DNA from: a bacterium BMS3Bbin05 | Lineage (GTDB): Bacteria; Nitrospirota; Thermodesulfovibrionia; Thermodesulfovibrionales; BMS3Bbin05 | Assembly: GCA_002897855.1 (NCBI GenBank) | Contig: BDTO01000021.1 | Coordinates: forward strand, 10,472 to 74,471 | DNA length: 64,000 nucleotides | Reading direction: 5' to 3' | In this document: one piece after another, positions 1-64,000 of the stretch | How positions within the stretch are numbered: the stretch's first letter is position 1 | Layout: every line of letters starts with the position of its first letter | The notes under the pieces: model-generated | Seen by the model: only the letters and a program-made list of their open reading frames with translations | The model's database searches: none | What the model was told of the DNA's origin: nothing | Position numbers and translations under genes: made by a program

Positions 1-293
1 TCCAATTTTACCCTCCCTAAAGCTTTTTTTATCTCACCCTCAAATATAATCCTCACTCCGGTGTTGATTGCATACGCAAGTACACCTATACCAAACAGAA
101 CAAAGATGATTGTAAAAATCCTTCCGGCATAACTCAGTTTGTGCACTTCCTGAAACCCGATAGTGGTGAGAGTGATTATGGTCATGTAAAGGGAATCGAG
201 AATATTCCAGCCTTCAATAATTCTATATCCTGCGGTGCCCAGGGTAAAAACCGATAGAATAAGTACAATCAGGATAGCCAGTCTTTTTCTCAA
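1..293 (-). CDS. Potassium-channel family protein, N-terminal part (gene runs off the window edge)
   Basis: Not in the ORF track because there is no stop in the window. Reverse-strand TTG at 291-293 follows a GGAGGGAG Shine-Dalgarno. My translation is MRKRLAILIVLILSVFTLGTAGYRIIEGWNILDSLYMTIITLTTIGFQEVHKLSYAGRIFTIIFVLFGIGVLAYAINTG.... This gives TM1, pore helix, a filter-like TLTTIGF and TM2, the 2-TM channel layout that normally precedes an RCK/TrkA-N domain. Confidence 0.5.
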   Translation of the reverse strand, partial: MRKRLAILIVLILSVFTLGTAGYRIIEGWNILDSLYMTIITLTTIGFQEVHKLSYAGRIFTIIFVLFGIGVLAYAINTGVRIIFEGEIKKALGRVKL

Positions 294-425
294 TCTCCCT
301 CCAATTTATGAATAATGCGAGCTAATTCCATTGGCAAGACTGATTTCTTCACCTCTATTATACCCAAAATCCAGGGATAAGCAAAACTCTTTATGAACAC
401 TCTGAAATCATATGCCGCATCTGAC

Positions 426-454
426 AAAAAAGGCCTGGCAAATTTTACCAGGCC
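426..454 (-). terminator. Rho-independent terminator downstream of rpoC
   Basis: On the minus strand the sequence reads GGCCTGG-taaaatttg-CCAGGCC followed by TTTTTTG, about 75 nt after the rpoC stop. A second hairpin without a T-tract (tccctgtgg/ccacaggga) lies at 490-512. Confidence 0.6.
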
Positions 455-529
455 GGACAATACTGTCTTTAAATGGATAGCGGGCGTATTCCCTGTGGGT
501 TTGCCACAGGGAAGATCAATTATCTGATG

Positions 530-3500
530 TCAGCTTTCTTCAATAGCCATCTCTTTTTTTTCATCAGACAACATGCCTTCACGGATATCATCCCTTTTAA
601 CAAATATATTTCTATATCTCGGCATACCGGTACCCGAAGGTATTATCCTTCCCATGATTACATTTTCTTTCAAACCTCTTAATTCATCCACCTTTCCTTC
701 AAGGGCGGCTTCGGTAAGTACACGGGTCGTCTCCTGGAATGAAGCTGCAGATACCCAGCTGTAAGTAGAAAGTGATGCCTTGGTTATTCCAAGCAATATC
801 GGTTTGCCCTGCGCAGGTTTCAATTTCTCCTTCCGGACTTTTTTGTTTACTTCCTCAAAGATCACCCTGTCAACATGCTCCCCTATGATAAACGATGTAT
901 CGCCCGGTTCTTCAATCCTTACCTTCCTCATCATCTGTCTGACGATGATTTCTATATGCTTGTCGTTGATGATTACACCCTGAAGCCTGTAAACCTTCTG
1001 CACCTCATCAACAAGATAACTCTGGAGTTTGCCGGGCCCAAGAATATCCAGAATACTGTGAGGGTCAACAGCTCCGTCCATAAGAGGCTCACCCGCTTTC
1101 AGCCAGTCACCTTCATGAACCGTCACATACTTGCCGCGGGGGATAACATACTCTTTTTCAATATCACCGCCTTTAACGGCAACAATCCTTTGCCCCTTCT
1201 GTGTCCCCCTGAATTCCACGATTCCATCTATCTCGCTGACAATTGACTGCTCCTTCGGTTTCCTTGCCTCAAACAGTTCCGCAACCCTGGGCAGACCCCC
1301 TGTAATGTCTTTTGTTTTTGTCGTTTCACGGGGGATCTTGGCAAGGATATCACCCGGCTTCACAAAATTTCCTTTATCCACAAGTATATGGGCTCCGGAA
1401 GGCAGTACATATCTGGCCGGGGCATTTGTAGTAGGAAGTCTCCTGGTTACATTGCCCTTCTCTTCCTTGATGGAAATCCTTGGCTTCATGTTTGCAGAAT
1501 AGTCTATTATGACTTTCTGCGACAGACCGGTCACTTCATCCACCTCTTCTTTTGCAGTCACCCCTTCGATAATATCACCCAGGGCAATTCTGCCGGGCAC
1601 CTCGGTCAGAATAGGCGTGGCATATGGATCCCACTCGGCAATCTTCTGACCGACCGTGACAGTATCACCTTTCTTAACATGCAGTTTTGCACCATAAACA
1701 ACATTATATTTCTCTCTTTCCCTTCCCTGTTTATCAACTATAGCGACCATGGCATTTCTGTTCAGGACGACAAGCATTCCCTCTCTGTCCTTAACTGCAT
1801 TCAGATCATAAAACTTCACAGTTCCGTTATATTTTGCTTCAAGTACAGCCTGCTCAATCGCCTTTGTAGCAGTACCACCTATATGGAAGGTCCGCATTGT
1901 AAGCTGGGTCCCTGGTTCACCGATTGACTGGGCTGCAATAATCCCCACGGACTCGCCAATCTCTACTTCCTCTCCCCTCCCCAAATCACGACCGTAACAC
2001 TTTGCACAGAGCCCGAAGTCTGCCTCACATGTTAATGTAGATCTGATATGAACCCGATCAATGCCGGCATCAACTATTTTGAGGGCTATCTCTTCGTTTA
2101 TTTCGATATTGCGCTTAACGATTATCTCCTCTGTTACAGGATCTTTCAGGGTTTCTACCACCACCCTGCCAATAATTCTGTCCTCAAGCGGTTGAATAAT
2201 CTCTCCACCCTCAATAAGCGGAGAAACGGATATCCCCCTGCGCGTGCCGCAATCCAGCTCAGTAATACTGACATCCTGCGACACATCAACAAGACGCCGT
2301 GTCAGATATCCGGAATTGGCAGTCTTCAATGCCGTATCTGCAAGCCCTTTCCTTGCGCCGTGAGTCGAAATAAAGTACTGCAACGGGGTCAGACCTTCTC
2401 TGAAATTGGCAGTAATCGGTGTTTCTATAATTTCACCTGAAGGTTTTGCCATTAATCCTCTCATGCCTGCGAGCTGCCTTATCTGGGCTGCCGATCCCCT
2501 TGCCCCCGAATCGGCCATCATGAAAACGTTATTGAACGCCCTGCTCTCCTCAATTTCTTCCGGGGTAAGATTCTTGCCGTCCTCAGCGCCGAGTTCTTTC
2601 ATCATCTCATCAGCTATCTTTTCCGTTGCGTTTGCCCAGATATCTATTACCTTGTTATATCTCTCGCCCTGGGTTATAAGACCGTCGGAATACTGCCTGT
2701 AAACCTCTAAGACTTCATTCTCGGACTTCTTCAGGATATTCGCTTTCTGGGAAGGGATATGCATGTCTGCCATACAGATTGATATTCCTGATTTGGTTGC
2801 ATAATGAAATCCAAGCTTCTTAATATTATCAAGAAGCAGGACAGTCTTCCTCTTGCCGGCAAAGTTATACGCGTAATCAATAAGCGTCTGGATCTCCTTC
2901 TTGCTCATAACCCTGTTTACATATGAGAAGGGTATCTCATCCGGCAATATTTCACCGAGGATTACCCTGCCAACCGTCGTGTAGTCCTGCCATTTTGACG
3001 GGTCTTTCTGCTCCTCCCTGCTGAGCTCGGGTTCCCCGGTCCTGGTAAGGCCTTGCACTTTGATCCTGGCATGTTCACTAATAACCCCGGAATCAAACGC
3101 CAGCCGGACCTCATCAGGATACGAAAAAATCATTCCTTCGCCTTTTTCCCCCTTCCTTTCCTTGGTGAGGTAATAAATGCCAAGCACCATATCCTGTGTC
3201 GGAAGAACAATGGGTTTACCATTAGCAGGAGAAAGCAGATTATTTACCGACATCATAAGCACACGTGCCTCTACCTGAGCCTCAATGGACAAAGGAACAT
3301 GAACTGCCATCTGATCACCGTCAAAATCAGCATTATAAGCAGTACACACGAGAGGATGCAACTTGATAGCTTTTCCCTCAACGAGCACGGGATCAAAGGC
3401 CTGGATTCCAAGCCGGTGCAGGGTAGGCGCCCTGTTCAGCATTACGGGATGCTCCCGTATAACTTCCTCCAGCGCATCCCATATTTCCGGCAATTCATCT

Positions 3501-4708
3501 TCTACGAACTTTTTTGCATGTTTAATAGTAGTTACAAGGCCTTTTTCCTCAAGCTTGTTGAATACAAAAGGTTTAAAGAGTTCGAGCGCCATAAGCTTCG
3601 GCAGGCCGCACTGATGGAGTTTGAGCTCCGGCCCCACAACGATAACTGAACGTCCCGAGTAGTCCACCCTCTTACCGAGGAGGTTCTGTCTGAACCTGCC
3701 CTGTTTCCCCTTTATCATATCACTTAATGATTTCAGCGGCCTCTTGGTTGCACTTTTCAGCACCCTGCTCTTTTTTGTATTATCAAACAGAGAATCGACT
3801 GCCTCCTGGAGCATCCTTTTTTCGTTCTTTATGATAACGCTCGGTGCCTTAAGGTCCATCAGACGCTTAAGCCTGTTATTACGGTTAATAACTCTCCTGT
3901 ACAGATCGTTCAGATCGGATGTGGCAAATCTTCCGCCTTCAAGAGGAACAAGAGGCCTGAGATCCGGAGGAAGCACCGGTACAACATCCAGTATCATCCA
4001 CTCCGGGTTATTCCCCGACTTTCTGAAGGCCTCTACAATCTTCAGTCTCTTCGAATACTTCTTTTTTGCGCCTATCGAAGTCGCATCTCTGACCTTCTGA
4101 TGGAGTTCGATTGAAAGCGCATCCAGACCGACCGCCCTTAAAAGCTCTCTGACAGCCTCAGCGCCCATTCCGGCCTTGAATTTGGAGCCATATTCAGATA
4201 TATTCTTCTTGTATTCCTCTTCAGAAAGTATCTCCTTGGCCTTAAGAGGTGTATCTCCCGGATCAATGACAATATAGCTTTCAAAGTATAAAACCTTCTC
4301 AAGTTTGCGCATCGGCATGTCAAGAAGGGTCCCTATCCTGCTCGGCACGCCCTTAAGAAACCAGATATGCGCAACCGGGGTCGACAATTCTATATGACCG
4401 AGCCTCTCTCTTCTGACCCTGGACTGTATGACCTCGACACCGCATTTGTCACAGACAACGCCTCTGTGCTTCATTCTCTTGTATTTACCGCAAATACATT
4501 CCCAGTCCTTCACAGGACCGAATATCTTTGCACAGAATAAACCATCCTTTTCAGGCTTAAATGTCCTGTAATTAATTGTTTCCGGCTTCTTTACCTCGCC
4601 AAATGACCATTCTCTGATCCTTTCCGGCGAGACAAGCCTGATCCTGATCGCCTCAAAATCCTTTGGATTCTTGGGCTGCTGAAAAAGGGCATAACGATTA
4701 TCTGCCAA
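530..4708 (-). CDS. rpoC: DNA-directed RNA polymerase subunit beta-prime
   Basis: 1392-aa ORF. It contains the NADFDGDQM catalytic motif, zinc-binding cysteines (CxCGK...CxxC), and trigger-loop and bridge-helix regions. It sits directly downstream of rpoB. Confidence 0.99.
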
Positions 4709-4709
4709 C

Positions 4710-7700
4710 TTATTCCCCCTTATTCTTTTTCTCCAGTAGTTCTACATCAAGACATAGACTCTGGAGTTCTTTTATTATTACGTGGAAAGACTCAGGCACA
4801 CCCGGCACGAGTGTGGCATCTCCCTTCACAATCGCTTCATACATCTTTGCCCTTCCCTGGACATCATCGCTCTTTACAGTAAGAAACTCCTGCAATGCAT
4901 TCGCAGCACCATAAGCCTCAAGAGCCCAGACTTCCATCTCTCCCAGCCTCTGGCCGCCGAACTGGGCCTTGCCCCCGAGCGGCTGTTGGGTAACAAGAGA
5001 ATAAGGTCCGATTGACCTTGCGTGTATCTTGTCATCAACCAGATGGTGCAGTTTCAGCACATACATAACCCCCACTGTTATCGGTTTATCAAAGGCTTCT
5101 CCCGTCCTGCCGTCATGAAGAGTAATCTGCCCGGTTTCGGGAAGTCCTGCTTTTTGAAGCAGCTCCTTTATCTCATCTTCTTTTGCCCCTTCAAAAACCG
5201 GCGTTGCCATGTGCAGACCGAGAGCACGGGCAGCCCATCCGAAGTGCACTTCCAGAACCTGTCCCACATTCATTCTCGACGGCACTCCCAAAGGGTTCAG
5301 CACGACATCGACAGGTGTCCCGTCGGGAAGATAAGGCATGTCCTCTTCAGGGAGAACCATTGCGATGACCCCCTTATTTCCATGCCTTCCGGCCATTTTG
5401 TCACCGATCTGTATTTTCCTCTTCATTGCAATATAAACCTTGACCAGCTTGTTTACACCGGGCATCAGTTCATCCCCTTTTCTCAGCCTGTCAACCCTCT
5501 CATCATAGCAGTTTTCAAGGTAGTGTATATACTGCCTGGTCTCGTTTTCTATGATATCTATCTTTTCCTTCGTTTCCACATCTCTGATCCTGATTTTTTT
5601 CAAGTGCTCATCTTTTACCTTATCAAGGACATCTTTTGTAAGTGTTTTTCCTTTCCTGCACAGAATCTCTTTTCCCCTTGCATCCTTAACATCCTCTGTA
5701 ACATGCTGATTCAGCAACATTTTCCTTATCTTGATAAATTTTTCTTCGGTTACTATTCTCGCCTCTTCTTCGAGGTCTCTCTGCAACTTGAGGATATCAT
5801 CTTCCTCTATACTTTTTGTTCTCTTATCTTTTTTAGATCCCTTCCTTGAAAATACTCTTACATCAACTACCGTACCGGCTATCCCCGGAGGGGCATAAAG
5901 ACAACTTTCCCTGACATCTTCAGCCTTGTCACCAAATATCGCCCTGAGAAGCTTTTCTTCGGGTGTGAGTTGTGTTTCCCCCTTAGGCGTGACCTTACCG
6001 ACAAGCACATCGTTTGGCGCAACATTGGCGCCAATGCGGATAATACCGCTTTCATCAAGATCCTTGAGGGCGGTTTCGCTCATATTGGGGATATCCCTCG
6101 TGATCTCCTCAGGCCCCAGCTTTGTCTCCCTGGCTTCTACTTCGAATTCTTCAATATGTATTGATGTATATACGTCCTCTTTTACAAGTCTTTCGCTCAA
6201 AAGGATCGCATCTTCAAAGTTGTAACCGCCCCACGGCATGAATGCCACAAGGACATTTTTGCCAAGCGCCAGTTCACCCATATCAGTTGATGGACCGTCT
6301 GCAATAACATCACCCTTTTTCACCTTGTTTCCAACATCAACCAGGGGTTTCTGGTTGATACAGGTTGTCTGGTTTGAACGTGTAAACTTGACAAGGTTAT
6401 ATATATCCACACCACCGTCACCCTCGGTCACCCTTATCACAATCCTCGTAGCATCAACGCTCTCAACAACTCCGGACCTGCCGACAATCACGGCCACTCC
6501 TGAATCCTTTGCAGTTCTTGCTTCCATGCCTGTTCCGATAATAGGCGCTTCGGTCGTTATAAGCGGAACCGCCTGCCTCTGCATGTTTGAACCCATCAGC
6601 GCCCTGTTTGCATCATCATTTTCAAGAAACGGAATCAGGGATGCAGAAATTCCGACAATCTGTTTCGGAGAAACATCCATATAGTGAACTTCTTCGGGAG
6701 CGTATATCTTGAAGTCTCCACCTATTCTGGCGGAAACCGCCTCTCCGATAAGTTTGCCGTCCTTATCAACCGGGGACGTAGCTTCAGCTATTGCATACCT
6801 CTCACCGTCGATGGCGGAAAGGTAGTCAATCTTATCAGTAACTCTGCCATTAATCACCTTTCTGTACGGCACCTCAATAAAACCATACTCGTTTACCCTG
6901 GCATATGTTGCAAGTGAAGTGATAAGTCCGATATTAGGCCCTTCAGGGGTCTCGACGGGACAAATCCTTCCATAATGAGTAGGGTGTACATCCCGCACCT
7001 CGAACCCCGCCCTTTCCCTGGTGAGACCGCCGGGGCCAAGGGCCGACAATCTTCTCTTGTGAGTAATCTCCGACAGGGGATTTGTCTGATCCATGAACTG
7101 ACTCAGTTGGCTTGAACCAAAGAATTCCTTGACTGCAGCCATAACAGGCTTTGCATTTACGATATCATGAGGCATAATCTCGTCCATATCGGTCAGGGTC
7201 ATCTTTTCCTTAATGGCTCTCTCCATCCTGACGAGTCCTATCCTGAACTGATTCTCGAGCAGTTCGCCGACACTCCTTACTCTCCTGTTCCCGAGGTGAT
7301 CTATATCATCGACCTCTCCCTTGCCGGTCTTGAGATCAAGAATATACCGGACTATTTCAATAATATCCCTGTCAGTCAGCACACGTACATCTTCCGGTAT
7401 ATCCAGACCGAGTCTCTTATTTATCTTTATTCTTCCCACTGGTGAAAGGTCATACCTCTTATCATCAAAAAACAGCCCTTTGAACAATTCACTCGCTGCG
7501 TGGAGTGTTGGGGGCTCACCGGGTCTCAGTCTCTTGTATATCTCAACAAGGGCATCGTCCCCGGACGTAACCTTATCCGAGATAAGAGTATCCCTGAAAG
7601 ATGGAAGATATCTGATATTGTCGATGTAAATAAGTTCAAGGGAACTTACTTTCAATTCTATAAACTTATCAAAGACCTCCTTTGTTATGACATCATTTCC

Positions 7701-8645
7701 TTCAAGAATAATCTCACCTGTTTCAGGATCAACTATATCACCAAGACTCACTCGTCCGACAATCTCGTCTTCAACAATGGGGATCTCTGTTATTCCTGCT
7801 GCTTCCATCTTCCTGAAAGCAACTTTTGTAATCTTACCACCCTCTTTAACAATTACATCCCTGTTAACCGGATCCTTGACAGCGCTCTTTGTCTTAATCC
7901 CGATTAAAAATTCCTTCAGCTCTCTGAAATACTGGTTTTTCCCCTTTATTTTAACCTTTTCTACAGGGTAAAACATCTTTAACAGGTCGTCATTACTGTA
8001 ACCTATGGCCTTAAGAACTACAGTTGCAGGAAGTTTCTTCCTCCTGTCTATTCTCACATAAAGAATATCCTTGGTATCAAATTCAAAATCAAGCCATGAC
8101 CCTCTTGCGGGAATAACCCTTGCGGTATAAAGCATGCGTCCGCTTGCATGGGTTTTCATCTTGTCAGGGCTGAAAAAGACACCGGGAGATCTGTGCAACT
8201 GACTGACGATTACACGTTCAGTCCCATTTATTATGAATGTGCCTGTCTCGGTCATGAGAGGTATCTCACCGATAAACACTTCCTGTTCCCTGGCCTCTCT
8301 GAGTTTCTTTGACCCGTCTTCCTGAATATCAAAAAGATTAAGCCGCACCTTGATCTTTATTGGAGCAGAATAGTTTATCCCCTTCTGAATACACTCACGG
8401 GATGAGAATTTAGGATCACCGATGCTGTACTCAATAAAATCTATTGTAGATGTCTCGTTATAATCAGTTATGGGGAAAACACTCCTGAAAGCTGCCTGCA
8501 GCCCTATATCCTTTCTCCTGCCGTGAGGAATATCCTTCTGAAGAAAAGATTCAAATGATTTTGTCTGAATTTCTATGAGATTCGGGACATCAAGGATTAT
8601 AGGAACCCTGCCTAAATTTTCTCTCTTTCTTAAAACCTTTGCCAT
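4710..8645 (-). CDS. rpoB: DNA-directed RNA polymerase subunit beta
   Basis: 1311-aa ORF with typical beta-subunit blocks ([36 protein letters not shown]). Its stop is 1 nt from the rpoC start. Confidence 0.99.
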
Positions 8646-8778
8646 AATTCTCCTTCCAGATTGCGGGTCAGGTTTTCATAAAGGGGGAGACGACCAGCCG
8701 CTACCTCCCCATCCAGATACTTGAATAACCGATTAAATGCCTTAACGACGCACACTCCCTTAATCTGACGAATATTTT

Positions 8779-9174
8779 CTACTTTATTTCTACTGTTGCA
8801 CCCTGTTCTTCAAGCTTCGCTTTCATTGCTTCTGCATCTTCCCTGGAAACCCCTGTCTTGACAGGCTGGGGAGCACCGTCAACAAGTCCCTTGGCTTCCT
8901 TGAGACCAAGCCCTGTAAGTTCTCTTACTACCTTAATGACCTGTATTTTCTTGTCACCTACAGCAGCTAGAACAACATCAAAACTCGTCTTTTCCTCAGC
9001 CGCAGCCTGTTCTTCCGCTCCTGATGCAGCATCCCCGGGAACCGCCGCCATTGCTACCGGAGCTGCTGCCGTAACTCCATACCTGTCTTCAAACTCCTTA
9101 ATGAAGTCGGACATCTGCAGTATGGTCATATTGTCAATAAACTCAAATACCTGTTCCTTTGTTACTTCTGCCAT
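8779..9174 (-). CDS. rplL: 50S ribosomal protein L7/L12
   Basis: 131 aa with an Ala-rich hinge and the C-terminal [12 protein letters not shown]...[17 protein letters not shown] signature. Confidence 0.97.
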
Positions 9175-9202
9175 TTTATTCCTCCTTAAAATATTTGTAT
9201 TT

Positions 9203-9721
9203 CTATTCAGTTTTTTTTGATCTTAAAGCTTCCAGAGCATAGCCGAACTTCGCAATTGTCGCATTGAGCCCTGCCGCCAATTTACTTGCCGGAGCAGAGA
9301 AAGCGCCTGCCAGCATCGAAAGCAACATATCTTTAGAGGGCAGTACGGCTATCTTTTTCAGCTCATTCTCTTCAACAAGACTGCCTTCAATGATTCCACA
9401 TTTGATCTTAAACTTCTCATTGGCTTTTGAATATGCAAGCACACTCTTTACGGCCAGGACCGGGTCATCATAACCAAAGGCAATACCCACAGGACCTTGA
9501 AAATAATCACGGGCTGAAGTAATCGGGGTTTCATCAGATGCAATCCTTGCCAGGGTATTCTTTACCACACTGTAATCCATCTTTGCATCCCTGAATTTTC
9601 GTCTTGCTTCCGACAACTCTTCAACTGTAAGCCCCTTATAATCAGTAAGAATCACTGCCTTCGCATTTGAAAAACGGTCCTTTAACGCCGCGACGGCCTC
9701 TTTTTTCTGTTCCCTGTTCAG
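9203..9721 (-). CDS. rplJ: 50S ribosomal protein L10 (start apparently CTG)
   Basis: The ORF track begins at GTG 9655 (150 aa). The in-frame upstream residues [23 protein letters not shown] match conserved L10 N-termini. No ATG, GTG or TTG lies in frame before the stop at 9821-9823. CTG at 9719-9721 sits 5 nt after AAGGAGG. The 3' end is firm; the 5' end is tentative. Confidence 0.85.
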
Positions 9722-9852
9722 ATATTCCTCCTTTTCCAGAGACCCGGGCAGGCAAAACTTCAGTCTGGGTAGGCTGTCTTTCCGAATCAGACAATTAAGT
9801 CCGGCACCTACTGTCTCTGACTATTGATATTTAAGTTAAGGGCTAAGCCCTC

Positions 9853-10548
9853 TTAATTTCTTACCGCCGTTACACTGTCAATATTTACTCTGATCCCCGG
9901 CCCCATAGTGGAAGATACAACTATTTTCTTCAGATACTTCCCTTTGCTCGTAGAGGGTTTTGCCTTATTTATTGAATCCACTGCTGCACGTATATTGTCA
10001 ACGATTTTAGCCGTATCAAAGGACACCCTGCCTACGGGCAGGTGCACGATCCCCGTCTTGTCAACCTTGAATTCCACCTTTCCCGCCTTTAGTTCCCTGA
10101 CAGCCTTCCCTACATCAAATGTAACCGTACCAAGTTTCGGGTTAGGCATTAATCCCCTCGGGCCGAGAATCTTGCCAATCTTTCCAACGAGTCCCATTAC
10201 ATCCGGTGTAGCCACCGCCTTATCAAAATCAAGCCATCCCTTCCGGATCTTTTCGACCAGATCCTCAGCACCGACATGGTCCGCTCCGGCTTCCGACGCC
10301 TCTTTTTCCTTCTCACCTTTGGCAAAAACCAGCACCCTGACATCTTTCCCTGTCCCGTGAGGCAGTGCCACAGTGCCTCTGACCATCTGGTCGGATTTTT
10401 TAGGATCAACGCCGAGACGAACAGCAATATCAACCGATTCGTCAAATTTCGCAAAGGCAAGATCTTTTACCTTATTTATTGCTTCTTCAGCCGGGATCTC
10501 TGCATTATTCTCAATATCCTTTTTTGCTTGTTCCAACTTTTTCCCCAT
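9853..10548 (-). CDS. rplA: 50S ribosomal protein L1
   Basis: 231-aa ORF with L1 blocks ([36 protein letters not shown]). Confidence 0.97.
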
Positions 10549-10561
10549 TGATAACCTCCAG

Positions 10562-10987
10562 TCAGTCTTCGATATCTACGCCCATACTCATGGCTGTACC
10601 GCTCACAATCCTCATTGCCTCATCAATTTCATATGCATTCAGGTCAGGCATTTTCGTCTCAGCGATATGCCTGATCTGGGCCGTAGAGAGTTTTCCAACC
10701 TTTTCCCTGTTCGGGACACCTGACCCCTTAACAATTCCAGCCGCCTTCTTTATCAATTCCGAAGCCGGGGGGGTCTTTGTAATAAATGTAAACGACCTGT
10801 CTTTATATATTGTGAGCACAACAGGGATTATCGTATCTCCCATAGGCGCTGTTTTGGCATTAAACTGTTTGCAAAACTCCATGATATTGATACCATGAGG
10901 GCCCAAAGCCGGTCCGACCGGTGGGGCAGGATTAGCTTTGCCGGCCGGTATCTGCAATTTAACCTGAGCCATAATTTCTTTCGCCAT
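10562..10987 (-). CDS. rplK: 50S ribosomal protein L11
   Basis: 141 aa with [18 protein letters not shown] and [14 protein letters not shown] motifs. Confidence 0.97.
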
Positions 10988-11032
10988 TTATTTATACCTC
11001 CTTGTTGACAACTTATCTATTTGATAATTAAA

Positions 11033-11557
11033 TTATGCCTTTTCCACCTGAAAAAAATTCAGTTCTACAGGTGTCTGTCTGCCAAAAATACTGACCATGA
11101 CTCTCAACCTTCCATGATCCATATCCACTTCATCAACATTTCCAACGAAACTCGCAAAAGGGCCGTCTATGATACGAACCGGCTCTCCAACTTCATATTG
11201 AGTTCTGACCTGCTGGACAGGCCCCTTCTCAATCTGCTGCACTATCTCCTCCACTTCTTCTTCAGGTATGGGAACAGGCTTCGACCCTCCGACAAATCCT
11301 GTCACCCGGGGTGTGCTCCTGACAATATGCCAGGTTTCATCATCAAGTTCCATCTCAACAAGGATATATCCCGGATAGAATTTCTTGTCGAATTCCTTCT
11401 TCTTGCCGGATCTCAACTCGACCACTCTTTCAGTAGGGATCAGGATCTTTGTTATCCTCTCCTCCAGCCCTTTTCTCGCTATCTTGTCTTCTATCGAACT
11501 TTTTACCTTATCTTCAAAGCCCGAATATGTATGTACGACATACCAGTTTTTTCCCAT
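11033..11557 (-). CDS. nusG: Transcription termination/antitermination factor NusG
   Basis: 174 aa. It has an NGN domain start (WYVVHTYSGFE) and a KOW region (GEPVRIIDGPFASFVGNV). Position between secE and rplK is canonical. Confidence 0.95.
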   Translation of the reverse strand: MGKNWYVVHTYSGFEDKVKSSIEDKIARKGLEERITKILIPTERVVELRSGKKKEFDKKFYPGYILVEMELDDETWHIVRSTPRVTGFVGGSKPVPIPEEEVEEIVQQIEKGPVQQVRTQYEVGEPVRIIDGPFASFVGNVDEVDMDHGRLRVMVSIFGRQTPVELNFFQVEKA

Positions 11558-11566
11558 ATCGAACGC

Positions 11567-11752
11567 TTACCTCAAAAGATATTTAATAAATTTTGATAAG
11601 ACCATATCCACAATCCCGAGAAAAATCGAAACCAATATTACCGACACAATTACGACCTTTGTTGAACCTATCAGTTCATCCTTTCCAGGGAAAACAACCT
11701 TCCTGGTCTCTGCCTTAACCTCTCTGAAAAAAGCCTTTATTCTTTCAAGCAT
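11567..11752 (-). CDS. secE: Preprotein translocase subunit SecE
   Basis: 61-aa single-TM protein (FFREVKAETRKVVFP...TM) immediately upstream of nusG. Confidence 0.85.
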   Translation of the reverse strand: MLERIKAFFREVKAETRKVVFPGKDELIGSTKVVIVSVILVSIFLGIVDMVLSKFIKYLLR

Positions 11753-11797
11753 TATTCATATCCCCAATAAACACGCAACATTATATAAACTAAAACC

Positions 11798-11873
11798 TGG
11801 CAGGCCAGGAGGGATTTGAACCCCCAACCCTCGGATTTGGAGTCCGGCGCTCTGCCGTTAGAGCTACTGGCCT
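11798..11873 (-). tRNA. tRNA-Trp (anticodon CCA)
   Basis: The reverse strand reads AGGCCAGTAGCTCTAACGGCAGAGCGCCGGACTCCAAATCCGAGGGTTGGGGGTTCAAATCCCTCCTGGCCTGCCA. It folds with a 7-bp acceptor stem, a GCTC/GAGC D stem, a CUCCAAA anticodon loop, a GTTCAAAT T-loop and an encoded CCA. The position between rpmG and secE is common. Confidence 0.93.
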
Positions 11874-11975
11874 ATCCCAAAACATGCAAAAAGCAAAATG
11901 AAAAATTCAAAATAATGGAACGAACCATAATATCCTGATCTTTTTACATTTTGATCTTTGCACTTTGAATTTATC

Positions 11976-12128
11976 TTATGTCTTTGTCTCCTTGTGCGCA
12001 GTGTGTTTCCTGCAATTTCTACAGTATTTTTTCAACTGCAATTTATCAGTGGTATTCTTTTTATTTTTCATGGTCGAATAATTTTTATTCTTACATTCTG
12101 TGCATTGAAGCAAAATAATATCTCTCAT
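11976..12128 (-). CDS. rpmG: 50S ribosomal protein L33
   Basis: Below the ORF-track size cutoff. My translation is [50 protein letters not shown] (50 aa). It has the two CxxC pairs and the L33 pattern, and it lies between tuf and tRNA-Trp. Confidence 0.9.
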
Positions 12129-12148
12129 AAATGATATCCTCTTCTCAC

Positions 12149-13348
<1,200 letters not shown>

Positions 13349-13457
13349 CTCTCCTCCTTTTCCAGAGATCCATATATAAAACTCTGGAATGCAATAACTG
13401 GAAGTTAGTAATATATCAAATTTTAACAATAAAAATCAAAAAATATTTTCAAAAAAG

Positions 13458-15530
13458 TCAGACACCCTTTATTTTGGAAATTATTGCTTCAGAGATATTT
13501 CTCGGGACATCCTCATACCGGGAAAACTGCATAGTGTATGTTGCCCTTCCCTGGGTCTTTGATCTCAGGTCAGTAGCATATCCAAACATCTCCGAAAGAG
13601 GTACAACAGCGCTTATAACCTGCGCTTTACCCCTCTTTTCCATGGTCTGGATCTTCCCCCTACGGGCATTCAGATCACCGATTACATCTCCCATATATTC
13701 CTCGGGGGTAACAACCTCTACCGTCATGACCGGCTCAAGCAGAACAGGCCTGGCCTTTTTTGCAGCTTCCTTAAACCCCATGGAACCGGCAATCTTAAAT
13801 GCTATCTCCGAGGAATCGACTTCATGATAAGAACCATCATAAAGTGTCACCCTGATATCGACAACAGGATACCCTGCCAGCACGCCCGTCTCCAATGCTT
13901 CTTTTATCCCCTTTTCAACAGCCGAGATATATTCCCTGGGTATGGCGCCCCCTACAATCTTGTTAACAAATTCAAACCCGCTGCCATGGGTAAAAGGCTC
14001 AATTTCCAGATAAACATGCCCATACTGCCCGCGGCCGCCTGTCTGCCTTATATATTTGCCTTCCGCTTTCGCCTTTGTCTTTATGGTCTCCTTATATGCT
14101 ACCTGCGGTTTACCCACATTAGCACCGACCTTAAACTCTCTCATGAGACGATCTACAATAATCTCAAGATGCAGCTCTCCCATGCCGGAGATAATTGTCT
14201 GGGCGGTCTCTTCGTCATAGGAAACCTTAAATGACGGGTCTTCCTGCGCAAGTTTTATAAGTGATATGGAAAGTTTTTCCTGGTCGGCCTTGGTCTTGGG
14301 CTCAACGGCAACGGATATAACCGGATCGGGGAATTCCATGGACTCAAGAATGATAGGATTTTCCTCATCGCAAAGCGTATCCCCGGTTAATGTATGCTTT
14401 AGCCCTACAACAGCAGCTATATCACCCGCCCGCACATCTTTTATTTCCTCCCTCTTATTGGAGTGCATCCTGAGAAGCCTGCTTATCCTCTCTTTTGATC
14501 TCTTTGTCGAATTGTAAGTATAAGATCCGGCTGAAAGCACGCCGGAATACACCCTGATAAACGTAAGCTGGCCGACATAAGGGTCTGTCATTACCTTGAA
14601 TGCAAGGGCTGAGAATGGTTCCTTGTCGGCAGCCTCTCTCTCCGCCATAGTCCCATCAACCGCTATACCCTTAACCGGCGGGACGTCAAGAGGCGAGGGC
14701 AAAAAAAACACAATCGCATCAAGCAGCATCTGCACACCTTTGTTCTTGAATGCAGCACCGCACAGGACCGGTGTATGCTTCAAAGAGACCGTCCCCTTCC
14801 TGAGAGCTTCTCTTATCAGGGCTTCGGGCACATCTTGACCTGCAAGGTATTTTTCCATTATTTCATCATCAATATCCGATAAAGCCTCCAGCATCTTATC
14901 CCTGTATTCCTTCGCCTGCTCCATGTATTCTTCAGGAATTTCATCCTCAACAAATTTTGCCCCAAGGGTCTCATCATCAAAATAATACGCCTTCATGCGG
15001 ATAAGGTCTATCGGTCCCCTGAAATTTTCTTCCGAACCAATGGGTATCTGAACGGGGACAGGATTAGCGTCAAGCCTCTCAATCATGGAATTTACAGAAG
15101 CAATGAAATTCGCTCCTACCCTGTCCATCTTATTAATAAACGCTATCCTTGGAACATCATATTTATTGGCCTGACGCCAGACAGTTTCAGATTGGGGCTC
15201 GACTCCTGAAACAGCATCAAAGACAGCCACCGTTCCATCAAGAACCCTCAACGCTCTTTCCACTTCAATAGTAAAATCAACATGGCCCGGGGTATCGATA
15301 ATATTTATCCTGTGGTCCTTCCAGAAGCAGGTGGTTGCAGCGGAGGTAATGGTAATACCCCTTTCCTGTTCCTGGGGCATCCAGTCCATTACGGCGGTAC
15401 CGTCATGTACCTCTCCTATTTTATATGTTTTGCCTGTATAGTAGAGAACCCTTTCGGTCGTAGTTGTCTTCCCGGCATCAATATGCGCCATAATACCTAT
15501 ATTTCTTGTTTTTTCAAGCGGAAATATCAC
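13458..15530 (-). CDS. fusA: Elongation factor G
   Basis: 690 aa with [21 protein letters not shown] and NKMDR GTPase motifs and EF-G domains III-V. Confidence 0.98.
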
Positions 15531-15548
15531 AATAAACCTCTATAGAAA

Positions 15549-16019
15549 TTACCATCTGTAATGGGCAAAGGCCTTGTTGGCCTCAGCCATTTTGTGGGTG
15601 TCTTCCTTCTTCTTAATGGAGGAGCCTGTACTATTGTAGGCATCTAAAAGCTCGGCAGCAAGTTTCTCTTTAATGGTTTTTTCACCCCGCTGCCTTGTAT
15701 AATTCCTTATCCATCTGAAGGCAAGCGCAATCTTTCTCTGCGGCCTGACCTCCACGGGGACCTGATATGTTGCACCGCCAACCCTTCTGGGCTTGACCTC
15801 TAAAACAGGTTTCACATTATCAATGGCGGTTTTAAAGACCTTAAGAGGATCTTCCCCCGTCTTTTCCCTGATTATATCGAAAGCGCTATAACAGATCTTC
15901 TCTGCCGTAGCCTTCTGTCCACCCTTCATCAGTATATTGATGAACTTGCTTAACAGAACACTTCCATATTTCGGATCAGGCAAAATCTCTCTTTTCTGGG
16001 CAACTCTCCGTCTTGGCAT
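15549..16019 (-). CDS. rpsG: 30S ribosomal protein S7
   Basis: 156 aa, from [18 protein letters not shown] to [10 protein letters not shown]. Confidence 0.98.
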
Positions 16020-16029
16020 ATCTTACCTC

Positions 16030-16401
16030 TTACCTGGGCCTTTTCGCGCCATATTTTGACCTGCCTCTTTTTCGAGCATCAACTCCTACAGAGTCCAGTG
16101 CGCCTCTTATTATATGATACTTGACACCTGGAAGGTCTTTTATCCTTCCACCCCTGATAAGAACAATAGAGTGTTCCTGCAGGTTATGGCCGATTCCGGG
16201 GATATATGCCGTTACTTCCATCCCATTTGTAAGGCGCACCCTGGCAACCTTTCTCAGGGCAGAATTCGGCTTCTTGGGTGTAGTCGTATAAACCCTGACA
16301 CATACTCCTCTTCTCTGAGGACACGATTTGAGAGCCGGACTTTTGCTCTTCTTCTCAGTCCGTTTCCTTCCCTGCCTTATCAGCTGTGCAATTGTCGGCA
16401 A
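16030..16401 (-). CDS. rpsL: 30S ribosomal protein S12
   Basis: 123 aa, [12 protein letters not shown]...[21 protein letters not shown]. Confidence 0.98.
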
Positions 16402-16525
16402 TATTCCTCCTCAAGATTCACTCTTTTTATTTTTAATATTAATATCTCCCCCAAAAAAAATCACAAAAATACTTTTCAATTCCGGAACCATACCACATAG
16501 ACTGTTTCCGAGGGAAAACTCCGAA

Positions 16526-16554
16526 ATGATACCAGAGTAAAATGTTTTTGTCAA
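16526..16554 (-). promoter_or_regulatory. Candidate sigma-70 promoter of the rpsL operon
   Basis: The minus strand reads TTGACA, a 17-nt spacer, then TATCAT. It lies about 120 nt upstream of the rpsL ATG in an AT-rich divergent intergenic region. Confidence 0.4.
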
Positions 16555-16691
16555 GAAAGAAAAAAAGTCTTCCCCTTGCAATCAGGAAAAAAAATAATAC
16601 CATTAATCCATTAAAATAATCAACTCTTTTGAACTAAATTTAAATAATTTTAAGGAAATATTTTTCTCAAATGATTTTAATCTGGTAAACT

Positions 16692-19600
16692 ATGAGAAAA
16701 TCCATCCGGAGGAAACAAATTGTGATGAAAGTGCTTGGCCTCGATGCCGGCTCCGTCAGCGTAAAAGCTGCAATTCTTAATTCCAACGGGAAAATATTAA
16801 AGACATATTACAAAAGACACCATGGCCACCCACTGAACCTTGCCTCAGACATTGTACAGACCGCTTCTAATGAAGCCGGGGGCATCGACTTCATATCCCT
16901 GACAGGGTCAGTGGGAAAAAGAATCGCCGAGTGTCTCGGATATGTACAGGTCAATGAAATCGTTGCATATGCAATCTCTACAATGATTCTGCTCCCGGAA
17001 GTCCGGACAATCATTGAAATGGGAGGCGAGGACTCAAAGCTGATAATCCTTGATGAAAGCGGCACAAGAGATTTTGCGATGAACTCCGTATGTGCGGCCG
17101 GCACTGGTTCGTTTCTGGACCAGCAGGCCGAACGGTTGCGCCTCTCAATAGAGGAATTCGGCAAAATGGCCCTGACGTCCGCAAAGCCTCCGAGAGTCGC
17201 GGGCAGGTGCAGCGTTTTTGCAAAATCAGACATGATACACCTGCAACAGATAGCCACACCCGTAGAAGATATTGTTGCCGGGCTCTGTTTTGCTGTAGCA
17301 AGAAACTTTAAAGGAAGCATTGCAAAGGGCAGAGAAATTCGCATGCCCGTATCATTTCAGGGCGGGGTAGCCGCAAACCCGGGCATGAAGAGGGCGTTTC
17401 TGAAAATCCTCGAAATAGATGATATTATTATCCCTGAACACTTTGCATGCATGGGTGCGATTGGGGCAGCTCTCAAGTCAATTGAAGATGACGATCTTGC
17501 CCCTCTTGATATTCCATCGATCAGGAATCTTGCCGGCAACACAACCTTCTCATATAGTTCCCTGAAACCGTTAGTTTCTGAAAATGATGATTTCTTTCTG
17601 AGACATAATGCAACTTGCGGAAGTTCCGGCTCCTATCTCGATGCCGGGAATGAAAAGATACCGGCATACCTGGGGATTGACATCGGTTCCATCAGCACTA
17701 ACCTGGCCGTCACGGATATTGACGGCGGCTTGATTGCAAAAAGATACCTGATGACGGCAGGCAGGCCGATTGAGGCGGTACTTCAGGGACTGAGGGAAAT
17801 ACATGAAGAGGTTGGAGAAAAGATAGATATTAAAGGTGTGGGAACCACGGGTTCAGGCAGGTACATGATAGCTGATTTCGTTGGCGCCGATATTGTCAAG
17901 AATGAGATAACCGCCCAGGCTACTGCAGCTACCTTTATCAATCCTGATGTCGACACTATCTTTGAAATAGGCGGACAGGATTCAAAGTATATATCTCTCG
18001 AAGACGGTGTCATAGTTGATTTTGAAATGAACAAGGCCTGCGCGGCAGGCACAGGGTCTTTCCTTGAAGAACAGGCGGAAAAACTCAGGATACAGATCAA
18101 AAATGAATTTGAAGAGTGTGCCTTATCTTCCAATCACCCCTGTCATCTCGGTGAAAGATGCACGGTATTTATGGAAAACTCCCTCAGGGCAAATCTTCAG
18201 AGAGGAGTAGAGAGGAATGATCTCCTTGCAGGTCTTGCATATTCGATCGTACAGAATTATATAAACCGTGTAGTTGCCGGCAAAAAAATCGGTAAAAACA
18301 TCTTCTTCCAGGGTGGAGTCGCATTCAATAAAAGTGTTATCGCAGCCTTTGAAAAATTCCTCGGCACAAGGGTAACCGTTCCTCCGCACCATGATGTGAC
18401 GGGTGCAATCGGAATGGCCATTATCGTAAGGGAATACATAAAGAAGCACAACATTACAGAAAGCAGATTCAAGGGATTCGGCATCTACAGCAGAAGATAC
18501 GAGACTTCATCATTTGAATGCCGCGGGTGTCCGAACATGTGTGAGATAAACAGGGTAAAGATCGAAGCTGAAGACACCAGGCTGTTCTACGGTGGCAGGT
18601 GCGAAAGATACGATATTAACAGGGGCAAAGGCGGGAATCTTCCCGATCTGTTCCTATTCAGGGAAGAAATGCTCTGGAAGGCCCATATGGCCAGGGCCGG
18701 GATTAATGAAATTCGCCATGATAACGGCAAAAACGGGGGATCACGGACCGGATGGACCATAGGGATACCTTATATATTTCTCTTCCATGACTATCTGCCG
18801 TTCTGGGCGACACTACTTTGGGAACTCGGATTTAATGTTGTCGTATCACCGAAGACAAACAGACAGATTGCCAATCTTGGGGTAGAAGCGGTACTTTCCG
18901 AAAGCTGTTTTCCGGTGAAGGTTGCGCACGGTCACATAAAATACCTTCTGGATAGCGGGGTTGATGCCATTATTGCACCCAGCTATATAAACCTGTCCCA
19001 TACGAAATCCGGAAACTCTGTTCCATGCCCTTATACTCAGACAATACCCTACCTTGCAAGGATTGCCTTCAACGCAAAGAATATCCTGGCTCCCGTAATA
19101 AAGATAGATAATGGCAAGAATGCCGTAATCAATGAGATAAAGAATTCCCTCAGGCAATTTAATATTACAACCCGCAGTATCAGGGCAGCCTATATCAAAG
19201 CAGAAGAGGCGCAGGGGGAATTTGAGGAAACGATAAAGAAGAAGGGAAAAGAAATTATCGGAGCGCTCGACAAGAAAGCCATTGTTATAATGGGAAGGTC
19301 ATACAACTCATTTGACAGCGGAGTAAATCTGCAGATTCCGCAGAAACTCTCCACTCTGGAAACACTTGCAATCCCCATGGATTTCCTTCCGGTGGACGAT
19401 ATCGATATCTCCGACAGATGGAACAATATGTACTGGAGAAACGGCCAAAAGATTCTTAAGGCTGCGCGGTATTTAAGAAATCATCCCTTCCTCTATCCTA
19501 TATTTATAGGGAACTTTTCATGCGGTCCCGATTCATTCATACTCAATTTCCTCCCGGAGGAACTGGGAAACAAACCTTTTCTGCATGTGGAGATAGACGA

Positions 19601-20939
19601 GCATAGTGCAGACGCCGGCGCCATTACCAGATGTGAGGCATACCTGGACAGTATCGGTAATAAAAAGAAAGAAACAGATGAAGTGCAGCGGACTTACATA
19701 TCCTCCAGCAGAGTTACTTCTTCAATGAAAAAGCGGAAAATATTCATACCGAGGATGTCCGACCATGCCTTTGCACTCGCCGCTGCATTTGAGGCCTCCG
19801 GCGTCGAGGCGCAAGTGCTGCCGCCAACCGACGACGAGGCAATAAAGCTCGGGAGGATGAATGTGTCAGGCAAGGAATGCTACCCATGTGCCGTTACCAC
19901 GGGCGACATGCTGAAACAGGCATTGTCCGGGGATTTTGATCCGGAGAGATCCGCCTTCTTCATGCCATCAGGCACGGGTCCCTGCCGGTTCGGACAGTAT
20001 AATGTCTTCCACAGGCTCATACTCGACAGGCACGGTTTTGGTAATGTTCCCATCTATGCCCCTGTCCAGGACACCGAATTTTATAACGACCTCGGCAGTG
20101 TAAGTGACATCTTTATAAAAAAATCGTGGGAAGGGATAATTGCCATCGAATTGCTGACAAAATGCCTGCATGAAACAAGACCGTATGAAAAGGAAAAAGG
20201 CAGGTCCGAAGATATTTACGATAATCACCTGAATCACATTTATAAATCCATCAAGTCGGGCAACGGCTCGCTTGAAGGCGCTCTGAGTGATATGAGGGAA
20301 GATTTTGAATCTATAGAAAAAAACGGAGAAAAAAAACCGCTTATCGGCATCGTGGGCGAGATATTCGTGCGTTCCAACAAATTCTCAAATGAGTCACTCG
20401 TCCGGAAAATCGAGGAACTCGGGGGAGAGGCATGGCTGTCACCCATTGAAGAATGGATTTATTACACCAACTACACAGCCATCAGAAATGCCTTGCGAAA
20501 AAAAGGACTGTCTGGTATCATAGGTCTTTCTTTAAAATCGCTCTTTCAAAAAAGGATAGAACACAAGTATGCGGGATATTTTAAAGGTTTCCTGAAGACT
20601 CTGCATGAGCCGGATTCAAAGACAATCCTCCGGAAAGCCGCCCCTTATATACACGACTCGTTTGAGGGGGAAGCTATTCTCAGCATCGGCAAGACGGTCG
20701 ATCTGATCGAAAGGGGGGCTTCGGGTATTGTTAATGCAATGCCCTTCGGCTGCATGCCGGGCACCATCGTAACTGCATTCATGCAGTACCTGGGTAAACA
20801 ATATCATATACCCTGCATAAGCATACCTTATGACGGTACAGAGTCAACTACAACGCATTTGCAGATTGAGGCATTCATGGAACAGACAAAAAGCAAAAAA
20901 ACTGTAAATAAACCAGTGCCCGGAGATATACGCAGATAA
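16692..20939 (+). CDS. Giant fused BadF/BadG/BcrA/BcrD-type ATPase (two activase modules) with a large C-terminal region, possibly dehydratase-like
   Basis: 1415 aa. There are two tandem acetate/sugar-kinase-fold activase modules (LGLDAGSVSVKAAIL...CAAGTGSFLDQQ and LGIDIGSISTNLAV...CAAGTGSFLEEQ). These are followed by a Cys-rich linker (CRGCPNMCEINR) and about 800 aa that I recall as DUF2229/HgdB-like. A GTG/ATG at 16722/16725 (MKVLGLDAG) after GGAGGA is the likelier start. Confidence 0.8.
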   Translation: MRKSIRRKQIVMKVLGLDAGSVSVKAAILNSNGKILKTYYKRHHGHPLNLASDIVQTASNEAGGIDFISLTGSVGKRIAECLGYVQVNEIVAYAISTMILLPEVRTIIEMGGEDSKLIILDESGTRDFAMNSVCAAGTGSFLDQQAERLRLSIEEFGKMALTSAKPPRVAGRCSVFAKSDMIHLQQIATPVEDIVAGLCFAVARNFKGSIAKGREIRMPVSFQGGVAANPGMKRAFLKILEIDDIIIPEHFACMGAIGAALKSIEDDDLAPLDIPSIRNLAGNTTFSYSSLKPLVSENDDFFLRHNATCGSSGSYLDAGNEKIPAYLGIDIGSISTNLAVTDIDGGLIAKRYLMTAGRPIEAVLQGLREIHEEVGEKIDIKGVGTTGSGRYMIADFVGADIVKNEITAQATAATFINPDVDTIFEIGGQDSKYISLEDGVIVDFEMNKACAAGTGSFLEEQAEKLRIQIKNEFEECALSSNHPCHLGERCTVFMENSLRANLQRGVERNDLLAGLAYSIVQNYINRVVAGKKIGKNIFFQGGVAFNKSVIAAFEKFLGTRVTVPPHHDVTGAIGMAIIVREYIKKHNITESRFKGFGIYSRRYETSSFECRGCPNMCEINRVKIEAEDTRLFYGGRCERYDINRGKGGNLPDLFLFREEMLWKAHMARAGINEIRHDNGKNGGSRTGWTIGIPYIFLFHDYLPFWATLLWELGFNVVVSPKTNRQIANLGVEAVLSESCFPVKVAHGHIKYLLDSGVDAIIAPSYINLSHTKSGNSVPCPYTQTIPYLARIAFNAKNILAPVIKIDNGKNAVINEIKNSLRQFNITTRSIRAAYIKAEEAQGEFEETIKKKGKEIIGALDKKAIVIMGRSYNSFDSGVNLQIPQKLSTLETLAIPMDFLPVDDIDISDRWNNMYWRNGQKILKAARYLRNHPFLYPIFIGNFSCGPDSFILNFLPEELGNKPFLHVEIDEHSADAGAITRCEAYLDSIGNKKKETDEVQRTYISSSRVTSSMKKRKIFIPRMSDHAFALAAAFEASGVEAQVLPPTDDEAIKLGRMNVSGKECYPCAVTTGDMLKQALSGDFDPERSAFFMPSGTGPCRFGQYNVFHRLILDRHGFGNVPIYAPVQDTEFYNDLGSVSDIFIKKSWEGIIAIELLTKCLHETRPYEKEKGRSEDIYDNHLNHIYKSIKSGNGSLEGALSDMREDFESIEKNGEKKPLIGIVGEIFVRSNKFSNESLVRKIEELGGEAWLSPIEEWIYYTNYTAIRNALRKKGLSGIIGLSLKSLFQKRIEHKYAGYFKGFLKTLHEPDSKTILRKAAPYIHDSFEGEAILSIGKTVDLIERGASGIVNAMPFGCMPGTIVTAFMQYLGKQYHIPCISIPYDGTESTTTHLQIEAFMEQTKSKKTVNKPVPGDIRR

Positions 20940-21046
20940 AACATATGCTCTTTTTTCTCTACATACTCTCTTAGTGAAGAAAACAGATATATTCCAATTG
21001 AAAGATATTAAGAAAATAAAATTATTTTAAGTCAGGAGGTGATTCA

Positions 21047-21136
21047 GTGGGGAATGTCAAGAAATGGCGTAAGAAGAAGATGAGCAAACACAAACACAAA
21101 AAGCTGCTTAGAAAAATGAAATTCAAGAAAAGGTAA
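21047..21136 (+). CDS. Very basic 29-aa protein resembling ribosomal protein bS22 (AURKAIP1/COX24-like)
   Basis: Below the ORF-track cutoff. AGGAGGTGATTCA precedes a GTG start. My translation is (M)GNVKKWRKKKMSKHKHKKLLRKMKFKKR followed by a stop. It resembles actinobacterial bS22 as I remember it ([33 protein letters not shown]). Confidence 0.6.
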   Translation: MGNVKKWRKKKMSKHKHKKLLRKMKFKKR

Positions 21137-21146
21137 TGTTTGAAAA

Positions 21147-21362
21147 ATGAAAGAAGAAATTGAACTGAGAGAAAGACTTAAGATGGTCGAGCGGGAGTTG
21201 GGCACGCTGGTTGACGAACTCCAGAAGCTCGAAAAGGAAATGAAGGAAATGAAGGAAATGAAGGATGAGTTAAAGGCGATTAAACTCTTCCTCGGGAAAG
21301 AATTCCCTGATTTCCGGAACAGATACCCCGAACTGCTGAAAAAGATCTGCGCTCAGTCATAG
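21147..21362 (+). CDS. Small coiled-coil protein, function unknown
   Basis: 71 aa, Glu/Lys/Leu-rich with a heptad-like pattern. It contains the tandem 9-bp repeat (GAAATGAAG)x3 at 21237-21263, encoding EMKEMKEMK. It starts 10 nt after the bS22-like ORF. Confidence 0.45.
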   Translation: MKEEIELRERLKMVERELGTLVDELQKLEKEMKEMKEMKDELKAIKLFLGKEFPDFRNRYPELLKKICAQS

Positions 21363-22102
21363 CGGGTCACAATTATTCCCACAAAGGGCATGCCTCTCAG
21401 GTATTGTTCGAGAGCAACTTTTTTCACCGCTCCCGAACCATTCTTTATCCCGCTCGCATGTATGAGGAATATACCCTTATTTTTAACCGAGACGATACCA
21501 ATATGTCCTATGATTTCTCCTACTTTTCTTTTTTCAGGGTCTTTAACAAAGAAGATTATATCCCCGTTTTTCATGTTTCCGACTGAATTAACCGCCTGAT
21601 CATTCAATATTACATCAACGCTGTTGATTCCCCTTGCACCTTTAAGAGGGGTGGTTCGGCCAATCTCTGCGCTTACATCCCTTCCGAACTTGCCGCTCCT
21701 TATCATAGCAATGCCATACCGATACCTGTCATCGTAATTGGTGACCTTTCCGTGGCTGTCAAGCTTTCCACGGGTATGAAACCTCACTGTGAGCGCCCGT
21801 TGCACGGTTCCGGCATATGATTTGCTCATGGCAAGCTCAACCGTCCTGAAAGTCATATACATACAATCGACCCTGTCATCCGCAATGATTGCACGATTCC
21901 TCACGTATTCGCCAAGGGGGTCAGGGTCATACGGGGTGCCGACAAACTTCTCCGCCCAGAAGGCCACCCTGTCACCGACAGGCAGGCTGTCTATCTTATG
22001 ATGTGCTTCATTAAACTCAGATTCAGTAATAACAATGCTGAATGACACTACAGGTATAAACAGCACCGCCACCAATACAGATATAGTGATAATTTTCCTC
22101 AT
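21353..22102 (-). CDS. Secreted DUF1460-like (amidase / NlpC-P60-like) protein
   Basis: 249 aa with an N-terminal signal-like segment (MRKIITISVLVAVLFIPVVSF). It has FVGTPYDPDPLGE...DRVDCMYMTFRTVELAM and GDIIFF...GHIGIV...IHASG blocks, as I recall for DUF1460. Confidence 0.55.
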   Translation of the reverse strand: MRKIITISVLVAVLFIPVVSFSIVITESEFNEAHHKIDSLPVGDRVAFWAEKFVGTPYDPDPLGEYVRNRAIIADDRVDCMYMTFRTVELAMSKSYAGTVQRALTVRFHTRGKLDSHGKVTNYDDRYRYGIAMIRSGKFGRDVSAEIGRTTPLKGARGINSVDVILNDQAVNSVGNMKNGDIIFFVKDPEKRKVGEIIGHIGIVSVKNKGIFLIHASGIKNGSGAVKKVALEQYLRGMPFVGIIVTRYD

Positions 22103-22154
22103 AGTTTAATTATAATGGACAGACTCGTAAAAAATCGATGGGGGCTTTGTATCT

Positions 22155-23166
22155 GTGACATACGACGGCAAGATAGATATTACTTTCCATGAAGGGGAAA
22201 AATCCCGTCCCATGGCAGTCTTTATTCACGGCCTTGGGATGGACAAGAATATCTGGACAGACCCCGGCAAGTCACGCATCATGGCCGGGAGGTTCCCTTT
22301 AGACGTTTTACTGAGGGAAAAACCCGTGGCTCGGACATCCCGGGAGAAACCCCGGACGGTATATAAAGTCACCGCGGGAACAACACCCAAAAAATTCAAC
22401 ACTCTTTTTCATCAATTTAAAACAATGGGCTTTCACGTACTGGCATGGTCGCAAAAAAGACCTGCATCCAATGCCGACAAGGCTGTAAATGAACTTAAGG
22501 CGATCCTGCACGACTATTCCGGTTTCACTCATAACGGGGTAATCCTCACCGGGCACAGCAGGGGAGGTATTGTCGGCAGAAGCTATGCGTTGCAGTTTCC
22601 GCATAATATCCGGGCGCTGATATCCATTGCATCCCCGTTCAGGGGCAGTTCCCTTGCCAGATGGGCGGATATAATCTCAAAAACCCTCGTTCTCATAAAC
22701 CCTTTTTTAAAGAATACACAGAAAGGGACTGTAAAGAACAACATAAAACATGTACTCGATTTTATAAACAGCACTGCTGTAAAAGAGCTGTTGCCGGGTT
22801 CAGAACTACTCACATCACTCGATTCCCTTCTGCCGCCACACATAAAATCGATCTGTATCGCCGGTACGCACCCGGAGCTATTCAGCCTTTATTCATGGCA
22901 TGTGAATTGCAAAAAAAAATAGATATATGCTGAAACCAAAATTGCTATTTACATTTCCGGGTTCTTTGGGTAAATTATTACCTGATATGATTGTACCTGA
23001 TGAAATGAGAAATGGCCGGGGTGACGGGCTTGTAACCAAAGAAAGCTCTCTCTTTTACAAGTCCGGCGATGCCGGCATTTATCCCTTCAACCATGCCGGC
23101 CTGCTGTTCGCAGATAGTGTAAAGGGAAAGATTATTGAATTTGCAAGGAAAGAGGTCCGGCCATGA
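22155..23166 (+). pseudogene. Alpha/beta hydrolase (PGAP1/lipase-like) interrupted by a frameshift in an A9 run
   Basis: ORF 22155-22922 carries the nucleophile elbow GHSRGG and IASPFRGS. ORF 22927-23166, in the +1 frame, carries the expected acid and His region (GDGLVTKESS...NHAGLL). The two frames overlap at aaaaaaaaa (22911-22919). Removing one A fuses them as ...WHVNCKKNRYMLKPKLL.... Confidence 0.6.
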
Positions 23167-24263
23167 CAACTTCAATTATTATTGCCCTGGCACTCATTTC
23201 GATATTCTTGTCAGCTATATACATGAGAAACAGAAAAGTCTCTACTAATATCAAATGTCATAATGAAAAACAGCTCAAGACGATCAGAGAACTCAATATA
23301 ACCAACGAACTCTCCGCTTCGCTCCTTTCAAGCCTCGATATGGAAAGCGCCGTTGACATTCTGCTTGACAGGTCAAGAGAACTTCTAAAGGCAACCCGCT
23401 CCGCTGTTATTCTTACAAATAAAAACGGCGGAATCGAGGGATTTTTTACATCTTTAGGGCCATCATCGGGATGTAAGGTCAAACTGACCGGTATACTCCG
23501 GAAAGCATACGAGGATATGGTCCCTGCGAGAGGAGATGATATACCTTCCATGCCGGGGTTTGACGGTCTCCCCGATAACCATCCTGATATAAGCGGTATT
23601 ATTGTTGTTCCGATAATCCTCAGAGGAGAGATTATCGGAGAATTAATGGTAACGGACAAAAATAATGGGAAGGATTTCACTTCAGAGGACGAAGACCTGC
23701 TTCTTACCATCGCCTTCTATCTGGGTCTTACAATAGAGAAGGTGAACCTGCACGACGAAATAGTGAAAATGGCCTCTACCGACGGCCTTACCGGATTGCA
23801 TAACCACAGGACGTTGCAGGAAAGACTTGAAAATGAGATAGACAGGGTCAAGAGGTACAAGCGTCCTTTTTCTCTTATGATGATTGATATAGACCATTTT
23901 AAGAATTTTAACGATAAGTTCGGTCATCAGACGGGGGACGAAGTATTAAAATTAATATCAGCCATAATGACGAAAAACATGAGGAGTATTGATATGGCCG
24001 CAAGGTACGGCGGCGAGGAATTTGCTGTAATCCTTTCGGAAACTCCCTTGTCAGGGGCACTTCAAATAGCAGAGAGGATAAGAGAGCAGATAAAAGACAA
24101 CAAAATAGAACTAAAAGGTGAAGAAGTAACCATAACCGTCAGCATCGGTATAGCCGAATTCCCGGAAGACGGCTCAACCCGGGAGGGACTTATCGGAGCA
24201 GCCGACAAGGCGCTCTATCTTGCAAAACGTTCCGGCAGGAACAGGGTCTGCACGTATAGATAA
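23163..24263 (+). CDS. Diguanylate cyclase (N-terminal TM helix, GAF, GGDEF)
   Basis: 366 aa with a GAF-like central region and a GGDEF domain carrying the active-site GGEEF (ARYGGEEFAVIL). The start ATGA overlaps the preceding ORF. Confidence 0.9.
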   Translation: MTTSIIIALALISIFLSAIYMRNRKVSTNIKCHNEKQLKTIRELNITNELSASLLSSLDMESAVDILLDRSRELLKATRSAVILTNKNGGIEGFFTSLGPSSGCKVKLTGILRKAYEDMVPARGDDIPSMPGFDGLPDNHPDISGIIVVPIILRGEIIGELMVTDKNNGKDFTSEDEDLLLTIAFYLGLTIEKVNLHDEIVKMASTDGLTGLHNHRTLQERLENEIDRVKRYKRPFSLMMIDIDHFKNFNDKFGHQTGDEVLKLISAIMTKNMRSIDMAARYGGEEFAVILSETPLSGALQIAERIREQIKDNKIELKGEEVTITVSIGIAEFPEDGSTREGLIGAADKALYLAKRSGRNRVCTYR

Positions 24264-24280
24264 AGCATGGGATTCATCAT

Positions 24281-24793
24281 TTATTTTTCTATTCCTCTTC
24301 TCGCTTCTATGCCATTTCTGTAATAGTGCTTAACCTCTTTCATCTCCGTAACAAGATCTGCGACCTCTATAAGCTTGCCGTTCGCATATCTCCCGGTCAC
24401 GACAACTTCTACATTATCACGCCTTTTCTCCAACATATGGATAAAATCGTCAATATCGATAACCTTATAAAAAAGCGCAACATTAGCTTCATCGAGTACA
24501 ATAAGATCATAATCTCCCGATTCCAGTATCCCTGCCACTTCCTTCATCCCGGTTCTAACGGCTGTGATGTCCGCTTCCGAAGGCCTCTCATCAAAAAAAT
24601 CGCCCGTACCATATTGCCTGACCTGAATTCTATCATTTAATTTCTGCAAGACGCTTATTTCGCTGTAATCTCCCTTCTTAAGAAACTGTGCAAAGAATAT
24701 CCTGAGTCCGGCGCCATAGGCCCTCATGGCAAGCCCGAGCGCAGCGGTCGTCTTGCCTTTTCCCCTACCCGTATAAACCTGTAAATAACCCAT
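24281..24793 (-). CDS. cobO: Cob(I)yrinic acid a,c-diamide adenosyltransferase (CobO/BtuR type)
   Basis: It has the P-loop YTGRGKGKTTAALGLAMRA, followed by FAQFLKG...DLIVLDE. The ORF track starts at GTG 24835. ATG 24793 (MGYLQVYTG) fits family N-termini better. Confidence 0.85.
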   Translation of the reverse strand: MGYLQVYTGRGKGKTTAALGLAMRAYGAGLRIFFAQFLKKGDYSEISVLQKLNDRIQVRQYGTGDFFDERPSEADITAVRTGMKEVAGILESGDYDLIVLDEANVALFYKVIDIDDFIHMLEKRRDNVEVVVTGRYANGKLIEVADLVTEMKEVKHYYRNGIEARRGIEK

Positions 24794-24859
24794 CCGCCCT
24801 TCCGGATATCCCGTTCCGCGAACATAAAATGTCACCGCTCGCCGGCAATGTTATAAACA

Positions 24860-25213
24860 TCAGTCGCCCTTAATGCTCTGATTGAAGAGTTCATATAAAT
24901 TCGGCTGTTTGTAAGGGTCAATTTTCTTATCAAAAGATATTCCCATAAAATACAAGGTGTCCCGCTCTGTTAAACCGGAAACCTCACCATGAATGACATC
25001 CTTAATTTCTGATCCATACAAATTTATAAAATTCACTTCAATAGAAACCTTTGTTCCTTTTTTAAAAGGAGTTTCAATAAACACCCCCATCCCCCCCTCG
25101 GATATATTATTAACCATAACCGTAACGGGCTCGGCATCAGCAATATTTCTCTCTCTTATCGCCGCTGATGCTATATACGGATATCTGTGATGTTTCCGTG
25201 TACTATTTTTCAC
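24860..25213 (-). CDS. PilZ domain protein
   Basis: 117 aa with RKHHR (the RxxxR motif) and NISEGGMG (the D/NxSxxG motif). Confidence 0.75.
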   Translation of the reverse strand: MKNSTRKHHRYPYIASAAIRERNIADAEPVTVMVNNISEGGMGVFIETPFKKGTKVSIEVNFINLYGSEIKDVIHGEVSGLTERDTLYFMGISFDKKIDPYKQPNLYELFNQSIKGD

Positions 25214-25372
25214 ATTCCCGGCCCTTTTCTTGAAACACAGGTTATCATCAATCTCCGTCTTTTTATTTTATTATGATTACAGCCACAATGCAATGAAAAA
25301 GTCGAACCAAAAGAAACCCAAAAAAATTGTTCAACTAAATAGAGCCTGTGTATAAAGTAAGTCTCTCTATCT

Positions 25373-25449
25373 GTCATTTCCCGACTTAGTCGGGGAATCT
25401 ATTCTTTTCAATAAGTTCCGGACGCCCCGAACGCTTGCGGGACATGACA
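25373..25449. repeat. Pair of inverted GTCAT-headed hairpin (REP-like) elements
   Basis: The plus strand carries tgtcatttcccgacttagtcggggaatc at 25373-25399. The minus strand carries tgtcatgtcccgcaagcgttcggggcgtccgg at 25418-25449. Related copies lie at 44138-44162, 44219-44243 and 55136-55160. Confidence 0.6.
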
Positions 25450-25544
25450 AAAATAAAAAATGGCAATTTATGGACAGACACTGAATATTTCCTTATCATC
25501 AAACATTAATGGTATATTAAAAGATAAGGAAAAGGTCACTGATT

Positions 25545-26084
25545 ATGCCTAAAAAAGATAAACCATTGCCAACACCGCCGTCTACGCCTTTTGGTCGGAA
25601 GAAACGCCCGGAACATGCTGAAGAGAAATCACCCCTGCTTACTGACCGGTTAGCCACGGCTATGGCTGAGGGCAAGCTGAATGAATTTCTTGAAAAAGAG
25701 ATGCCGGAGAATGAGCATGCAAGAAAGCTTGCTGAAATGATGATGGGTATGACCGGAATGATGCCGATGCAGGGGAACCGGAAAAGGGAGGGGGAACATA
25801 CTCCCATGCCCCCTGAAGATATAGTTGATGCCGTAAAGACCGAAAACGTAGGCGACCTGGTCGGGCTTCTCAAAAGAGAGCATGAGAAACGCCATCCCGA
25901 TAACAAAATTAATATACCGGAAAAACCAAAATCATTTCCAGATGAAGAGTTATCAAACGAAGAAAAAGAAATAATCGACAGGTTAGTTGAAATCTCCACC
26001 GCGAATAAAGTCTCTCTTGACTGGTTAATCCTGAGAGCTCTCAAGTTTTATGTAAAGGAATATGAAAAGACCGGTAAACTGTAA
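25545..26084 (+). CDS. Hypothetical protein with a possible C-terminal ribbon-helix-helix
   Basis: 179 aa with a charged, Met-rich and probably disordered N-terminal part. The C-terminus EIIDRLVEISTANKVSLDWLILRALKFYVKEYEK resembles CopG/RHH folds. The antisense ORF 25517-26044 is Ser-rich and low complexity, so I disfavour it. Confidence 0.45.
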   Translation: MPKKDKPLPTPPSTPFGRKKRPEHAEEKSPLLTDRLATAMAEGKLNEFLEKEMPENEHARKLAEMMMGMTGMMPMQGNRKREGEHTPMPPEDIVDAVKTENVGDLVGLLKREHEKRHPDNKINIPEKPKSFPDEELSNEEKEIIDRLVEISTANKVSLDWLILRALKFYVKEYEKTGKL

Positions 26085-26116
26085 TCTAAAGACCCGCCGT
26101 CCGCATGACACCCGAT

Positions 26117-27262
26117 TTATGTATGATGCGGGTTAAGAAATTCCTGCACTTCTGCTTTGTTCTCAAGATGGTGCAAGGATATGTTTGGAACATCGGCATT
26201 TCCGGGAAGGGCAAGTACATGGATAAAGGTCAGACCCCTTACAGGCCTTTTAACTGCATCAGTTAACTGCTTTTTACCCGCCACTTTCACTGTATTCTTA
26301 ATTCCGAACCCCCGTGCGACAATTTCAAGGTCAACGCATGAGCCGGTAAATGTCGGTTGACTCCCGGTAGACCCGTATGCACCGTTATCTATGACAATAA
26401 TCGTCAGATTACCGGGAGCTAAGTGCGCCGCTGTCGCAAGTGTACCTGGATTCATGAGCAAACTGCCGTCACCATCTATTACAACCACCTTCCTATCAGA
26501 TGAAAGTGCAACCCCGAGTCCGATTGGAGTGGCCATTCCCATGCTTCCAAGCATGTAGAAACTGGAGGGTTGATGCTTTATGGAAAAAAGTTCCTTTGAA
26601 GGGATTCCTATATTGCAGACAACCAGTTTGCCATCAAGATAAGGTGAAATTATTTCTAATATCTCATAGCGCGTATATTCAGGGGCCAAGATATGACGAC
26701 CGGTATCCGTTCTGATCCGAGAGGCCACCGGATTCCTCTTCTCATCCTCCGGATTCCATTTATTTGCACACTCAACCTCCCACACCCTGGGGCTGAGAAG
26801 GAAGGCATGGATCCTGTTTTTTTCATAGACCATTTCAAGAGGTCTCTTAATCCTGGCAAGGTCTTCCCTTTTGTCGACAACCGTATACCCGACGCCCGAA
26901 GCCTTCAGCAGCCCTTTAACTGCATTACCCATCGGCTTCTGGGCAGCGATCTTTTCCTTATATATACCCCTGTGACTTATAAAAATTGCCAGCGGCAATT
27001 CATAAAATGACGTCAAGGAAAGGAGGGCATTGAGCATATTGCCGATACCGGAATTTTGAATAATCATAGCCGGCCTCTTGCCCGCAAGTGCCGCACCTGC
27101 TGATATACCCACCCCTTCTTCCTCCCGCGTCAGGGGGATATTGACAAATTCAGACGGGATCTTTAAAAGGAGATTCTTGATCCTGTCGCACGGGAGAGAT
27201 AATACATAATCTACTCCAACGCTTTTCATTATGCTTATCAGCTCGTCTTCCGGATTCCGCAT
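26117..27262 (-). CDS. comDE: Fused sulfopyruvate decarboxylase (ComD+ComE-like, TPP-dependent); phosphonopyruvate decarboxylase not excluded
   Basis: 381 aa. The N-terminal half resembles ComD (GVDYVLSLPCDRIKNLL...EEEGVGISAGAALAG). The C-terminal half has the TPP motif (VIDGDGSLLMNPGTLAT...IVIDNGAYGSTG). It overlaps the upstream cysteate-synthase-like gene by 25 nt. No PEP mutase gene is in the window. Confidence 0.7.
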   Translation of the reverse strand: MRNPEDELISIMKSVGVDYVLSLPCDRIKNLLLKIPSEFVNIPLTREEEGVGISAGAALAGKRPAMIIQNSGIGNMLNALLSLTSFYELPLAIFISHRGIYKEKIAAQKPMGNAVKGLLKASGVGYTVVDKREDLARIKRPLEMVYEKNRIHAFLLSPRVWEVECANKWNPEDEKRNPVASRIRTDTGRHILAPEYTRYEILEIISPYLDGKLVVCNIGIPSKELFSIKHQPSSFYMLGSMGMATPIGLGVALSSDRKVVVIDGDGSLLMNPGTLATAAHLAPGNLTIIVIDNGAYGSTGSQPTFTGSCVDLEIVARGFGIKNTVKVAGKKQLTDAVKRPVRGLTFIHVLALPGNADVPNISLHHLENKAEVQEFLNPHHT

Positions 27263-28497
27263 ACAATCTCCTCGATCTCTGAATCGGATATCTCCTTTGA
27301 TATAAAACGGGGCTTTACAATATGAACCCCCTTTTCTTTTCTGAATCTCTCTTCACCACCACCTGTAATATTCAGCAGTACCAATTCATCCCTTTTGACA
27401 TGTTCTTCCTTTATGGCCCGGCTAAGAGCAGCAACAGCGACTCCGGATGCAGGGACGATATCAATACCTTCAGCCTCTGCGAACTCCTCCATCGCCTTAA
27501 ACACCTCATCATTTTCTATGCCGTACATCCGACCATCTGTTGCCCGGAGAGCATCATATACCCCGCCTTTAACCGAATACGCCGGATACCGGTTGGACAA
27601 CACCCGCGTCGTTATCTCAGAAATCAATTCCGGTCTGAGGTCCTGTTTATCGAGTTCCCTGCTCCCCCTCTGCCATGCCTTCGGCATGGGAGCAAAGGGA
27701 AGGTTCTGTGCGAGATGGAGCTGCGGCAGTTTTGCGCCATACCGCCCGTCTCTTAGAAAACGCTCCGACATCTCCCATACGCCGATAGCACCTGTACCGC
27801 TGCCAACGGCCTGGAAATAGTGGTCAGGCAGAGTGCCTATCTCAGAAACCGCCTCAAGCATGACAACTCCCAATCCGTCCCTCTTTGCAATATTTTTTAC
27901 TCCCCCCTCAAACGGCATATTAATAGTTTGTGATATCCTCTTCGCGACATCAATCGAATCAGCATAATCCCCGTCTTCGAGTGCAAATGTAGGCACGACA
28001 AGAGAAGATTCAAGATACCACATCTCAAGGAGACACATCTTGGGAACAACTATAATAACCGGGAAATTTGAAATCACGGACAGGTGCGCAAAGGCCCTTG
28101 CCGTATTACCGGCAGATGCCACTACAAGCCCTTCAACACTGTTTTCCCGGGCATTCTGGAGGACAACGCCGGCTTCAAACTCCTTGAACGTACAACTCTC
28201 GATCGCTGCCCCTTTCTCCGGCCAGTACCCGTTAAAGGCAATATAAAGGTTTTCAAGGCCGAGATCACCGGCAAGTCCCTTCGATCTGTATATGACGGGA
28301 CCGTTCTGGTGAAAGTCGGGCGAATGAACCGGAATCCAGTTAAATCTCCATATACCCTCTCCCCTGTCCTCCCTGAACTCTTCTTCCTTGTAATCCGTAA
28401 CAAGGAGGGCATCCTTACAATGCTCACAAAAGGCACAGTAGACCTCCTGTAAAACCTTGCCGCATTTCCTGCATCTGATATTAAAATGGCTCATCAA
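27238..28497 (-). CDS. Cysteate synthase-like PLP enzyme (threonine-synthase fold)
   Basis: 419 aa with an N-terminal Cys4 zinc ribbon (CRKCG...CAFCEHC), a candidate PLP-lysine context CTFKEFEA, and GSGTGAIG and ITGGG blocks. The call relies on remembered resemblance to the methanogen cysteate synthase family and on coupling to comDE. ATG 28494 is the likely start. Confidence 0.6.
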   Translation of the reverse strand: MMSHFNIRCRKCGKVLQEVYCAFCEHCKDALLVTDYKEEEFREDRGEGIWRFNWIPVHSPDFHQNGPVIYRSKGLAGDLGLENLYIAFNGYWPEKGAAIESCTFKEFEAGVVLQNARENSVEGLVVASAGNTARAFAHLSVISNFPVIIVVPKMCLLEMWYLESSLVVPTFALEDGDYADSIDVAKRISQTINMPFEGGVKNIAKRDGLGVVMLEAVSEIGTLPDHYFQAVGSGTGAIGVWEMSERFLRDGRYGAKLPQLHLAQNLPFAPMPKAWQRGSRELDKQDLRPELISEITTRVLSNRYPAYSVKGGVYDALRATDGRMYGIENDEVFKAMEEFAEAEGIDIVPASGVAVAALSRAIKEEHVKRDELVLLNITGGGEERFRKEKGVHIVKPRFISKEISDSEIEEIVCGIRKTS

Positions 28498-28545
28498 ATA
28501 TTTCCTTTCCCCTCTGCTGTCCAGAACATTTCAGTATTACACCTT

Positions 28546-28722
28546 ACACGCAACGCGGAGTGTCGAAAAAACATAATAACGACTCCTTTAAAACGTGCAG
28601 AACCTGTATTTACCCTCTTCGTATTGCTTTTTACCCATTTTAGGTGTATCTTCCATATTAAGGTCTGCCATTTAATATGTCCGTCGATTTATTATGTTTA
28701 TGAGGCATTCCGCGTTGCATGT
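28546..28722. repeat. Nested long inverted repeat in the HdrD-like / cysteate-synthase intergenic region
   Basis: The arm at 28546-28583 (acacgcaacgcggagtg..aaaaaacataataacgac) pairs with the arm at 28683-28722 (gtcgatttattatgttta..cattccgcgttgcatgt). About 100 nt lie between the arms. Matches are 15/17 and 15/17 with a 2-nt bulge. Confidence 0.7.
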
Positions 28723-28759
28723 ATTGCTATTTCAAACAGATAGGTTCTTTCCCTTGATT

Positions 28760-29971
28760 TCAATCTCCTGATATTAACTCCGCAATTAACTCCATTATAT
28801 CTACAATCCTGATCTGTTTGTCGTATCCCTCCATTGCCTCATTGACCTTTGAATAGCACGCAGGACAGCTAAGCACCAGTCTGTCCGCTCCTTTCCCGAC
28901 GGCCTCGTCAATAGTCAATCTCCCCATAGCAATAGCATTATCGTGAAAGACCTTACGGGCCGCTCCGCCTGCCCCGCAGCATCGTGAGTCGAGTCCGCTC
29001 CTGTCAAATTCAATGAGTTCCACACCCGGTATGCTTTTCAGAACAGACCTTGGCTCCTCTGTCACACCCACTCCCCTGCTCAGGTAACAGGGGTCATGGT
29101 AAATCAGTTTCTCTTTCAATCCTTCTTTAAAATGAAATTTACCATCTTTTATTGCATCTGCAACAAATTGCGTAATATGCCTTATCTTAAAGGGAAGTTC
29201 CTGTCCATAAAACAACGGCCAGTCCCTTGCCATGATATTTACACAGCACGGGCATGAACTTATGAGCAGCTTAACTCCCTTAATCCTGTATGCATCGACC
29301 AACCTTCTTGTTAAATCCTCAAGCCTGTCATGCTGGCCGGTGATGAATAGCGGGAACCCGCAACACACTTCTTCTTCGGGCGGAAGCATTGTGAATGGTT
29401 CACCAATAGCGCCGAGGGCAAGCACATCTCCCCGCACCATAGCCTGTGACTCATATGCACCTGTACAGCCCGCATAGTATCCTATCTCCGCTCTCCCGGC
29501 AACCTTTACTTCTTGCGGGAACCACGGCCTGTATCTTTCTTCAGCAGGTTTATCATATGGATTCCCTGTCCGTTCTATCACCTTTGGCAGGTTTGCCTGG
29601 GGTCCTAACGGCCCCAGCCCCATATCAACCATTTTCTTTCTTAAAAAAGGCCAGAGGCGCTGGCTGAAGATTCCCACTTCACAACTCTCTCCGCATGCAC
29701 CGCATGTTGTGCATTCAAAGACCGCTTTTGCAAACTCTTCAAGCAACTCCCTGTTTACCTTCCGGGGACCAAAAAGTCGAGCCTTAAGCCCCTCGGTATT
29801 ATTAATAAGGTCCCTGTACATCCTGATCTTTTCCGGTGGAGATATACCGCGATTTCCTGTAACCTCCTGGACGGGACACCACTTCAGACACTCGCTGCAC
29901 CTTGTGCAGGCGTCTAACTCTATAAGATGACGTTTGGTTAATCCTTCAACAAAAGATGTTTTTTCAGTCAT
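28760..29971 (-). CDS. HdrD/DsrK/HmeD-like Fe-S protein (two 4Fe-4S motifs and two CCG domains)
   Basis: 403 aa with CTRCSECLKWCP and CTTCGACGESC ferredoxin motifs. It has two CCG-type Cys clusters (EEVCCGFP...SSCPCC and DSRCCGAGG...LSCPAC). Confidence 0.8.
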   Translation of the reverse strand: MTEKTSFVEGLTKRHLIELDACTRCSECLKWCPVQEVTGNRGISPPEKIRMYRDLINNTEGLKARLFGPRKVNRELLEEFAKAVFECTTCGACGESCEVGIFSQRLWPFLRKKMVDMGLGPLGPQANLPKVIERTGNPYDKPAEERYRPWFPQEVKVAGRAEIGYYAGCTGAYESQAMVRGDVLALGAIGEPFTMLPPEEEVCCGFPLFITGQHDRLEDLTRRLVDAYRIKGVKLLISSCPCCVNIMARDWPLFYGQELPFKIRHITQFVADAIKDGKFHFKEGLKEKLIYHDPCYLSRGVGVTEEPRSVLKSIPGVELIEFDRSGLDSRCCGAGGAARKVFHDNAIAMGRLTIDEAVGKGADRLVLSCPACYSKVNEAMEGYDKQIRIVDIMELIAELISGD

Positions 29972-30773
29972 GGACCAACTCCATTAATTTCGATTTCCTC
30001 ATACCGGCCTCCAGAGTAGTAATCTGGGCAGCAAACATATGAAACTGTTTGGAAAACGGGAGAAAAGCGATGAAAAAAAGTGCCGTTGCGGCATGAAACA
30101 CCCAGAAAATTCTGTACAATGACAGGAGAATGCCATCATCCGGGATCCAGGCCTTAATAACTACCGAAAAGGCTGCACCCACAGGTGACCAGTCCATAGA
30201 AGGCGGATTAAATCTTGCCAGACGAATTCCCTCAATGCAGAATCCACTGACGGCTATAATAAGCATAAGAATAAGGACAGCCGCGTCATCCCATGCCGAG
30301 ACTACCGCGCCTCTGGAGAATATGTATCTTCTGAGGATGAAAAACAGAAGTCCTATGATAAAAAAACCGCCTGAAATGTCCAGTACAAGAGAATAATAGA
30401 GGTAAACTCCGCCTTTCAGGATATCCGCACCCATGTCGTAATCAATTGCAACAATTATTGTGCCGATAAAGAGAACAATAAATCCCCAATATACAAACAA
30501 AAGCATCACTGCCCGGAGTTTACTCCGCTCAACAACCCGTTTGGCAAACAGACAATCCCTTGAAAAGATATAGAGTAAACTTATTCTTGCCAGTCCCAAA
30601 GTAGATTTTTTAGGGACAGGATCATTCGGGTCATCTCCGCCCTTAAACCAGGTTGATATTCTGAGCCATGAACCGGTAAAAAAAACAATAATAGATATTG
30701 CAGCGGCGATATAGAAGATAGTCCTTACCAGTGATGGGATATCATTGAAAACTTCTCTTGACTGGTCTATCAT
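29964..30773 (-). CDS. Integral membrane protein, HdrE/DsrM/NarI-like (putative b-type cytochrome partner)
   Basis: 269 aa with about 6 predicted TM segments and conserved His residues in helices. It overlaps the HdrD-like gene by 8 nt. The assignment rests mainly on pairing and topology. Confidence 0.6.
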   Translation of the reverse strand: MIDQSREVFNDIPSLVRTIFYIAAAISIIVFFTGSWLRISTWFKGGDDPNDPVPKKSTLGLARISLLYIFSRDCLFAKRVVERSKLRAVMLLFVYWGFIVLFIGTIIVAIDYDMGADILKGGVYLYYSLVLDISGGFFIIGLLFFILRRYIFSRGAVVSAWDDAAVLILMLIIAVSGFCIEGIRLARFNPPSMDWSPVGAAFSVVIKAWIPDDGILLSLYRIFWVFHAATALFFIAFLPFSKQFHMFAAQITTLEAGMRKSKLMELVHD

Positions 30774-30796
30774 TTTAATCCCTTTAATTATTTGCT

Positions 30797-31744
30797 TCAG
30801 CCCATCATAAGGGGACTTTTCAACAATTCATTTCTTTGAGCAGACCTTAGTGTGTTTTCAAGCAGCATCGATATTGTTACAGGACCGACTCCGCCCGGCA
30901 CGGGTGTTATCAGGGAAGCCTTTTTCTTGACGGATTCGTAATCTACATCTCCGACGATGGTTCCGTCATCCAGCACCTTTATACCTATATCAACGACAAC
31001 AGCGCCTTCCCTGACCATATCACCTCTGATTAAATTTCGCACACCGGTTGCGGAACAGACAATATCCGCATGTCCCAGGAAATGTCCAAGGTCATATGTC
31101 CCGCGATGGCAGACTGTCACCGTCGCCTCTTTTGCAAGCAACATATTTGAAAGAGGTTTTCCTACAGCAAGGCTCTTGCCCACCACAACTGCATGCATGC
31201 CTTTCATCTCTACACCGTAAAATTCCAGGAGCCTGATCACACCAAAAGGGGTACATGGGAGAAAACTTGATATCGAGGGCCTAAATCTGCTTTCATGAAG
31301 CAGTTCATAAGACCCCTCCCTGAATATCTGGAAAGTGGATTCATCAGCGGCAAGACGTCCTACAGAAATAGCACCAAGGCCGTCAACATCCTTCCCGGGT
31401 ATTATCTCATTAACCACCCGTCGCGCATTGATTCTCTCTGGCAGCGGAAAAAGGACAAGCAGGCCGTTTATCCTCTCATCGGTGTTACAGGAATGAATAA
31501 CATTAAGGACCTCATTAACAGAGGTGTTCCCGGACAATTTGAACTCGTAAGACGTAATGCCGACCTTTTTGCATGCCTTGAGTGTAGCAAGGAAATACTG
31601 TTCTGATGCTGGATTATCCCCAACCAGCAACAGTCCGAGCCCAACCTCAATTCCAAAACCTCTGAGTTGCTCTACTTCTTTTCTGACATTATTCTTTATT
31701 TTATCTGAAAGTACCCTTCCATCCATAATCTGCGTCATGGACAT
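30797..31744 (-). CDS. folD: Bifunctional methylene-THF dehydrogenase / methenyl-THF cyclohydrolase
   Basis: 315 aa with GKDVDG, VVVGKSLAVGKPL and TPVPGGVGPVT motifs. It carries a 23-residue insertion between DVDG and CTP relative to E. coli FolD as I remember it. Confidence 0.93.
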   Translation of the reverse strand: MSMTQIMDGRVLSDKIKNNVRKEVEQLRGFGIEVGLGLLLVGDNPASEQYFLATLKACKKVGITSYEFKLSGNTSVNEVLNVIHSCNTDERINGLLVLFPLPERINARRVVNEIIPGKDVDGLGAISVGRLAADESTFQIFREGSYELLHESRFRPSISSFLPCTPFGVIRLLEFYGVEMKGMHAVVVGKSLAVGKPLSNMLLAKEATVTVCHRGTYDLGHFLGHADIVCSATGVRNLIRGDMVREGAVVVDIGIKVLDDGTIVGDVDYESVKKKASLITPVPGGVGPVTISMLLENTLRSAQRNELLKSPLMMG

Positions 31745-31755
31745 TACCTCCGTGT

Positions 31756-32076
31756 TCAGTCATCTTCCTTGATAAATTCCATATGCACATCCTTTGGCAC
31801 TGCAAGTCCCGCCTCTACCTCAAGCACCTTAAGCACACCGGATGGTACGGGGCACGATACGTGCTTCAGACACACCGAAGCCCTGACATAGACCGGGTTA
31901 TCCGTTATTCTCTTGAATGCATCCATGAATTCCAGCTCCGGCATCTCGGCGCCGAGTTTCTGTACCATCTCACATTCTGAAGAAACCGTCACTGCAAACT
32001 TTTTACCGGCCTTCTTTTCTACTTTGACAACCGTGGAAAAACCGCATATGCCTGAATTTATCTTCACTTCAGTCAT
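31756..32076 (-). CDS. Small four-Cys protein of unknown function
   Basis: 106 aa with Cys at positions 11, 35, 69 and 75. It is tightly packed between the RACo-like gene and folD. I do not recognise a family. Confidence 0.5.
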   Translation of the reverse strand: MTEVKINSGICGFSTVVKVEKKAGKKFAVTVSSECEMVQKLGAEMPELEFMDAFKRITDNPVYVRASVCLKHVSCPVPSGVLKVLEVEAGLAVPKDVHMEFIKEDD

Positions 32077-32134
32077 CTTTCAGCCCGGATAATTCATAAA
32101 CCATCACTGCTTCTCCATGCCCCGGTGATTTTAT

Positions 32135-34111
32135 TTAACCCTTCACCTTAACCGGCACATTATTCTTCTCAAGCAATGCCTTGAGGTTCGGAAACCTGTC
32201 TTTCATATGGGGTATATGCATTGCCATCATGAACTCCTTCTCAAATTCCGGCTCTACCGCTATCTCCACAAAGTTGACCCACCTCGCCTTTTCCCTGGCC
32301 TCTATCCTCTTGCCCCTGTTAAGAAGCGCCATCCTGGCACCATCCCCGGCGGCATTCCCGACGGCATAGACCTTCTCGATATTACAGTCGGGGAACATGC
32401 CAAGCGTCATGGCCGCTTCCGTATCAATGTGGCTACCAAATGCACCGGCCAAAACCACCCTGTCAAGTTTTTCGATGCCAAGTTTTTTCATCATCAATTT
32501 CGCCCCGGCATAAAGCGCACCCTTTGCAAGTTGAAGTGCACGCACATCCCCCTGGGTAACAGTAATATCTGTGCCGATCGATGTCTCATCAGACCACGCC
32601 AGAACATATTCCGGTTTGCCTTCGGCATCACGCCTCACCCTGGGAGTATCGAGGTCCATTACAAATTTTCCCGACTTGTCGATAATCCCGGCCTTGAACA
32701 TCTCTGTAATCACATCAATAATGCCGGAACCGCATAGTCCCTTTGCATCAATCTTTTCAATGTGGGTATGCCAGTCGGCCTTGCCTATAACCATGTATTC
32801 GGGGTCCTTCGTCCCGGGGTCGATCCTGACCTTTTCGATCGCACCCGGTGCCGCGCGCATACCGAATTTGATCTGTGCGCCTTCAAAAGCCGGCCCGGTA
32901 GCACAAGACGTTGAATATACGGCATCTTTGTTACCGAGCAGCAGTTCACCATTGGTACCGATATCAATAATAAGAACCATGTCATCGGCATTGTAAGGTT
33001 CTTCGGCAATCAGGACACCAACGTTATCAGCACCCACAAAACCCGCCTCTATCGGCAGCACATGTATATAGGAAGCCGGGTTTATATCTATACCCATATC
33101 CCTGGCCTTGATATCGATCGGCTCCTGCAATGCCGGTATAAAAGGCGACCTCCCTATATACTCCGGATTAAACCCGAGGAAAATGTGGTGCATGGCCGTA
33201 TTGAAGACCACGGTCATATCAATTATAGTATGGCCTCCTTTCGTACCATTCAGCCTGATCTCGGATGTAACTTTGGCGATAAGCTCATTCAACCCCTCTA
33301 TCAGCGTCTTCCGCATTGTCTCAAGGCCGCTGTCGTTAGTCATGGCATAGGTTATCCTCGACATGACATCTTCTCCATACGGCACCTGGGGATTCATCAT
33401 GGACTCAGTATTCAGGACCTTCCCCGTGTTCATATCGCACAGGTAAGCCGCAACCGTTGTAGTGCCCACATCTATGGCTATGCCATAGGAAGACTCAACA
33501 AACCCCGGCTCTACCTTTATTATCTCTCTGTCCATCCATACCGACACAGTTACCTTCCACTCTCCCTTTCTCAAAATGTTCTGGATGTCCCTGAGAATCA
33601 CATAATCAATATCAATATCATCGAGACCGTACTGCTCCCGCAGGGCATTTCCTATCCTCTCAAAATCACCCCGTGACAGATCATGCAGTCCCGGTGCCTG
33701 CAGTTCAATATAATATCTCTTCACTGCGGGGTCAAGGGCTATGATTATGTCCCTTGCCGCCTTCCTGACTATCTGCTTTCCGGCCCTTGATTTCTCCGGC
33801 ACAAAGACCTTTACGTCACCCTGCACTGTTGCAGAACAGGCAAGCCTCATCTGCGGACCATCCCCGGCTTTTATAAATTTCCTCTCGACGTCCGACATCG
33901 GTGTCAGGTGTGACATGCCCGATTCCATAGCATCTTTCTCAAAATAACCCTCCTCAATCCTCACCTTGCATTTCCCGCACGTTCCCTTTCCGCCGCAGAT
34001 CGATTCCAGGTCTACACCAAGCATCTGCGCTGCTTCAAGCAGCGTCTTGTCTTCCTCTATTTCTCCTCTTCTCCCGGAGGGTTGAAAGATCACCTTGTAT
34101 TTACCGCTCAT
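32135..34111 (-). CDS. Corrinoid reductive activase (RACo/RACE type: 2Fe-2S ferredoxin plus ASKHA ATPase domain)
   Basis: 658 aa. It has an N-terminal plant-type ferredoxin (CGGKGTCGKCKV...RLAC) and a large ASKHA-like domain (GIAIDVGTTTVAAYL...IIDIGTNGELLLG). Confidence 0.8.
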   Translation of the reverse strand: MSGKYKVIFQPSGRRGEIEEDKTLLEAAQMLGVDLESICGGKGTCGKCKVRIEEGYFEKDAMESGMSHLTPMSDVERKFIKAGDGPQMRLACSATVQGDVKVFVPEKSRAGKQIVRKAARDIIIALDPAVKRYYIELQAPGLHDLSRGDFERIGNALREQYGLDDIDIDYVILRDIQNILRKGEWKVTVSVWMDREIIKVEPGFVESSYGIAIDVGTTTVAAYLCDMNTGKVLNTESMMNPQVPYGEDVMSRITYAMTNDSGLETMRKTLIEGLNELIAKVTSEIRLNGTKGGHTIIDMTVVFNTAMHHIFLGFNPEYIGRSPFIPALQEPIDIKARDMGIDINPASYIHVLPIEAGFVGADNVGVLIAEEPYNADDMVLIIDIGTNGELLLGNKDAVYSTSCATGPAFEGAQIKFGMRAAPGAIEKVRIDPGTKDPEYMVIGKADWHTHIEKIDAKGLCGSGIIDVITEMFKAGIIDKSGKFVMDLDTPRVRRDAEGKPEYVLAWSDETSIGTDITVTQGDVRALQLAKGALYAGAKLMMKKLGIEKLDRVVLAGAFGSHIDTEAAMTLGMFPDCNIEKVYAVGNAAGDGARMALLNRGKRIEAREKARWVNFVEIAVEPEFEKEFMMAMHIPHMKDRFPNLKALLEKNNVPVKVKG

Positions 34112-34773
34112 TGAGTTTCCTCCATCACTTCAGATTTAATTTCAATATAACCCCTGCCATAAGGACAAATATTGATACACAGCCCGCAATTGGGTTTCCC
34201 GTTAACAGGCCTTGATTTCTCCTTATGGCTCCTGCACTTATCAGCCTTTATCATATCCGGATAAGGTGCGTTCCTCGACCACGTCTCGCCTGTAATAGCC
34301 TTTGAAGGGCAATGGTCAACACAAAGCATGCAATCTCCGCATAGACAGTTCTCGATGGGCAAATCAGTTTTAAAACGGGCATCCGTTAAAACAGTAGCGA
34401 GCGACAGCCGTGGCCCGTAAGTCGGACTGATAAGAAGGCCGTTTCTGCCTATCCAGCCGATACCCGCACATGTCGCAGCTATTTTATGCGTAAAAAGCGG
34501 ATACAACTTTGAAGCAAACGAATCGTTTATCCTGTCCGAATCAGGAGGGATACAGAAAAACCTGTATCCTTTTCCCCTCAGGAATAACGCTGTCTTTTTC
34601 TGCAATTTCTTCAGATGATCCAGATTGCTTTCCCGGAGATTCCCGTTCACGCCTATGGAAATTGCGAAAGACAGGTGTCTTATGTCTTCAGACAGCCCAT
34701 CCGCTACTGAAGCAAATCCGATGACGGTGGCGCCGGCCTTTCTCAACATTTCACGGATACCTTCACGCATCAA
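34108..34773 (-). CDS. Minimal QueG/reductive-dehalogenase-superfamily-like Fe-S protein
   Basis: 221 aa with AGIGWIGRNGLLISPTYGPRLSLATVLTD, a block typical of QueG, then two 4Fe-4S motifs (CGDCMLCVDHCP and CGLCINICP). It is far shorter than canonical QueG (about 380 aa by recollection). It overlaps both neighbouring genes by 4 nt. Confidence 0.6.
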   Translation of the reverse strand: MMREGIREMLRKAGATVIGFASVADGLSEDIRHLSFAISIGVNGNLRESNLDHLKKLQKKTALFLRGKGYRFFCIPPDSDRINDSFASKLYPLFTHKIAATCAGIGWIGRNGLLISPTYGPRLSLATVLTDARFKTDLPIENCLCGDCMLCVDHCPSKAITGETWSRNAPYPDMIKADKCRSHKEKSRPVNGKPNCGLCINICPYGRGYIEIKSEVMEETQ

Positions 34774-35459
34774 TTATTCTTCGCCTCTGCCTCCTCCTTG
34801 AGTTCTTTAAGCGCCCCTATCATCTTGATAGCATCAGAAAGGGCATTGGTTGCATCGGCAGCATACCCGTCTGCCCCCCACTTGTCCGCTATGTCCTTTG
34901 AGACCGGAGCGCCGCCTATCATTATCTTGACATTCGGGTTCTTCGCCTTTAGATTGTCAATAACCTTCTGCATCCCGATCATGGTCGTTGTCATCATCGC
35001 CGACAGACAGACGAGATCGGACTCGGTCTTTATCTGTTCTTCAACAAATTTGTCGAGAGGAACATCACGGCCGAGGTCATAGACATCAAATCCCGCCACA
35101 TCAAACATCATCTTTACGATGTTCTTGCCGATATCATGAACATCTCCTTCAACTGTACCGATCACAACCGACCCCTTGACCCCCAGATCCATCTTCTTTA
35201 CGTGCGGATTGAGGATATCAAGCCCCGCATACAGGGCGTCCGCACACATTAACAGTTCCGGGACAAAATACTCCTGTGACTCGAAAAGCTTTCCTACCTC
35301 CTGCATACCGGCCACAAGCCCGTCAAAGATAGCATCATTTGCATTGAGACCTTCATCCAGCGCCTCCTGGGCGCCTTCCCTGGCAGCATCCTCATCATAC
35401 TCAATCACTGCCTTTGTAAGCTTTTCCATAATCTCCTTTTTTCTTTCTTCTGTTGCCAT
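34770..35459 (-). CDS. Methyltransferase-cognate corrinoid protein (B12-binding)
   Basis: 229 aa with an N-terminal helical cap, the DxHxxG motif (EGDVHDIGKN), the SxL motif (SAMMTTTM) and the GG motif (IGGAPV). Confidence 0.9.
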   Translation of the reverse strand: MATEERKKEIMEKLTKAVIEYDEDAAREGAQEALDEGLNANDAIFDGLVAGMQEVGKLFESQEYFVPELLMCADALYAGLDILNPHVKKMDLGVKGSVVIGTVEGDVHDIGKNIVKMMFDVAGFDVYDLGRDVPLDKFVEEQIKTESDLVCLSAMMTTTMIGMQKVIDNLKAKNPNVKIMIGGAPVSKDIADKWGADGYAADATNALSDAIKMIGALKELKEEAEAKNN

Positions 35460-35462
35460 AAA

Positions 35463-36497
35463 TTACCTCCTGTATTCCTTTACTTCGTCAATCATTGCCC
35501 TGAAATTTTCGGGCGGGACGGTCGGCCAGATATCGCATCCGGGCCAGACAGCGCTCACACCGTCATCAAGGCATTTCCTTACAGTTTCCCTTACCAGCTC
35601 AGTAGTGCCCGAAACAAGCACATTATACGGATCATAATTCCCGAATATCAATGCCTTGTCACCAAGTTTCTTCCTCGTTTCAGCAACATCGTTCTTCTGA
35701 TCGACACTTATCGCATTCGTACCGGACTCAATCATAAAAGCCGCAATATCATTCGTCTTCCCGCAGATATGGACAACACTCGGAACTGTTATCTTTTCAA
35801 ATATTTTCTTCAGGTGAGGAAGTATGAGGTTCTTGAAACCCCTCGGGCTGAGTACATCCGATGTCGCCCCCATCTCCCTTATCGTCAGATAATCAACACC
35901 CGCTTTCTCGTATTCAGCGGCAATTGCAATAATTACTCCTGCAAGAGTATCCAGAAGCTTACCGACCTTGTCAGGCTTCTTGAAAGAAAGCTTCAGAAGA
36001 TCGTTCAACTCCATTATCTGGCCTGCAAGAGTAAAGGGGCCGAGTAAATATGACCCCACCGGCACTTCGTCACCGATCTCTTTCTTCGCAAGCCCTATAG
36101 CCTCCATCATCATGGGGATCCTTCCCCTTTCAAGCAAATCATCAGGTACGGCGATCTCCATCCCAGCCTCATTATGGATCACTTTTTCCTTGATCGTAGG
36201 GTACAGCAGGTCCCCGGAATAAGCATAAGTATTTATCCGGCATCCAAGCGCCTCCGCCTCCACACAGAGGTCGAACGGCAAGACGCAGCTGTCAAACCCG
36301 AACAGTTTCGGAGTAGTAACCGCCGTCTCCGCCATCTGCCTTGCATCAAGATGTACCTGCGCGAACTTGTAGCCGAGCTGATTGAGTCCTTCGGTCGTTG
36401 CATTACCCATTCCGCTGAAACAGGCCGGCCTGTCCGTTTCTTCTCCTCTGAAAAGTTTAAGAACTCTTTCTCTTGAGCTCATTGTCGATACAGCCAT
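35463..36497 (-). CDS. URO-D family methylcobamide methyltransferase (MtaA/MtbA/MtvA-like), copy 1
   Basis: 344 aa with the uroporphyrinogen-decarboxylase-like fold typical of MT2 enzymes (VHICGKT...WPGCDI). AAGGAG precedes the ATG. Confidence 0.8.
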   Translation of the reverse strand: MAVSTMSSRERVLKLFRGEETDRPACFSGMGNATTEGLNQLGYKFAQVHLDARQMAETAVTTPKLFGFDSCVLPFDLCVEAEALGCRINTYAYSGDLLYPTIKEKVIHNEAGMEIAVPDDLLERGRIPMMMEAIGLAKKEIGDEVPVGSYLLGPFTLAGQIMELNDLLKLSFKKPDKVGKLLDTLAGVIIAIAAEYEKAGVDYLTIREMGATSDVLSPRGFKNLILPHLKKIFEKITVPSVVHICGKTNDIAAFMIESGTNAISVDQKNDVAETRKKLGDKALIFGNYDPYNVLVSGTTELVRETVRKCLDDGVSAVWPGCDIWPTVPPENFRAMIDEVKEYRR

Positions 36498-36523
36498 CCC
36501 TTAATCTCCTTTCATGAATATTA

Positions 36524-37489
36524 TTATTTTGCAACCTTTTTCTTTCTCGCTCCGCCCTCGATAACCTTTTCAATAAAGTCAGGAAAATACTTTCTTATGG
36601 GAAGAAAATCTTTGTCCGCTATTTCATGTGTTTCGTCATATACGAGCGTCGAGAGGAGTATATGCGCAGTTGCAACGGCCGGAAAAATCCTCGGTGCAGT
36701 TACAATGGGGCCATAAAAATTAAAATCGCTCCACAGCACGGAAGACATGCCCTGTGCCACTGCGTCCATCGCCCTGAAGCCGTCAAGGCCCCACAGGACC
36801 TTCGACTCCTTCCACATATGAGTTCCATTGGAATATGCGCCACCGCACGGCAGGCCGAGTTTTTCCTTTATCAGCCTGTTGGCCAGCAGCGAAAAAGAAG
36901 TAGACGGAAGGTTCATCACCGATGTGTCTACAATGACGGTATCAAAACTGCCGGCCCCCTGAGAGAGCATTGCCTCGAGAGACTTCAATCTGCCGGCAGG
37001 TGTCTGATCCCGGTCATCAAAGGCCTGAACTACCACGTGCCTTATACCCAGGTCCTTAAGTCTTTCCACCTGCCCCTTTATATCTCTGTCCCAGGGAGTT
37101 ATGCTGTTATACAGGAACTTGTCCTGCACCCCCAGTTTCGCCACATATTCCGTAGCCTTCGCCCTCTTTTCGGCAACCCACATATCGATTCCGAAAGGCA
37201 TATCGGTCGTTTCAAGATAAAAATCTATGTAGACCCGAGCCTCCTCCGGGGTATTGGCAACCATTGCAACCATAGCCGGGATACCTGTTGAACGGCTTAA
37301 TTCTTCCTGTTTCCTGATCAGCTCCACTGCCCTGTTCCGGTCAAATTTCGCCGTCTTCCTGTCTTTTAGAATTTTATCCTTGTTATGAAACATGGATGCA
37401 ATCATCATGGGCACATTTTCACCCGGTTGTCCGCCGATTTCTATTCCGGCAATGTCAAAAATTTTCTGCTCCGTTTTAAATCTGAACAT
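36524..37489 (-). CDS. MtrH-like methyl-pterin:corrinoid methyltransferase
   Basis: FRFKTEQKIFDIAGIEIGGQPGENVPMMIASMFH resembles the MtrH family. The ORF track starts at TTG 37504. ATG 37489 follows AAGGAG. Confidence 0.75.
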   Translation of the reverse strand: MFRFKTEQKIFDIAGIEIGGQPGENVPMMIASMFHNKDKILKDRKTAKFDRNRAVELIRKQEELSRSTGIPAMVAMVANTPEEARVYIDFYLETTDMPFGIDMWVAEKRAKATEYVAKLGVQDKFLYNSITPWDRDIKGQVERLKDLGIRHVVVQAFDDRDQTPAGRLKSLEAMLSQGAGSFDTVIVDTSVMNLPSTSFSLLANRLIKEKLGLPCGGAYSNGTHMWKESKVLWGLDGFRAMDAVAQGMSSVLWSDFNFYGPIVTAPRIFPAVATAHILLSTLVYDETHEIADKDFLPIRKYFPDFIEKVIEGGARKKKVAK

Positions 37490-37679
37490 TCGTTCTCCTT
37501 TCAATGTTGAAATATAATTGCATGAAGATACTTAAATAAACATTGCAAATATAATTTCTGAAATAAAAATAAAGGAGTATTGGAGCAACCAGGGGATGAA
37601 GCAGCAAAATTTCACCGCTCCAATACTCCGGGAACCGGCTATTCAAAGGCCTTATGTATCGAGCAAGTTACCACAATTA

Positions 37680-38120
37680 TCAATATACACCGTGGTCGAA
37701 GCTCGGCTGAGGAAGATATTCCCATTCCTCCCCTTTTCTGAATTTGGCCTCGATGTCGAGACACTTCAGGGCATATTCAAACGCATAGGGTATTCCCGGC
37801 CCGCCCGGGACAAAGCCTGCGAGTATCATACCTACCGACGCAGCCTCAAATATCTCACCGGTTGTTGCACCGGCATTAATGGCAGGGATTACATGGATAA
37901 TGCACCTTGGAGAACAGTATGCAACCCCGCCGGACATGAACATCAGTTCCTTGATCTTCTTGGAGAGTGCCCCGTCACCAAAAATTGATGCATAAAAATC
38001 TGCAAAGGTTCTTCCGGGATCAGGTGTAACTGTGTTAATAATCTTGAACATCCTGGGAGTAAAGCCCATTTTTTCCTTCATGTACTCATTACACTGTTCG
38101 GCTGTCATTTTCTCTGACAT
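37680..38120 (-). CDS. Carboxymuconolactone decarboxylase / AhpD-like family protein
   Basis: The AhpD-core-like segment is LMFMSGGVAYCSPRCIIHVIPA (Cys-x3-Cys-x2-His). The ORF track starts at 38189. ATG 38120 (MSEKMTAEQ) follows a strong AGGAAGGAGG site. Confidence 0.75.
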   Translation of the reverse strand: MSEKMTAEQCNEYMKEKMGFTPRMFKIINTVTPDPGRTFADFYASIFGDGALSKKIKELMFMSGGVAYCSPRCIIHVIPAINAGATTGEIFEAASVGMILAGFVPGGPGIPYAFEYALKCLDIEAKFRKGEEWEYLPQPSFDHGVY

Positions 38121-38304
38121 AAGCTCCTCCTTCCTGCTATTTTCCGGCCCCATGGCCAGAATTTTCTTAATACTGCCAAATATCCCCATAAATACCTTCC
38201 CCTGTGGAAACTAACATCTTAAGCCATCTCACCTCCTCCCGTTTACAGACACACATGGTCTTGATCCGGGACTCTTTTGTATTCATCTGTTTCATGAACC
38301 CGGG

Positions 38305-39333
38305 TTAGAGCTTCCATTCATTTGCTACCTGAATAAACTTTTGTATGTTTTCATATGGGACAGTCGGCGGGATATCACATCCCGGCATAAGTACAAAGGC
38401 GCCGTCCGTCCCTGCAGCCTCTATAACTTTCCTGCATGCACTCTCCACATCACCAACACCGCCCTGGAGCATGACCGCAACCGGATCTACATTCCCTGCA
38501 AAACACATCTTTCCATATAAAAGCTCTCTTGCCTTCACTATGTCCGTTTTGTGGTCAAGACTGATACAGCTTGCACCGGTATCTGGAAAGAGCCCCAGCC
38601 TGTCTGTAGTATTGCCGCATATATGCAGAAGGGTGTGAACGTTCTTTGCCCGGGCCCAGCCGGTAAATTTCCTGAGTGGCGGTACTGCAAATCTCTCAAA
38701 CTGCTTCTTTGATATGAGGTCACCCGATGCCGTTGGGTCCGCAAGGGAGATCACCTGGAGTGTCCCGTCATCCACGAGGGGTTCATAGAGATGGATGAGA
38801 AGGTCACATGCAAAATCCACAACCTTCTCCACAAGGGCGGGTTTCTTGAAAGTTGCTTTCATCATCACTTCTTCACCGACAAAACGCGCCCCGAGAGTAA
38901 AAGGCCCCCATGCAGTCATGCTCACCACATATTTACCGCCTATCTTCTCTTTCGTCTTTCTTAATGCCTCTTTAACGGTATTGATTGTCTCATCTTTATC
39001 TATATCTTCTATTCTGAGTTTCGCAAGGTCTTCCTCTGAATCCACCAGTGGAGCTTCAAGATCGGGCGCCCCGATCTCACGGAATTTTATCTTTCCTCCC
39101 AATGCAGATGCATGGAAATTATTGTACCCCGACCCGGCATAAACTATATCGCATTGAAGTTTCTCACTGTTTTCGACAAGCATCTGCGTCATCTTGTCCG
39201 CATCTCCCGACAGCTCTTTGAATGTGGTACCGGAGTTATGGATGCTCCACATACCACCGCCAAACAGTGTTACCGGCACCCTTTCAGGCTTTCCCCCTTC
39301 AAAGGCTGTTAACATGACTTCTTTTGGTGTCAT
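38305..39333 (-). CDS. URO-D family methylcobamide methyltransferase (MtaA/CmuA-like), copy 2
   Basis: 342 aa, a paralog of 35463-36497 (LLHICGNTT...MPGCDIPP). AAAGGAGGAATGT precedes the ATG. Confidence 0.8.
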   Translation of the reverse strand: MTPKEVMLTAFEGGKPERVPVTLFGGGMWSIHNSGTTFKELSGDADKMTQMLVENSEKLQCDIVYAGSGYNNFHASALGGKIKFREIGAPDLEAPLVDSEEDLAKLRIEDIDKDETINTVKEALRKTKEKIGGKYVVSMTAWGPFTLGARFVGEEVMMKATFKKPALVEKVVDFACDLLIHLYEPLVDDGTLQVISLADPTASGDLISKKQFERFAVPPLRKFTGWARAKNVHTLLHICGNTTDRLGLFPDTGASCISLDHKTDIVKARELLYGKMCFAGNVDPVAVMLQGGVGDVESACRKVIEAAGTDGAFVLMPGCDIPPTVPYENIQKFIQVANEWKL

Positions 39334-39709
39334 ACATTCCTCCTTTCTTCTCAGTCATGAATTTATCATTTATAATCTGCTTCAGCAACTTAATGAAATA
39401 ATCAAGTTCGACAGGAGTTTCGATGATGAACATATCGTCAATTAATTCGTTTTCCATTATATCGGTATCAACCAACAGAACCAGCGTCGTTTCCGGCCTT
39501 ATATGTTTAATAATCGAAGCGGCTTCATATGCATTCAATCCAACGTCACGCGAATCGAGTATTACAACACCATAACTCTTATGGAGCGAGTATCTCACAG
39601 ATTCAGAGGCGTGTTCCACAATATCAACCTCGAATCCCTCATCCCGAAGGGGGCTATAAAGCCCCTTGATAAAAATCTGGTCCTGCGTGCTTAGCAGAAG
39701 ATTTCTCAT
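39299..39709 (-). CDS. Stand-alone CheY-like receiver domain protein (atypical acidic pocket)
   Basis: 136 aa with a beta-alpha pattern and a candidate phospho-acceptor in VVILDSRD. The N-terminal pocket reads STQDQ rather than DD. The 3' end overlaps the next gene by 35 nt. Confidence 0.55.
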   Translation of the reverse strand: MRNLLLSTQDQIFIKGLYSPLRDEGFEVDIVEHASESVRYSLHKSYGVVILDSRDVGLNAYEAASIIKHIRPETTLVLLVDTDIMENELIDDMFIIETPVELDYFIKLLKQIINDKFMTEKKGGMYDTKRSHVNSL

Positions 39710-39884
39710 GGCAGATAATTAAAAGCAACTTTGATGCCAGTGCAAAATACCTTAATATCCAGGGGTATGATAAGGACATGCATCGATGGGATGGGGAAAC
39801 TTTCCCCGCATGGTGTGGAATTATTCCCCAGCCTTACAAGACAACTACTAAACTGCAGAGACTCAGAGAACATCATTATTATTA

Positions 39885-39964
39885 GCCGCAGATATACGCA
39901 GATTAGTACGGATCTAAATGTCTTTTATATTCCTAATCTCTGTTTCTCCGCGTAAATCTGCGGC
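39885..39964. repeat. Palindromic element built from ATCYGYG-type decamer repeats
   Basis: gccgcagatatacgcagattagtacggat (39885-) lies opposite the reverse complement of ...aatctctgtttctccgcgtaaatctgcggc (-39964). The terminal 9-mers gccgcagat and atctgcggc are perfectly complementary. Confidence 0.6.
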
Positions 39965-40061
39965 TGAAAATCCTTTTCTTTCTCTGCCACTGAGCCATTG
40001 AGCTTGCCGCCTTGCAGGCATTCATTCTCACACAATTCCCGGAAGAGCCAAAAAATAAAGC

Positions 40062-40646
40062 TTACCGCTCTAAAAGCATTTTGATTTTTTTCTTAACAAT
40101 CTTCGGGAACATTTCCGAATGGTCTCTCAATTTATTCATGTCAATGTTTCCAAGTTCCAACTCTCCGGGAAAAGGGGCATGTTTTCTTAAATAAACCGTA
40201 TCCAATAACGCCTTTTCGGGCGAGGCGATATTGAACCCCTCCCCTGTCTCAAATCCGTAAAAGAGTTTCTCCAAGACCCTGGAATATTCAATGGCCGTTC
40301 CTCTGAAGTTAACCTTATTCCTTTTACCGACGGCAGAACTCAGTGTGATCACTGTGCAAACAGACGGGACCTGCAGAATGATGTTGTGATAGTTCAGCGC
40401 CCACTCGCAGGAAATGTAGGAGGGGGTTCTCAAGTAACAGGCAACTTCCTCGACGGAAGGCATTTTCTTGAATGTATTGAGATATACGCCACGCATAATG
40501 CGGGTCACATAACCCGACTTCAATGCCCGGGTAAGAAAGACATTAGGGTTCGATGTCAGTTTTGACACATCAGCGTAACGAAAGAGGGACGGGAGAAAGC
40601 GGAGAATATCCACCGTTTTCTTCTTTCTCGCTCTCTGTTTCTTCAT
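40062..40646 (-). CDS. AbiEi-like antitoxin/transcriptional regulator family protein
   Basis: 194 aa. ...GYVTRIMRGVYLNTF...YISCEWALNYHNI...ASPEKALLDTVYL matches the AbiEi pattern as I recall it. Its ATG overlaps the AbiEii stop by 1 nt (TAATG). Confidence 0.65.
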   Translation of the reverse strand: MKKQRARKKKTVDILRFLPSLFRYADVSKLTSNPNVFLTRALKSGYVTRIMRGVYLNTFKKMPSVEEVACYLRTPSYISCEWALNYHNIILQVPSVCTVITLSSAVGKRNKVNFRGTAIEYSRVLEKLFYGFETGEGFNIASPEKALLDTVYLRKHAPFPGELELGNIDMNKLRDHSEMFPKIVKKKIKMLLER

Positions 40647-41518
40647 TATGTTTTCTCCTCAGGCGGAACAAGATCCACACTCTTGAAGCCGGTAAATACC
40701 ACCTTAAGGGCGTCAAAAAAATCGCTAAATCCTCCGGTTTCAAAGATGACAAACTCTTCCGGGGGCAGGAAGCGTGACAGGTCCTGTCTGATCGCTGCAA
40801 TCATCTCCTGTCTTTCTTTTTTCCCCGGCCTGAGGAAATCATCAACACTCCTCCTGGGAGTAAACGGCGCAGTATACATGGACATTTTCCTTAATACCAT
40901 GTCTGGTGCACACCTTACGCCGTTTAGTTTTGAAAGGTACCAGATATCGTAGAAATCCCTGCCCTTAAGGTACTCCCTTTCAAGCAGAGCCCTGATCTTA
41001 TCGGAGAGAATTTCCTCTTTTGTCTCGACCAACAGGATTGAGCCGGCATTTGGAATCCTGAACTCCCCCGCTGTAATGAGACTGCTAACGAGGGGGAGCG
41101 TGTAGAGAATCATGTTTTGCGTTTGCGGAGCCCTGTTTTTTTTCAGCCTTTCAAATTCAATCTTGACAGAAAAATTTTTCCGTTCATTGATGGGGCGGTA
41201 CCGGAAAAAAGCGATGTGCGATGAAGGCCTCGATGTCTTTTTTGTGCTTACTTCAAATTCTCCGTTGCCGAAATGTGCGATCATACCCTTGCGCACCGGC
41301 CCGGAGATCTTATTAAGAAGATCGCTGAGCTGCTCCTTTTCAAGATGAGTTACGAAATCAAGGTCTTCAGAGAACCTCATTCCACTGTAGCACCACCGGA
41401 TCGCTGTCCCTCCCTGGAAGAAAACGTCACCGCTTTCCTTTAATGCGTAGAGCGAATGCAGGATTACCAACTGCATGATCTCTGAAACCTTAATATCCTT
41501 TTCATTGTAGGCTTTCAT
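40646..41518 (-). CDS. Nucleotidyltransferase AbiEii/AbiGii toxin family (DUF1814)
   Basis: The conserved core is FFQGGTAIRWCYSGMRFSEDLDF. The ORF track extends to 41767, but the extension is hydrophobic junk and covers a promoter-like palindrome. ATG 41518 (MKAYNEKD) gives 290 aa. Confidence 0.8.
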   Translation of the reverse strand: MKAYNEKDIKVSEIMQLVILHSLYALKESGDVFFQGGTAIRWCYSGMRFSEDLDFVTHLEKEQLSDLLNKISGPVRKGMIAHFGNGEFEVSTKKTSRPSSHIAFFRYRPINERKNFSVKIEFERLKKNRAPQTQNMILYTLPLVSSLITAGEFRIPNAGSILLVETKEEILSDKIRALLEREYLKGRDFYDIWYLSKLNGVRCAPDMVLRKMSMYTAPFTPRRSVDDFLRPGKKERQEMIAAIRQDLSRFLPPEEFVIFETGGFSDFFDALKVVFTGFKSVDLVPPEEKT

Positions 41519-41527
41519 ATCGTAATT

Positions 41528-41547
41528 ATAATACAATATTGTATTAT
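41528..41547. promoter_or_regulatory. Perfect 20-bp palindrome upstream of the AbiEii/AbiEi operon (candidate operator)
   Basis: ATAATACAATATTGTATTAT is its own reverse complement. It lies 10 nt upstream of the proposed AbiEii ATG. Confidence 0.45.
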
Positions 41548-41894
41548 ATTGCAAATAACATACACGGGGCACAGGGAGAAAGATAATAAGGGCAAAGGTA
41601 CTCGTGCAGACAGATAAGGGCCCTTTCCGCTTCGGCCTTTCGTACGGAGAGACTGTAATCACGCCTTTTAACAGACCTATTACTGAAAACCGGCTCGTTG
41701 TTATTGGAAAGGACGTGAAAAAAAGCTCAATCGGGAAAGCAATCGATTCGATAAGATATATACCCAAATTGAGCGATTCTTTTATTGAAATATGCCGTAT
41801 GGCGCAATAGCATAGAAATCATGAAATAAGTGTGGTATAATCGAAAAGATTGGAAAATATGAAATAGCTGATTTTCCATAAAGGAGGTTTTTTT

Positions 41895-42296
41895 ATGATT
41901 AATATTACTCTGGCCTTAATGGCTGACTACGCGAATGTTACAAGAGAGGGAAAGTTGAACATCATGGGAATTTTTGAAAATATACATGTACAAACTTTTC
42001 CTGCTACGCACCCGCAGATGCAACTTGTGATGAGTTTGGTTGCCGACCGAAGAGACTGCAATAAAGAGCATAAACTCGAAATCGAATTATTAGATGCTGA
42101 TGGAAATAAGGTATTTTCAATAGGTGGTCAAATGAGAATTCCTACACCTCCGGCTGGACAACAAGCTCGAATGAATCACATTATTCAATTAAATAATTTG
42201 GCTTTCAACAAGCACGGCGATCATGAATTTAAAATAATAGTGAATGGCGAAGTACGCAAGAGTGTTCCTCTCACTGTAACAAAAATCAAGAAATAA
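41895..42296 (+). CDS. Hypothetical protein (all-beta-looking, family not confidently recognised)
   Basis: 133 aa. AGGAGG precedes the ATG, and an extended -10 TGGTATAAT lies at 41833-41841. It is the first gene of a three-gene AT-rich unit with the HicA-like and HicB genes. Confidence 0.5.
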   Translation: MINITLALMADYANVTREGKLNIMGIFENIHVQTFPATHPQMQLVMSLVADRRDCNKEHKLEIELLDADGNKVFSIGGQMRIPTPPAGQQARMNHIIQLNNLAFNKHGDHEFKIIVNGEVRKSVPLTVTKIKK

Positions 42297-42311
42297 AATA
42301 GGTAACATGTT

Positions 42312-42560
42312 ATGTCCAGAGCCCGCAAACTGTTGGAACGCATGCGAAGAAGTAAAGCTGATTGGGGTGCTAATGATCTTCATGCTCTTTATGTCGGATT
42401 TGGTTTTGATTTCAATCATGGATCAAACCATACAATTTATATCCATCCAAAACATCCAGAATTACGTGCAACAGTTGCAAGACATGGCTCACTTGCTGTA
42501 GGATATATTCAACACGCTATTAAACTGATCGACGAATTGAAAAAAATGGAAGGTAACTAA
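42312..42560 (+). CDS. hicA: HicA-like toxin (divergent)
   Basis: 82 aa. The GSNHTIYIHPKHPELRATVARHGSLAVGYIQHAIKLI pattern parallels HicA (GSHH...P.H....l..g....I.k..g). It is directly followed by HicB. Confidence 0.55.
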   Translation: MSRARKLLERMRRSKADWGANDLHALYVGFGFDFNHGSNHTIYIHPKHPELRATVARHGSLAVGYIQHAIKLIDELKKMEGN

Positions 42561-42562
42561 GC

Positions 42563-42928
42563 ATGACAAATCTTACCCTTGAAGACTATATGAAACAATC
42601 CTATGACACCATTATTGTTCCTGATCAATTTACTGATGGGTCACTTTGTTATAGAGCAGAACACCCTCAGTTAAAAGGTTGTATGAGTCATGGACAAACT
42701 CCTGAAGAGGCAGAACAAAACTTAAAGGATGCGAAACGTTTGTATATTTCGACGTTACTCAAGAAAGGCTTAGATGTACCTTTGCCACAAGGGATAACAA
42801 GTGGAACTTTTTCGTCGTTGTCGTATAGTTACATTGTAACTGTAGTGAATCAAGTTGAAGAACTGGCTATTACTAATGTCCATAAGCAATTCAGCATGCC
42901 TCACATGGTAGAGTCTAAGCAGTCATAA
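42563..42928 (+). CDS. hicB: HicB family antitoxin
   Basis: 121 aa. YDTIIVPDQFTDGSLCYRAEHPQLKGCMSHGQTPEEAEQNLKDAKRLYI is the UPF0150/HicB N-terminal fold signature. Confidence 0.8.
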   Translation: MTNLTLEDYMKQSYDTIIVPDQFTDGSLCYRAEHPQLKGCMSHGQTPEEAEQNLKDAKRLYISTLLKKGLDVPLPQGITSGTFSSLSYSYIVTVVNQVEELAITNVHKQFSMPHMVESKQS

Positions 42929-43153
42929 TTACAATTTCAGAAATAACCTCTTGTACTCGTAGACATTTTAATTCCGAGACCACTACTACTATTAATCAAC
43001 AATTTCCACATATACAAACTAAAACATATTGAGGTGTACTCGATAATTTTAACGGCTTTCTACGATTGAAGCATTACACGTGTAGTCCTCAAAAATCGTT
43101 AAATTATTAAGTCAATGGTTATTACGTTAAATGCTCAATGGATAATGATCATG

Positions 43154-44026
43154 TCAATTAAGTTTATTCTTCAACGCTCCAATAATCTCACTTACTACCT
43201 CCGATTTATTCATCGTATAAAAATGGAGGTATTTCACTCCGTTATCCAGCAAGTCCTCACATTGTTGTACGGCCAGATCGATCCCTACCCTCTGCATTTC
43301 ATCAGGTTTATCCAGTATACCGGACATCCTGTCTTCAACTTCTTTCGGAATCGTCGCCTTACAGAAAGATGCAAATTTTCTTATCTTGTTCAGGTCGGTG
43401 ATCGGCATAATACCCGGAAGGATGGGTATATTTATCCCCTTCTTATAAGCCCTGTCAAGAAAATCCAGAAAATACCTGCTGTCAAAAAACATCTGTGAAA
43501 TCCCGAAATCTGCGCCGGCATCGATCTTCTGTTTAGCGTATTCCAGGTCGGCCTCCGCCGAGGTCGCCTCCTGGTGCACTTCCGGGTAGACCGCCACGGA
43601 TATGGAAAAATAGTCATACTTTTTAATGAATTTTACCAGATCAACAGCATAGGAAAACTCGCCTTTCGTTGGATCGAAGTCAGGGACATCCGGCGGCGGA
43701 TCTCCCCTCAGGGCCAGGATATTATCAATCCCGTGCTCCTTATAGTCATTTAACAGGCTGTCCATTGACTCTGCCGTGGCACCGATACAGGTAAGGTGCG
43801 ACATTAAGGTCAGGCCGGTCTCCTCCTTTAGCATATACAGGACATCCCTTGTTCTCTCCTGCGTGGTACCGCCCGCTCCATAAGTAACAGATGCGTACAT
43901 CGGGTCGAATGTACTGAGCTCCTTTGCAACCGTCAGGAGCTGTTTCTTCCCTTCTTCAGTCTTTGGCGGAAAGAACTCAAAGGATATGCCTTTATCCCGC
44001 TTTTTAAATATCTCACTTATTTTCAT
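43154..44026 (-). CDS. metF: 5,10-methylenetetrahydrofolate reductase
   Basis: 290 aa with ISFEFFPPKTEEG...VTYGAGGTT...HLTCIG...LALRGDPP motifs. Confidence 0.93.
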   Translation of the reverse strand: MKISEIFKKRDKGISFEFFPPKTEEGKKQLLTVAKELSTFDPMYASVTYGAGGTTQERTRDVLYMLKEETGLTLMSHLTCIGATAESMDSLLNDYKEHGIDNILALRGDPPPDVPDFDPTKGEFSYAVDLVKFIKKYDYFSISVAVYPEVHQEATSAEADLEYAKQKIDAGADFGISQMFFDSRYFLDFLDRAYKKGINIPILPGIMPITDLNKIRKFASFCKATIPKEVEDRMSGILDKPDEMQRVGIDLAVQQCEDLLDNGVKYLHFYTMNKSEVVSEIIGALKNKLN

Positions 44027-44094
44027 CTTGCCTCCCTAAAAAAAATTTTTACCGCCGATATTGGCAAAATAACACAAATTTTCTTCTGAAAATT

Positions 44095-44298
44095 CACCCT
44101 CACCCCAACCCTCTCCCACAAGAGGCTGTGTCACAATTGTCATCCCTGAAATAAATTCAGGGCAGGCTCTGAACTTGTTTCAGGATCTATACAAAACGTA
44201 GCATATTGAAAATACGAGATTCTGAAATGAATTCAGAATGACATCATATGCGTTTTCGGAATTATGACACAGCCTCCAAGGGGAAGGGGATTAGGGGG
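44095..44298. repeat. Composite ~200-bp nested inverted-repeat element (MITE/REP-like)
   Basis: The outer arms are caccctcaccccaaccctctcccacaagaggctgtgtca (44095-44133) and tgacacagcctccaaggggaaggggattaggggg (44265-44298). They share the 12-nt core gaggctgtgtca. The inner GTCAT-headed hairpins lie at 44138-44162 and 44219-44243 in opposite orientation. Confidence 0.65.
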
Positions 44299-44439
44299 AT
44301 GATAAATTTTCATTCCCCTTTGTATCCCGACCTGTGTCGAGGCATGTATGTTTCACCGATTCTACATTTCTCTTCTAATCTTATCCGTGTTTATCTGCGT
44401 CAATCCGTGGCCAAGTATATATTTCTTTTTTCCCATGGC

Positions 44440-44964
44440 TTATTTATTTATGTTAATCTCCCCGTCAATTTTTACCGGTCTGACCAGGCTATCCATCACC
44501 GGGCAGTGGGCAATTACCTTTTCCGCAAGTTTACGGACCTTTTCTTCATTGTCGCCGGATTCAATGTCCATATGGTATTTTATATTATTGAACCCGGAAG
44601 GCACAGTGTCATCAACCATGAACAGGCCCCGCAGGTCAAGTTCTCCTTCAACATCCACAGTCATGGACTTTATTTTTATCCCTTCATGGAGGGCAAATTC
44701 GTAAAATGCGCTCTCTATGCATGCCGCCAGTGCGGACAGGAGGAGTTCAATGGGATTCGGCGCCAGATTCGTACCCCCGGCAGGTCCGGCATAGTCTGCC
44801 TTAACAGTATGATCCCTTACCGACGTCTCTGTATAAAGACCATATATATGCCTCGACGTTACCTTCGGCCTATATACTGCAACTTCAGGCTTCTGCTTAA
44901 ACAGGCCGATTCTTTTTGATACAATCTTCCTGAGCTTTTCGTCATCAAATTTCTCCATCAACAA
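44440..44964 (-). CDS. OsmC/Ohr family protein
   Basis: 174 aa. GGTNLAPNPIELLLSALAACIESAF is the OsmC core. GAGGAGG precedes the ATG. Confidence 0.8.
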   Translation of the reverse strand: MLMEKFDDEKLRKIVSKRIGLFKQKPEVAVYRPKVTSRHIYGLYTETSVRDHTVKADYAGPAGGTNLAPNPIELLLSALAACIESAFYEFALHEGIKIKSMTVDVEGELDLRGLFMVDDTVPSGFNNIKYHMDIESGDNEEKVRKLAEKVIAHCPVMDSLVRPVKIDGEININK

Positions 44965-44994
44965 ACCTCCTCATAAGAATTATCCATAAAAATA

Positions 44995-45010
44995 AGCAAG
45001 AACAATACCA
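44995..45010 (-). promoter_or_regulatory. Sigma-54 (-24/-12) promoter for the OsmC gene at 44440-44964
   Basis: The minus strand reads TGGTAT-TGTTC-TTGCT. GG and GC have the canonical spacing (consensus TGGCAC-N5-TTGCW). The -12 element is about 30 nt upstream of the ATG. Confidence 0.6.
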
Positions 45011-45050
45011 AATATTTGACTTTATGCCTGATTTAAAAAAATAATAAGGG

Positions 45051-46559
45051 ATGAAAGATGAAGAAGTCGAAGACTTCCATGGAACCCTCGAAAAGCAGAA
45101 TAAGAAGCTTTCCATCCTTTATGAGATATCCCTGACCGTAAGCGAGTCCCTTGATCTTAAAGCAGTTCTTGCTGATGTGTTACAGAAAATAATTGAATTC
45201 ATGTCTGTTGATGCCGGCGTCATCTATGTTATTAACGAAGATACCATGGAAATGATTCCATTGGCATTCAGAAACCTTTCGGACGAGGTAATCAAGGACC
45301 TTACGGAGAAAAGGGTTAAGATAGGCGAGTGCATGTGTGGAAATATTGCCCAGCTTGACTGTGAAGTAATCATAAATGAGAAGGCGTCCGAAGACAGCAG
45401 ATTCACACGTGTATCTCTCAGAAAGGAAGGGATGGAGTTCTATGCAGGACTACCTCTCAAGGCAAAAGGAAAGGTGGTCGGGGTACTTTGCGCTATCACT
45501 CACCGGATGTATATACCTGACACTGAAGTTCTGGACATTCTGCGCGCAGCAACCGTTCCAATCGGACTGGCCATTGAAAACGCCCGCCTGTTTGAAGATA
45601 TTAAAAAGGAGGCGGAGGATAAAAACAGGTATCTGAATTTTGAAGGGATAATAACAAACAGCAACAGAATGAATGAAATATTGAACCTTGTGAGGAAAGT
45701 CCTGAACGTTCCGACAAGCCTGCTGATTTACGGGGAAAGCGGTACCGGCAAGGAGCTGATAGCAAGGGCAATTCACTATAACAGTATCAGGAAAGATAAA
45801 CCCTTTATCCCCATTAATTGCGCTGCGCTTCCCGAAACCCTTCTTGAGTCGGAGCTGTTTGGATATGTAAAGGGGGCATTTACCGGCGCTGTTGAAGATA
45901 AAAAAGGACTGCTTGAAGCGGCAGATGAAGGGACATTGTTCCTTGATGAGGTCAATTCCATGAGCGGGAATTTGCAGCTCAAATTGCTGAGGTTCCTGCA
46001 GGAGAGGACTTTTTACAAGGTAGGCTCTACAACTTCCCGGATGGTTGACCTGAGGATCATAGCTGCCACAAACCAGAACCTCGATGCGTCAAAAGAAAAT
46101 GGAAGCTTCCGCAAAGATCTTTATTACCGCTTGAACGTTATCGGCATTGAACTCCCACCGCTGAGGGAAAGAAGGGAGGATATCCCTCTCCTGAGCAGGT
46201 ACTTTATCAATAAATACAACCGGAAACTGGAGAAAAAAATAAGAAATATTTCGGATAGTGCCCTTTCTTCGCTTTTAACCTACTCATGGCCGGGGAACAT
46301 CAGGGAACTCGAAAACACTATAGAAAGGGCAATAATTATCACCGAAGATAACATGATCAAGGTTGACGACCTGCCTCCCCAGATTCCCCGTCATAAAAAG
46401 GCAATGGACAACTGGTCACTGGAGGTAATTGAAATAGAGCATATTATGAGGGTGCTGAATTTCACAGAAGGGGAAAAAAAGAAGGCCGCAAGACTTTTAG
46501 GTATCGATCAGACCACTCTGTGGAGAAAACTAAAAAAATATAATATTGCCGAAGATTGA
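45051..46559 (+). CDS. Sigma-54-dependent transcriptional activator (GAF, AAA+, Fis-type HTH)
   Basis: 502 aa with an N-terminal GAF domain, Walker A GESGTGKE, the GAFTGA loop, and a C-terminal HTH (AARLLGIDQTTLWRKLKKY). Confidence 0.92.
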   Translation: MKDEEVEDFHGTLEKQNKKLSILYEISLTVSESLDLKAVLADVLQKIIEFMSVDAGVIYVINEDTMEMIPLAFRNLSDEVIKDLTEKRVKIGECMCGNIAQLDCEVIINEKASEDSRFTRVSLRKEGMEFYAGLPLKAKGKVVGVLCAITHRMYIPDTEVLDILRAATVPIGLAIENARLFEDIKKEAEDKNRYLNFEGIITNSNRMNEILNLVRKVLNVPTSLLIYGESGTGKELIARAIHYNSIRKDKPFIPINCAALPETLLESELFGYVKGAFTGAVEDKKGLLEAADEGTLFLDEVNSMSGNLQLKLLRFLQERTFYKVGSTTSRMVDLRIIAATNQNLDASKENGSFRKDLYYRLNVIGIELPPLRERREDIPLLSRYFINKYNRKLEKKIRNISDSALSSLLTYSWPGNIRELENTIERAIIITEDNMIKVDDLPPQIPRHKKAMDNWSLEVIEIEHIMRVLNFTEGEKKKAARLLGIDQTTLWRKLKKYNIAED

Positions 46560-46602
46560 CAAAGTCGTAATAAAGCTTTTTCCACCGCCGGGACCGCAAA
46601 GC

Positions 46603-46747
46603 CCACAGAGAAAGAAAAGACTTTTCAGCCACACGGACACAGACTGAAAGAGAAAAATAAAGGACTATATTATAGTTTTAAATTAATAAAGAATCTTCTA
46701 AAAAGTCTGCGAGAGTCTGTGGCAGAATAATTTTCTTTTTTCTGTGG
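46603..46747. repeat. ~145-bp imperfect palindromic element with CTGTGG/CCACAG-type arms
   Basis: The left arm is ccacagagaaagaaaagacttttcagccacacggacacagact. The right arm is agtctgcgagagtctgtggcagaataattttcttttttctgtgg. An AT-rich centre separates them. Confidence 0.55.
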
Positions 46748-47086
46748 TTATGGTTTTATTATCCACAGGAATACCGGAAGAACCTTTATTTTAATCTGTT
46801 AACCCGGCGTTCTCTGCGGTAAATTCAGTTTTTTACGAAGGCATCCAGATTAACGGCAAATTAAAATCTTTGCTGCCCGTGAGATTGCATTTTGCAAAGG
46901 GGACATATATGCTTTCTTGATCCGGTAAGCACTTTGACACGGTTCAACTATCCCAATGATTTTAAACTTATATTATGGAGCAAATAAAGAAACCTGATTA
47001 GAATAAACAGGTTATCAGTTCGAGTCAGGCTGTAATCCGCAATTTTAAACAAGTTGCTTAAACAGCAATGTTTGTATTTTTCCTGA

Positions 47087-47102
47087 TGGCATGATACTTG
47101 CT
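47087..47102 (+). promoter_or_regulatory. Sigma-54 (-24/-12) promoter for the OsmC/DsrE-like operon
   Basis: TGGCAT-GATAC-TTGCT is a near-perfect match to TGGCAC-N5-TTGCW. It lies about 70 nt upstream of ATG 47174. Confidence 0.7.
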
Positions 47103-47173
47103 TTGTAAGATTATGTCCTTAATGATCCTGTGTTCATGAGGATAAAGAGAAAATAACGAGGAGGTATCAGGCA

Positions 47174-47701
47174 ATGACACTAATTAACGGGCTGGAAACC
47201 GACAATCTGGTGAAGGTTGTCGGACAGGTAAAAGAGAACTGGGAAACAGGAAGGACCACCTGGACGGCATCGACTACCTGGAAGGGAGGATTCAAGGTAG
47301 AGACATGCTCGAGGGACTTTACCCTGACAGCCGACGAACCGGAGATGCTCTGCGGCACCAATACTGCTGCAAACCCGGTAGAGATGGTGCTTCAGGCTTA
47401 TGGCGCCTGTCTGTCAATCGGCTTTGCCATGAATGCAGCAGTCAGGGGAATCAAGCTGGACGATATCAAAATAGAGCTTGCAGGTGAAATCGACCTCCCC
47501 GGCTTTCTTGGGCTTGAACCGCCGGAGAATTTGAACATGGATAAACTCCCCGGATTCAAAACGATAACTGCCAAAATAAAGATCAAAGGAGATGCCGACG
47601 CCAATACCTTAAAAGAACTTCATGAGCACGTTATAAGCACATCTCCCGTAGGCATAACTCTCTCAAGGCCGGTGGACATCAAGACTTCATTGGAAACATA
47701 A
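47174..47701 (+). CDS. OsmC/Ohr family protein
   Basis: 175 aa. GTNTAANPVEMVLQAYGACLSIGF is the OsmC core. AGGAGG precedes the ATG. Confidence 0.85.
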   Translation: MTLINGLETDNLVKVVGQVKENWETGRTTWTASTTWKGGFKVETCSRDFTLTADEPEMLCGTNTAANPVEMVLQAYGACLSIGFAMNAAVRGIKLDDIKIELAGEIDLPGFLGLEPPENLNMDKLPGFKTITAKIKIKGDADANTLKELHEHVISTSPVGITLSRPVDIKTSLET

Positions 47702-47719
47702 GGGAGGAAAGCCATCGGC

Positions 47720-48103
47720 ATGAATACAGACGGGAAGGAAAAGCTCTTTGTTGTCGTTAACGCATCAGGATTCAATAATATGGGACGGGTCAAGACAGCC
47801 TTGATGTTTGCAACAGTCGCTGCGGGCGCCGACTACCGCTCAGTATTATACACAGTACAGGACGGCGTCGATATAATGATAAAAGGTGAGATAGGCAAGC
47901 ATGAGAAATGCGTGCCCGGGTCTCCATCTCTCTCCCGGAGGCTGAATGAGGCGCTCGATGCGGGAGTTGAAATACTCTGCTGTTCACAGGCAGTTAAAAA
48001 TAAAGGGGTAGAGAAAAAAGATCTGATTACAGGAGTGGGAATCGCGGGAGCAATGACCCTGATACAACTGACTGCACAGGCACGCGGGATTCTCACTTTT
48101 TGA
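47720..48103 (+). CDS. DsrE/DsrF-like (COG2210 peroxiredoxin-like) family protein
   Basis: 127 aa. It has a Rossmann-like start KLFVVVNASG..., then ILCCSQAVKNKGV. It is co-oriented with the OsmC gene 18 nt upstream. Confidence 0.6.
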   Translation: MNTDGKEKLFVVVNASGFNNMGRVKTALMFATVAAGADYRSVLYTVQDGVDIMIKGEIGKHEKCVPGSPSLSRRLNEALDAGVEILCCSQAVKNKGVEKKDLITGVGIAGAMTLIQLTAQARGILTF

Positions 48104-48137
48104 TTAATAAAAACTTTTCCAGGAGGGCTAACCGGCC

Positions 48138-49049
48138 TCACCTGTAATGGTCCGGGCCGGGATGCACCTCACGAATGATGGAAAGATCGAATATTTTTTC
48201 CTTCGGGATTTCACTTTCAATGTATCCCAGTTCTCTGAGCCTTTTTGTAAGCCGCATTGTGCAGGATATATAGCCTTCAGTCAATGAAGCGCAGTACCGT
48301 GGTGAAGTATTGAGGGTGTCAAGGACGAATTCCTCATCAACCACACCCATCAATTCCGCGATATCCGCCGCAACGGATTCCCGGCTGTTTCTGAGCATTT
48401 CCGAAGCCCTCTCGTGACGTACAATGAAATCCTTTATAACGGCCCTTTCACTTGACAGCAGATCCTCACGGACAAGAATGCCATAACTCGGGTTGTCAGG
48501 CCAAAGCAGGTTGGACGGATATACGATCTTTCCTCCTGCATAATTGATCACCGCCTGTGCGAGTGAAGGGGTGCCTGCAACCGCATCAACTTCGCCGTGA
48601 ACAAATGCCTCCAGTAACCGGTCAGCCCACGCAAAGTTACGCACCTCAACGGGTACATTGTTGGCATGAACCGCATCCATCAGGATAAGGTCATGAATTG
48701 AACCCTTCCCCGGCACGCCGATAATTTTATGACATGAGAGTATCTCTCCAAACTTATCCGTTTCAGGATAAGCCGGGGAACCGGCGCCTGCGGCAATTAC
48801 TGTGCCTTCGACATGGCCTCCTGCAATACACCTGATTTTTGTGCCCTTATCAATCCCTATAACAGCAGGCGGCAGACCTATGTAAGCCATATCAATTTCC
48901 TTCTTCCTGAATGCCTCCACAATAGCGGGGCCCGTCCCGAAAAGGCTCCATTCAACTTCTGCCCCGAATCCGTCAAGCAATTCCTCGCGCGCCATCATGA
49001 GAATCGATGTATGGTAAAGTGTTGAAAGATGCCCGACTCTTAATCGCAT
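48138..49049 (-). CDS. SsuA/NMT1/THI5-like periplasmic-binding-fold protein without an obvious signal peptide
   Basis: 303 aa. LRVGHLSTLYHTSILMMA...FGTGPAIVEAFRKKEIDMAYIGLPP follows the type-II SBP pattern. The N-terminus has no hydrophobic leader. Confidence 0.6.
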   Translation of the reverse strand: MRLRVGHLSTLYHTSILMMAREELLDGFGAEVEWSLFGTGPAIVEAFRKKEIDMAYIGLPPAVIGIDKGTKIRCIAGGHVEGTVIAAGAGSPAYPETDKFGEILSCHKIIGVPGKGSIHDLILMDAVHANNVPVEVRNFAWADRLLEAFVHGEVDAVAGTPSLAQAVINYAGGKIVYPSNLLWPDNPSYGILVREDLLSSERAVIKDFIVRHERASEMLRNSRESVAADIAELMGVVDEEFVLDTLNTSPRYCASLTEGYISCTMRLTKRLRELGYIESEIPKEKIFDLSIIREVHPGPDHYR

Positions 49050-49180
49050 GGGTAATATTATTGATTATTGCCTGTGGAAATGAAAAGTTTTGAGATAATA
49101 TCGCATACACATGTTAACATTAATGACAGCTCATTCCACGAAACATATATCTGCATTAATAAAGCCGTAGCGTTTCATTT

Positions 49181-51676
49181 ATGTTAAAATTTAATATGAG
49201 ATGGGTAACTGAGACGGCAAAAAATACAACACTGTTGTGGGATGTACTTGATGCCCTCAATCTTCCGGCATTTTCCATAAACAAAGAGTTGAAAATAACC
49301 GACGCCAATGAAGTTGTTAATCAGCGGCTCCTCTTTCATAAGGATGATGTCCCCGGCACCGGTATCTTCGAGATAGTCGAGGTTGCCCGTCCCGAAAAAG
49401 ATAGCCTCGCCAATGAAGAGACAACAGTATACGAAGGCAGGTGTCTCCAGAAAAACAGGGAATCATTTCCCGCCAGATTCACTTTCGTCAAACAGCCCGA
49501 TGGTTTTATCGTAGTAATTGAGGACCTGAGCAGTATAACTAAAATATCGAGAAGGGCTGCCCAGAGAAGCAGGGAAATCAACACTTATAATGCCCTCTCA
49601 AAGACCCTTAGCAGTACTCCTAACCTGAATGAACTTGCCAGAGGAGTACTTGAAACCCTGGTCACGGTTATGAGAATTGATGCGGCATGGCTCTACCTGA
49701 TGGATAACTTGTCAGGCGAGTTGAATCTGTGGAATTTCCAGGGGGTTGATGAGAAAATATTCGAAGCTGCCAGGCATCTCAAGCCGTATGAATGTTTCAT
49801 CGGAAGGGTAATGTCGTCCGGAAAGGCACTTCTTGTGAAAAATGCCTCTGAAGATCCGAGAATAACTCATTTAAAAATTGCCGAATCCGGCTTCACGAGT
49901 ATAGCCGGGGTTCCTTTGTCTGTAAAAAATATTGATAATCCGGGGGGCAGGGCCATAGGAGTACTTGGTGTTGCCAGCAGAGACAAGGACTACTTTAATT
50001 CTCTCGATATGCAGTTTCTCTCGAGTGTAGGAAACCAGTTAGGCGTAGCCATAGACAATACCCGGCTTATCGAAGACCTGAGAGACAAGATGAGACAGAT
50101 CGAACTTATAAATGAGATAAGCGGGTTAGTCAATTCAAGCCTGAGCATCGGCCACATATTCAGGCTTGTTGTGTCCGAGATTAAAAAAATAATAAGTTTT
50201 GACCGGGCAAGTATCAACCTGCTTGAAGAAGACAAAGACATCCTTAAGATATTCGCTCTGGATACGGAGCGCCCGACCAGGCTCAAAAAGGGCATAATGG
50301 CCCCCCTGAAAGGGACAAGCTCCGGGTGGGTCACACAAAACCAGGAGCCCTGGATAAACAGGGACCTCCGGAAGGAGATGCCGTTCATACACGATGCCGT
50401 TCTCCTTGAAGAAGGCATCCGATCAACCATAAGCATACCTCTGTTTAAAGACAGGCCTCTTGGTGCCCTGAATCTTGACAGTATCGATCCCGGACATTAT
50501 TCTGAAAAGGACCTCGAAATTCTTCTCCCGGTTGCAAAGAATCTTTCCATAGCACTTGAAAATGCACTTCTTTTTGAAGAGATTTCAAAAGAGAAACGCG
50601 CATGGGAAAAAACATTTGATGCAATAACAGATATGGTATGGATTGAAAATCAGCATGGTAAGGTCCTGAGAGTCAACAGAACCGTGCTTGAACATTCCGG
50701 CAGACCGGAACTTTCACTCATACACAAGAGTTCCGGGGAAATCTTTAGTGTGCTCAAGATAATCAATGGCGCCAAAATGGAAAACCGGCAGGTTCATGAG
50801 AAGAAAAGGTTATATAAAGAGTTAAGGGGCCGTGACGGAAACACCTACCACTTCTGGGCTTATCCTCTGGTAGACAGCGACGGGAATGTGTACGGTGCAG
50901 TCAACTACCTCAGAAATGTTACAGAGCAAAAGAGACTGGAGCATCAACTCCTGAGAACGGACAAGCTCGCCGCTCTTGGTACACTCGTTGCAGGCATAGC
51001 ACATGAAATAAACAATCCCCTGGGAATAATTGCCGGATATTCAGAAGCCCTCCTCGACAGGGCAAACGATCCGGAACTCATGAAGCTGGGTGCCTTTGAA
51101 GATTTCCAGGAATATCTGGAAACTATCAACAAAGAAATTTTCAGATGCAAGGATATACTCAAAAGCCTGCTTGAATTTGCAAGGCCGTCATCAGGAACAT
51201 ACAGGGAGATAGATATCAACGCGCTGATCAAGGAGGTAATTCTACTCGTAAAGCACAAAGCCAGCAAACAAAAACATACCCTTGAACTCCGTCTTTCAGA
51301 ATGGTTGCCTGAAACAAGCGCAGAGCCCGGTGCCCTGAGGCAACTGTTCATAAATATTATCGTGAATTCAATGTCTTTCATGGGCGATGAGGGTAAAATA
51401 ATCATTACCACAAAACATGAAAAGGGCGGCCCCGGCAAGGGCGTTATCCGCATAAGTATTGCCGATAACGGTAAATGGATAGAAAGCGGGACAACTGACA
51501 AGATATTTGATCCGTTTTTCACTACAAAACCGGTAGGCAAGGGGACAGGACTGGGCCTGTCAATCAGTCACAGGATAGTTTCCGAACATGAAGGCACAAT
51601 TGAGGCAGAAAACAATGATCAGGGCGGCACAACATTCCATATAAAAATACCTGTCAGGGAAAAGAAGATACAATGA
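49181..51676 (+). CDS. Soluble multi-sensor histidine kinase (PAS, GAF, GAF, PAS, HisKA, HATPase_c)
   Basis: 831 aa with the H-box LVAGIAHEINNPL and with N, G1 and G2 boxes (ADNGKWI...GTGLGLSIS). I saw no TM segments. Confidence 0.9.
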   Translation: MLKFNMRWVTETAKNTTLLWDVLDALNLPAFSINKELKITDANEVVNQRLLFHKDDVPGTGIFEIVEVARPEKDSLANEETTVYEGRCLQKNRESFPARFTFVKQPDGFIVVIEDLSSITKISRRAAQRSREINTYNALSKTLSSTPNLNELARGVLETLVTVMRIDAAWLYLMDNLSGELNLWNFQGVDEKIFEAARHLKPYECFIGRVMSSGKALLVKNASEDPRITHLKIAESGFTSIAGVPLSVKNIDNPGGRAIGVLGVASRDKDYFNSLDMQFLSSVGNQLGVAIDNTRLIEDLRDKMRQIELINEISGLVNSSLSIGHIFRLVVSEIKKIISFDRASINLLEEDKDILKIFALDTERPTRLKKGIMAPLKGTSSGWVTQNQEPWINRDLRKEMPFIHDAVLLEEGIRSTISIPLFKDRPLGALNLDSIDPGHYSEKDLEILLPVAKNLSIALENALLFEEISKEKRAWEKTFDAITDMVWIENQHGKVLRVNRTVLEHSGRPELSLIHKSSGEIFSVLKIINGAKMENRQVHEKKRLYKELRGRDGNTYHFWAYPLVDSDGNVYGAVNYLRNVTEQKRLEHQLLRTDKLAALGTLVAGIAHEINNPLGIIAGYSEALLDRANDPELMKLGAFEDFQEYLETINKEIFRCKDILKSLLEFARPSSGTYREIDINALIKEVILLVKHKASKQKHTLELRLSEWLPETSAEPGALRQLFINIIVNSMSFMGDEGKIIITTKHEKGGPGKGVIRISIADNGKWIESGTTDKIFDPFFTTKPVGKGTGLGLSISHRIVSEHEGTIEAENNDQGGTTFHIKIPVREKKIQ

Positions 51677-53007
51677 GCGCCCGCATTCTGATAGTGGACG
51701 ATGAAGAGCCCTTCAGGCGTCTCCTGAAAAAAGAATTGAACAGAAAAGGTTTCATAACCGATACTGCTGAAAACGGCAGGACGGCGCTGGATAAATTAAG
51801 GGAATCATCATTCGATGTCATCCTCCTCGATATTGTAATGCCTGGTATGGATGGTATCTCAATGATGAAAAAAATCAGGACCGACCCTGCATCACCGGCC
51901 GTAGTTGTACTGACGGGAAAGGCAACAATAGACACAGCGGTTGAAGCCATGAAAAATGGAGCCTACGACTACCTTACCAAACCTTACAAGCTGGAAGAAT
52001 TGATCATCGTCGTAAACAGGGCATTCGAACAGAGAAAGCTGCGGATTGAAAACCAGTTGTTTCAGGAAGAAATAGCCAGAAAAGAAAAGGACTCCGAATT
52101 TGTAGGCGAAAGCCGGCAGCATTATAGACTCATAAAGTTCATTGAAAAAATAGCACCAACCGATTCAACTGTTCTCATACGGGGCGAAAGTGGTACGGGT
52201 AAAGAGCTGGCCGCAAATTATATATGGAAAAAGAGCAAAAGAAAAGCTCACCCCATCATTGCATTGAACTGTTCGACTTTTTCCGAAAATCTGATGGAGA
52301 ATGAGCTGTTTGGACATGAAAGGGGTGCATTTACAAACGCCTATAAAGTAAAGCGGGGACTTGTCGAAACCGCGAATGAAGGCACCCTCTTCCTTGACGA
52401 GATCGGAGAAATGCCGGCGGGATTGCAGGTAAAACTGCTGAGATTCCTCGACTCGGGTGAATTCAGGAGAGTTGGAGGAAACAAAAATCTCAGGGCCGAT
52501 GTCCGTATAATAGCAGCAACAAACAAAAATCTGGATGATGCCATAAAGAGCGGAGAGTTCAGGGAGGACCTGTATTACAGGCTGAATGTCCTGAATATCA
52601 CTGTCCCTCCGCTCAGGGAAAGAAAGGAAGACATCTTGCCCCTTGCAAATTATTTTCTAAGGGAATACCGGCAAAAGATAGCAAAAGAGATCAAGGGTAT
52701 TGATAACGGTGCAAAAAAAATATTACATGATTATGACTGGCCGGGGAATGTAAGGGAACTCGAAAATGTAATTGAACGGGCAGTAATATTATGCAGTTCA
52801 AACACTATAACTTCCGATGATTTTTTAATACGTTCAACAGCTGCCGCAAGCAGGGAAGAATTCCCCCGGTTGAAGGACATAGAAAAAGAATACATAATAA
52901 AAGTCCTCGATAAGACAAAGGGGAATAGATCTCAGGCGAGCAGGCTTTTGGGTGTTGATCGCAAAACCCTGTATCTGAAGCTCAAGAAATATGGCCTGGA
53001 GACCTGA
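51673..53007 (+). CDS. NtrC-family sigma-54-dependent response regulator (REC, AAA+, HTH)
   Basis: 444 aa with a receiver domain (VILLDIVMPGMDG), GESGTGKE, GAFTNA, and a Fis-type HTH. It overlaps the kinase stop by 4 nt. Confidence 0.93.
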   Translation: MSARILIVDDEEPFRRLLKKELNRKGFITDTAENGRTALDKLRESSFDVILLDIVMPGMDGISMMKKIRTDPASPAVVVLTGKATIDTAVEAMKNGAYDYLTKPYKLEELIIVVNRAFEQRKLRIENQLFQEEIARKEKDSEFVGESRQHYRLIKFIEKIAPTDSTVLIRGESGTGKELAANYIWKKSKRKAHPIIALNCSTFSENLMENELFGHERGAFTNAYKVKRGLVETANEGTLFLDEIGEMPAGLQVKLLRFLDSGEFRRVGGNKNLRADVRIIAATNKNLDDAIKSGEFREDLYYRLNVLNITVPPLRERKEDILPLANYFLREYRQKIAKEIKGIDNGAKKILHDYDWPGNVRELENVIERAVILCSSNTITSDDFLIRSTAAASREEFPRLKDIEKEYIIKVLDKTKGNRSQASRLLGVDRKTLYLKLKKYGLET

Positions 53008-53014
53008 CCGGTAA

Positions 53015-54349
53015 TCACTCCCCCCAGTCAAGACCCCACTTAATTATCTTATTCAGTCTTTCAGCTGCTTCAATGTCGAGTACCCTGAGCCGGTCGTAGA
53101 TTTCATTTGCAAGATCCTTTTTATCCATGCTGACATAGGCGATTCCAAGCCCCTCCAATGCCGCTACATTGTCAGGATCTATTTCGAGGGCCTTCGTGAA
53201 CGCATCAACCGATTTTCTTATCTTCTCCATATGAATATCGAGGAGACTATACCCCAGCCCGGCGTGATAATCCGGCACATCAGGTGCGATTCTGATTGCC
53301 TTTTTGTACTCCTCATAGGCCTTATCAGGAAATTCAAGATTCAAAAGTGTCGCACCGTACCACGCATGGAGATCAGGGTTGCCGGGATACCTTGCAAGCC
53401 CTTTCCTCAAGGCCCCGGCCGCCTTTCCGTATTCATCATTATCATAATAGGAAGACACTTCGTCCAGAAGTGTTTCCACCTTTTTATTGTTAATACCGGT
53501 GTCCTTCAGGGGTAGCTTATCCTTTCCGTGGACACGTCCCTGAGAAGCCGGGTTCCCTTCCGCCACCCTACTCTGAGAAACGGAAGACTTCGCATAAATA
53601 CTGACTGTATGTTCATCCTTCATACAGGCCTTCAGTATAACCGACTCCAAGACCGGCTTTCCGATGTGCCCTCTGAACTCCTTTGCCGACGTATAACTTT
53701 CAAACTTCCCAAGCCTGACACTGTAATACCTGTCAACCCTTTCAATCCTGAGATCTCTTATATCCTTCTCCTTTAAATTCCGGGCTGTTGAATCAACTTC
53801 CTGCTGCGCCTGTACAAACCTTAGAAAGGTACCAAGCTGCAAGGTATAGTATTCTTCAGGCACCTTTTCATTTTTCTTATATAGTCTGGCTGTCGCGAAA
53901 CCTTCGGTATCATGCGACTTCAGCACAAACGCATCCGGGACCATAGTCTTTATCCTGCCGAGTAATGCACCGGTATCATGTATTTTTTTAAACCTGCCTA
54001 CACGCACAACGTAAAATATTCTACCTTTCAAGATCCTGAGATTATCAAGTTCATTTCCGCTCAATTCAGTCAAAAGCCGGTCATACTGTTTTTCCGCATA
54101 TTTAAGGGCAGATTCCGCATACGTACCTGTCTGAATTGTATAAAATCGATCCGACGCATACAGAGGCTGAGAAGATAGAAGGATCAGTACAAGGACAAGG
54201 ACCATTCTGAATAGTCCCGCCGCCCTGTTATTAATAATAAAATAAGGAATAGCATCAAGCGGGTTCCGGAAAGACTCCGATTTATTCATTATTACCTCCT
54301 TTTCAGTATAACAATTTGAAGACTCTATGATAAATAAATTATTCTTCAT
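53015..54349 (-). CDS. Membrane-anchored SPOR-repeat / TPR-repeat protein
   Basis: 444 aa with an N-terminal TM helix, two SPOR-like units (FYTIQTGTYAE... and YYTLQLGTF...YYSVRLGKFESY) and C-terminal TPR repeats. Confidence 0.7.
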   Translation of the reverse strand: MKNNLFIIESSNCYTEKEVIMNKSESFRNPLDAIPYFIINNRAAGLFRMVLVLVLILLSSQPLYASDRFYTIQTGTYAESALKYAEKQYDRLLTELSGNELDNLRILKGRIFYVVRVGRFKKIHDTGALLGRIKTMVPDAFVLKSHDTEGFATARLYKKNEKVPEEYYTLQLGTFLRFVQAQQEVDSTARNLKEKDIRDLRIERVDRYYSVRLGKFESYTSAKEFRGHIGKPVLESVILKACMKDEHTVSIYAKSSVSQSRVAEGNPASQGRVHGKDKLPLKDTGINNKKVETLLDEVSSYYDNDEYGKAAGALRKGLARYPGNPDLHAWYGATLLNLEFPDKAYEEYKKAIRIAPDVPDYHAGLGYSLLDIHMEKIRKSVDAFTKALEIDPDNVAALEGLGIAYVSMDKKDLANEIYDRLRVLDIEAAERLNKIIKWGLDWGE

Positions 54350-54441
54350 TATGGACGCCCTTGATTCTCTTCATGGCCTCTTCTATAATCAAAACAGAAC
54401 CACTTGCAATCCAATCCATTTTTTGGGAGGAGGGATGAATT

Positions 54442-55044
54442 ATGTCAAATGAAGTAGATACAGATCATCCGGTCCTTGAGATCATAGCAAGCCGGTGGAG
54501 CCCGTACAGCTTTGACGGCCGGCCGGTCCCTGATGAGGACATGCTTTCGATTTTCGAGGCGGCCCGTTGGGCCCCGTCATCCTATAACGAGCAACCCTGG
54601 CATTACATTATTGCCGGGAAAGAAAACAAAGAGGAATTTGAAACAATGCTCTTGTGCCTTGTCGAGGCAAACCAGCTATGGGCAAAGAACGCACCCGTCC
54701 TTGCCCTCGGCATCACACGGCTTAGTTTCATTCGGAACGATAAACCAAACAGGGCGGCAATCCACGACCTCGGCCTTGCATCGATGAATCTGGTGCTGGA
54801 AGCAACGGCACGGGGAATTGCCGTCCACCAGATGATCGGCATCGAGCCCGGCAGAATTCGCAATGTCTACAACGTGCCCGAAGGGTTTGAACCGGTGACC
54901 GGCCTGGCCATCGGCTACGCCGCAAGCCCTGACCGGATGCCGGAAGCATTACGGGAGCGCGACCTCACCCGCCGCACGAGAAGGCCATTAAAGGAATTCA
55001 TCTTTAGCGGCAAATGGGGACAGGTCTCCGGGCTGGTGAAGTAA
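54442..55044 (+). CDS. Nitroreductase family protein
   Basis: 200 aa with a RWSPYSF...AARWAPSSYNEQPW signature. Confidence 0.85.
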   Translation: MSNEVDTDHPVLEIIASRWSPYSFDGRPVPDEDMLSIFEAARWAPSSYNEQPWHYIIAGKENKEEFETMLLCLVEANQLWAKNAPVLALGITRLSFIRNDKPNRAAIHDLGLASMNLVLEATARGIAVHQMIGIEPGRIRNVYNVPEGFEPVTGLAIGYAASPDRMPEALRERDLTRRTRRPLKEFIFSGKWGQVSGLVK

Positions 55045-55223
55045 AATGTGATTATTAATAAACACTTCATAAGGCATAAATCATTCGAACGCCGCCGGCA
55101 CCTGCAATTCTTCAGTTTCGTACACGGGTACTCTATGGATTCCTGTTTTTACGGGAATGCTGGCTGGAAAGTGTTTCCTCTGAACCTTTATAATTACATC
55201 AATAAATGCCTCACCTGTAAAAA

Positions 55224-55775
55224 ATGAAATATCGTTTCAAAATAGGAATCAGCGCTTGCCTGCTTGGTAATAAGGTACGTTATGACGGGGCGCACGCATA
55301 TGATCGTTATCTTGAAGAAACCATCGGGAAGTTTGTGGAGTGGGTAGCCGTTTGCCCGGAAGTGGAATGCGGTCTGCAGGTACCCAGGGAGCCCATGCGG
55401 CTTGAGGGCAACCCCGCATCTCCAAGGCTTTTAACCAAAAAAACAGGTATAGACCATACGAATCGAATAAACGGATGGTGCAAAAAACGGCTGATCCGGC
55501 TTAAAAAAGAAGATATCAGCGGATTTATCTTTAAGAGCAGGTCCCCCAGTTGCGGCCTGCGCAGTGTAAAGGTGTATATGATGCCATCGACCAATAGCAT
55601 ACGAACGGGGAGGGGCATATTTGCAGAAGCATTTATCAGGCGCTTTCCCGGTATCCCTGTTGAAGATGAGGATCGTCTGATTGGCAATTACCGGCTTGAT
55701 AATTTCATGGAGAGAGTCTTCATGCCCGGGCGGTGGAAGAGTCCCGAAGATGGCAGCAAAACGGCATGGATATAA
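55224..55775 (+). CDS. DUF523 family protein
   Basis: 183 aa. IGISACLLGNKVRYDG...CPEVECGL is the DUF523 signature. Confidence 0.75.
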   Translation: MKYRFKIGISACLLGNKVRYDGAHAYDRYLEETIGKFVEWVAVCPEVECGLQVPREPMRLEGNPASPRLLTKKTGIDHTNRINGWCKKRLIRLKKEDISGFIFKSRSPSCGLRSVKVYMMPSTNSIRTGRGIFAEAFIRRFPGIPVEDEDRLIGNYRLDNFMERVFMPGRWKSPEDGSKTAWI

Positions 55776-55882
55776 ATGAAAACACAATCCTGATAGATGG
55801 TGCCCGCCCTGTAAAGACCAGCTCGTTCTCTTCCGGAAGATATAGAAAATGCCCTGAGACTCAAAAAATAATGTAGCAAATA

Positions 55883-56992
55883 TTATTTTGCGGCAGGCAA
55901 TTGTTCCGGCAGGCTCCAGCCTGACATAAATTCTTTAAGGGCTTTTATTAATACCGAATTTTCCCTGTGGTTTTTAACCGCTATCCTTATATAATCTCCG
56001 CCTAAACCCCTGAAATCGTCACAGCGCCGAACCAGTATATATTTCTTCATAAGGAAATCACAAAGCTCACCGGCAAAAGGTATTTTTATCAGATAGAAAT
56101 TCACGGCCGACGGGAAAAAATCGAGACCGAGTTTTTTAAACTCTCTTTCAAGAAAACGTTTTTCTTCCTTTAAAAGCACAAAGGTCTCTTTTTTATAGAC
56201 CTTGTCTTTCATTGCGATGACAGCCGCACGCTGGGCAAGTAAGTTAACGGGATAAAGCTGCCCCGGAACCCCAATACTTTTGACAAGCTCCCGGTCCATT
56301 ACACTATACGCCAATCCCAGTCCTGAAAGTGCATGAAACAGCGATATGGACCTTAATACTATCAGGTAAGGGTTATCCCTTACTGCATTGATAACAGTTT
56401 CGTCCGGGATAAAATCAATAAAAGTTTCATCGACCAGCAGATAACATTTCCGGTCCCGTGCAGCCGAGGCAATCCCGGCAATCTCTCCCTTTGCAACTAC
56501 ACTCCCTGTGGGGTTGTTCGGATTCGGCAGAACGGCAAGATCACATCCATCAATGCCCGTTACGAATTCCCCCGGCTTAATGCAAAAATTGTCATCTTCT
56601 TTCAATTCAAGATATTTCACCATATCAGGCACATCTTTTCCGCTATCATCAGTCCCTGGTGACATTCTTAAGTAGTCAGGGGTTGAAGGGGCCGGGATCA
56701 GGACCCTTTGAGGTCTCAGGACGGCAAGAACCGAACTTATCAGACCTGAAACAGTATTTCCACAAATCATATTATCCATATCAACGTCAAGATGCCTTGA
56801 AAGATGTCTCCTCATCCTTGCGCATTCCGGATCCGGCCGGTTCTTAAGGGACTTGAGGTGTTTTCTCAACTCAGCCTTAACCTTTTTCGATACACCCAGA
56901 GGATTGACCGGATCTGAAAAATCCAGAATCCTTCTCTCAGGTACCTTAAGTATCTCCGAGGCCCTGTAAATATTCATCCTGCTGTTACCCAT
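55883..56992 (-). CDS. CobD/HisC-like class I/II aminotransferase-fold protein lacking the canonical PLP lysine
   Basis: 369 aa with NPNNPTG and LLVDETFIDF present. The segment DNPYLIVLRSISLFHALSGLGLAY aligns with the CobD segment [24 protein letters not shown] as I remember it. This places Leu at the Schiff-base Lys position and Gly at the Arg position. Confidence 0.75.
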   Translation of the reverse strand: MGNSRMNIYRASEILKVPERRILDFSDPVNPLGVSKKVKAELRKHLKSLKNRPDPECARMRRHLSRHLDVDMDNMICGNTVSGLISSVLAVLRPQRVLIPAPSTPDYLRMSPGTDDSGKDVPDMVKYLELKEDDNFCIKPGEFVTGIDGCDLAVLPNPNNPTGSVVAKGEIAGIASAARDRKCYLLVDETFIDFIPDETVINAVRDNPYLIVLRSISLFHALSGLGLAYSVMDRELVKSIGVPGQLYPVNLLAQRAAVIAMKDKVYKKETFVLLKEEKRFLEREFKKLGLDFFPSAVNFYLIKIPFAGELCDFLMKKYILVRRCDDFRGLGGDYIRIAVKNHRENSVLIKALKEFMSGWSLPEQLPAAK

Positions 56993-57323
56993 TTAGTCAT
57001 TCATTCCTTTCATCTCCCCATTATGGCGATCACACAGATTCGAAGTATCATGGTTCCCTTCCCTGTATTATCCCATAACATTACCCTTAACTACCAAGCA
57101 TATCTATGCAGAAATATACTAAGGTAGAGGACACCAGGTCCGGAGGCTTCGCACCAGTGCAGTGGAATATACTTTTCAGAGACGATCTTGAAGCTGATAG
57201 CCATTACCGTTGCTTTTGAATTCAACTTATGATATAAAACAAATCATTGCTAAAAGTTGCATTTTGCTATTAAATGATATAATATATAGTGAAAAGGAAA
57301 AACTCAGAAAAGGAGGTGGCAAA

Positions 57324-57542
57324 ATGCCTACTGCCGTTAGAGTGTCTGATTCTTTGGTTAACGAAGCACGAAAATACAGCAAGGTAGACCATAGGTCGCT
57401 AACCGGCCAGATAGAGCACTGGGCCATGATTGGTAAGTGTGCGGAGGAAAACCCTGACTTAACTTATCATCTAATAAAAGAAATGCTCATCGGGATAGAG
57501 GAGTTAGATCGAGGTGAGAAAACAGAATATCAATTTGGCTGA
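57324..57542 (+). CDS. parD: ParD-like antitoxin
   Basis: The ORF track begins at 57210. ATG 57324 follows AAGGAGGTGG. The product is MPTAVRVSDSLVNEARKYSKVDHRSLTGQIEHWAMIGK... (72 aa), which matches the ParD-like antitoxin pattern paired with ParE-like toxins. Confidence 0.7.
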   Translation: MPTAVRVSDSLVNEARKYSKVDHRSLTGQIEHWAMIGKCAEENPDLTYHLIKEMLIGIEELDRGEKTEYQFG

Positions 57543-57547
57543 AGGCA

Positions 57548-57805
57548 ATGAAAATTTATCAGTCAGGATTATTTGCGAGAAAGGTCAAGAAATTCAATAA
57601 GAACCAAAAAACAACCCTCGACAATGAGATAAAAAAAATAGCTCAAGATCCTACCGTTGGAACAGAAAAGAAGGGGGATCTGAGAGGCGTGTTTGTTCAC
57701 AAGTTTAAAATAAGAACGGCTCTGTATCTGTTGTCATATCGGGTGGTTAACGATGATTTGGAGTTGATTTCCATAGGCTCCCTGAAAATTATTACCGTAA
57801 CTTAA
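57548..57805 (+). CDS. parE: ParE-like/RelE-family toxin with an apparently frameshifted C-terminus
   Basis: 85 aa. MKIYQSGLFARKVKKFNKNQKTTLDNEIKKI...GDLRGVFVHKFK matches the ParE-like toxin pattern. The last 7 residues (LKIITVT) are off-pattern. The canonical ENYYRNLKT ending is encoded in the +1 frame (57783-57812). Confidence 0.7.
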   Translation: MKIYQSGLFARKVKKFNKNQKTTLDNEIKKIAQDPTVGTEKKGDLRGVFVHKFKIRTALYLLSYRVVNDDLELISIGSLKIITVT

Positions 57806-57877
57806 AAACTTAGACGGTTTTTTATTCACAAAATCAAAACCCAAATCCCCGCTTTCATCAAGGTAAAGATAAAGCAA

Positions 57878-58030
57878 TTACACAATCCTTGCCTTTCTAA
57901 GACTGTTTTTCACAAGCTCACGTATGGACCATTCCGTTCATCCTCTGTCAGGCCATGGATCTCCATGACAATGTCATCAAGAGCCTTGCGTTCGGATAAG
58001 GGATATAGGAAGGTCGGAATTGATGCATAC
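57878..58030 (-). pseudogene. Remnant A: decayed copy of a gene 3' end (possibly a DNA methyltransferase / type IIG C-terminus)
   Basis: The minus-strand translation is PLSERKALDDIVMEIHGLTEDERN, then a frameshift, then ELVKNSLRKARIV and a stop. It is homologous to remnant B at both nucleotide and protein level, with an 8-nt deletion. Confidence 0.5.
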
Positions 58031-58046
58031 TTTTGTATGAATAAAG

Positions 58047-59138
58047 TTAAGCTGCCACATCTTTCCACTCAAATCTACGTTTTAGATCGTTACAGTGGCT
58101 ATATGGCAAAAAACCATCATGCTGTAGTCTGCCGACAACGATACCCGGAGCAATACCGATTTCAGAAGCAAATCTTTTGATTGCTGCCTTATTTAATTGT
58201 GATGACTTTAAAAAATGCTGTATTTTTCTTTTAGGAACCAGAATCTCTGAGGCAAACATATTGGCTTCATCCTCTTTGGTGTCATTGCTATCATCTTCAA
58301 TAAAAACATCCTTTTTGCCATGCAAAAGAATATGGCCTGCTTCGTGGAAGAAGCTGAACCATAACTGATCATCTCTTTTATAACGAAGGCTCAGTTGAAT
58401 AACGGCCTTTTTCGGATTCATCCACCATGTTGCGCCACTTGCACGTATTCTGGAAAGTTCAGGTACAAAAGCGACAGCCACACCAGCCCCGGAGCAGATG
58501 TGAATAAGTGCGGGTTGAAAGATTTCGGGTGGTTGATTTGTGAGGTCCCGAATTTCAGAAAGGGCATTTTTAAATTTACGTGCATCATACGGCTTACATT
58601 CAATCTTTTGTGCAACCAATTCTCCCATTCTTAACCATGAGGCTATAGCACCGGGGTCGCTCTGAAATGCAGGTGACTTGCGATATGATACTTCAGCACT
58701 CAACCATTTTTCTTTCCATAGTTCAGGAGAAGCCACACCAAAAAAATTCAAGATTTCCTGAAGCTGCTTGATTTTATCTTTAAAACGTTTTATGTAACCC
58801 CTCTTTATCAGAACATTAACCGGGATTTTTCTGAGCCAATCGATCTGTTTCTTCAGTCTTTTCTGCTCACTGATACGGGCAAGCGTTTCCTGATAATTCC
58901 TCTCAAGGTTGTTCCAGAAACCAGCAGAAATCCCAAGAACCCTCTCTAACTGCAATGCTGTTTCAGGAGTGAGTCCAGCCTTTCCCTTAATAACTTCGTT
59001 AATTGTCTTTTTGGGTCTACCCATCCGTTCAGCAAGCTCTGCCTGAGACATGCCAATTGCTTCTATAGTTTCAAGTAGCGTTTCTCCAGGTGGTACAGCA
59101 TAGTCAGGCTTAAACTGATTTTTTAAATTTCTATCCAT
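58047..59138 (-). CDS. higA: HigA-type XRE antitoxin fused to an ImmA/IrrE-like HExxH metallopeptidase domain
   Basis: The N-terminus PGETLLETIEAIGMSQAELAERMGRPKKTINEVIKGKAGLTPETALQLERVLG is an HTH_XRE/HigA pattern. The C-terminus carries FFHEAGHILLH (HExxH). ATG 59138 follows GGAGGA and overlaps the higB stop by 8 nt (ATGGATAG). Confidence 0.8.
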   Translation of the reverse strand: MDRNLKNQFKPDYAVPPGETLLETIEAIGMSQAELAERMGRPKKTINEVIKGKAGLTPETALQLERVLGISAGFWNNLERNYQETLARISEQKRLKKQIDWLRKIPVNVLIKRGYIKRFKDKIKQLQEILNFFGVASPELWKEKWLSAEVSYRKSPAFQSDPGAIASWLRMGELVAQKIECKPYDARKFKNALSEIRDLTNQPPEIFQPALIHICSGAGVAVAFVPELSRIRASGATWWMNPKKAVIQLSLRYKRDDQLWFSFFHEAGHILLHGKKDVFIEDDSNDTKEDEANMFASEILVPKRKIQHFLKSSQLNKAAIKRFASEIGIAPGIVVGRLQHDGFLPYSHCNDLKRRFEWKDVAA

Positions 59139-59469
59139 GTGTATCCTCCACACTAATAATCCTTATTTCATTAATTTTTGTCCAGTCAAGGCCACCATCT
59201 GATTTCTTTGGTATAGGGTTATTTGCAGGTTCCAAAATGAGACGATAGGGATGATCCAGATCCACTGATAAATAACCTTTTAGCTCTCCTTTTAATTCAT
59301 GGCATCGAGCCTGTGGCAGATTGTACAAATCATCAAGTACATCAGCAGCGGCAAGTTGAGATAGCCGTCTTTTTAAAAGATTGGCTCTTTTAGGGCCATA
59401 TTTTTTCGCCATAATATTCTTATTGTTGCACTCTTTTTCAATCTTGGTTCTTTTAAATAGAATAACCAT
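59131..59469 (-). CDS. higB: HigB-type (plasmid maintenance killer / RelE-ParE superfamily) toxin
   Basis: 112 aa. ...LLKRRLSQLAAADVLDDLYNLPQARCHELKGELKGYLSVDLDHPYRLILE... is the HigB pattern. It lies upstream of and overlaps higA. Confidence 0.8.
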   Translation of the reverse strand: MVILFKRTKIEKECNNKNIMAKKYGPKRANLLKRRLSQLAAADVLDDLYNLPQARCHELKGELKGYLSVDLDHPYRLILEPANNPIPKKSDGGLDWTKINEIRIISVEDTHG

Positions 59470-59489
59470 ATTTTATCATATATGTCAAA

Positions 59490-59514
59490 AATATTAACCT
59501 TAAGGGTTAATATT
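59490..59514. promoter_or_regulatory. Perfect 10-bp-stem inverted repeat upstream of higB (candidate operator)
   Basis: The sequence is AATATTAACC-ttaag-GGTTAATATT. It lies 21 nt upstream of the higB ATG and overlaps the stop codon of remnant B. Confidence 0.5.
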
Positions 59515-59785
59515 CCATACACTCCTTGCCTTCTCAAGCCTGTTCTTAACCAACTCACATACCGCCCAATAGACCTCATTTCGCTTTTCCTGTGTCAATC
59601 CGAGGATGTCAAAGACGATGTCGTCAAGGGCTTGCCTGTCAGGTAAGGGATTGTCTGTTCACGGATGGAACGGTTAGGATTGATGCCAAGTTCTCCGGCC
59701 CTTTCCCTGACAATCCTGTGCCCTGCCTCTTTTATCTCCTTGAGGCTCCTGAAGCCGGGGTTATTTGCGATTCATAGTAGGATAT
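59500..59785 (-). pseudogene. Remnant B: longer decayed 3' portion of the same gene type as remnant A
   Basis: The minus strand reads IANNPGFRSLKEIKEAGHRIVRERAGELGINPNRSIREQTI, then a frameshift and stop, then NPLPDRQALDDIVFDILGLTQEKRNEVYWAVCELVKNRLEKARSVWNINP and a stop. There is no start codon and the frame is interrupted. Confidence 0.5.
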
Positions 59786-59802
59786 CCTGGAATTTCATCA
59801 AA

Positions 59803-60969
59803 TTAATTCTCTTTAAATATTGCTATGTAATCTTCATATCTGAACAGCCTGTTACGCTTCTGGCCTGTGTATTCCCTCAGGATATTATGTTTTAGAAACC
59901 GGGACATTAACTGGCTTGCTGCGGTAAAACTAAGCCCTGTGAGTTGAATAATATCGTTTATGCTGATAATAGGTTTTGAATATAAGGATTCCAGCACTTT
60001 CAGACCATTAGCTGTAGATCTGCCAAAACTTCCGACAATCCGTGAACGGTCTCTCTCCCTCAGGTACACAATGCGTCTTGCCGTCTCCGTAGCAGCCGAG
60101 GCAACTTCAGCCACCGCAGTAAGAAAGAACTTAAGCCATCCCTCCCAATCTCCTCTATCTCTGACGGCCTGTAAGAGTTCATAATATTGCTCTCTATGTT
60201 TCTTGAAATAATGGGAAATATAGAGTACAGGCTTTTGCAGAATTTTCCAGTCACACAGAAGCAAGGCAATAAGAAGTCTTCCGATCCGTCCGTTCCCATC
60301 CAGAAAAGGGTGAATTGTTTCAAGTTGTGCATGAGCCATGCCTATTTTTATTAAAGCCGGCATATCAGGGGTATCACTGTGAATAAACTTTTCAAGGCCG
60401 GAAAGACATTGCGGTACCTCCTGGGGAGGGGGTGGTATAAAGACAGCATCTGAAATTGTACTTCCTGCAGGACCAACCCAGTTCTGTGTTGTTCTCAGTT
60501 CACCGGGCTGACGTTCTGCACCTCTGACACCTTTAAGTAATAGTTTATGAATCTCACGCAACAGCCGGACGGAAACCGGAAGTTCCTCCAATCGTTTTAT
60601 CCCTTGATTAAGGGCATGTATATAGTTTATAACCTCTTCTACATCGGAGGAATGCCGCCTGCGGAATATCATAGCCTCGGCCTCGAGGACATCATCCAGA
60701 GAGCTCTGAGTCCCCTCAATCTGGCTGGAAAGTACCGCTTCTTTGCGCACATACATGAAAACAAACAGGTTGGCATCCGGAAGGGTCTGTATAGAGCCAT
60801 CAAGCCTGCCTAATGCCCGGTCAGCCTTTGATACCAGAGACATCATCTTGCTATCCATAGATAGAGGCGGGTCAGGCGGCAACGCTGAGGGGATAAATGC
60901 CCGATAGCCACTTGGCTGTTGAATATACCGGCCGGCCCGATATGAAATGTTCAGATTGTTTTTCGTCAT
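59803..60969 (-). CDS. fic: Fic/DOC family protein (AMPylase-type)
   Basis: It carries the Fic motif HPFLDGNGRIGRLL. ATG 60969 (MTKNNLNISYRAGRY) is preferred over the ORF-track start 61008, because the extension covers a repeated promoter-region box. Confidence 0.92.
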   Translation of the reverse strand: MTKNNLNISYRAGRYIQQPSGYRAFIPSALPPDPPLSMDSKMMSLVSKADRALGRLDGSIQTLPDANLFVFMYVRKEAVLSSQIEGTQSSLDDVLEAEAMIFRRRHSSDVEEVINYIHALNQGIKRLEELPVSVRLLREIHKLLLKGVRGAERQPGELRTTQNWVGPAGSTISDAVFIPPPPQEVPQCLSGLEKFIHSDTPDMPALIKIGMAHAQLETIHPFLDGNGRIGRLLIALLLCDWKILQKPVLYISHYFKKHREQYYELLQAVRDRGDWEGWLKFFLTAVAEVASAATETARRIVYLRERDRSRIVGSFGRSTANGLKVLESLYSKPIISINDIIQLTGLSFTAASQLMSRFLKHNILREYTGQKRNRLFRYEDYIAIFKEN

Positions 60970-60982
60970 CGTATTAAATGAT

Positions 60983-61061
60983 GCCTTTAATATAATAAAT
61001 TCTGTCAATCTTATTCAAGGGTACCTTTAATATAACATACCCTCGGTCCTATATTAAGGGT
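60983..61061. promoter_or_regulatory. Three CCTTTAATATA-type boxes upstream of fic (two direct, one inverted)
   Basis: The boxes are gcctttaatataa (60983-60995), acctttaatataa (61023-61035) and the inverted tatattaagggt (61050-61061). Confidence 0.4.
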
Positions 61062-61109
61062 TACCTTAAGTTTATCACTCCTCCAGCATGTCCGTCACAT
61101 CCTCGACAA

Positions 61110-61310
61110 TCACACTCTCTCCCCCGTATTCAAAGAATCTATATATCTGTCCACCCTCTCCAGGATGGCAAAGTTATATTTCTCAAAGAAGTTAAAGACC
61201 ATCTCAAAAAGGTCGTCCCTTATATGAATGTATAAATTGTCCAGATCGTTTTTTTGGAAGAGTCCGCCATTAAGGTAAAGAGCCGGGGCAAGTACCCTGA
61301 CTCCCTGAAT
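61110..61310 (-). pseudogene. Remnant N: fragment resembling the N-terminal region of a type IIG/PglX-like N6-adenine DNA methyltransferase
   Basis: The minus-strand ORF tail is ...VLAPALYLNGGLFQKNDLDNLYIHIRDDLFEMVFNFFEKYNFAILER... and then terminates. The LNGGLF and YNF..E motifs are as I recall them for MmeI/Eco57I/PglX-type enzymes. It overlaps the promoter and 5' end of the opposite-strand acd gene. Confidence 0.4.
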
Positions 61311-61401
61311 TCTTGTGATTTTACCGGCTATTTTGGATATGAGCCTTATTTTTAATGACAAAAAGTTTGTTAAAATAATCCCAGGAGTGTATATTAGAAA
61401 G

Positions 61402-63489
61402 ATGATTGACAGGCTCATTAATCCTTCGTCGGTTGCAGTAATCGGCGCATCAGCAGACACTTCAAAGGTAGGTTATTCCGTTGTAAACAATCTCATATCG
61501 AATGGATATAAGGGCAGAATCTTTCCGGTTAATCCGAAGAGAAAATCCATACTCGGGCTCAAGACATACCCCTCGATACTCGACACCGGCGGGGCAGACC
61601 TTGCTATCATCTGTATACCCGCCGTTTACGTACCACAGACCCTCCGTGAATGTGTCAATGCCTCTGTTGGGTCGGTTATTATCATCTCGGCGGGGTTCAA
61701 AGAAGCAGGCGGAAAAGGGGTAAAGGCCGAAGAAGAAATAAAAGAAATAGCAAGACAGTCTGAAATTCGTGTTCTCGGGCCCAACTGCCTGGGTATAATC
61801 AATACAGAAAACACGATGAATGCAACCTTTGCCTCGGGTATGCTGCCGAAGGGCAATATGTCTTTCTTTTCACAATCAGGGGCACTTGGCGTGGCAGTGC
61901 TCGACTGGGCCATAGGAAACAAGGTAGGTTTTTCAAAGTTCGTAAGCCTCGGCAACAAGGCCGATTTGAATGAGACCGATTTTATCGAATACTTCTCAAA
62001 GGATAAGCATACAGGCATTATCATAGGATATATAGAAGATGTAGTTGAAGGGAAAAGGTTCATGCGGATTGTCCCGGGGATAACCAGAAAGAAACCGGTT
62101 ATTCTGATCAAGTCGGGCGGGACACAGGCCGGTGCGCGGGCAGCCTCATCTCATACGGGTGCGCTTGCAGGTTCTGAAGAGGCCTTTAATGCGGCATTCC
62201 GGCAAACCGGGGTTATCCATGCTGCCGGTGTGAACGACCTGTTTGAAACGGCCCGGGTATTTTCATCCGGCAGAATACCTTCGGGCAACAGGATACTTAT
62301 CCTTACAAACGCGGGTGGCCCGGGGATAATTGCGGCCGACATGGCAGAAAGACTCGGGCTGCAGCTTCCGGTACCTGGAGAAACAACCATCAGGAGACTG
62401 AGGAAATATCTTCCGAAGAATGCCTCTCTCGGGAATCCCATTGATATTATCGGTGATGCACGTTCCGACAGATACAGCGCCGTGCTGCATGAGACCATCA
62501 GGAACAGGGACATCGACGGGATTATCGTAATTCTTACGCCGCAGGCGATGACGGATGTAGAAGAGACGGCCCACGTTATTATTGATGAATCGGCACATAC
62601 AAAAAAACCGGTAATCTGCTGTTTCATGGGTGCAGAAAGTGTAAAAGCGGCGGTTGATATGCTGAAAACGCATCATATACCAAATTTTTCTTACCCTGAA
62701 GATGCTGTCAAATCCTTCAGGAAACTGTATGATTATTCGGTTTGGAGAAAACGTAAGACAGAACAGCCGGTCACGATTAAGGGCAAAAAGGTGATAGTGA
62801 AGAGGGCTATAAGGTCGACAATCGAGAGTGGAAGGACACAGCTCTCCGAGGATGAGTCAAGAGGGATACTGGAGGCATATGGCTTTATCTTTCCGGGAAG
62901 AGCGCTTGCGACAACACAAAAAGAGGCAGCATTGTTGAGCAGAAAAATCGGGTTCCCGGTTGTTATGAAGATATCCTCACCCGACATACTGCACAAAACC
63001 GATGTCGGCGGTGTACGGCTTGGGGTAAATACCGCATCAGAGGCATCACGCGCTTTTGCAGATATAACGGCCAATGCAAGACGTTACTTCCCCCAGGCTT
63101 TCATCAGGGGTGTCAATATTTATGAGATGGTTAACGGCGGAAAAGAGGTTATCCTCGGTGTTACATATGACAGGACATTCGGCCACATGCTGATGTTCGG
63201 GCTCGGGGGAATTTACGTAGAGGTAATGAAGGATGTATCGTTCAGGATCCTTCCTCTCAATATAACGGATGCAAGAGAAATGATACGGGAAATTCATACA
63301 TATGCTCTCCTCCAGGGAGTAAGAGGCGAAAAGCCGGTTGATATAAATCTTATAGTTGACGGCATCATGAGGATATCTCAGCTTGTCATGGACTTTCCCC
63401 GGATACAGGAGCTTGATATAAACCCGTTTGTCGTTAAGGAATCAGGGACACTGGCTCTTGATGCACGAATTATTATAAAAGGAGGATAA
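61402..63489 (+). CDS. ADP-forming acetyl-CoA synthetase / acyl-CoA synthetase (NDP-forming), fused alpha-beta
   Basis: It has a CoA-binding domain (INPSSVAVIGASADTSKVGY), a ligase-CoA domain with the phospho-His region (ASSHTGALAGS) and a C-terminal ATP-grasp. ATG 61402 (MIDRLINPSS) is preferred over 61315. Confidence 0.9.
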   Translation: MIDRLINPSSVAVIGASADTSKVGYSVVNNLISNGYKGRIFPVNPKRKSILGLKTYPSILDTGGADLAIICIPAVYVPQTLRECVNASVGSVIIISAGFKEAGGKGVKAEEEIKEIARQSEIRVLGPNCLGIINTENTMNATFASGMLPKGNMSFFSQSGALGVAVLDWAIGNKVGFSKFVSLGNKADLNETDFIEYFSKDKHTGIIIGYIEDVVEGKRFMRIVPGITRKKPVILIKSGGTQAGARAASSHTGALAGSEEAFNAAFRQTGVIHAAGVNDLFETARVFSSGRIPSGNRILILTNAGGPGIIAADMAERLGLQLPVPGETTIRRLRKYLPKNASLGNPIDIIGDARSDRYSAVLHETIRNRDIDGIIVILTPQAMTDVEETAHVIIDESAHTKKPVICCFMGAESVKAAVDMLKTHHIPNFSYPEDAVKSFRKLYDYSVWRKRKTEQPVTIKGKKVIVKRAIRSTIESGRTQLSEDESRGILEAYGFIFPGRALATTQKEAALLSRKIGFPVVMKISSPDILHKTDVGGVRLGVNTASEASRAFADITANARRYFPQAFIRGVNIYEMVNGGKEVILGVTYDRTFGHMLMFGLGGIYVEVMKDVSFRILPLNITDAREMIREIHTYALLQGVRGEKPVDINLIVDGIMRISQLVMDFPRIQELDINPFVVKESGTLALDARIIIKGG

Positions 63490-63490
63490 A

Positions 63491-64000
63491 ATGGTAAGGC
63501 TCTTCATAGGATCAATGTCGCAGTTTGCCGGCAAAAGCCTTCTGAGCATCGGTCTGGGTAAGATTTTCAAGAATAAGGGATTGCGAATCGGCTACATCAA
63601 GCCGCTTGGAAAAGATCCCGTGAGGATAAAGGGCAGGATTGCAGATTCAGAGGCTGTACTGATAAAAGACGCCCTGGAGCTTGAAGATGATTACGAGATG
63701 GTATCCCCGTTTGTTTTCGACTTTGAAATGATGCGCAGGGCTATAACAAAAAAGACCGAACTGTCCGCAGATGTCATAAAGGCAATAAAGGAAATCAAGG
63801 GAAGGGACATCGTTCTCATAGAAGGGGCTTCAAATATATTTGACGGATCGATTGTTGGTGCTAATGCCCTTGATATTGTAAAGGCGGTAAATGCAAAAGT
63901 ACTCATGGTTGAGCCATGGAAGGGAGAAGATACTATTAATGAAATCCTTGGAACCGCACATATATTGGGCAAGAGGTTCATCGGCGCAGTAATAAATATG
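63491..64000 (+). CDS. Phosphotransacetylase-family N-terminal (BioD-like/AAA_26, probably followed by DRTGG) protein, partial
   Basis: Not in the ORF track because there is no stop in the window. GGAGGATAAA precedes ATG 63491. My translation is MVRLFIGSMSQFAGKSLLSIGLGKIFKNKGLRIGYIKPLGKDP.... It starts 1 nt after the acd stop. Confidence 0.7.
   Translation, partial: MVRLFIGSMSQFAGKSLLSIGLGKIFKNKGLRIGYIKPLGKDPVRIKGRIADSEAVLIKDALELEDDYEMVSPFVFDFEMMRRAITKKTELSADVIKAIKEIKGRDIVLIEGASNIFDGSIVGANALDIVKAVNAKVLMVEPWKGEDTINEILGTAHILGKRFIGAVINM

Follow-up and report, generated by a model that had tools for sequence, protein, structure and literature searches.

A putative corrinoid C1-transfer operon with sulfonate and HdrD-like genes in an uncultured Nitrospirota bacterium

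Introduction

The window analysed here, a 64,000-nucleotide stretch of contig BDTO01000021.1, belongs to the metagenome-assembled genome (MAG) of an uncultured, sulfur-cycling Nitrospirota bacterium with close relatives in the Thermodesulfovibrionia. A first-pass annotation read a block of minus-strand genes in it as a coenzyme M (CoM)-linked methyl-transfer module. The bacterial setting that it described is confirmed by rpoB, rpoC and the genes for EF-Tu and EF-G, and no open reading frame (ORF) in the window has the size or family of McrA. What might such genes do together in a bacterium of this kind?

Operon structure, conservation and regulation

The ORF list places 14 co-directional minus-strand genes between positions 26117 and 39709, the 5' half running from a receiver-like protein (39299-39709) to an Fe-S protein (34108-34773) and the 3' half from an activator gene (32135-34111) to a fused ComDE (26117-27262). 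The earlier count of fifteen is thus one too high, its own list naming 14 items, but the three larger intergenic gaps were given exactly: 115 nt (38190-38304), 175 nt (37505-37679) and 262 nt (28498-28759). All of its family calls were reproduced by Pfam and NCBIfam profile searches.

Across about 40 related species-level genomes, judged where the contig is long enough, the core order URO-D2, corrinoid protein, Fe-S protein, RACo, DUF6951, membrane subunit, CCG protein, cysteate synthase (CysS) and ComDE is kept; the per-gene counts below refer to informative loci, from 43 loci in total. About 30 or more independent genomes show the same arrangement, which is therefore not due to chance, and the expected co-localisation in relatives is borne out by a strongly kept core gene set.

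A sigma-54-type promoter element with one mismatch (TGGCAT-N5-TTGCT, 39724-39739, minus strand) precedes the first ORF by 14 nt. The same element directly precedes the first gene in loci L004/L005, L009, L038 and L040, and the window contains sigma-54 activator genes at 45051-46559 and 51673-53007. The operon is accordingly placed under predicted sigma-54 control. Its first gene encodes a small stand-alone receiver-like protein of 136 amino acids, with a weak Response_reg match (17 bits, below cut-off) and orthologues in 7 loci, of which that in L086 has an unmarked Response_reg match (E <= 1e-5) in the precomputed Pfam list. At the other end, a convergent plus-strand gene (25545-26084) adjoins ComDE and has homologues there in 17 of 43 loci. 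Its 179-amino-acid product gave no match in Pfam or NCBIfam; the conserved C-terminus, DWLILRALKFYVKEY, may by eye be a ribbon-helix-helix, and the protein is possibly a regulator whose membership of the operon is uncertain.

The first-pass annotation had listed FolD in the cluster and MetF beyond its upstream end. FolD (methylene-THF dehydrogenase/cyclohydrolase, 30797-31744) is identified by profile search and is found in only 6 of the 43 related loci, which makes it an optional insert outside the core, and the proximity of MetF (43154-44026, 3.4 kb upstream of the cluster) is specific to this window. The folate oxidation block therefore falls outside the conserved unit.

Methyltransferases and corrinoid activation

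Two URO-D family proteins are encoded, both with the His-Cys-Cys zinc site of MtaA. URO-D2 (35463-36497; 26 of 28 relatives) is a corrinoid methyltransferase of the MtaA/CmuA family, passing the cut-offs of TIGR01463 (251.5 against 235.4) and PRK06252 (270 against 244), and it aligns with MtaA 4AY7 (E 1.9e-47) with the zinc triad kept. URO-D1 (38305-39333; Pfam URO-D 200 bits) forms a distinct clade and falls short of the TIGR01463 cut-off (178 against 235 bits), its HICG and PGC motifs aligning with those of 4AY7. Among 24 informative Nitrospirota relatives, 17 have it and 7 lack it, and orthologues of 49-53% identity occur in the non-Nitrospirota loci L088 and L089. The MtaA-type identity first assigned to this pair does not survive closer comparison. 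Both proteins miss the equivalog cut-offs, URO-D2 those of MtaA (253 against 400) and MtbA; the pocket signature of URO-D2 is MGVLY where MtaA has TQRLQ, and neither protein has the Gln29/Arg70 pair of the bona fide archaeal MtaA of M. mazei and Methanodesulfokora. The closest relatives of both lie in bacterial mec/mlp-like clusters, not among archaeal MtaA, so that orthology with MtaA is ruled out. The branching check is mixed. The zinc site itself is of the thiol/halide type (His-Cys-Cys) and not of the O-demethylase type.

An MtrH-family methyl-corrinoid:pterin (THF) methyltransferase (36524-37504; NF002142 335 bits, cut-off 287; Pfam MtrH 185 bits) occurs in 23 of 27 relatives, and an MtaC/MtbC-type corrinoid protein with B12-binding_2 and B12-binding domains (34770-35459; TIGR02370 214.8, just under the 215.3 cut-off) in 28 of 30. 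The RACo-type ATP-dependent reductive activator (32135-34111; 29 of 31) has the Fer2, RACo_linker, Raco_middle and RACo_C_ter domains and scores 490 bits against the AcsV model, under its cut-off of 800. The Fe-S protein (34108-34773; 27 of 30) is a truncated member of the QueG/RdhA family whose matches to QueG 5D6S (2.4e-16) and PceA (1.7e-12) span residues 96-210 and include both [4Fe-4S] motifs, its G-W-I-G-K-N-G-L aligning to G-F-I-G-K-N-G-L of QueG.

The small DUF6951 protein (31756-32076; PF22263, 111 bits; 32 of 37 relatives) has invariant Cys11, Cys35, His72 and Cys75. A fold search of the PDB with its AF2 model (pLDDT 88.8) returned IscU, SufE, SufU, CsdE or NifU-like structures at all of ranks 1-35 (E 0.05-0.8, TM 0.40-0.55), and in Firmicutes, Chloroflexota and Deltaproteobacteria (now Desulfobacterota) the family is found together with the methyltransferase module. 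The AhpD/CMD-like thiol-redox protein (37680-38189; Pfam CMD, 24.7 bits) conserves an E-x10-C-x3-C-x2-H motif with the invariant part YCSPRCIIH; an in-frame TGA extension of its gene was looked for and none was found. Of 24 relatives, 20 have the protein, and the orthologues in L088 and L089 share 65-70% identity with it.

Sulfonate genes

The PLP enzyme at 27238-28497 is a cysteate synthase (O-phosphoserine + sulfite to L-cysteate), as first called: it scores 463 bits with TIGR03844 (cut-off 324.9) and at most 84 with threonine synthase models, so a threonine synthase was rejected. It is 41-47% identical to the enzymes of methanogens and Bacteroidia. The call of a fused ComDE (26117-27262), a sulfopyruvate decarboxylase that forms sulfoacetaldehyde, is also upheld, as it passes TIGR03845 (188, cut-off 148) and TIGR03846 (222.1, cut-off 221.5), and a phosphonopyruvate decarboxylase was rejected at a score of 210 under the 312.5 cut-off. 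ComDE is present in 37 of 38 relatives and is 39-44% identical to methanogen ComDE encoded next to CysS. The two genes overlap by 25 nt in the window. ComF/MMP16 is absent from the window and from 46 related loci. CoM can form from sulfide and sulfoacetaldehyde without ComF, and L-ASST can replace it (PMC12068725).

In other phyla, L088 and L089 carry orthologues of the CMD protein, both URO-D proteins, MtrH, the corrinoid protein, RACo and DUF6951, L088 additionally those of the NarI-like and CCG proteins, and both have an SsuABC-like ABC importer of sulfonate type where CysS-ComDE would be. L001 holds both an importer (SsuA_fam 191.6, cut-off 163.5) and CysS-ComDE, and in an ANME-1 (Methanophagales) locus an SsuA-type binding protein is paired with CysS-ComDE. 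This pattern of importing or making a sulfonate links the sulfonate to the methyltransferases. L087, L090, L092 and L093 have neither URO-D1/CMD orthologues nor sulfonate genes. Four other lineages have the core methyltransferase module but no sulfonate genes, and the sulfonate is therefore not essential to the core reaction. Conversely, CysS-ComDE stands alone beside housekeeping genes in L029 and L035 and lacks the methyltransferase module in L017. Further accessories for thiols or sulfur relay recur among the related clusters: L089 encodes DsrE, and L090 thioredoxin and a disulfide reductase.

HdrD-like protein and membrane subunit

The protein at 28760-29971, first labelled HdrD-like, has the full HdrD architecture, with two ferredoxin-type [4Fe-4S] motifs (CxxCxxCxxxC) and two complete CCG motifs, and all of its 19 cysteines are kept across about 30 orthologues (18 of them at 100%, one at 97%). 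It occurs in 35 of 39 relatives, and L088 has a 47%-identical orthologue. In relatives its gene and CysS abut or overlap. Its best NCBIfam match is TfrB (173 bits, under the 385 cut-off), and its PDB matches include HdrB. Some CCG proteins, for example GlpC, LutA and TfrB, are plain electron-transfer subunits, so its disulfide role is putative.

The overlapping gene at 29964-30773 encodes an integral membrane subunit of the NarI/DsrM/HdrE kind (Nitrate_red_gam 27 bits; weak QmoC match), a 269-amino-acid variant homologous to the 227-amino-acid form of most relatives (hhalign 96.5%); one form or the other is found in 36 of 39. The family match agrees with the HdrE-like label, but two of the four haem histidines, those of helix II, are missing.

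Proposed function

We tentatively propose, at a little under an even chance, that the operon is a THF-linked corrinoid C1-transfer system with a mercapto-sulfonate, probably CoM, as co-substrate and an HdrD-like thiol/disulfide module. Three units would be joined under sigma-54 control. In the C1 transferase, centred on the corrinoid protein, URO-D2 would load Co(I) with a C1 group whose source is a small molecule carrying a soft leaving group, namely a methyl sulfide or methanethiol, or possibly a halomethane, and MtrH would hand it on to tetrahydrofolate. Oxidised cobalt would be re-reduced by RACo, aided by the IscU-like DUF6951 and the QueG/RdhA-like protein. In the sulfonate unit, cysteate synthase, a housekeeping aminotransferase and ComDE would convert phosphoserine and sulfite to sulfoacetaldehyde, from which thiolation in a sulfidic cell may give CoM (2-mercaptoethanesulfonate) or a closely similar thiol. 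URO-D1 and the AhpD-like protein may then use this thiol as methyl acceptor, donor or nucleophile with the same corrinoid protein, and the HdrD-like and NarI-like pair could couple its thiol/disulfide couple to the quinone pool. That the thiol is CoM and that it carries methyl groups we infer, as we do the substrate, the direction of transfer and the roles of URO-D1 and the CCG pair; we know of no enzyme that consumes methyl-CoM in a bacterium without Mcr.

The original idea is thus partly retained. CysS and ComDE, the conserved co-localisation, the zinc-site type, the HdrD architecture and the import-or-make pattern speak for it. Against it speak the lack of MtaA orthology, the poorly conserved folate block, the absence of ComF/MMP16, the missing haem histidines, the gaps in URO-D1 occurrence and the loci in which the methyltransferase module or CysS-ComDE occurs without the other. 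Of the four proposed checks that were run, on URO-D branching, the PLP enzyme, ComDE and co-localisation, none spoke wholly against it.

Comparison with known systems

The arrangement is not described in the searchable literature. Its C1 transferase would be of the bacterial mec/mlp kind, and CysS and ComDE are the archaeal-type first enzymes of CoM synthesis; their combination may point to a novel role for a CoM-like thiol in bacteria.

Gene order and conservation of the cluster

We counted 14 co-directional minus-strand ORFs between 26117 and 39709, where the first-pass annotation spoke of fifteen genes but itself listed 14. Its three larger gaps of 115, 175 and 262 nt were recovered exactly, and most of the remaining junctions are overlaps or spacers of at most about 60 nt. 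The genes for cysteate synthase (CysS, 27238-28497) and the fused sulfopyruvate decarboxylase (ComDE, 26117-27262) overlap by 25 nt, and those for the NarI-like membrane subunit and the HdrD-like iron-sulfur (CCG) protein (28760-29971) by 8 nt. Pfam and NCBIfam scans reproduced all of the earlier family calls for the 14 genes. The first gene of the operon, on the minus strand, encodes a weak receiver domain, and MtrH passes its model cut-off (NF002142, 335 bits against 287). In order of transcription, the receiver gene is followed by those for URO-D#1, the CMD/AhpD-like protein, MtrH, URO-D#2, the MtaC-type corrinoid protein, the QueG/RdhA-like Fe-S protein, a RACo with four domains, DUF6951, FolD, the NarI-like membrane subunit, the CCG protein, CysS and ComDE. 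The context reported earlier was also found: MetF lies 3.4 kb upstream of the cluster (43154-44026) past an AbiEi/AbiEii pair, rpoB and rpoC are present together with EF-Tu and EF-G, and no ORF of McrA size or family occurs in the window. The AbiEi antitoxin and AbiEii nucleotidyltransferase toxin genes (40062-41767, minus strand) lie between the operon and MetF, as do DUF6941 and HicB-like genes (41895-42928), and the region 40062-42928 looks like a small mobile or defence islet parting MetF from the cluster.

Close matches were found to proteins of a "Nitrospirae bacterium" MAG (CysS and the second URO-D family methyltransferase, URO-D#2, 100% identity; DUF6951, 99%). A homologue scan using one genome per species confirmed 586 homologues, the best 80 of which were used. 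About 44 of these 80 come from Nitrospirota MAGs at 60-73% identity (Thermodesulfovibrionia, Thermodesulfovibrionales, Dissulfurispiraceae and Thermodesulfovibrio sp.), while the other 36 or so, at 41-47% identity, belong to methanogens and ANME, Bacteroidia and a few further lineages. The Nitrospirota homologues among the best 80 are all from MAGs, with no cultured strain represented.

Conservation of the co-localisation, which the first-pass annotation had put forward as a check, proved strong across Nitrospirota. Counted over non-redundant Nitrospirota loci with sufficient flanking sequence, ComDE is present in 37 of 38 informative loci, the CCG protein in 35 of 39, the membrane subunit in 36 of 39, DUF6951 in 32 of 37, the corrinoid protein activator RACo in 29 of 31, the Fe-S protein in 27 of 30, the corrinoid protein in 28 of 30 and URO-D#2 in 26 of 28. 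MtrH (23/27), the AhpD-like protein (20/24) and the first URO-D protein, URO-D#1 (17/24), follow. The folate enzymes, earlier taken as members of the cluster, did not hold up as part of the unit: FolD occurs in 6 of 43 Nitrospirota loci and MetF in no related locus, which places the folate-oxidation genes outside the conserved unit.

Three loci depart from this clustering. In L029 and L035, CysS-ComDE form an isolated pair next to housekeeping genes, and L017 has no methyltransferase genes. The membrane subunit, CCG, CysS and ComDE genes of L017 (672-6251) are preceded by a ketoacyl synthase, an AMP-binding enzyme, a radical SAM/SPASM protein and a B12-radical SAM protein, a neighbourhood that may reflect a different use of the sulfonate. 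The 262-nt gap between the CCG and CysS genes (28498-28759) is found only in the window, the relatives having these genes in direct contact or overlapping, and the gap sequence has no match in any related locus.

The two URO-D family methyltransferases

URO-D#1 (38305-39333) and URO-D#2 (35463-36497) both keep the HxC...C zinc motifs of the Methanosarcina mazei MtaA structure (4AY7), with HICG and PGC aligned, and the His-Cys-Cys triad is also seen in the family-wide alignment. MtaA 4AY7 is the best solved-structure match of URO-D#2. Zinc ligands of the His-x-Cys...Cys kind belong to S- and Se-type methyltransferases and not to O-demethylases (Kountz & Balskus, PMC10418091), and an O-demethylase reading of the URO-D proteins is rejected by this zinc site. 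The same MtaA/CmuA family includes chloromethane- and DCM-type enzymes (mec literature). URO-D#2 passes the MtaA/CmuA family cut-offs (TIGR01463, 251.5 against 235.4; PRK06252, methylcobalamin:CoM methyltransferase, 270.2 against 244) and URO-D#1 falls below them (178.5 and 160.4, respectively). The MtaA and MtbA equivalogs NF040654 and NF041608 are missed widely by URO-D#2 (253 against 400; 186 against 600) and also by URO-D#1 (145 against 400; 144 against 600).

A neighbour-joining tree was built from 137 sequences, comprising the two window proteins, MtaA, five paralogues of related loci and 129 representatives, these being the ones of at least 300 residues among 150 listed representatives of a 1.8-billion-protein library. 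MtaA positions 28, 29, 70, 75 and 94 have been named as active-site residues (2026 engineering paper, PMC13618148). They read TQRLQ in both M. mazei MtaA and a Methanodesulfokora MtaA representative, xQRxQ in large neighbouring clades, MGV(L/M)Y in the URO-D#2 clade and (L/I/V)FYNA in the URO-D#1 clade. Gln29 and Arg70, kept in the two archaeal proteins, are replaced by Gly and Val in URO-D#2 and by Phe and Tyr in URO-D#1; Arg70 may be the residue with which MtaA binds the sulfonate. The URO-D#2 clade has a conserved Arg of its own at pocket position 201, and the same Arg is found in relatives without a sulfonate link. On residue patterns, we lean against an MtaA-like binding mode, which would still allow the use of coenzyme M (CoM). 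The first-pass view of these proteins as MtaA-type methyltransferases stands in part. They do not branch with THF-specific bacterial demethylases in the sense meant there, but they are not archaeal MtaA, lacking Gln29 and Arg70, missing the equivalogs and having bacterial clusters as their nearest relatives.

Sulfonate biosynthesis genes

The earlier calls for the two sulfonate genes were borne out against their nearest confusable families. CysS scores 463 bits with the cysteate synthase model (TIGR03844, cut-off 324.9), and the best threonine synthase model gives 84 against a cut-off of 303. ComDE passes the models for the alpha (TIGR03845, 188.2 against 147.95) and, marginally, the beta subunit (TIGR03846, 222.1 against 221.5), and stays below that for phosphonopyruvate decarboxylase (210.4 against 312.5). 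ComDE directly follows CysS in the window, as in Methanosphaerula, Methanospirillum, Methanomassiliicoccales and ANME-1 loci, and the identity of the two window proteins to archaeal enzymes is only 39-47%. A class I/II aminotransferase gene (55883-56992, minus strand) is a possible candidate for the step from cysteate to sulfopyruvate.

No ComF (MMP16) was found in the window or in 46 Nitrospirota loci by tblastn with three MMP16 proteins; seven archaeal-type loci were positive and carry MMP16 beside CysS. The window likewise holds no methyl-CoM-consuming gene. CoM can form abiotically from sulfide and sulfoacetaldehyde under reducing conditions, and the homocysteine enzyme L-ASST can make up for the loss of MMP16 (PMC12068725), so a sulfidogenic cell might do without ComF. 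Locus L075, recorded as Faecalibacterium sp. CAG:74, encodes MMP16, CysS and ComDE at 39-55% identity to archaeal genes and is probably a mis-binned Methanomassiliicoccales contig. Bacteroidia have the same cysteate synthase family with no ComDE nearby; their enzyme serves sulfonolipid synthesis. Anaerobic methanesulfonate demethylation was considered as a function of the cluster and found no support, and the direction of the CysS reaction argues against it.

Relatives outside Nitrospirota and a probable link between sulfonate and methyl transfer

Only about 20 URO-D#2 representatives (50%-identity clusters) score above the archaeal MtaA-type level (about 180 bits; M. mazei MtaA, 165 bits), and the neighbourhoods of seven were examined. 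The closest, L087 from a Desulfotomaculum sp. (URO-D#2 at 55-56% identity), has a URO-D protein, corrinoid protein, RACo, MtrH, a second URO-D protein and DUF6951, and then a 131-aa PNPOx-family protein. L088 (53%) and L089 from Anaerolineae (55%, with an additional DsrE) have the full set. The L090 cluster from Deltaproteobacteria (40%) combines a URO-D protein, corrinoid protein, RACo, DUF6951 and MtrH with thioredoxin, a disulfide reductase and CobW, and L092 from Dehalococcoidales (39%; neighbouring paralogue 48%) has four URO-D proteins, two DUF6951 proteins, a corrinoid protein, RACo and MtrH. Desulfobacterales are represented by L093 (44%), where a URO-D protein and a corrinoid protein lie beside Wood-Ljungdahl genes, and the seventh, L091 (38%), is an MTTB/MTHFR-type methylotrophy cluster with no DUF6951. 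From this spread over lineages, we infer that the core of URO-D#2-type enzyme, MtrH, corrinoid protein, RACo and DUF6951 is an old and widely distributed bacterial unit. MtrH and URO-D#2 occur as a natural 662-aa fusion in L088 (9900-11888), which argues that both methyltransferases act on the same corrinoid protein.

Among the six DUF6951/URO-D#2-type clusters outside Nitrospirota, orthologues of URO-D#1 (49% identity in L088, 53% in L089) and of the AhpD-like protein (65% and 70%) are confined to L088 and L089. These two are also the only ones with an SsuA/TauC-type ABC importer (SsuABC-like), which sits inside the cluster at the position of CysS-ComDE in Nitrospirota. L087, L090, L092 and L093, the four that lack URO-D#1 and the AhpD-like protein, hold no sulfonate genes, and the same three absences apply to the methylotrophy cluster L091. 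Both solutions are combined in the Nitrospirota locus L001, which has CysS-ComDE and an in-cluster binding protein that scores 191.6 with the SsuA family model (cut-off 163.5). Of 43 Nitrospirota loci, 13 have an SsuA-like binding protein in the vicinity of the cluster, among them the window (48138-49049), and an ANME-1 locus has an SsuA-family gene immediately upstream of CysS-ComDE. To import a compound or else to make it is the behaviour of a cofactor and not of a catabolic substrate. This pattern, taken with the tight gene overlaps, favours a functional link between the sulfonate and methyltransferase genes over coincidence, and the pattern is the central new observation of this analysis.

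The simplest alternative is a plain demethylase or dehalogenase that feeds C1 groups from methanethiol, dimethylsulfide or a halomethane to THF, with the sulfonate genes serving an unrelated product (a taurine or isethionate solute, a sulfonolipid or a general low-molecular-weight thiol) and lying adjacent through shared inheritance or regulation. The core module does occur without sulfonate genes in Desulfotomaculum, Deltaproteobacteria/Desulfobacterales and Dehalococcoidales, and the sulfonate genes occur without the module in L029 and L035 and beside lipid-type genes (KAS, AMP-binding, radical SAM) in L017; the ComDE-free cysteate synthases of Bacteroidia and the lack of a nearby ComF fit it as well. 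It does not account for the adjacency of the two gene sets, with translational overlaps, in about 30 species, for the importer that stands in for CysS-ComDE in orthologous clusters of two other phyla, for the co-variation of URO-D#1 and the AhpD-like protein (CMD) with the sulfonate genes, or for the CCG/NarI pair that bridges both sets. We regard this alternative as unlikely.

A second alternative takes the sulfonate itself as the fuel: an S-methylated sulfonate, imported or cycled internally, would be demethylated by URO-D#1 to the mercapto-sulfonate, and the CCG/NarI pair would oxidise the thiol and pass electrons to quinone. The SsuABC-like importers inside the L001, L088 and L089 clusters agree with this idea, as does the L088 operon, which runs on into Rieske, cytochrome b, cytochrome c, NarI and CCG genes. 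Against it, a cell would not be making the very compound that it degrades, and about 40 species carry CysS-ComDE; moreover, we know of no abundant natural S-methyl sulfonate besides methyl-CoM. Catabolism of this kind is very improbable.

The Hdr-like pair

The CCG protein contains two CxxCxxCxxxC and two complete CX(n)CCX(n)CXXC motifs, which is the layout of HdrD (HdrC plus HdrB). Its 19 cysteines are all conserved across about 30 orthologues, 18 of them fully and one at 97%. No curated equivalog is reached; the best is TfrB (173 bits against a cut-off of 385), a subunit of the thiol:fumarate reductase that uses CoM and CoB, followed by LdhH, GlpC and DsrK (DsrK, 73). Its membrane partner exists in two homologous forms (hhalign probability 96.5%). 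Four ligand histidines are the criterion for a di-haem cytochrome b of the NarI family or HdrE type, and the 227-aa form found in most relatives (for example L002 7838-8521 and L004 8078-8758) has four histidines as in that family. The 269-aa form of the window (29964-30773, minus strand), L001, L017 and L037 is missing both helix-II histidines and is left with two of the four haem histidines. The haem content of the two forms may differ.

Orthologues of the NarI-like protein (34% identity) and of the CCG protein (47%) are present in L088, which has no CysS-ComDE. The Hdr-like pair is thereby connected with thiol use and not with thiol synthesis. The idea that the CCG protein might be the missing CoM-forming enzyme was down-weighted, since L088 has both orthologues with an importer and without CysS-ComDE.

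The first-pass annotation drew a strict analogy with methanogens, in which URO-D#1 and URO-D#2 are true methylcobamide:CoM methyltransferases, methyl-CoM is central and the CCG/NarI pair is a heterodisulfide reductase. The family scores of URO-D#2 and its match to 4AY7 speak for this, as do the HdrD architecture of the CCG protein, with a CoM/CoB enzyme as its top NCBIfam match, and the methanogen-like synteny of CysS and ComDE. The sequence departures of the two URO-D proteins from archaeal MtaA weigh against it, and neither mcr nor genes of a pathway to the second thiol, CoB, were seen in the window. We know of no source of heterodisulfide other than Mcr. The heterodisulfide of methanogens is the product of the Mcr reaction (PMC12068725), which is missing here. 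We consider the strict analogy quite improbable.

Accessory proteins and regulation

The AF2 model of DUF6951 (pLDDT 88.8) was searched against PDB folds. Ranks 1-35 were all IscU, SufE, SufU, CsdE or NifU-like, at weak levels (E 0.05-0.8, TM 0.40-0.55). Cys11, Cys35, His72 and Cys75 are invariant, and we take them to resemble the ligands Cys37, Cys63, His105 and Cys106 of Escherichia coli IscU. DUF6951 is probably a small protein that binds an Fe-S cluster or carries sulfur, and its place in the methyltransferase module suggests that it may serve RACo. No mention of DUF6951 (PF22263) was found in the literature searched. The 221-aa Fe-S protein belongs, in truncated form, to the B12-dependent QueG/RdhA family (profile search: QueG, 2.4e-16; PceA, 1.7e-12), and the matched region takes in both cluster motifs and a conserved G-x-I-G-K-N-G-L stretch. 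In the AhpD-like protein, a variant of the AhpD redox motif, E-x10-C-x3-C-x2-H, is invariant. Selenocysteine recoding of its gene was considered as an explanation of the 115- and 175-nt gaps and rejected, as in-frame translation met ordinary stops and gave no extension.

A sigma-54 promoter (TGGCAT-N5-TTGCT, 39739-39724, minus strand) lies 14 nt ahead of the first ORF and is found at the same place in L004, L009, L038 and L040. The window encodes two sigma-54 activators, one with a GAF domain (45051-46559) and the other at 51673-53007. Further sigma-54 matches with one mismatch were seen on the plus strand upstream of an OsmC-like gene (47087-47102; gene at 47174) and upstream of the genes at 22927 and 23163 (GGDEF) (22896-22911). 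No riboswitch or known RNA was found in the gaps, the Rfam gathering scan of the 64 kb returning one tRNA only; blastn of all five gaps against every locus revealed no conserved intergenic element, and scans for sigma-70 promoters and terminators were no different from shuffled sequence.

Convergent to ComDE, a plus-strand gene (25545-26084) encodes a conserved 179-aa protein with a Pro-rich N-terminus and no family match, which has a homologue in 17 of 43 loci. Its conserved C-terminus looks, from the sequence, like a ribbon-helix-helix. A 1415-aa fusion of two BcrAD/BadFG-type activase ATPase domains with DUF2229 (16692-20939, plus strand) is syntenic in L004 and L005 and scores 198 with methanogenesis marker 15, below the cut-off of 456. 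Genes for the corrinoid adenosyltransferase CobA, for TonB-dependent receptors or TonB and for CobW-type metallochaperones recur beside the clusters (window 24281-24835, minus strand; L001 17412-21257; L086 5335-6210; L090; L092), consistent with B12 salvage and with zinc delivery to the URO-D enzymes. Downstream of the L001 cluster, a 130-aa fragment of GrdB (glycine/sarcosine/betaine reductase B; 13925-14317) may be part of a selenoprotein gene split at a UGA codon.

Proposed pathway

We propose, at somewhat less than even confidence for the scheme as a whole, that the operon carries out THF-linked corrinoid C1 transfer with a mercapto-sulfonate co-substrate and an HdrD-like module. URO-D#2 would load the corrinoid protein with a C1 group taken from a small molecule that has a zinc-binding leaving group (methanethiol, methyl sulfide or a halomethane), MtrH would pass it from the corrinoid protein to THF, and RACo, DUF6951 and the mini-QueG protein would keep the cobalt reduced. 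A core transfer system of this kind, substrate aside, is very probable. CysS and ComDE would supply sulfoacetaldehyde, a role that we think likely. The sulfoacetaldehyde would then be thiolated to CoM or a near analogue, and this identity for the thiol falls a little short of an even prospect. We more tentatively suggest that URO-D#1 and the AhpD-like protein use the thiol at the same corrinoid protein. The HdrD/NarI-like pair would link the thiol/disulfide couple to quinone, a step for which the case seems evenly poised. A split methionine synthase, in which a Zn thiol methylase for homocysteine would work with MtrH, the corrinoid protein and RACo, was set aside, as it leaves the sulfonate genes and the two URO-D clades unexplained.

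Extended beyond the window, the scheme would make CoM or a near analogue the cofactor of a corrinoid/THF C1 pathway in Thermodesulfovibrionia and in relatives from at least two further phyla, which would produce it by the archaeal cysteate synthase route without ComF or import it, and would connect it to the quinone pool through the HdrD/NarI-like complex; in this full form the proposal is doubtful. If true, it would give CoM a third biological role, after archaeal methane/alkane and bacterial alkene/epoxide metabolism, and bacteria a second route to it. CoM is known as a cofactor of archaeal methane/alkane and bacterial alkene metabolism, and the biosynthetic routes counted in 2025 were three, only one of them bacterial (Xanthobacter xcb) (PMC12068725).

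This cluster was not described anywhere in the full-text literature searched, which included the mec, mlp and CoM-biosynthesis papers and was not exhaustive in coverage. For MAG NIT_04, "MtaA" was recorded in a 2022 MAG study that did not mention the sulfonate genes; NIT_04 is apparently the MAG of locus L027 (isolate B_NIT_04). A corrinoid methyltransferase cluster of mec/mlp type is already known, and the archaeal-type sulfonate biosynthesis and the HdrD-like module appear to be new. The archaeal-type first steps of CoM synthesis are now placed in widespread uncultured sulfur-cycling bacteria, where they are linked to an Hdr-like membrane module and to corrinoid methyltransferases. Should the product prove to be CoM, this cofactor would have a wider distribution and more roles than now known, CoM, methyl-CoM and comDE/cysteate synthase genes in metagenomes would no longer be markers of methanogens, and there would be a concrete handle on the unresolved mec/mlp-type chemistry by which halomethanes and methyl-sulfur compounds are turned over in anoxic groundwater and sediments. 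If it is not, the cluster would still represent a conserved and unstudied link between organosulfonate synthesis and C1 metabolism.

Comparison with known systems

Likeness to mec and mlp was judged by kinds of parts from published descriptions. The mec cassette of anaerobic dichloromethane catabolism (Dehalobacterium, Ca. Dichloromethanomonas, Ca. Formimonas and Dehalobacter; bioRxiv 10.1101/2021.08.30.458270; PMC9768040) shares with the operon several URO-D-superfamily methyltransferases (three in mec, one of them of the MtaA/CmuA family), MtrH, an MtaC-type corrinoid protein, RACo/RACE and a small DUF protein. L087, the nearest non-Nitrospirota relative of URO-D#2, lies in a cluster of mec-like parts and could, as a lead, correspond to the "mecEFG" cluster that Murdoch et al. 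report from Opalinus Clay. Unlike mec, the operon and its flanks have no PocR histidine kinase/response regulator (MecA/D) and no cation antiporter MecJ, and the gene order is different. Beyond mec, it has the AhpD-like protein, the mini QueG/RdhA protein, the HdrD/NarI-like pair, CysS-ComDE and a Nitrospirota host.

These parallels raise the possibility of mec-like catabolism of dihalomethanes or halomethanes, in which a halomethyl group is loaded on the corrinoid protein and a methylene group passed to THF. Glutathione acts as a nucleophile in the aerobic DcmA reaction, and the mercapto-sulfonate would likewise be a nucleophile or trap for a chloromethyl or formaldehyde intermediate, kept reduced by the CCG and AhpD-like proteins. 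The presence of FolD, never MetF, inside some clusters would follow because THF would receive the methylene group. The matching composition, the QueG/RdhA-family protein in the operon and the hydrophobic pocket signature of URO-D#2 also agree. In Dehalobacterium grown on DCM, a PNPOx-family protein of 131 aa ranks second in abundance among all proteins (mec literature), and the one beside the L087 cluster has the same length. The likeness to MecE, MecC and MecG is one of kinds of parts, and FolD is found in just 6 of the 43 clusters. The absence of PocR kinase and MecJ, the different gene order, hosts from pristine groundwater, hot springs and sediments, and a mec literature that reports no thiol requirement also count against this reading, which we judge improbable, if less so than the strict methanogen analogy.

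Type 1 mlp clusters combine two or more Mlps with a corrinoid protein and Ram/RACE, and the operon has parts of the same kinds; the proposed substrates of Type 1 are methyl-sulfur or methyl-selenium compounds, and sulfur-metabolism neighbours are frequent (PMC10418091). A THF methyltransferase is absent from Type 1, whereas the operon has an MtrH-family gene, and the mlp paper is silent on sulfonate biosynthesis and on any Hdr-like pair. Type 2 (Methanosarcina-type) CoM biosynthesis consists of cysteate synthase, an aminotransferase, ComDE and ComF/MMP16 (PMC12068725). The operon has overlapping neighbour genes for cysteate synthase and fused ComDE, as do the Methanosphaerula, Methanospirillum, Methanomassiliicoccales and ANME-1 loci, but MMP16 beside CysS is seen in the seven archaeal-type loci and in no bacterial one.

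HdrDE of Methanosarcina and DsrMK of sulfate reducers are, like the pair described here, two-gene units of a NarI-fold membrane protein and a CCG iron-sulfur subunit (cytoplasmic here), from which the operon differs in that its CCG protein reaches no equivalog and the window membrane subunit has two of the four haem histidines. With MtaABC and the Mtr complex of methanogens, the operon shares the logic of a corrinoid carrier that stands between two subunits, one of MtrH type that binds a pterin and one with zinc that methylates a thiol. The operon's own proteins are soluble, bacterial and THF-using, with no MtaB or MtrA-G homologues and with the Gln29 and Arg70 of MtaA replaced.

Follow-up and report, generated by a model that had tools for sequence, protein, structure and literature searches.

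A translationally coupled cysteate synthase and sulfopyruvate decarboxylase gene pair at the end of a conserved HdrD-like and methyltransferase gene array in Nitrospirota bacteria

Coenzyme M (CoM) is known from methanogens, from alkane-oxidising archaea and, made by another route, from a few aerobic alkene-oxidising bacteria. What, then, might a bacterium do with two genes that look like those of the archaeal phosphoserine route? That the locus is bacterial, as an earlier note on this DNA had assumed, is borne out by the window (the whole 64-kb stretch of DNA analysed here), which carries rpoB/rpoC, tuf, fusA, nusG, sigma-54 activators and a GGDEF protein. The protein of the first reading frame is 100% identical to an NCBI entry named 'cysteate synthase [Nitrospirota bacterium]', which comes from Nitrospirota metagenome assemblies; the host, a member of the Nitrospirota, is known from such assemblies only. 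The pair itself is thus already auto-annotated, and it is enzymatically ordinary; what is new is its genomic context. A literature search found no paper on this gene pair in these bacteria.

The identity of the first enzyme can be judged from profile searches. Its reading frame matches the curated equivalog model for cysteate synthase (TIGR03844, EC 2.5.1.76) with 463 bits (E = 7e-139), 138 bits above the model's cut-off of 324.9, as the earlier note had led us to expect. A preference for threonine synthase was not seen: the best such model reaches 84 bits against a cut-off of 303, and all ThrC models stay at or below 84 bits, with cut-offs of at least 167. The closest solved structure is the cysteate synthase 9k3c (314 bits, E = 1e-92), with threonine synthase 2zsj at only 52 bits. 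Public gene calls start the protein at the ATG at 28494; the longer open reading frame (27238..28497) opens one codon earlier, with an in-frame TTG. The PLP lysine is K104, within CTFKEFEA, which aligns with CSFKETEA of 9k3c; threonine synthase 2zsj has sFKD here, the ThrC motif being SFKDRG. Among 90 family representatives, the (S/T)-F-K-(E/D)-x-E-A motif keeps its lysine in 86, E107 in 84 and A108 in 81, so that the lysine context on which the earlier note had relied holds good. The same note had also taken an N-terminal Cys4 ribbon as a hallmark. Such a cluster is present (C8, C11, C21, C24, C27) and occurs in most family representatives, but it is absent from the 9k3c-type enzyme and from several other family members and is therefore not diagnostic of cysteate synthases. 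Judging from equivalog-level homology, the protein would convert O-phospho-L-serine and sulfite to L-cysteate and phosphate.

The second reading frame starts with ATG and fuses a ComD-like half (residues 6-161) to a ComE-like half (residues 198-368), matching curated family models at E values of about 1e-60. The prediction of a fused sulfopyruvate decarboxylase survived the HMM check: the frame passes the ComD model (TIGR03845, alpha subunit, EC 4.1.1.79) with 188.2 bits against 147.95 and, by a margin of just 0.6 bits, the ComE model (TIGR03846, beta subunit, EC 4.1.1.79; 222.1 against 221.5). Pfam recognises TPP_enzyme_N (32 bits) and TPP_enzyme_C (72 bits), and the TPP motif GDG...N reads GDGSLLMN...VIDNG. 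The protein shows 39% and 49% identity, respectively, to ComD and ComE from a Methanomassiliicoccus genome (L092), in which the two are split and sit with cysteate synthase and a COG1900/HcyBio gene. Again by equivalog-level homology, the protein is predicted to turn 3-sulfopyruvate into sulfoacetaldehyde and CO2. We hold the identities of both enzymes with high confidence.

How tightly are the two genes linked? Both lie on the minus strand, and the overlap of 25 nt reported earlier is real: the synthase stops with TGA at 27240-27238, downstream of the ComDE ATG at 27262-27260. A GAGGAG hexamer stands five bases 5' of that ATG, encoded within codons of a conserved ..IEE.. of the synthase, and both start codon and hexamer fall within the last 36 nt of the synthase gene. 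From this start and Shine-Dalgarno-like site inside the synthase gene, ComDE would be translated by coupling to its neighbour. Among 77 related loci, drawn from the genomes of different species, 75 keep an overlap of 25 or 28 nt; a GAGGA-like motif is found at the same place in most relatives, and the peptide ends of both proteins at the overlap are conserved among them. The curated family matches, together with the recurring overlap and its Shine-Dalgarno-like motif, confirm that the pair goes beyond chance.

Table 1. Coordinates of the pair, its neighbours and associated signals, numbered along the window; paired scores are bits against cut-off.
Feature	Coordinates	Strand	Basis
179-aa convergent protein	25545..26084	+	no Pfam or NCBIfam match
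Fused sulfopyruvate decarboxylase ComDE, TPP-dependent, 381 aa	26117..27262	-	TIGR03845 + TIGR03846, Pfam
Overlap (25 nt) of cysteate synthase and ComDE reading frames	27238..27262	-	sequence
GAGGAG Shine-Dalgarno-like site for ComDE	27268..27273	-	sequence motif
Cysteate synthase, PLP-dependent, ThrC-derived, 418 aa	27238..28494	-	TIGR03844, PDB 9k3c, NCBI identity
HdrD-like Fe-S protein (2x4Fe-4S ferredoxin domain, two CCG domains)	28760..29971	-	Pfam CCG x2, Fer4_8
Membrane subunit, NarI/HdrE/QmoC-like	29964..30773	-	Pfam Nitrate_red_gam 27 bits; QmoC 32 bits
FolD, methylene-THF dehydrogenase/cyclohydrolase	30797..31744	-	domain search; at this position in only about 10 of 80 relatives
DUF6951 small protein	31756..32076	-	Pfam PF22263, 111 bits
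RACo/AcsV-type reductive activator of corrinoid proteins	32135..34111	-	Pfam RACo domains; AcsV 490 bits, below cut-off
Small 4Fe-4S protein, RDH/QueG-like ferredoxin domain	34108..34773	-	Pfam and NCBIfam searches
Corrinoid (B12-binding) methyl-carrier protein	34770..35459	-	Pfam B12-binding, B12-binding_2; TIGR02370 214.8 vs 215.3
MtaA/CmuA-family methyltransferase, URO-D fold, HxC...C zinc motif	35463..36497	-	NF004889, TIGR01463, PDB
MtrH-family methyl-pterin:corrinoid methyltransferase	36524..37504	-	NF002142 335 vs 287; Pfam MtrH
CMD/AhpD-like protein, conserved CSPRCxxH motif	37680..38189	-	domain search, conservation
Second MtaA/CmuA-like URO-D-family methyltransferase	38305..39333	-	domain search; first gene of conserved array
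SsuA-like protein (sulfonate-binding-protein fold), cytoplasmic	48138..49049	-	Pfam NMT1_2; SsuA_fam 81 bits

The pair had been presented as a finding that stands independently of a hypothesis on the wider cluster, a view that did not survive a synteny comparison of 80 loci from related species genomes with flanks within 10 kb. Rather, the two genes form the translationally coupled end of a conserved operon, at the 3' end of a same-strand array conserved in Nitrospirota/Thermodesulfovibrionia. Cysteate synthase adjoins ComDE in 74 of the 80 loci, and an HdrD-like gene, immediately upstream of cysteate synthase here, is also upstream in 74 of 80. The resulting order of membrane subunit, HdrD-like protein, cysteate synthase and ComDE is shared by about 75 Nitrospirota/Thermodesulfovibrionia species genomes, and MtaA-like, MtrH-like, corrinoid-protein and RACo genes usually precede this module. 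In a few relatives (L065, L085 and, in a distant lineage, L086) the pair occurs but the HdrD-like gene does not accompany it.

The HdrD-like protein and the membrane subunit have an HdrDE-type composition, with two CCG domains (their cysteines conserved), two [4Fe-4S] motifs and a membrane partner. The HdrD-like protein passes no curated model: its best NCBIfam match is TfrB, subunit B of CoM/CoB thiol:fumarate reductase (173 bits against a cut-off of 385), followed by DsrK (73 against 400) and HdrB (20 against 345). In 18 loci the end of its gene runs 4 nt into the start of cysteate synthase, which argues for a function shared between cysteate synthase and a thiol/disulfide-type enzyme. The membrane-subunit gene overlaps the HdrD-like gene by 8 nt here; in 61 loci the gene at this place belongs to a diverged family of membrane proteins, with a typical overlap of 11 nt.

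Further upstream, the MtaA/CmuA-family protein next to the corrinoid protein passes both the 'methylcobalamin:CoM methyltransferase' model NF004889 (270 bits against 244) and TIGR01463 (251.5 against 235.4), and its best PDB match is Methanosarcina mazei MtaA (4ay7, 165 bits). Three smaller families accompany the pair beyond this locus. DUF6951, with conserved Cys11, Cys35, Cys69, His72 and Cys75, occurs in 61 of 80 loci and is also found near cysteate synthase-ComDE in the distant-lineage locus L086 and in L093; a CMD/AhpD-like homologue (51% identity) likewise lies near the pair in L086. The SsuA-like protein, which has no signal peptide and matches SsuA_fam over its full length, albeit below cut-off, is 50% identical to a family found 2-3 kb downstream of ComDE in 13 loci and 43% identical to the product of a gene translationally coupled to ComDE in L086; it is a possible accessory of the pathway. 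The convergent 179-aa protein is conserved downstream of ComDE in about 28 relatives.

What might these genes make together? The pair would supply the first and third steps on the phosphoserine-dependent ('class II methanogen') route to CoM, with the transamination between them left to an aminotransferase encoded elsewhere. No aspartate-type aminotransferase is found in the conserved cluster, and the window encodes a single aminotransferase (55883-56992), a CobD/HisC-like one 29 kb from the pair; in methanogens a housekeeping aspartate aminotransferase performs the step from cysteate to sulfopyruvate (PMC9457059). Sulfoacetaldehyde would then become CoM or a similar sulfonated thiol. This might happen non-enzymatically with sulfide, or by another enzyme, because no ComF gene is nearby: tblastn searches for ComF (MMP16, COG1900/PF01837) at E <= 10 returned only noise from the 64-kb window and from within 10 kb of the pair in the bacterial loci examined, and Pfam scans of the window show no PF01837. 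Methanosarcina acetivorans needs both cysteate synthase and ComDE to make CoM, and there sulfide can stand in for the final enzyme, MMP16 (PMC11844431).

Both the HdrDE-like disulfide reductase and the MtaA-like zinc methyltransferase encoded alongside would, in turn, draw on this thiol. It is this context, the HdrD-like module together with the MtaA, MtrH, corrinoid-protein and RACo genes, that suggests, rather than shows, CoM or a similar sulfonated thiol as the product. The methyltransferases are weak evidence for CoM in particular, because sets of MtaA/CmuA, MtrH, corrinoid protein and RACo work CoM-free in bacteria, as in the mec cassette. MCR, other known CoM-dependent enzymes and CoB biosynthesis genes were not seen in the window. 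Taken as a whole, the explanation of a coupled cysteate synthase and ComDE closing the array, with a thiol-type product proposed, appears probable to us, while a CoM-type end use of the pathway is a more tentative suggestion that falls somewhat short of probable.

There are other scenarios that might explain the same genes. Sulfoacetaldehyde is a known branch point in sulfonate biochemistry, beyond which the earlier note placed CoM, taurine, isethionate and sulfolipid head groups; the last do not belong there, since sulfonolipid head groups derive from cysteate and not from sulfoacetaldehyde. Imagine, then, that both enzymes are what they seem but that sulfoacetaldehyde is turned into a non-thiol sulfonate (isethionate, taurine or sulfoacetate, as a compatible solute or otherwise) and that the HdrD-like and methyltransferase neighbours are functionally unrelated. 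The lack of a ComF/COG1900 gene nearby and the recurrence with the pair of a cytoplasmic protein of sulfonate-binding fold are consistent with this scenario, and taurine synthesis from cysteate has been proposed for subsurface anaerobes (PMC12019592). However, the conserved neighbourhood of the pair includes no sulfoacetaldehyde reductase, taurine aminotransferase or sulfoacetaldehyde dehydrogenase, and the 4-nt overlap between HdrD-like gene and cysteate synthase favours a shared thiol/disulfide-type function, so that we consider a non-thiol end product improbable. Alternatively, cysteate itself might be the product and feed capnine-type sulfonolipid synthesis, a role that bacterial cysteate synthases are reported to have; in one family member (L094) the synthase is indeed followed by a PF00155 aminotransferase/AONS-like gene. 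Yet here the synthase is coupled to ComDE, which removes the very carboxyl group required for capnine condensation, and the conserved cluster has no acyltransferase or AONS-like gene, which leaves this scenario with next to no likelihood.

Two further possibilities concern the enzymes themselves. Specificity may have drifted, the first protein being another beta-replacement or gamma-elimination enzyme (say, a phosphoserine sulfhydrylase that yields cysteine or S-sulfocysteine) and the second acting on another 2-oxo acid. In favour of drift, identity between the Nitrospirota clade and its closest neighbouring clusters, or the solved enzyme type, is only about 40-49%, the ComE model is passed by a narrow margin, and neofunctionalisation of threonine synthase gave rise to the family (Graham et al. 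2009, as relayed by citing papers). Against such drift stand the wide margin over the TIGR03844 equivalog cut-off, the conservation of family motifs and a tight, methanogen-like gene coupling that fits the logic of passing from cysteate to sulfopyruvate; we think it very unlikely. The pair might also be read as threonine synthase plus phosphonopyruvate decarboxylase (Ppd), that is, as part of phosphonate biosynthesis. The Ppd model TIGR03297 does align with ComDE over its full length (210.4 bits), and the best PDB matches of ComDE bear the deposited name 'putative phosphonopyruvate decarboxylase', one chain for the alpha and one for the beta subunit (80 and 55 bits). But the Ppd score misses its cut-off of 312.5 by 102 bits, whereas the ComD and ComE models pass and sum to 410 bits, and the ThrC models fail on the partner gene. 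As the earlier note had remarked, there is also no PEP mutase nearby: its domain was not found among window ORFs of at least 150 aa scanned against Pfam, and none of the additional gene families conserved within 10 kb in the 80 related loci fits such an enzyme. The phosphonate reading is effectively refuted and retains hardly any probability.

Returning to a thiol-type product, we may ask what use a bacterium would have for it. One scenario is that Thermodesulfovibrionia-type Nitrospirota follow the archaeal phosphoserine route to CoM, or to a closely similar sulfonated thiol, and employ this compound independently of MCR. A soluble system of MtrH, corrinoid protein and MtaA-like enzyme would shuttle methyl groups from tetrahydrofolate to the thiol or back, and an HdrDE-like complex in the membrane would link the thiol/disulfide pair with the quinone pool. 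The HdrDE-like complex, or the SsuA-like, AhpD-like or DUF6951 proteins, might even substitute for ComF in the reductive thiolation of sulfoacetaldehyde. In its entirety we regard this scenario as doubtful; if true, it would give CoM a bacterial role without MCR, conserved across a widespread subsurface class.

Whatever the end product, about 75 species-level genomes from an abundant class of anaerobic bacteria share, as a conserved and coupled pair, the two genes diagnostic of the archaeal phosphoserine route. Should the product be CoM, the known biology of the cofactor would be extended, candidates for a ComF-independent last step would be at hand, and comDE, cysteate synthase and mtaA would need to be used with caution as markers of methanogens in metagenomes. 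Should it be a different sulfonate, the pair would even so point to a sulfite sink that has gone unrecognised in these bacteria.

How does the locus compare with known systems? The described corrinoid cassettes of bacteria (O-demethylases, MtgABC, mec for dichloromethane) also combine MtaA/CmuA, MtrH, corrinoid protein and RACo, and we know of none reported with cysteate synthase, ComDE or an HdrDE-like pair. The HdrD-like module resembles Methanosarcina HdrDE, Methanothermobacter TfrB and DsrMK of sulfate reducers in combining a membrane subunit with a cytoplasmic protein of 2x[4Fe-4S] and two CCG domains, but differs from them in that the named models stay below cut-off here. The synthase aligns with PDB 9k3c/9k3o over residues 5-399 and has the FKExEA, SAGNTARAF and QAVGSGTGAI motifs in common with them; identity to 9k3c is only about 40-45%, as estimated from a 9k3c-like representative (P0222), and the solved enzyme is without the N-terminal CxxC...CxxC cluster. 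Bacterial CoM biosynthesis in Xanthobacter (XcbB1-E1) starts from PEP and phosphosulfolactate (PMC9457059), and a PEP-dependent CoM pathway is predicted for Desulfobacterota 'Anaeropigmentia' genomes assembled from metagenomes (bioRxiv 2021.03.22.436540); unlike either, the genes described here belong to the phosphoserine/cysteate route. A close parallel is the cs-comDE-MMP16 cluster of M. acetivorans (MA3297-MA3299), where a cysteate synthase and a fused ComDE of the same curated families lie directly side by side; comparable clusters exist in Methanomassiliicoccus (L092) and in Methanoculleus (PMC4045070). Unlike the M. acetivorans cluster, the present one has a bacterial host and no MMP16/ComF (COG1900) adjacent or in the window, and the ABC, CobW and FeS companion genes of the archaeal clusters are absent; instead, its genes overlap by 25-28 nt and have a membrane subunit and an HdrD-like protein as their upstream partners.

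Two minus-strand open reading frames lie exactly where the earlier note had placed a cysteate synthase gene followed by a gene for a fused sulfopyruvate decarboxylase, ComDE (26117-28497), and they do overlap by 25 nt, from the first base of the ComDE ATG (27262-27260) to the TGA stop of the cysteate synthase gene (27240-27238). Public gene calls start the upstream gene, ORF1, one codon later (ATG 28494), yielding a 418-aa protein of which verbatim copies exist on 11 public contigs. A Shine-Dalgarno-like hexamer, GAGGAG, is found at 27273-27268, ahead of the ATG of the downstream gene, ORF2. In 75 of 77 related loci a GAGGA-type motif precedes ComDE, which begins 25 or 28 nt ahead of the stop of cysteate synthase, and relatives also keep both of the peptide ends that overlap (..EIEELLCxxLKK.. 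and MxxPEEELIxILK..). Two loci, L066 and L077, have approximately 590 nt between the genes and no overlap.

Window coordinates of the gene pair and of the features discussed alongside it
Feature	Position	Strand	Remark
ORF1, cysteate synthase	27238-28497	-	from in-frame TTG
ORF2, ComDE	26117-27262	-	381 aa
13-gene same-strand array	28760-39333	-	ends in cysteate synthase and ComDE
DUF6951 protein	31756-32076	-	conserved C11, C35, C69, H72, C75
Second MtaA-like protein	35463-36497		
CMD/AhpD-like protein	37680-38189	-	conserved CSPRCxxH
SsuA-like protein (NMT1_2 fold)	48138-49049	-	cytoplasmic, no signal peptide
179-aa protein	25545-26084	+	convergent to ComDE
CobO/BtuR ATP:corrinoid adenosyltransferase	24281-24835	-	
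CobD/HisC-like aminotransferase	55883-56992	-	top match threonine-phosphate decarboxylase, 205 bits, below cut-off
MTHFR	43154-44026		
AbiEi/AbiEii type IV toxin-antitoxin pair	40062-41767	-	
HTH-Peptidase_M78 (ImmA/IrrE-like) protein	58047-59153		
Fic/DOC protein	59803-61008		
1415-aa protein	16692-20939	+	two BcrAD/BadFG ATPase domains and DUF2229, 'CoA enzyme activase' architecture

Searching NCBIfam, we find that ORF1 is matched best by the cysteate synthase equivalog (TIGR03844: 463 bits, cut-off 324.9) and not by threonine synthase, the top model of which reaches 84 bits where its cut-off is 303. Among solved structures the nearest is 9k3c (314 bits, E = 1e-92), a PDB chain named cysteate synthase by its depositors; threonine synthase structures score at most 52 bits. 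The PLP lysine of ORF1, K104, sits in CTFKEFEA, which aligns with CSFKETEA of 9k3c, and the motif around it, (S/T)FK(E/D)xEA, is kept in 86 of 90 full-length family representatives. The N-terminal cluster of four cysteines, which had been taken to fit cysteate synthases, is indeed present in ORF1 and common in the family, but it is no hallmark because it is not universal and is missing from the solved 9k3c type of enzyme. In ORF2, both TPP domains are seen (Pfam); residues 6-161 match the ComD model TIGR03845 (188.2, cut-off 147.95) and residues 198-368 the ComE model TIGR03846, the latter by a marginal pass (222.1, cut-off 221.5), whereas the full-length model of phosphonopyruvate decarboxylase (Ppd) is failed (210.4 versus 312.5). 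A Methanomassiliicoccus genome has ComD and ComE as separate genes, clustered with those for cysteate synthase and a COG1900/HcyBio protein, and ORF2 shares 39% identity with that ComD and 49% with that ComE.

Might the pair instead be a threonine synthase and a Ppd serving a phosphonate pathway? In the PDB, ORF2 comes closest to split subunits that bear the deposited name 'putative phosphonopyruvate decarboxylase'; these matches, at only 80 and 55 bits, carry little weight. The phosphonate reading is ruled out by the curated cut-offs, with neither threonine synthase nor Ppd as top match, and by the absence of a PEP mutase gene from the window and from the conserved synteny. Judged by profiles and alignments, the genes very probably encode cysteate synthase and ComDE, and the reading of the pair proposed earlier is supported.

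The host is bacterial, as had been maintained: the window carries rpoBC, tuf, fusA, nusG, ribosomal protein, sigma-54 activator, GGDEF and PilZ genes. A protein identical to ORF1 is on record from MAGs as 'cysteate synthase [Nitrospirota bacterium]', and the assignment is therefore already public as an automatic annotation. A search of one genome per GTDB species gave 445 stretches with relatives, the best 80 of which (66-75% identity) are labelled Nitrospirota, Thermodesulfovibrionales, Ca. Sulfobium or similar, with the exception of one MAG labelled Betaproteobacteria. When a library is grouped at 50% identity, 197 of its clusters belong to the family at E <= 1e-30, and named members of the wider family include sequences of Phycisphaerae, Acetothermia, Gammaproteobacteria and Methanomassiliicoccus; cysteate synthases are therefore widespread in uncultured anaerobes.

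The interest of the locus lies in its HdrDE-like/methyltransferase operon context, the pair itself being already auto-annotated. Among the best 80 relatives, cysteate synthase adjoins ComDE in 74 loci, and in 74 the gene directly upstream of it encodes an HdrD-like (heterodisulfide-reductase-like) protein with two [4Fe-4S] motifs and two CCG domains. The HdrD-like stop and the cysteate synthase start overlap by 4 nt at 18 loci, and a membrane-protein gene overlaps the HdrD-like gene in turn, typically by 11 nt; these overlaps define the core as a translationally coupled module of four genes. In the window the HdrD-like gene and cysteate synthase are separated by a 265-nt spacer, in which no sigma-70-like promoter or intrinsic terminator is reported; a riboswitch or other regulatory RNA before cysteate synthase was ruled out, the one Rfam match in the whole window being a tRNA. 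A few loci carry just the four-gene module (L039) or just the pair (L065 and L085). Upstream of the module the order, where the full set is present, is fixed: MtaA/CmuA-like methyltransferase, CMD/AhpD-like protein, MtrH-like protein, second MtaA-like methyltransferase, corrinoid protein, small ferredoxin, RACo activator, DUF6951 protein and, sometimes, FolD. The array of the window holds all of these, FolD included, along with the membrane subunit and HdrD, and of the 80 related species genomes about 50 keep its gene order, the exceptions being mostly loci cut by contig ends. The joining of the pair to an HdrDE-like and methyltransferase operon, conserved in a bacterial class, appears to be undescribed.

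Around the array, the CobO/BtuR and CobD/HisC-like genes form cobalamin-related flanks of the corrinoid cluster, and an MTHFR gene lies nearby. The AbiEi/AbiEii pair is found just upstream of the methyltransferase cluster, with the Fic/DOC and ImmA/IrrE-like proteins further away, and the 1415-aa protein sits between the ribosomal/rpoBC block and the methyltransferase cluster.

Several other genes recur with the pair. In 13 Nitrospirota loci (e.g. L006 7739-8677, minus strand) an SsuA-like gene follows ComDE at a distance of 2-3 kb, and at L086 (12360-13265, plus strand), from a distant lineage with a cysteate synthase of only 49% identity, it is translationally coupled to ComDE; copies from the window, the Nitrospirota loci and L086 share 43-50% identity. 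The protein aligns over its full length to a sulfonate-binding-protein model (81 bits, below cut-off) and may bind or process a sulfonate. Homologues of the DUF6951 and CMD proteins are also near the pair at L086 (14219-14957), and their recurrence in both lineages is a hint of a common thiol- or metal-related function, so far uncharacterised. All three proteins are candidates for steps downstream of the pair. The 179-aa protein, without a Pfam or NCBIfam match, is kept downstream of ComDE in about 28 relatives; judged by eye only, its C-terminus (..IIDRLVEISTANKVSLDWLILRALKFYV..) has the look of a ribbon-helix-helix DNA-binding motif.

What, then, is the end product? A CoM-type end use of the pathway is a tentative reading, to which we give slightly less than even chances; that a CoM-like thiol is made by the archaeal route and used without methyl-CoM reductase in Thermodesulfovibrionia is somewhat less likely. 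The set of cysteate synthase, ComDE, MtaA-like and HdrD-like proteins resembles the methylotrophic toolkit of Methanosarcinales minus methyl-CoM reductase. The second MtaA-like protein scores above the cut-off of the NCBIfam subfamily model 'methylcobalamin:coenzyme M methyltransferase' (270 versus 244), has M. mazei MtaA as its top PDB match and retains the HxC...C zinc motif. The HdrD-like protein has as its top named match, far below cut-off, the thiol:fumarate reductase subunit TfrB, which oxidises the CoM/CoB thiols. We nevertheless reject the MtaA-like gene as proof of CoM use because MtaA, MtrH, corrinoid and RACo sets equivalent to those of the array operate in bacteria without CoM.

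The main rival is a non-thiol sulfonate product such as isethionate or taurine. Neither the window nor the surroundings of the pair in any bacterial locus yielded a gene for the CoM synthase ComF (MMP16, COG1900 family): tblastn with the COG1900/HcyBio protein beside ComDE of the Methanomassiliicoccus locus, run against the window and all 94 loci, returned the self match only. This absence is not decisive for a CoM-type product, since sulfide can compensate for MMP16 loss in M. acetivorans and the formation of CoM from sulfide and sulfoacetaldehyde is reported as an abiotic reaction (PMC11844431). No aspartate-type aminotransferase is clustered with the pair; a dedicated one was looked for in the window, the sole aminotransferase of which is CobD/HisC-like and 29 kb off. 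A capnine route at this locus is ruled out by the coupling of cysteate synthase to ComDE. At L094 (3318-5965), the gene of a distant family member (P0129, 469 aa) overlaps by 4 nt the start of a PF00155 aminotransferase/AONS-like gene that takes the place of ComDE, a context that could be of sulfonolipid (capnine) type or provide a dedicated transaminase.

Our full-text literature search brought up nothing published on either enzyme of the pair in Nitrospirota. In Methanosarcina, cysteate synthase adjoins ComDE and both are established in CoM synthesis (PMC11844431), and the same adjacency has been noted in Methanoculleus (PMC4045070). Bacteria are known to make CoM by another route, based on PEP (PMC9457059), which has been predicted in Desulfobacterota MAGs (bioRxiv 2021.03.22.436540). 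In Methanomassiliicoccus (L092 10001-15668) and a further lineage (L090 6640-11297), an ABC ATPase, a CobW-like GTPase and a PF04060 'FeS' protein accompany cysteate synthase and ComD/E, whereas the Nitrospirota loci are without these companions.

What the first reader, a model, noticed from the sequence alone, without database searches (positions are those of the whole stretch)
57878..59785. higBA cassette bracketed by two diverged direct copies of the same gene 3' end
Remnant B (59500-59785) and remnant A (57878-58030) lie on the same strand. They align over about 150 nt and encode the same peptide pattern: (D/E)R(Q/K)ALDDIV(F/M)(D/E)I(L/H)GLT(Q/E)(E/D)(K/E)RN...ELVKN(R/S)L(E/R)KAR(S/I)V. 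Copy A carries an 8-nt deletion and is truncated exactly where the cassette begins. This is the footprint expected when an element inserts into the 3' end of a gene while bringing a surrogate copy of that end, or when cassettes are exchanged by recombination at a conserved gene terminus. The higB operator-like hairpin overlaps the stop codon of copy B. No integrase is visible.
Basis: partly seen in the sequence, partly recalled or inferred. Interest (0 to 1): 0.55.

Follow-up and report, generated by a model that had tools for sequence, protein, structure and literature searches.

The report
Relic gene ends bracketing a toxin-antitoxin cassette
The two repeats are leftover 3' ends of two different versions of a large restriction-modification gene, and they mark a spot where small toxin-antitoxin and defence genes get stacked by recombination at that conserved gene end.

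Summary
Copies A (57879-58023) and B (59516-59695) are significantly similar direct repeats on the minus strand, and they are the only two in the window.

Both are the conserved 64-codon C-terminal "tail" of a ~1,230-aa type IIG-like restriction/methyltransferase gene. That gene occurs full-length in many bacteria and archaea, usually followed by an HKD+Snf2 helicase gene.

Here the parent gene is a wreck:
- a 47-codon N-terminal fragment remains;
- SoFic sits in an internal cargo slot;
- the specificity domain is deleted;
- tail B is frameshifted.

Tail B plus higBA is a module that follows intact parent genes in three other genomes. Tail A is the 5'-truncated end of a second allele, still joined to a DUF3800 gene stump.

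A and B differ far more at synonymous than at non-synonymous sites, so they come from long-diverged alleles and not from an in-situ duplication. At least 13 other loci carry the same co-oriented [partial tail + cargo] arrays. One strain polymorphism shows a crossover inside a tail that swaps the downstream cargo.

No integrase, fixed junction or attC-like hairpin was found. The best reading is recombination-driven stacking of accessory cassettes at a conserved gene terminus. This is a new variant of a known kind, of moderate interest.

The parts
61158..61298 (-). N-terminal helical fragment of the parent type IIG-like RE/MTase gene (..YLNGGLFQKNDLD..FFEKYNFAILE, equal to aa 283-329 of the full-length protein).
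   Evidence: tblastn of full-length L012/L014 proteins, E = 7e-14 and 68-70% identity. blastn to L001, L012, L014, L028 and L076.
61010..61157 (-). Relic of the 3' end of 'gene 1' of the split form of the parent gene (..YRFFEYGGESVIVEDVTDMLEE*), plus the spacer upstream of Fic.
   Evidence: blastn to L028 8395-8521. tblastn of the L028 gene-1 end, E = 0.002. Translation.
59803..60969 (-). SoFic-type Fic/DOC protein sitting in the internal cargo slot between gene 1 and the S-like gene. An alternative TTG start lies at 61008.
   Evidence: Pfam Fic_N 2.9e-28 and Fic 1.6e-19. PADLOC SoFic 6.7e-124. The HPFLDGNGRIGR motif is visible. L101 has the same Fic + mini-S arrangement.
59696..59798 (-). 5' end of the S-like (specificity) ORF of the split parent gene: MKFQDILL*IANNPGFRSLKEIKEAGHRIVRER. 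It has an in-frame stop, and the whole specificity domain that should follow is deleted.
   Evidence: tblastn to the L028 S-like ORF start, E = 1.7e-9. Homologous intact ~290-aa ORFs in L030, L036, L063, L049 and L079. P0003/P0005 are similar specificity-domain-less forms.
59516..59695 (-). Tail copy B: the conserved C-terminal 60 codons of the parent gene. It is frameshifted at its 5' side, its canonical stop is mutated to TGG, and the actual stop is at 59500-59502.
   Evidence: nhmmer E = 3e-44, model 11-194. tblastn E = 8e-24, 91% identity to the consensus. pN/pS 0.09 against the nearest full-length tail.
59490..59514 (.). Near-perfect palindrome AATATTAACCTTAAGGGTTAATATT followed by promoter-like hexamers. 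Presumed HigA operator/higBA promoter and part of the higBA module.
   Evidence: Self-complementary blastn hit. The same TTAACC..GGTTAA palindrome + TTGACA follows the stop of full-length parent genes in L014, L017 and L057. Promoter-like sites at 59497-59470 and 59537-59509. Binding was not tested.
59131..59469 (-). higB-like toxin gene (112 aa).
   Evidence: Pfam HigB-like_toxin 1.3e-7, 32.4 bits against a cutoff of 27.
58047..59153 (-). higA-like antitoxin gene with an N-terminal HTH and a C-terminal M78 (ImmA/IrrE) peptidase domain (368 aa).
   Evidence: NCBIfam antidote_HigA 61.9 bits against a cutoff of 47.7. Pfam Peptidase_M78 and HTH_3. PADLOC PD-Lambda-2_B 2e-36. 73% nt identity with the modules of L014/L017/L057; homology with L014 ends at 58036.
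57879..58023 (-). Tail copy A: 5'-truncated, frameshifted relic of the same C-terminal tail from a second allele. Weak similarity continues to about 58042. Its stop codon TAA is at 57878-57880.
   Evidence: nhmmer E = 4e-21, model 23-194. tblastn E = 7e-8. pN/pS 0.24 against the nearest full-length tail, about twice the control.
57734..57877 (-). 5' stump (47 codons, TTG start directly after the tail A stop) of a DUF3800 gene. This is the cargo that belonged to the tail A allele.
   Evidence: blastn to DUF3800 gene starts in L001, L019, L046 (92%) and L069. The identical tail-stop|start-codon junction is in L069 3162 and L058 12138 and in L102 ~10900. DUF3800 Pfam hit on the full-length homologue in L058.
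57324..57805 (+). Convergent ParD-like/ParE-like toxin-antitoxin pair. Its 3' end overlaps the DUF3800 stump, and it bounds the relic array on this side.
   Evidence: Pfam ParD_like 1.9e-19 and ParE-like_toxin 1.1e-22.

Best explanation
Window 57734-61298 (minus strand) is the wreck of a two-gene defence operon. In intact form this operon is a ~1,230-aa type IIG-like restriction/methyltransferase gene followed by an HKD(PLD)+Snf2 helicase gene.

In relatives, the space directly after the methyltransferase stop codon is a slot that fills with small accessory genes: toxin-antitoxin pairs, DUF3800, SIR2, Gabija-like genes and others. In a split form of the gene there is a second slot in front of the specificity domain.

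Copies A and B are the conserved last ~60 codons of two different, long-diverged alleles of that gene.
- [Tail B + operator + higBA] is a module that arrived attached to one allele. That allele later lost its methyltransferase and specificity domains and acquired or kept SoFic.
- [Tail A + DUF3800 stump] is what remains of the allele that was there before.

Inferred mechanism: incoming DNA recombines homologously within the conserved gene or tail. Its far end joins illegitimately, or in another tail copy, so the resident 3' end and its cargo are pushed downstream. Displaced tails then shrink from their 5' side. Their last ~40 nt tend to persist because they carry the ribosome-binding site (AAGGAG in ..KARSV*) and possibly promoter elements for the next gene. 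Loss of a resident toxin-antitoxin pair would also be lethal.

What is shown: the identity of the remnants, their origin from different alleles, the recurrence of such arrays, and one crossover inside a tail. What is inferred: the nature of the right-hand joint, and the reasons the relics are retained.
For: **Parentage**
- The tail ends full-length ORFs of 1,100-1,290 aa in roughly half of 80 genome loci from very diverse bacteria and archaea.
- These ORFs hit Eco57I, MmeI_Mtase and M_Eco57I_C in Pfam, and REase_MTase_IIG (1e-49) in PADLOC.
- The window keeps a further fragment of the same gene at 61158-61298.

**Operon and slot**
- An HKD+Snf2 helicase gene lies downstream in 33 of 82 loci.
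- The gap from the methyltransferase stop to the helicase start is 1-76 nt in 8 loci and 0.5-4.7 kb in the others.
- A census of 104 cargo ORFs is dominated by TA and defence families, with no integrase among the 25 commonest families.

**Module identity**
- Tail + palindrome + higB + higA follows intact parent genes in L014, L017 and L057 at 73% nt identity to window 59693-58036.
- The tail-stop|DUF3800-start junction of copy A recurs in L069, L058 and L102.

**Recurrence**
- About 20 extra partial tails occur in L001, L018, L025, L028, L039, L040, L045, L058, L063, L069, L070, L071, L076 and L102.
- All are co-oriented. All end at the stop codon, apart from one copy cut by a contig end (L040) and one internal fragment (L069 4666-4765). 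They start 0-76 nt after the upstream gene's stop in the 14 junctions checked.

**Different alleles**
- A vs B: pN 0.22, pS 0.63, Fisher p = 4e-5. Five other within-locus pairs give the same pattern.
- Downstream copies have about twice the pN/pS of full-length controls, whereas B looks recently inactivated at 0.09.

**Recombination in the tail**
- L102 vs L105: 7 mismatches in 2,010 nt, then 13 in the last 78 nt of the tail, then unrelated cargo.

**Expression signal**
- A GGAG-type motif lies in the last 20 nt of 52 of 88 tails.
- An ORF of at least 50 codons opens within -8..+15 nt of the stop in 43 of 80 tails.
- In six long partial copies the last 39 nt are 75% identical to the consensus against 67% for the upstream part (p = 0.03). 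Full copies give 78% and 79%.
Against: - No event was caught with both ends visible. L105 ends before its right-hand junction, so double homologous exchange, Campbell-type integration of a circle and illegitimate joining cannot be told apart.
- The junctions are very tight, with partial tails starting 0-76 nt after the previous gene. Random illegitimate joins would not give this without later trimming or selection.
- Tails from different loci are only ~70-85% identical in DNA, which is poor substrate for RecA-type recombination.
- The extra conservation of the last 39 nt is weak (p = 0.03), and short copies are ascertained by similarity.
- All public contigs of this same organism are identical across the region, so no alternative arrangement of this locus itself was seen.
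- In the window the helicase gene is absent, so the operon context is inferred from relatives.
Confidence: 0.6

Rival explanations
1. Site-specific insertion. A small mobilisable cassette (higBA plus a surrogate gene end) was integrated into the 3' end of the gene by a tyrosine or serine recombinase supplied in trans, as with e14/phage 21 at icd, tRNA-targeting islands, or integron/pdif-type modules.
For: - Two co-oriented copies of a gene's 3' end bracket the insert, and the distal copy is the more decayed.
- The copies come from different alleles, as expected for a surrogate end.
- Partial copies nearly always include the stop codon, as surrogate ends must.
- The arrays resemble tandem insertions at one attachment site.
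Against: - The 5' limits of about 20 partial tails are scattered over model positions 10-166. They are tied neither to the upstream nor to the downstream cargo type: DUF4258 modules follow tails starting at 10, 10, 94, 123 and 127.
- The longest identical run between A and B is 10 nt.
- No integrase lies within about 5 kb in the window, and none is among the commonest families of 104 cargo ORFs.
- The tail shows no excess secondary structure on either strand, z = +0.5 and +0.4.
- The one recent event seen has a graded identity drop inside the tail, which is typical of homologous rather than site-specific exchange.
Confidence: 0.1
2. Independent side-by-side arrival, then deletion. Two complete copies of the RM operon (or RM gene plus cargo) once lay in tandem at this hotspot. 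Ordinary deletions then removed nearly all of the second gene and most of the first. The tails survive only because they abut selected cargo genes.
For: - The locus is demonstrably eroded by several deletions: methyltransferase domain, specificity domain and DUF3800 body.
- Remnants of every length exist in other genomes, from 17 codons to several hundred.
- Internal-deletion forms such as P0028 and P0005 are common.
- Different-allele origin fits this model equally well.
Against: - It requires a precise deletion from the end of one cargo gene into the last 190 nt of a 3.7-kb gene, repeated in many loci and several times per array.
- It does not explain the L102/L105 breakpoint inside a tail.
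- No locus with two full-length tandem copies was seen among 80 genome loci.
Confidence: 0.22
3. Chance similarity, or a dispersed non-coding repeat unrelated to any gene.
For: None beyond the modest 69% nucleotide identity between A and B.
Against: - E = 1.75e-8 within the window.
- Both copies match a 77-sequence profile of a coding tail at E = 4e-21 and 3e-44.
- There are only two copies in 64 kb.
- Substitutions are concentrated at synonymous sites.
Confidence: 0.01

Closest known systems
Prophage e14 / phage 21 integration at icd in E. coli, with displaced icd 3' pseudogene (my own knowledge, not checked with tools)
   Same: Inserted DNA is bracketed by two direct copies of the 3' end of one gene. 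The incoming DNA supplies a diverged replacement end, and the original end is left downstream as a decaying fragment.
   Different: Here there is no integrase next to the proximal copy and no shared core. The 5' limit of the displaced copy varies between loci, the inserts are 0.6-2.3-kb cargo cassettes rather than a prophage, and the target gene itself is dead in this window.
Sedentary chromosomal integron cassette arrays with toxin-antitoxin cassettes (PMC13108822; PMC2654758)
   Same: Co-oriented arrays of small, tightly packed cassettes separated by a recurring short sequence. They are rich in TA pairs, which are thought to hold the array together, and new units are added next to the anchor.
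   Different: The separator is a relic coding sequence (a gene 3' end of 30-190 nt), not an attC hairpin (no folding signal). There is no IntI or attI. The separator lies 5' of each cargo and supplies its ribosome-binding site. The exchange seen looks homologous.
Accessory or 'back-up' genes embedded in RM and BREX-type loci, e.g. prrC inside the EcoprrI type IC locus and effectors embedded in BREX/BR loci (PMC12707154; PMC12839542)
   Same: TA-like and abortive-infection genes (SoFic, HigBA, PIN toxins, OLD/Gabija-like, SIR2, Schlafen) sit between the core genes of a methylation-based defence operon.
   Different: As far as I read them, those descriptions do not report relic copies of a core gene's 3' end delimiting the embedded genes. 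The core here is a two-gene type IIG-like MTase + HKD-Snf2 helicase pair without DUF499/BrxC.
Specificity-domain exchange at conserved flanking regions in type I HsdS and type IIG/III enzymes (my own knowledge)
   Same: A variable specificity domain is flanked by strongly conserved segments (..ILEKG.. and the tail). Different specificity domains are joined to the same tail, and conserved segments act as crossover points.
   Different: Here the exchange carries whole downstream genes, not just a domain, and leaves stacked 3' relics.
Hma (Snf2-nuclease helicase, methylase, ATPase) and class 1 DISARM DrmMI/DrmD (PADLOC models; PMC11232893 by title and abstract only)
   Same: The parent operon pairs a large N6-adenine MTase-like protein (DrmMI 3e-22) with a nuclease-fused Snf2 helicase (DrmD 8e-49, HmaA 4e-34, 'HKD+Snf2' C3a139 8e-58).
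   Different: No ATPase (HmaC), DrmA/B/C or DUF499 partner was seen in L014, L017, L012 or L019. The best MTase hits are type IIG RE-MTase models.

Membership tests
Type IIG-like RE/MTase (Eco57I/MmeI-type), as the parent of the remnants | Remnants are homologous to the C-terminus of full-length family members | tested here: met
   The tail ends ORFs of 1,100-1,290 aa that hit Eco57I 2.5e-34, MmeI_Mtase, M_Eco57I_C and PADLOC REase_MTase_IIG 1.4e-49. Window copies match the tail profile at E = 3e-44 and 4e-21.
Type IIG-like RE/MTase (Eco57I/MmeI-type), as the parent of the remnants | N6-adenine MTase catalytic motifs (AdoMet-binding motif, NPPY) present in the locus | tested here: not met
   Full-length relatives have ..VVDPACGSGAFL.. 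and ..GNPPYV... tblastn of those proteins on the window recovers only aa 283-329 and the tail. The window therefore holds a pseudogene, not a member.
Type IIG-like RE/MTase (Eco57I/MmeI-type), as the parent of the remnants | Endonuclease activity/domain in the same polypeptide | not tested
   The N-terminal ~280 aa of the full-length relatives had no Pfam hit. No structure prediction was run.
HigBA type II toxin-antitoxin | HigB-like RelE-fold toxin gene | tested here: met
   Pfam HigB-like_toxin, 32.4 bits against a cutoff of 27.
HigBA type II toxin-antitoxin | HigA-type HTH antitoxin encoded downstream of the toxin (reversed order) | tested here: met
   TIGR02607 antidote_HigA, 61.9 bits against a cutoff of 47.7. 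The genes overlap at 59131-59153 with the toxin first. The extra M78 peptidase domain is atypical for classic HigA.
HigBA type II toxin-antitoxin | Autoregulation through a palindromic operator; toxicity and neutralisation | not testable with these tools
   A palindrome at 59490-59514 is conserved in L014, L017 and L057, but binding and toxicity need experiments.
Integron gene cassette array | IntI integrase and attI next to the array | tested here: not met
   No integrase in the window flanks or among the 25 commonest families of 104 cargo ORFs.
Integron gene cassette array | attC sites: imperfect inverted repeats that fold as single-stranded hairpins | tested here: not met
   MFE z-scores of 40 tails are +0.50 (top strand) and +0.37 (bottom strand), with a minimum of -1.6.
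Integrative element with surrogate gene end (e14/icd type, tRNA-island type) | Integrase gene adjacent to the proximal repeat | tested here: not met
   Between the copies there are only higB and higA. Upstream are Fic and gene relics.
Integrative element with surrogate gene end (e14/icd type, tRNA-island type) | Identical core shared by the two repeats, and a fixed repeat boundary for a given element type | tested here: not met
   The longest identical run between A and B is 10 nt. The 5' limits are spread over model positions 10-166 and are not tied to cargo type.
SoFic defence protein | Fic_N + Fic domains with the HPFx[D/E]GNGR motif and a C-terminal wHTH | tested here: met
   PADLOC SoFic 6.7e-124 over 356 of 361 positions. 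Pfam Fic_N and Fic. HPFLDGNGRIGR is in the translation. The NCBIfam SoFic equivalog scored 164 bits against a cutoff of 550, so the match is at subfamily level only.
Type-2 BREX-related (BR) system (PMC12839542) | DUF499 ATPase and DUF3780 alongside the N6-MTase and HKD-Snf2 helicase | tested here: not met
   L014, L017, L012 and L019 have housekeeping genes directly outside the MTase...helicase pair, with no ~1,000-aa third core ORF. DUF3780 is not among the commonest cargo families.

The most novel reading that the evidence does not exclude
The conserved 3' tail of this type IIG-like methyltransferase gene may act as the capture site of an integrase-free cassette system spread across bacteria and archaea. 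Any DNA carrying a tail copy plus cargo could be taken up by host homologous recombination. The tail's last ~40 nt would then provide the ribosome-binding site or promoter that expresses the captured toxin-antitoxin or defence gene. Addictive cargo would ratchet the array so that it only grows. The relic tails would then be an ordered fossil record of successive acquisitions.
Probability: 0.25. Interest if true: 0.75.

Novelty: new variant of a known kind. Interest (0 to 1): 0.5.

Why it matters
Defence islands are known to be mosaics, but how individual small systems are added is mostly unknown outside integrase-bearing elements.

Here the conserved end of one core gene recurs as a co-oriented separator between accessory cassettes in phylogenetically very distant genomes. 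The separators derive from different alleles, and a strain-level polymorphism shows a crossover inside one of them.

If this holds generally, it gives a concrete and testable route for assembling defence islands without a dedicated recombinase: homology at a conserved gene terminus plus retention by addiction. It also gives a way to read the order of acquisitions from relic gene ends.

For this window itself the practical message is more modest. The region is a decayed defence locus in which the only intact genes are SoFic, HigBA(-M78) and a ParDE-like pair.

Tried and rejected
- **Family scans of the tail peptide.** Pfam and NCBIfam gave no family. Parentage had to come from genomic context.
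- **First protein search.** It returned only short ORFs of 49-157 aa, which briefly suggested an independent small protein or a non-coding repeat. The genome scan then showed the tail at the end of full-length 1,200-aa ORFs.
- **attC/REP-like hairpin in the tail.** Rejected; no excess folding.
- **Fixed junction or shared motif at the 5' ends of partial tails.** None found. A small palindrome CCCCTCTT(G/A)ATAGAGGGG abuts two junctions (L028, L046) but not the others.
- **Cassette = cargo + following tail, or preceding tail + cargo, with a constant boundary.** Rejected; boundaries vary for the same cargo type.
- **In-situ duplication.** Rejected by pN << pS.
- **Membership in Type-2 BR, Hma or DISARM.** The core partners are absent.
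- **Helicase remnant in the window.** None.
- **Looking for the empty or alternative state of this locus in close relatives.**
  - The flanking aminotransferase is not on record.
  - The metagenome scan found only distant homologues.
  - All contigs carrying the identical Fic/HigB are the same sequence.
- **Literature.** Five searches found embedded accessory genes in RM/BREX loci and TA-stabilised integron arrays, but no description of relic 3' ends delimiting cassettes. Absence from this library is not proof of novelty.
Full report

- blastn of region B against the whole 64-kb window gives copy A as the only significant non-self match: 69% over 134 nt, E = 1.75e-8.
- A nucleotide profile built from 77 homologous sequences finds just these two copies in the window, at E = 3e-44 for B and 4e-21 for A.

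Some details need correcting.
- The frameshifting gap in A is 10 nt, not 8, and there is a second gap of ~17 nt.
- B is also a pseudogene. It has an in-frame stop in MKFQDILL*, a frameshift before LPDRQALDD, and its normal stop codon is mutated to TGG, so the frame ends at a TAA (59500-59502) inside the palindrome at 59490-59514.

**2. What the repeat is**

The peptide has no Pfam or NCBIfam family. A protein search returned 178 hits, and the 120 listed were all short ORFs (49-157 aa). The 55 whose sequences I read share ..GINPxxPIREQxPNPLPDRKALDDIVFDILGLTEEERNEVYWAVCELVKNRLEKARSV* behind unrelated N-terminal parts.

A scan of one genome per species found 256 confirmed matches. In roughly half of the 80 fetched loci, this 64-codon tail ends an open frame of 1,100-1,290 aa. 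Hosts range from Nitrospirota, Aquificota, Desulfurella, Brocadia and WOR-3 to CPR bacteria, Aenigmatarchaeota, ANME-1 and Thermoplasmatales.

The full-length protein matches Eco57I, MmeI_Mtase and M_Eco57I_C in Pfam and type IIG RE-MTase models in PADLOC (1.4e-49; DrmMI 3e-22).

Downstream, 33 of 82 loci carry a ~1,050-aa HKD(PLD)+Snf2 helicase gene (PADLOC 'HKD+Snf2' 8e-58, DrmD 8e-49). Its start lies 1-76 nt after the methyltransferase stop in eight loci and 0.5-4.7 kb after it in the rest. No DUF499/BrxC-type ATPase accompanies them, so this is not the Type-2 BR system of PMC12839542.

**3. Anatomy of the window locus** (minus strand, 5' to 3')

| Coordinates | Feature |
|---|---|
| 61298-61158 | 47 codons of the parent's N-terminal helical region |
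| 61157-61010 | Relic ..VIVEDVTDMLEE*, which in L028 and six other loci ends 'gene 1' of a split form of the enzyme |
| 60969-59803 | SoFic (PADLOC 6.7e-124) |
| 59798-59696 | Start of the ~290-aa S-like ORF of the split form (MKFxxI..NNPGFxSLKEIKEAGxRIV..), with the whole specificity domain deleted so that it runs straight into tail B |
| 59695-59516 | Tail B |
| 59514-58047 | Palindrome, higB, and higA with an HTH + M78 peptidase domain |
| 58023-57879 | Tail A |
| 57877-57734 | A TTG-started 47-codon stump of a DUF3800 gene directly after tail A's stop |
| 57324-57805 | Convergent ParD/ParE-like pair, which overlaps the DUF3800 stump |

No helicase remnant is left. Flanking genes are housekeeping: an aminotransferase and an ADP-forming acyl-CoA synthetase. 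The only tRNA gene is 46 kb away.

**4. The two copies belong to two different modules**

The block [tail - TTAACC..GGTTAA palindrome - TTGACA - higB - higA] follows intact, full-length parent genes in L014, L017 and L057 at ~73% nucleotide identity to window 59693-58036. Homology with L014 stops 11 nt after the higA stop. What follows higA differs in all four loci.

The junction 'tail stop codon | DUF3800 start codon' of copy A recurs in L069, L058 and L102. B therefore came with higBA, and A came with DUF3800.

A and B differ at 63% of synonymous but only 22% of non-synonymous sites (Fisher p = 4e-5), and five other within-locus tail pairs behave the same way. Most of their divergence therefore accumulated while each was part of a functional gene in separate lineages. 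This excludes in-situ duplication.

Against the nearest full-length tails, B has pN/pS 0.09, which looks like a recently inactivated copy. A has 0.24 and other downstream copies 0.20-0.38, against 0.13 for full-length controls. The distal copy is therefore the older relic.

**5. The pattern is general**

Extra tail copies lie downstream of the main one in L001, L018, L025, L028, L039, L040, L045, L058, L063, L069, L070, L071, L076 and L102.
- All of the roughly 20 copies are on the same strand as the parent.
- All end at the stop codon, except one copy cut by a contig end (L040) and one internal fragment (L069 4666-4765).
- Their 5' limits are scattered from model position 10 to 166. In the 14 junctions checked they begin 0-76 nt after the stop of the preceding gene.

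Cargo between them includes a UvrD-like helicase, MazEF, VapBC, DUF4258/DUF2283, DUF433/DUF5615-PIN, an M78-HTH/DUF4411 pair, a RAYT-like protein and a 23S-IVS-type four-helix protein.

A census of 104 ORFs lying after tails gives:

| Family | ORFs |
|---|---|
| SIR2_2 | 6 |
| DUF3800 | 6 |
| DUF433 / DUF5615 / PIN_10 | 5 each |
| DUF2283 | 5 |
| Peptidase_M78 + HTH | 4 |
| AAA_21 | 3 |
| HigB | 3 |
| AAA_15 / UvrD | 2 |
| Schlafen | 2 |

No integrase is among the 25 commonest families.

Arrays survive the loss of the parent gene. L058 has four relic tails directly after topA, and L102 has three between an ABC transporter and cytochrome oxidase genes.

**6. Mechanism**

*Against a site-specific process:*
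- scattered 5' limits that follow neither the upstream nor the downstream cargo type (DUF4258 modules follow tails starting at 10, 10, 94, 123 and 127);
- no common junction motif;
- at most 10 identical bases shared by A and B;
- no excess folding of either strand of the tail, z = +0.5 and +0.4.

*For homologous exchange in the tail.* L102 and L105 are strain variants of one Nitrospinae locus. They differ at 7 of 2,010 positions up to a point 78 nt before the stop of their second tail. They then differ at 13 of those 78 positions and are unrelated afterwards. L102 carries two genes of 223 and 215 aa, while L105 carries a DUF4258/DUF2283 pair like that of L076.

*Why relics might persist.*
- The tail's last codons AAG GCA AGG AGT GTG TGA contain AAGGAG. 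A GGAG-type motif is present in 52 of 88 tails.
- An ORF of at least 50 codons opens within -8..+15 nt of the stop in 43 of 80.
- In six long partial copies the last 39 nt are better kept than the rest, 75% vs 67% (p = 0.03), against 78% and 79% in full copies. This is weak evidence.
- Retention of TA cargo by addiction is established knowledge for other arrays (PMC13108822, PMC2654758) and is only inferred here.

*What remains unknown.* I could not see the right-hand end of any fresh event. Whether that join is illegitimate, lies in another tail, or follows Campbell-type integration of a circle stays open. A rival in which whole tandem gene copies were whittled down by deletions keeps appreciable weight (0.22).

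**7. Comparison with known systems**

- The footprint resembles e14/phage 21 at icd (surrogate end plus displaced pseudogene), but without integrase, core or fixed boundary.
- The arrays resemble sedentary integrons rich in TA cassettes, but the separator is a coding relic with no hairpin and there is no IntI.
- Functionally the cargo resembles the accessory or back-up genes embedded in type I RM and BREX-type loci, such as prrC (PMC12707154, PMC12839542).

Five literature searches found no description of relic 3' ends of a core gene delimiting embedded cassettes. The library is incomplete, so this is not proof of novelty.

**8. Verdict**

The window holds a decayed instance, not an active system. 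I rate it a new variant of a known kind, with interest 0.5.

Noticed in passing
window 59696-61157; L028 8334-9386; L030, L036, L063, L079, L049, L101: The parent enzyme exists in a split form: gene 1 ends ..NEFFYVxDVTDLxEDE*, followed by cargo, followed by a ~290-aa S-like ORF (MKFSEIKxKIKNLGNFKS..specificity domain..tail). This gives a second cargo slot in front of the specificity domain. The slot holds SoFic in the window, OLD-like nuclease + SoFic in L101, a DUF3800-like gene in L036, and unknown genes elsewhere.
   Followed up: partly
window 57770-57805 (+): The ParE-like toxin ORF ends ..IGSLKIITVT*. Restoring one base in ..GGCTCCC-TGAAAAT.. would give ..IGSHENYYRNLKT*, which looks like the usual end of this family. 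The Pfam match stops at profile position 78 of 87. This may be a 1-nt frameshift or a sequencing error.
   Followed up: no
window 57741-58592; loci L093-L100: Eight public contigs (marine metagenome PRJDB5792, GCA_011051055.1, GCA_011043155.1) are 99.9-100% identical to the window. All of them terminate inside this region, at 58592, 58299, 57804 or 57741. That suggests assembly-graph branching, from strain variation or repeats, right at higA / tail A / parE.
   Followed up: partly
L028 ~10235-10251 and L046 ~14511-14528; L012, L017 and L001 parent ORFs: A small palindrome CCCCTCTT(G/A)ATAGAGGGG abuts two partial-tail junctions. Repeat-derived in-frame insertions (..ATPSARNDKVLSAILG.., ..SPLSRGAGGVS..) sit inside otherwise intact parent genes. 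RAYT-like (IS200-type Y1) genes are cargo in L039, L071 and L070. A role for REP/RAYT-type elements in the rearrangements was not examined.
   Followed up: no
L006-L085: The 64-aa tail is 70-95% identical in protein across bacteria and archaea, including CPR, DPANN and ANME-1, while synonymous sites are saturated (pS ~0.6). This indicates strong, old protein-level constraint on the tail, for example as a docking surface for the helicase partner, rather than recent spread of one DNA.
   Followed up: partly
output: All 120 listed hits of the protein search were ORFs of at most 157 aa, although full-length ~1,230-aa proteins with 90-95% identical tails exist in the genome collection (L012, L014, L017). 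I did not work out why the long proteins did not rank.
   Followed up: no
window 58047-59153 (-): The HigA-like antitoxin carries a C-terminal M78 (ImmA/IrrE) peptidase domain and matches PADLOC PD-Lambda-2_B (2e-36). HigB gave no PADLOC hit. Whether this pair is a plain TA system or part of a PD-lambda-2-like defence system is open.
   Followed up: no
P0008: On a 924-nt contig, one short ORF fuses the C-terminal RpoN box of sigma-54 (..RRTVAKYRDQLGI) directly to the tail at ..LGINPARPVREQ... This suggests a tail-bearing array abutting rpoN, with a junction at the shared LGI codons.
   Followed up: no
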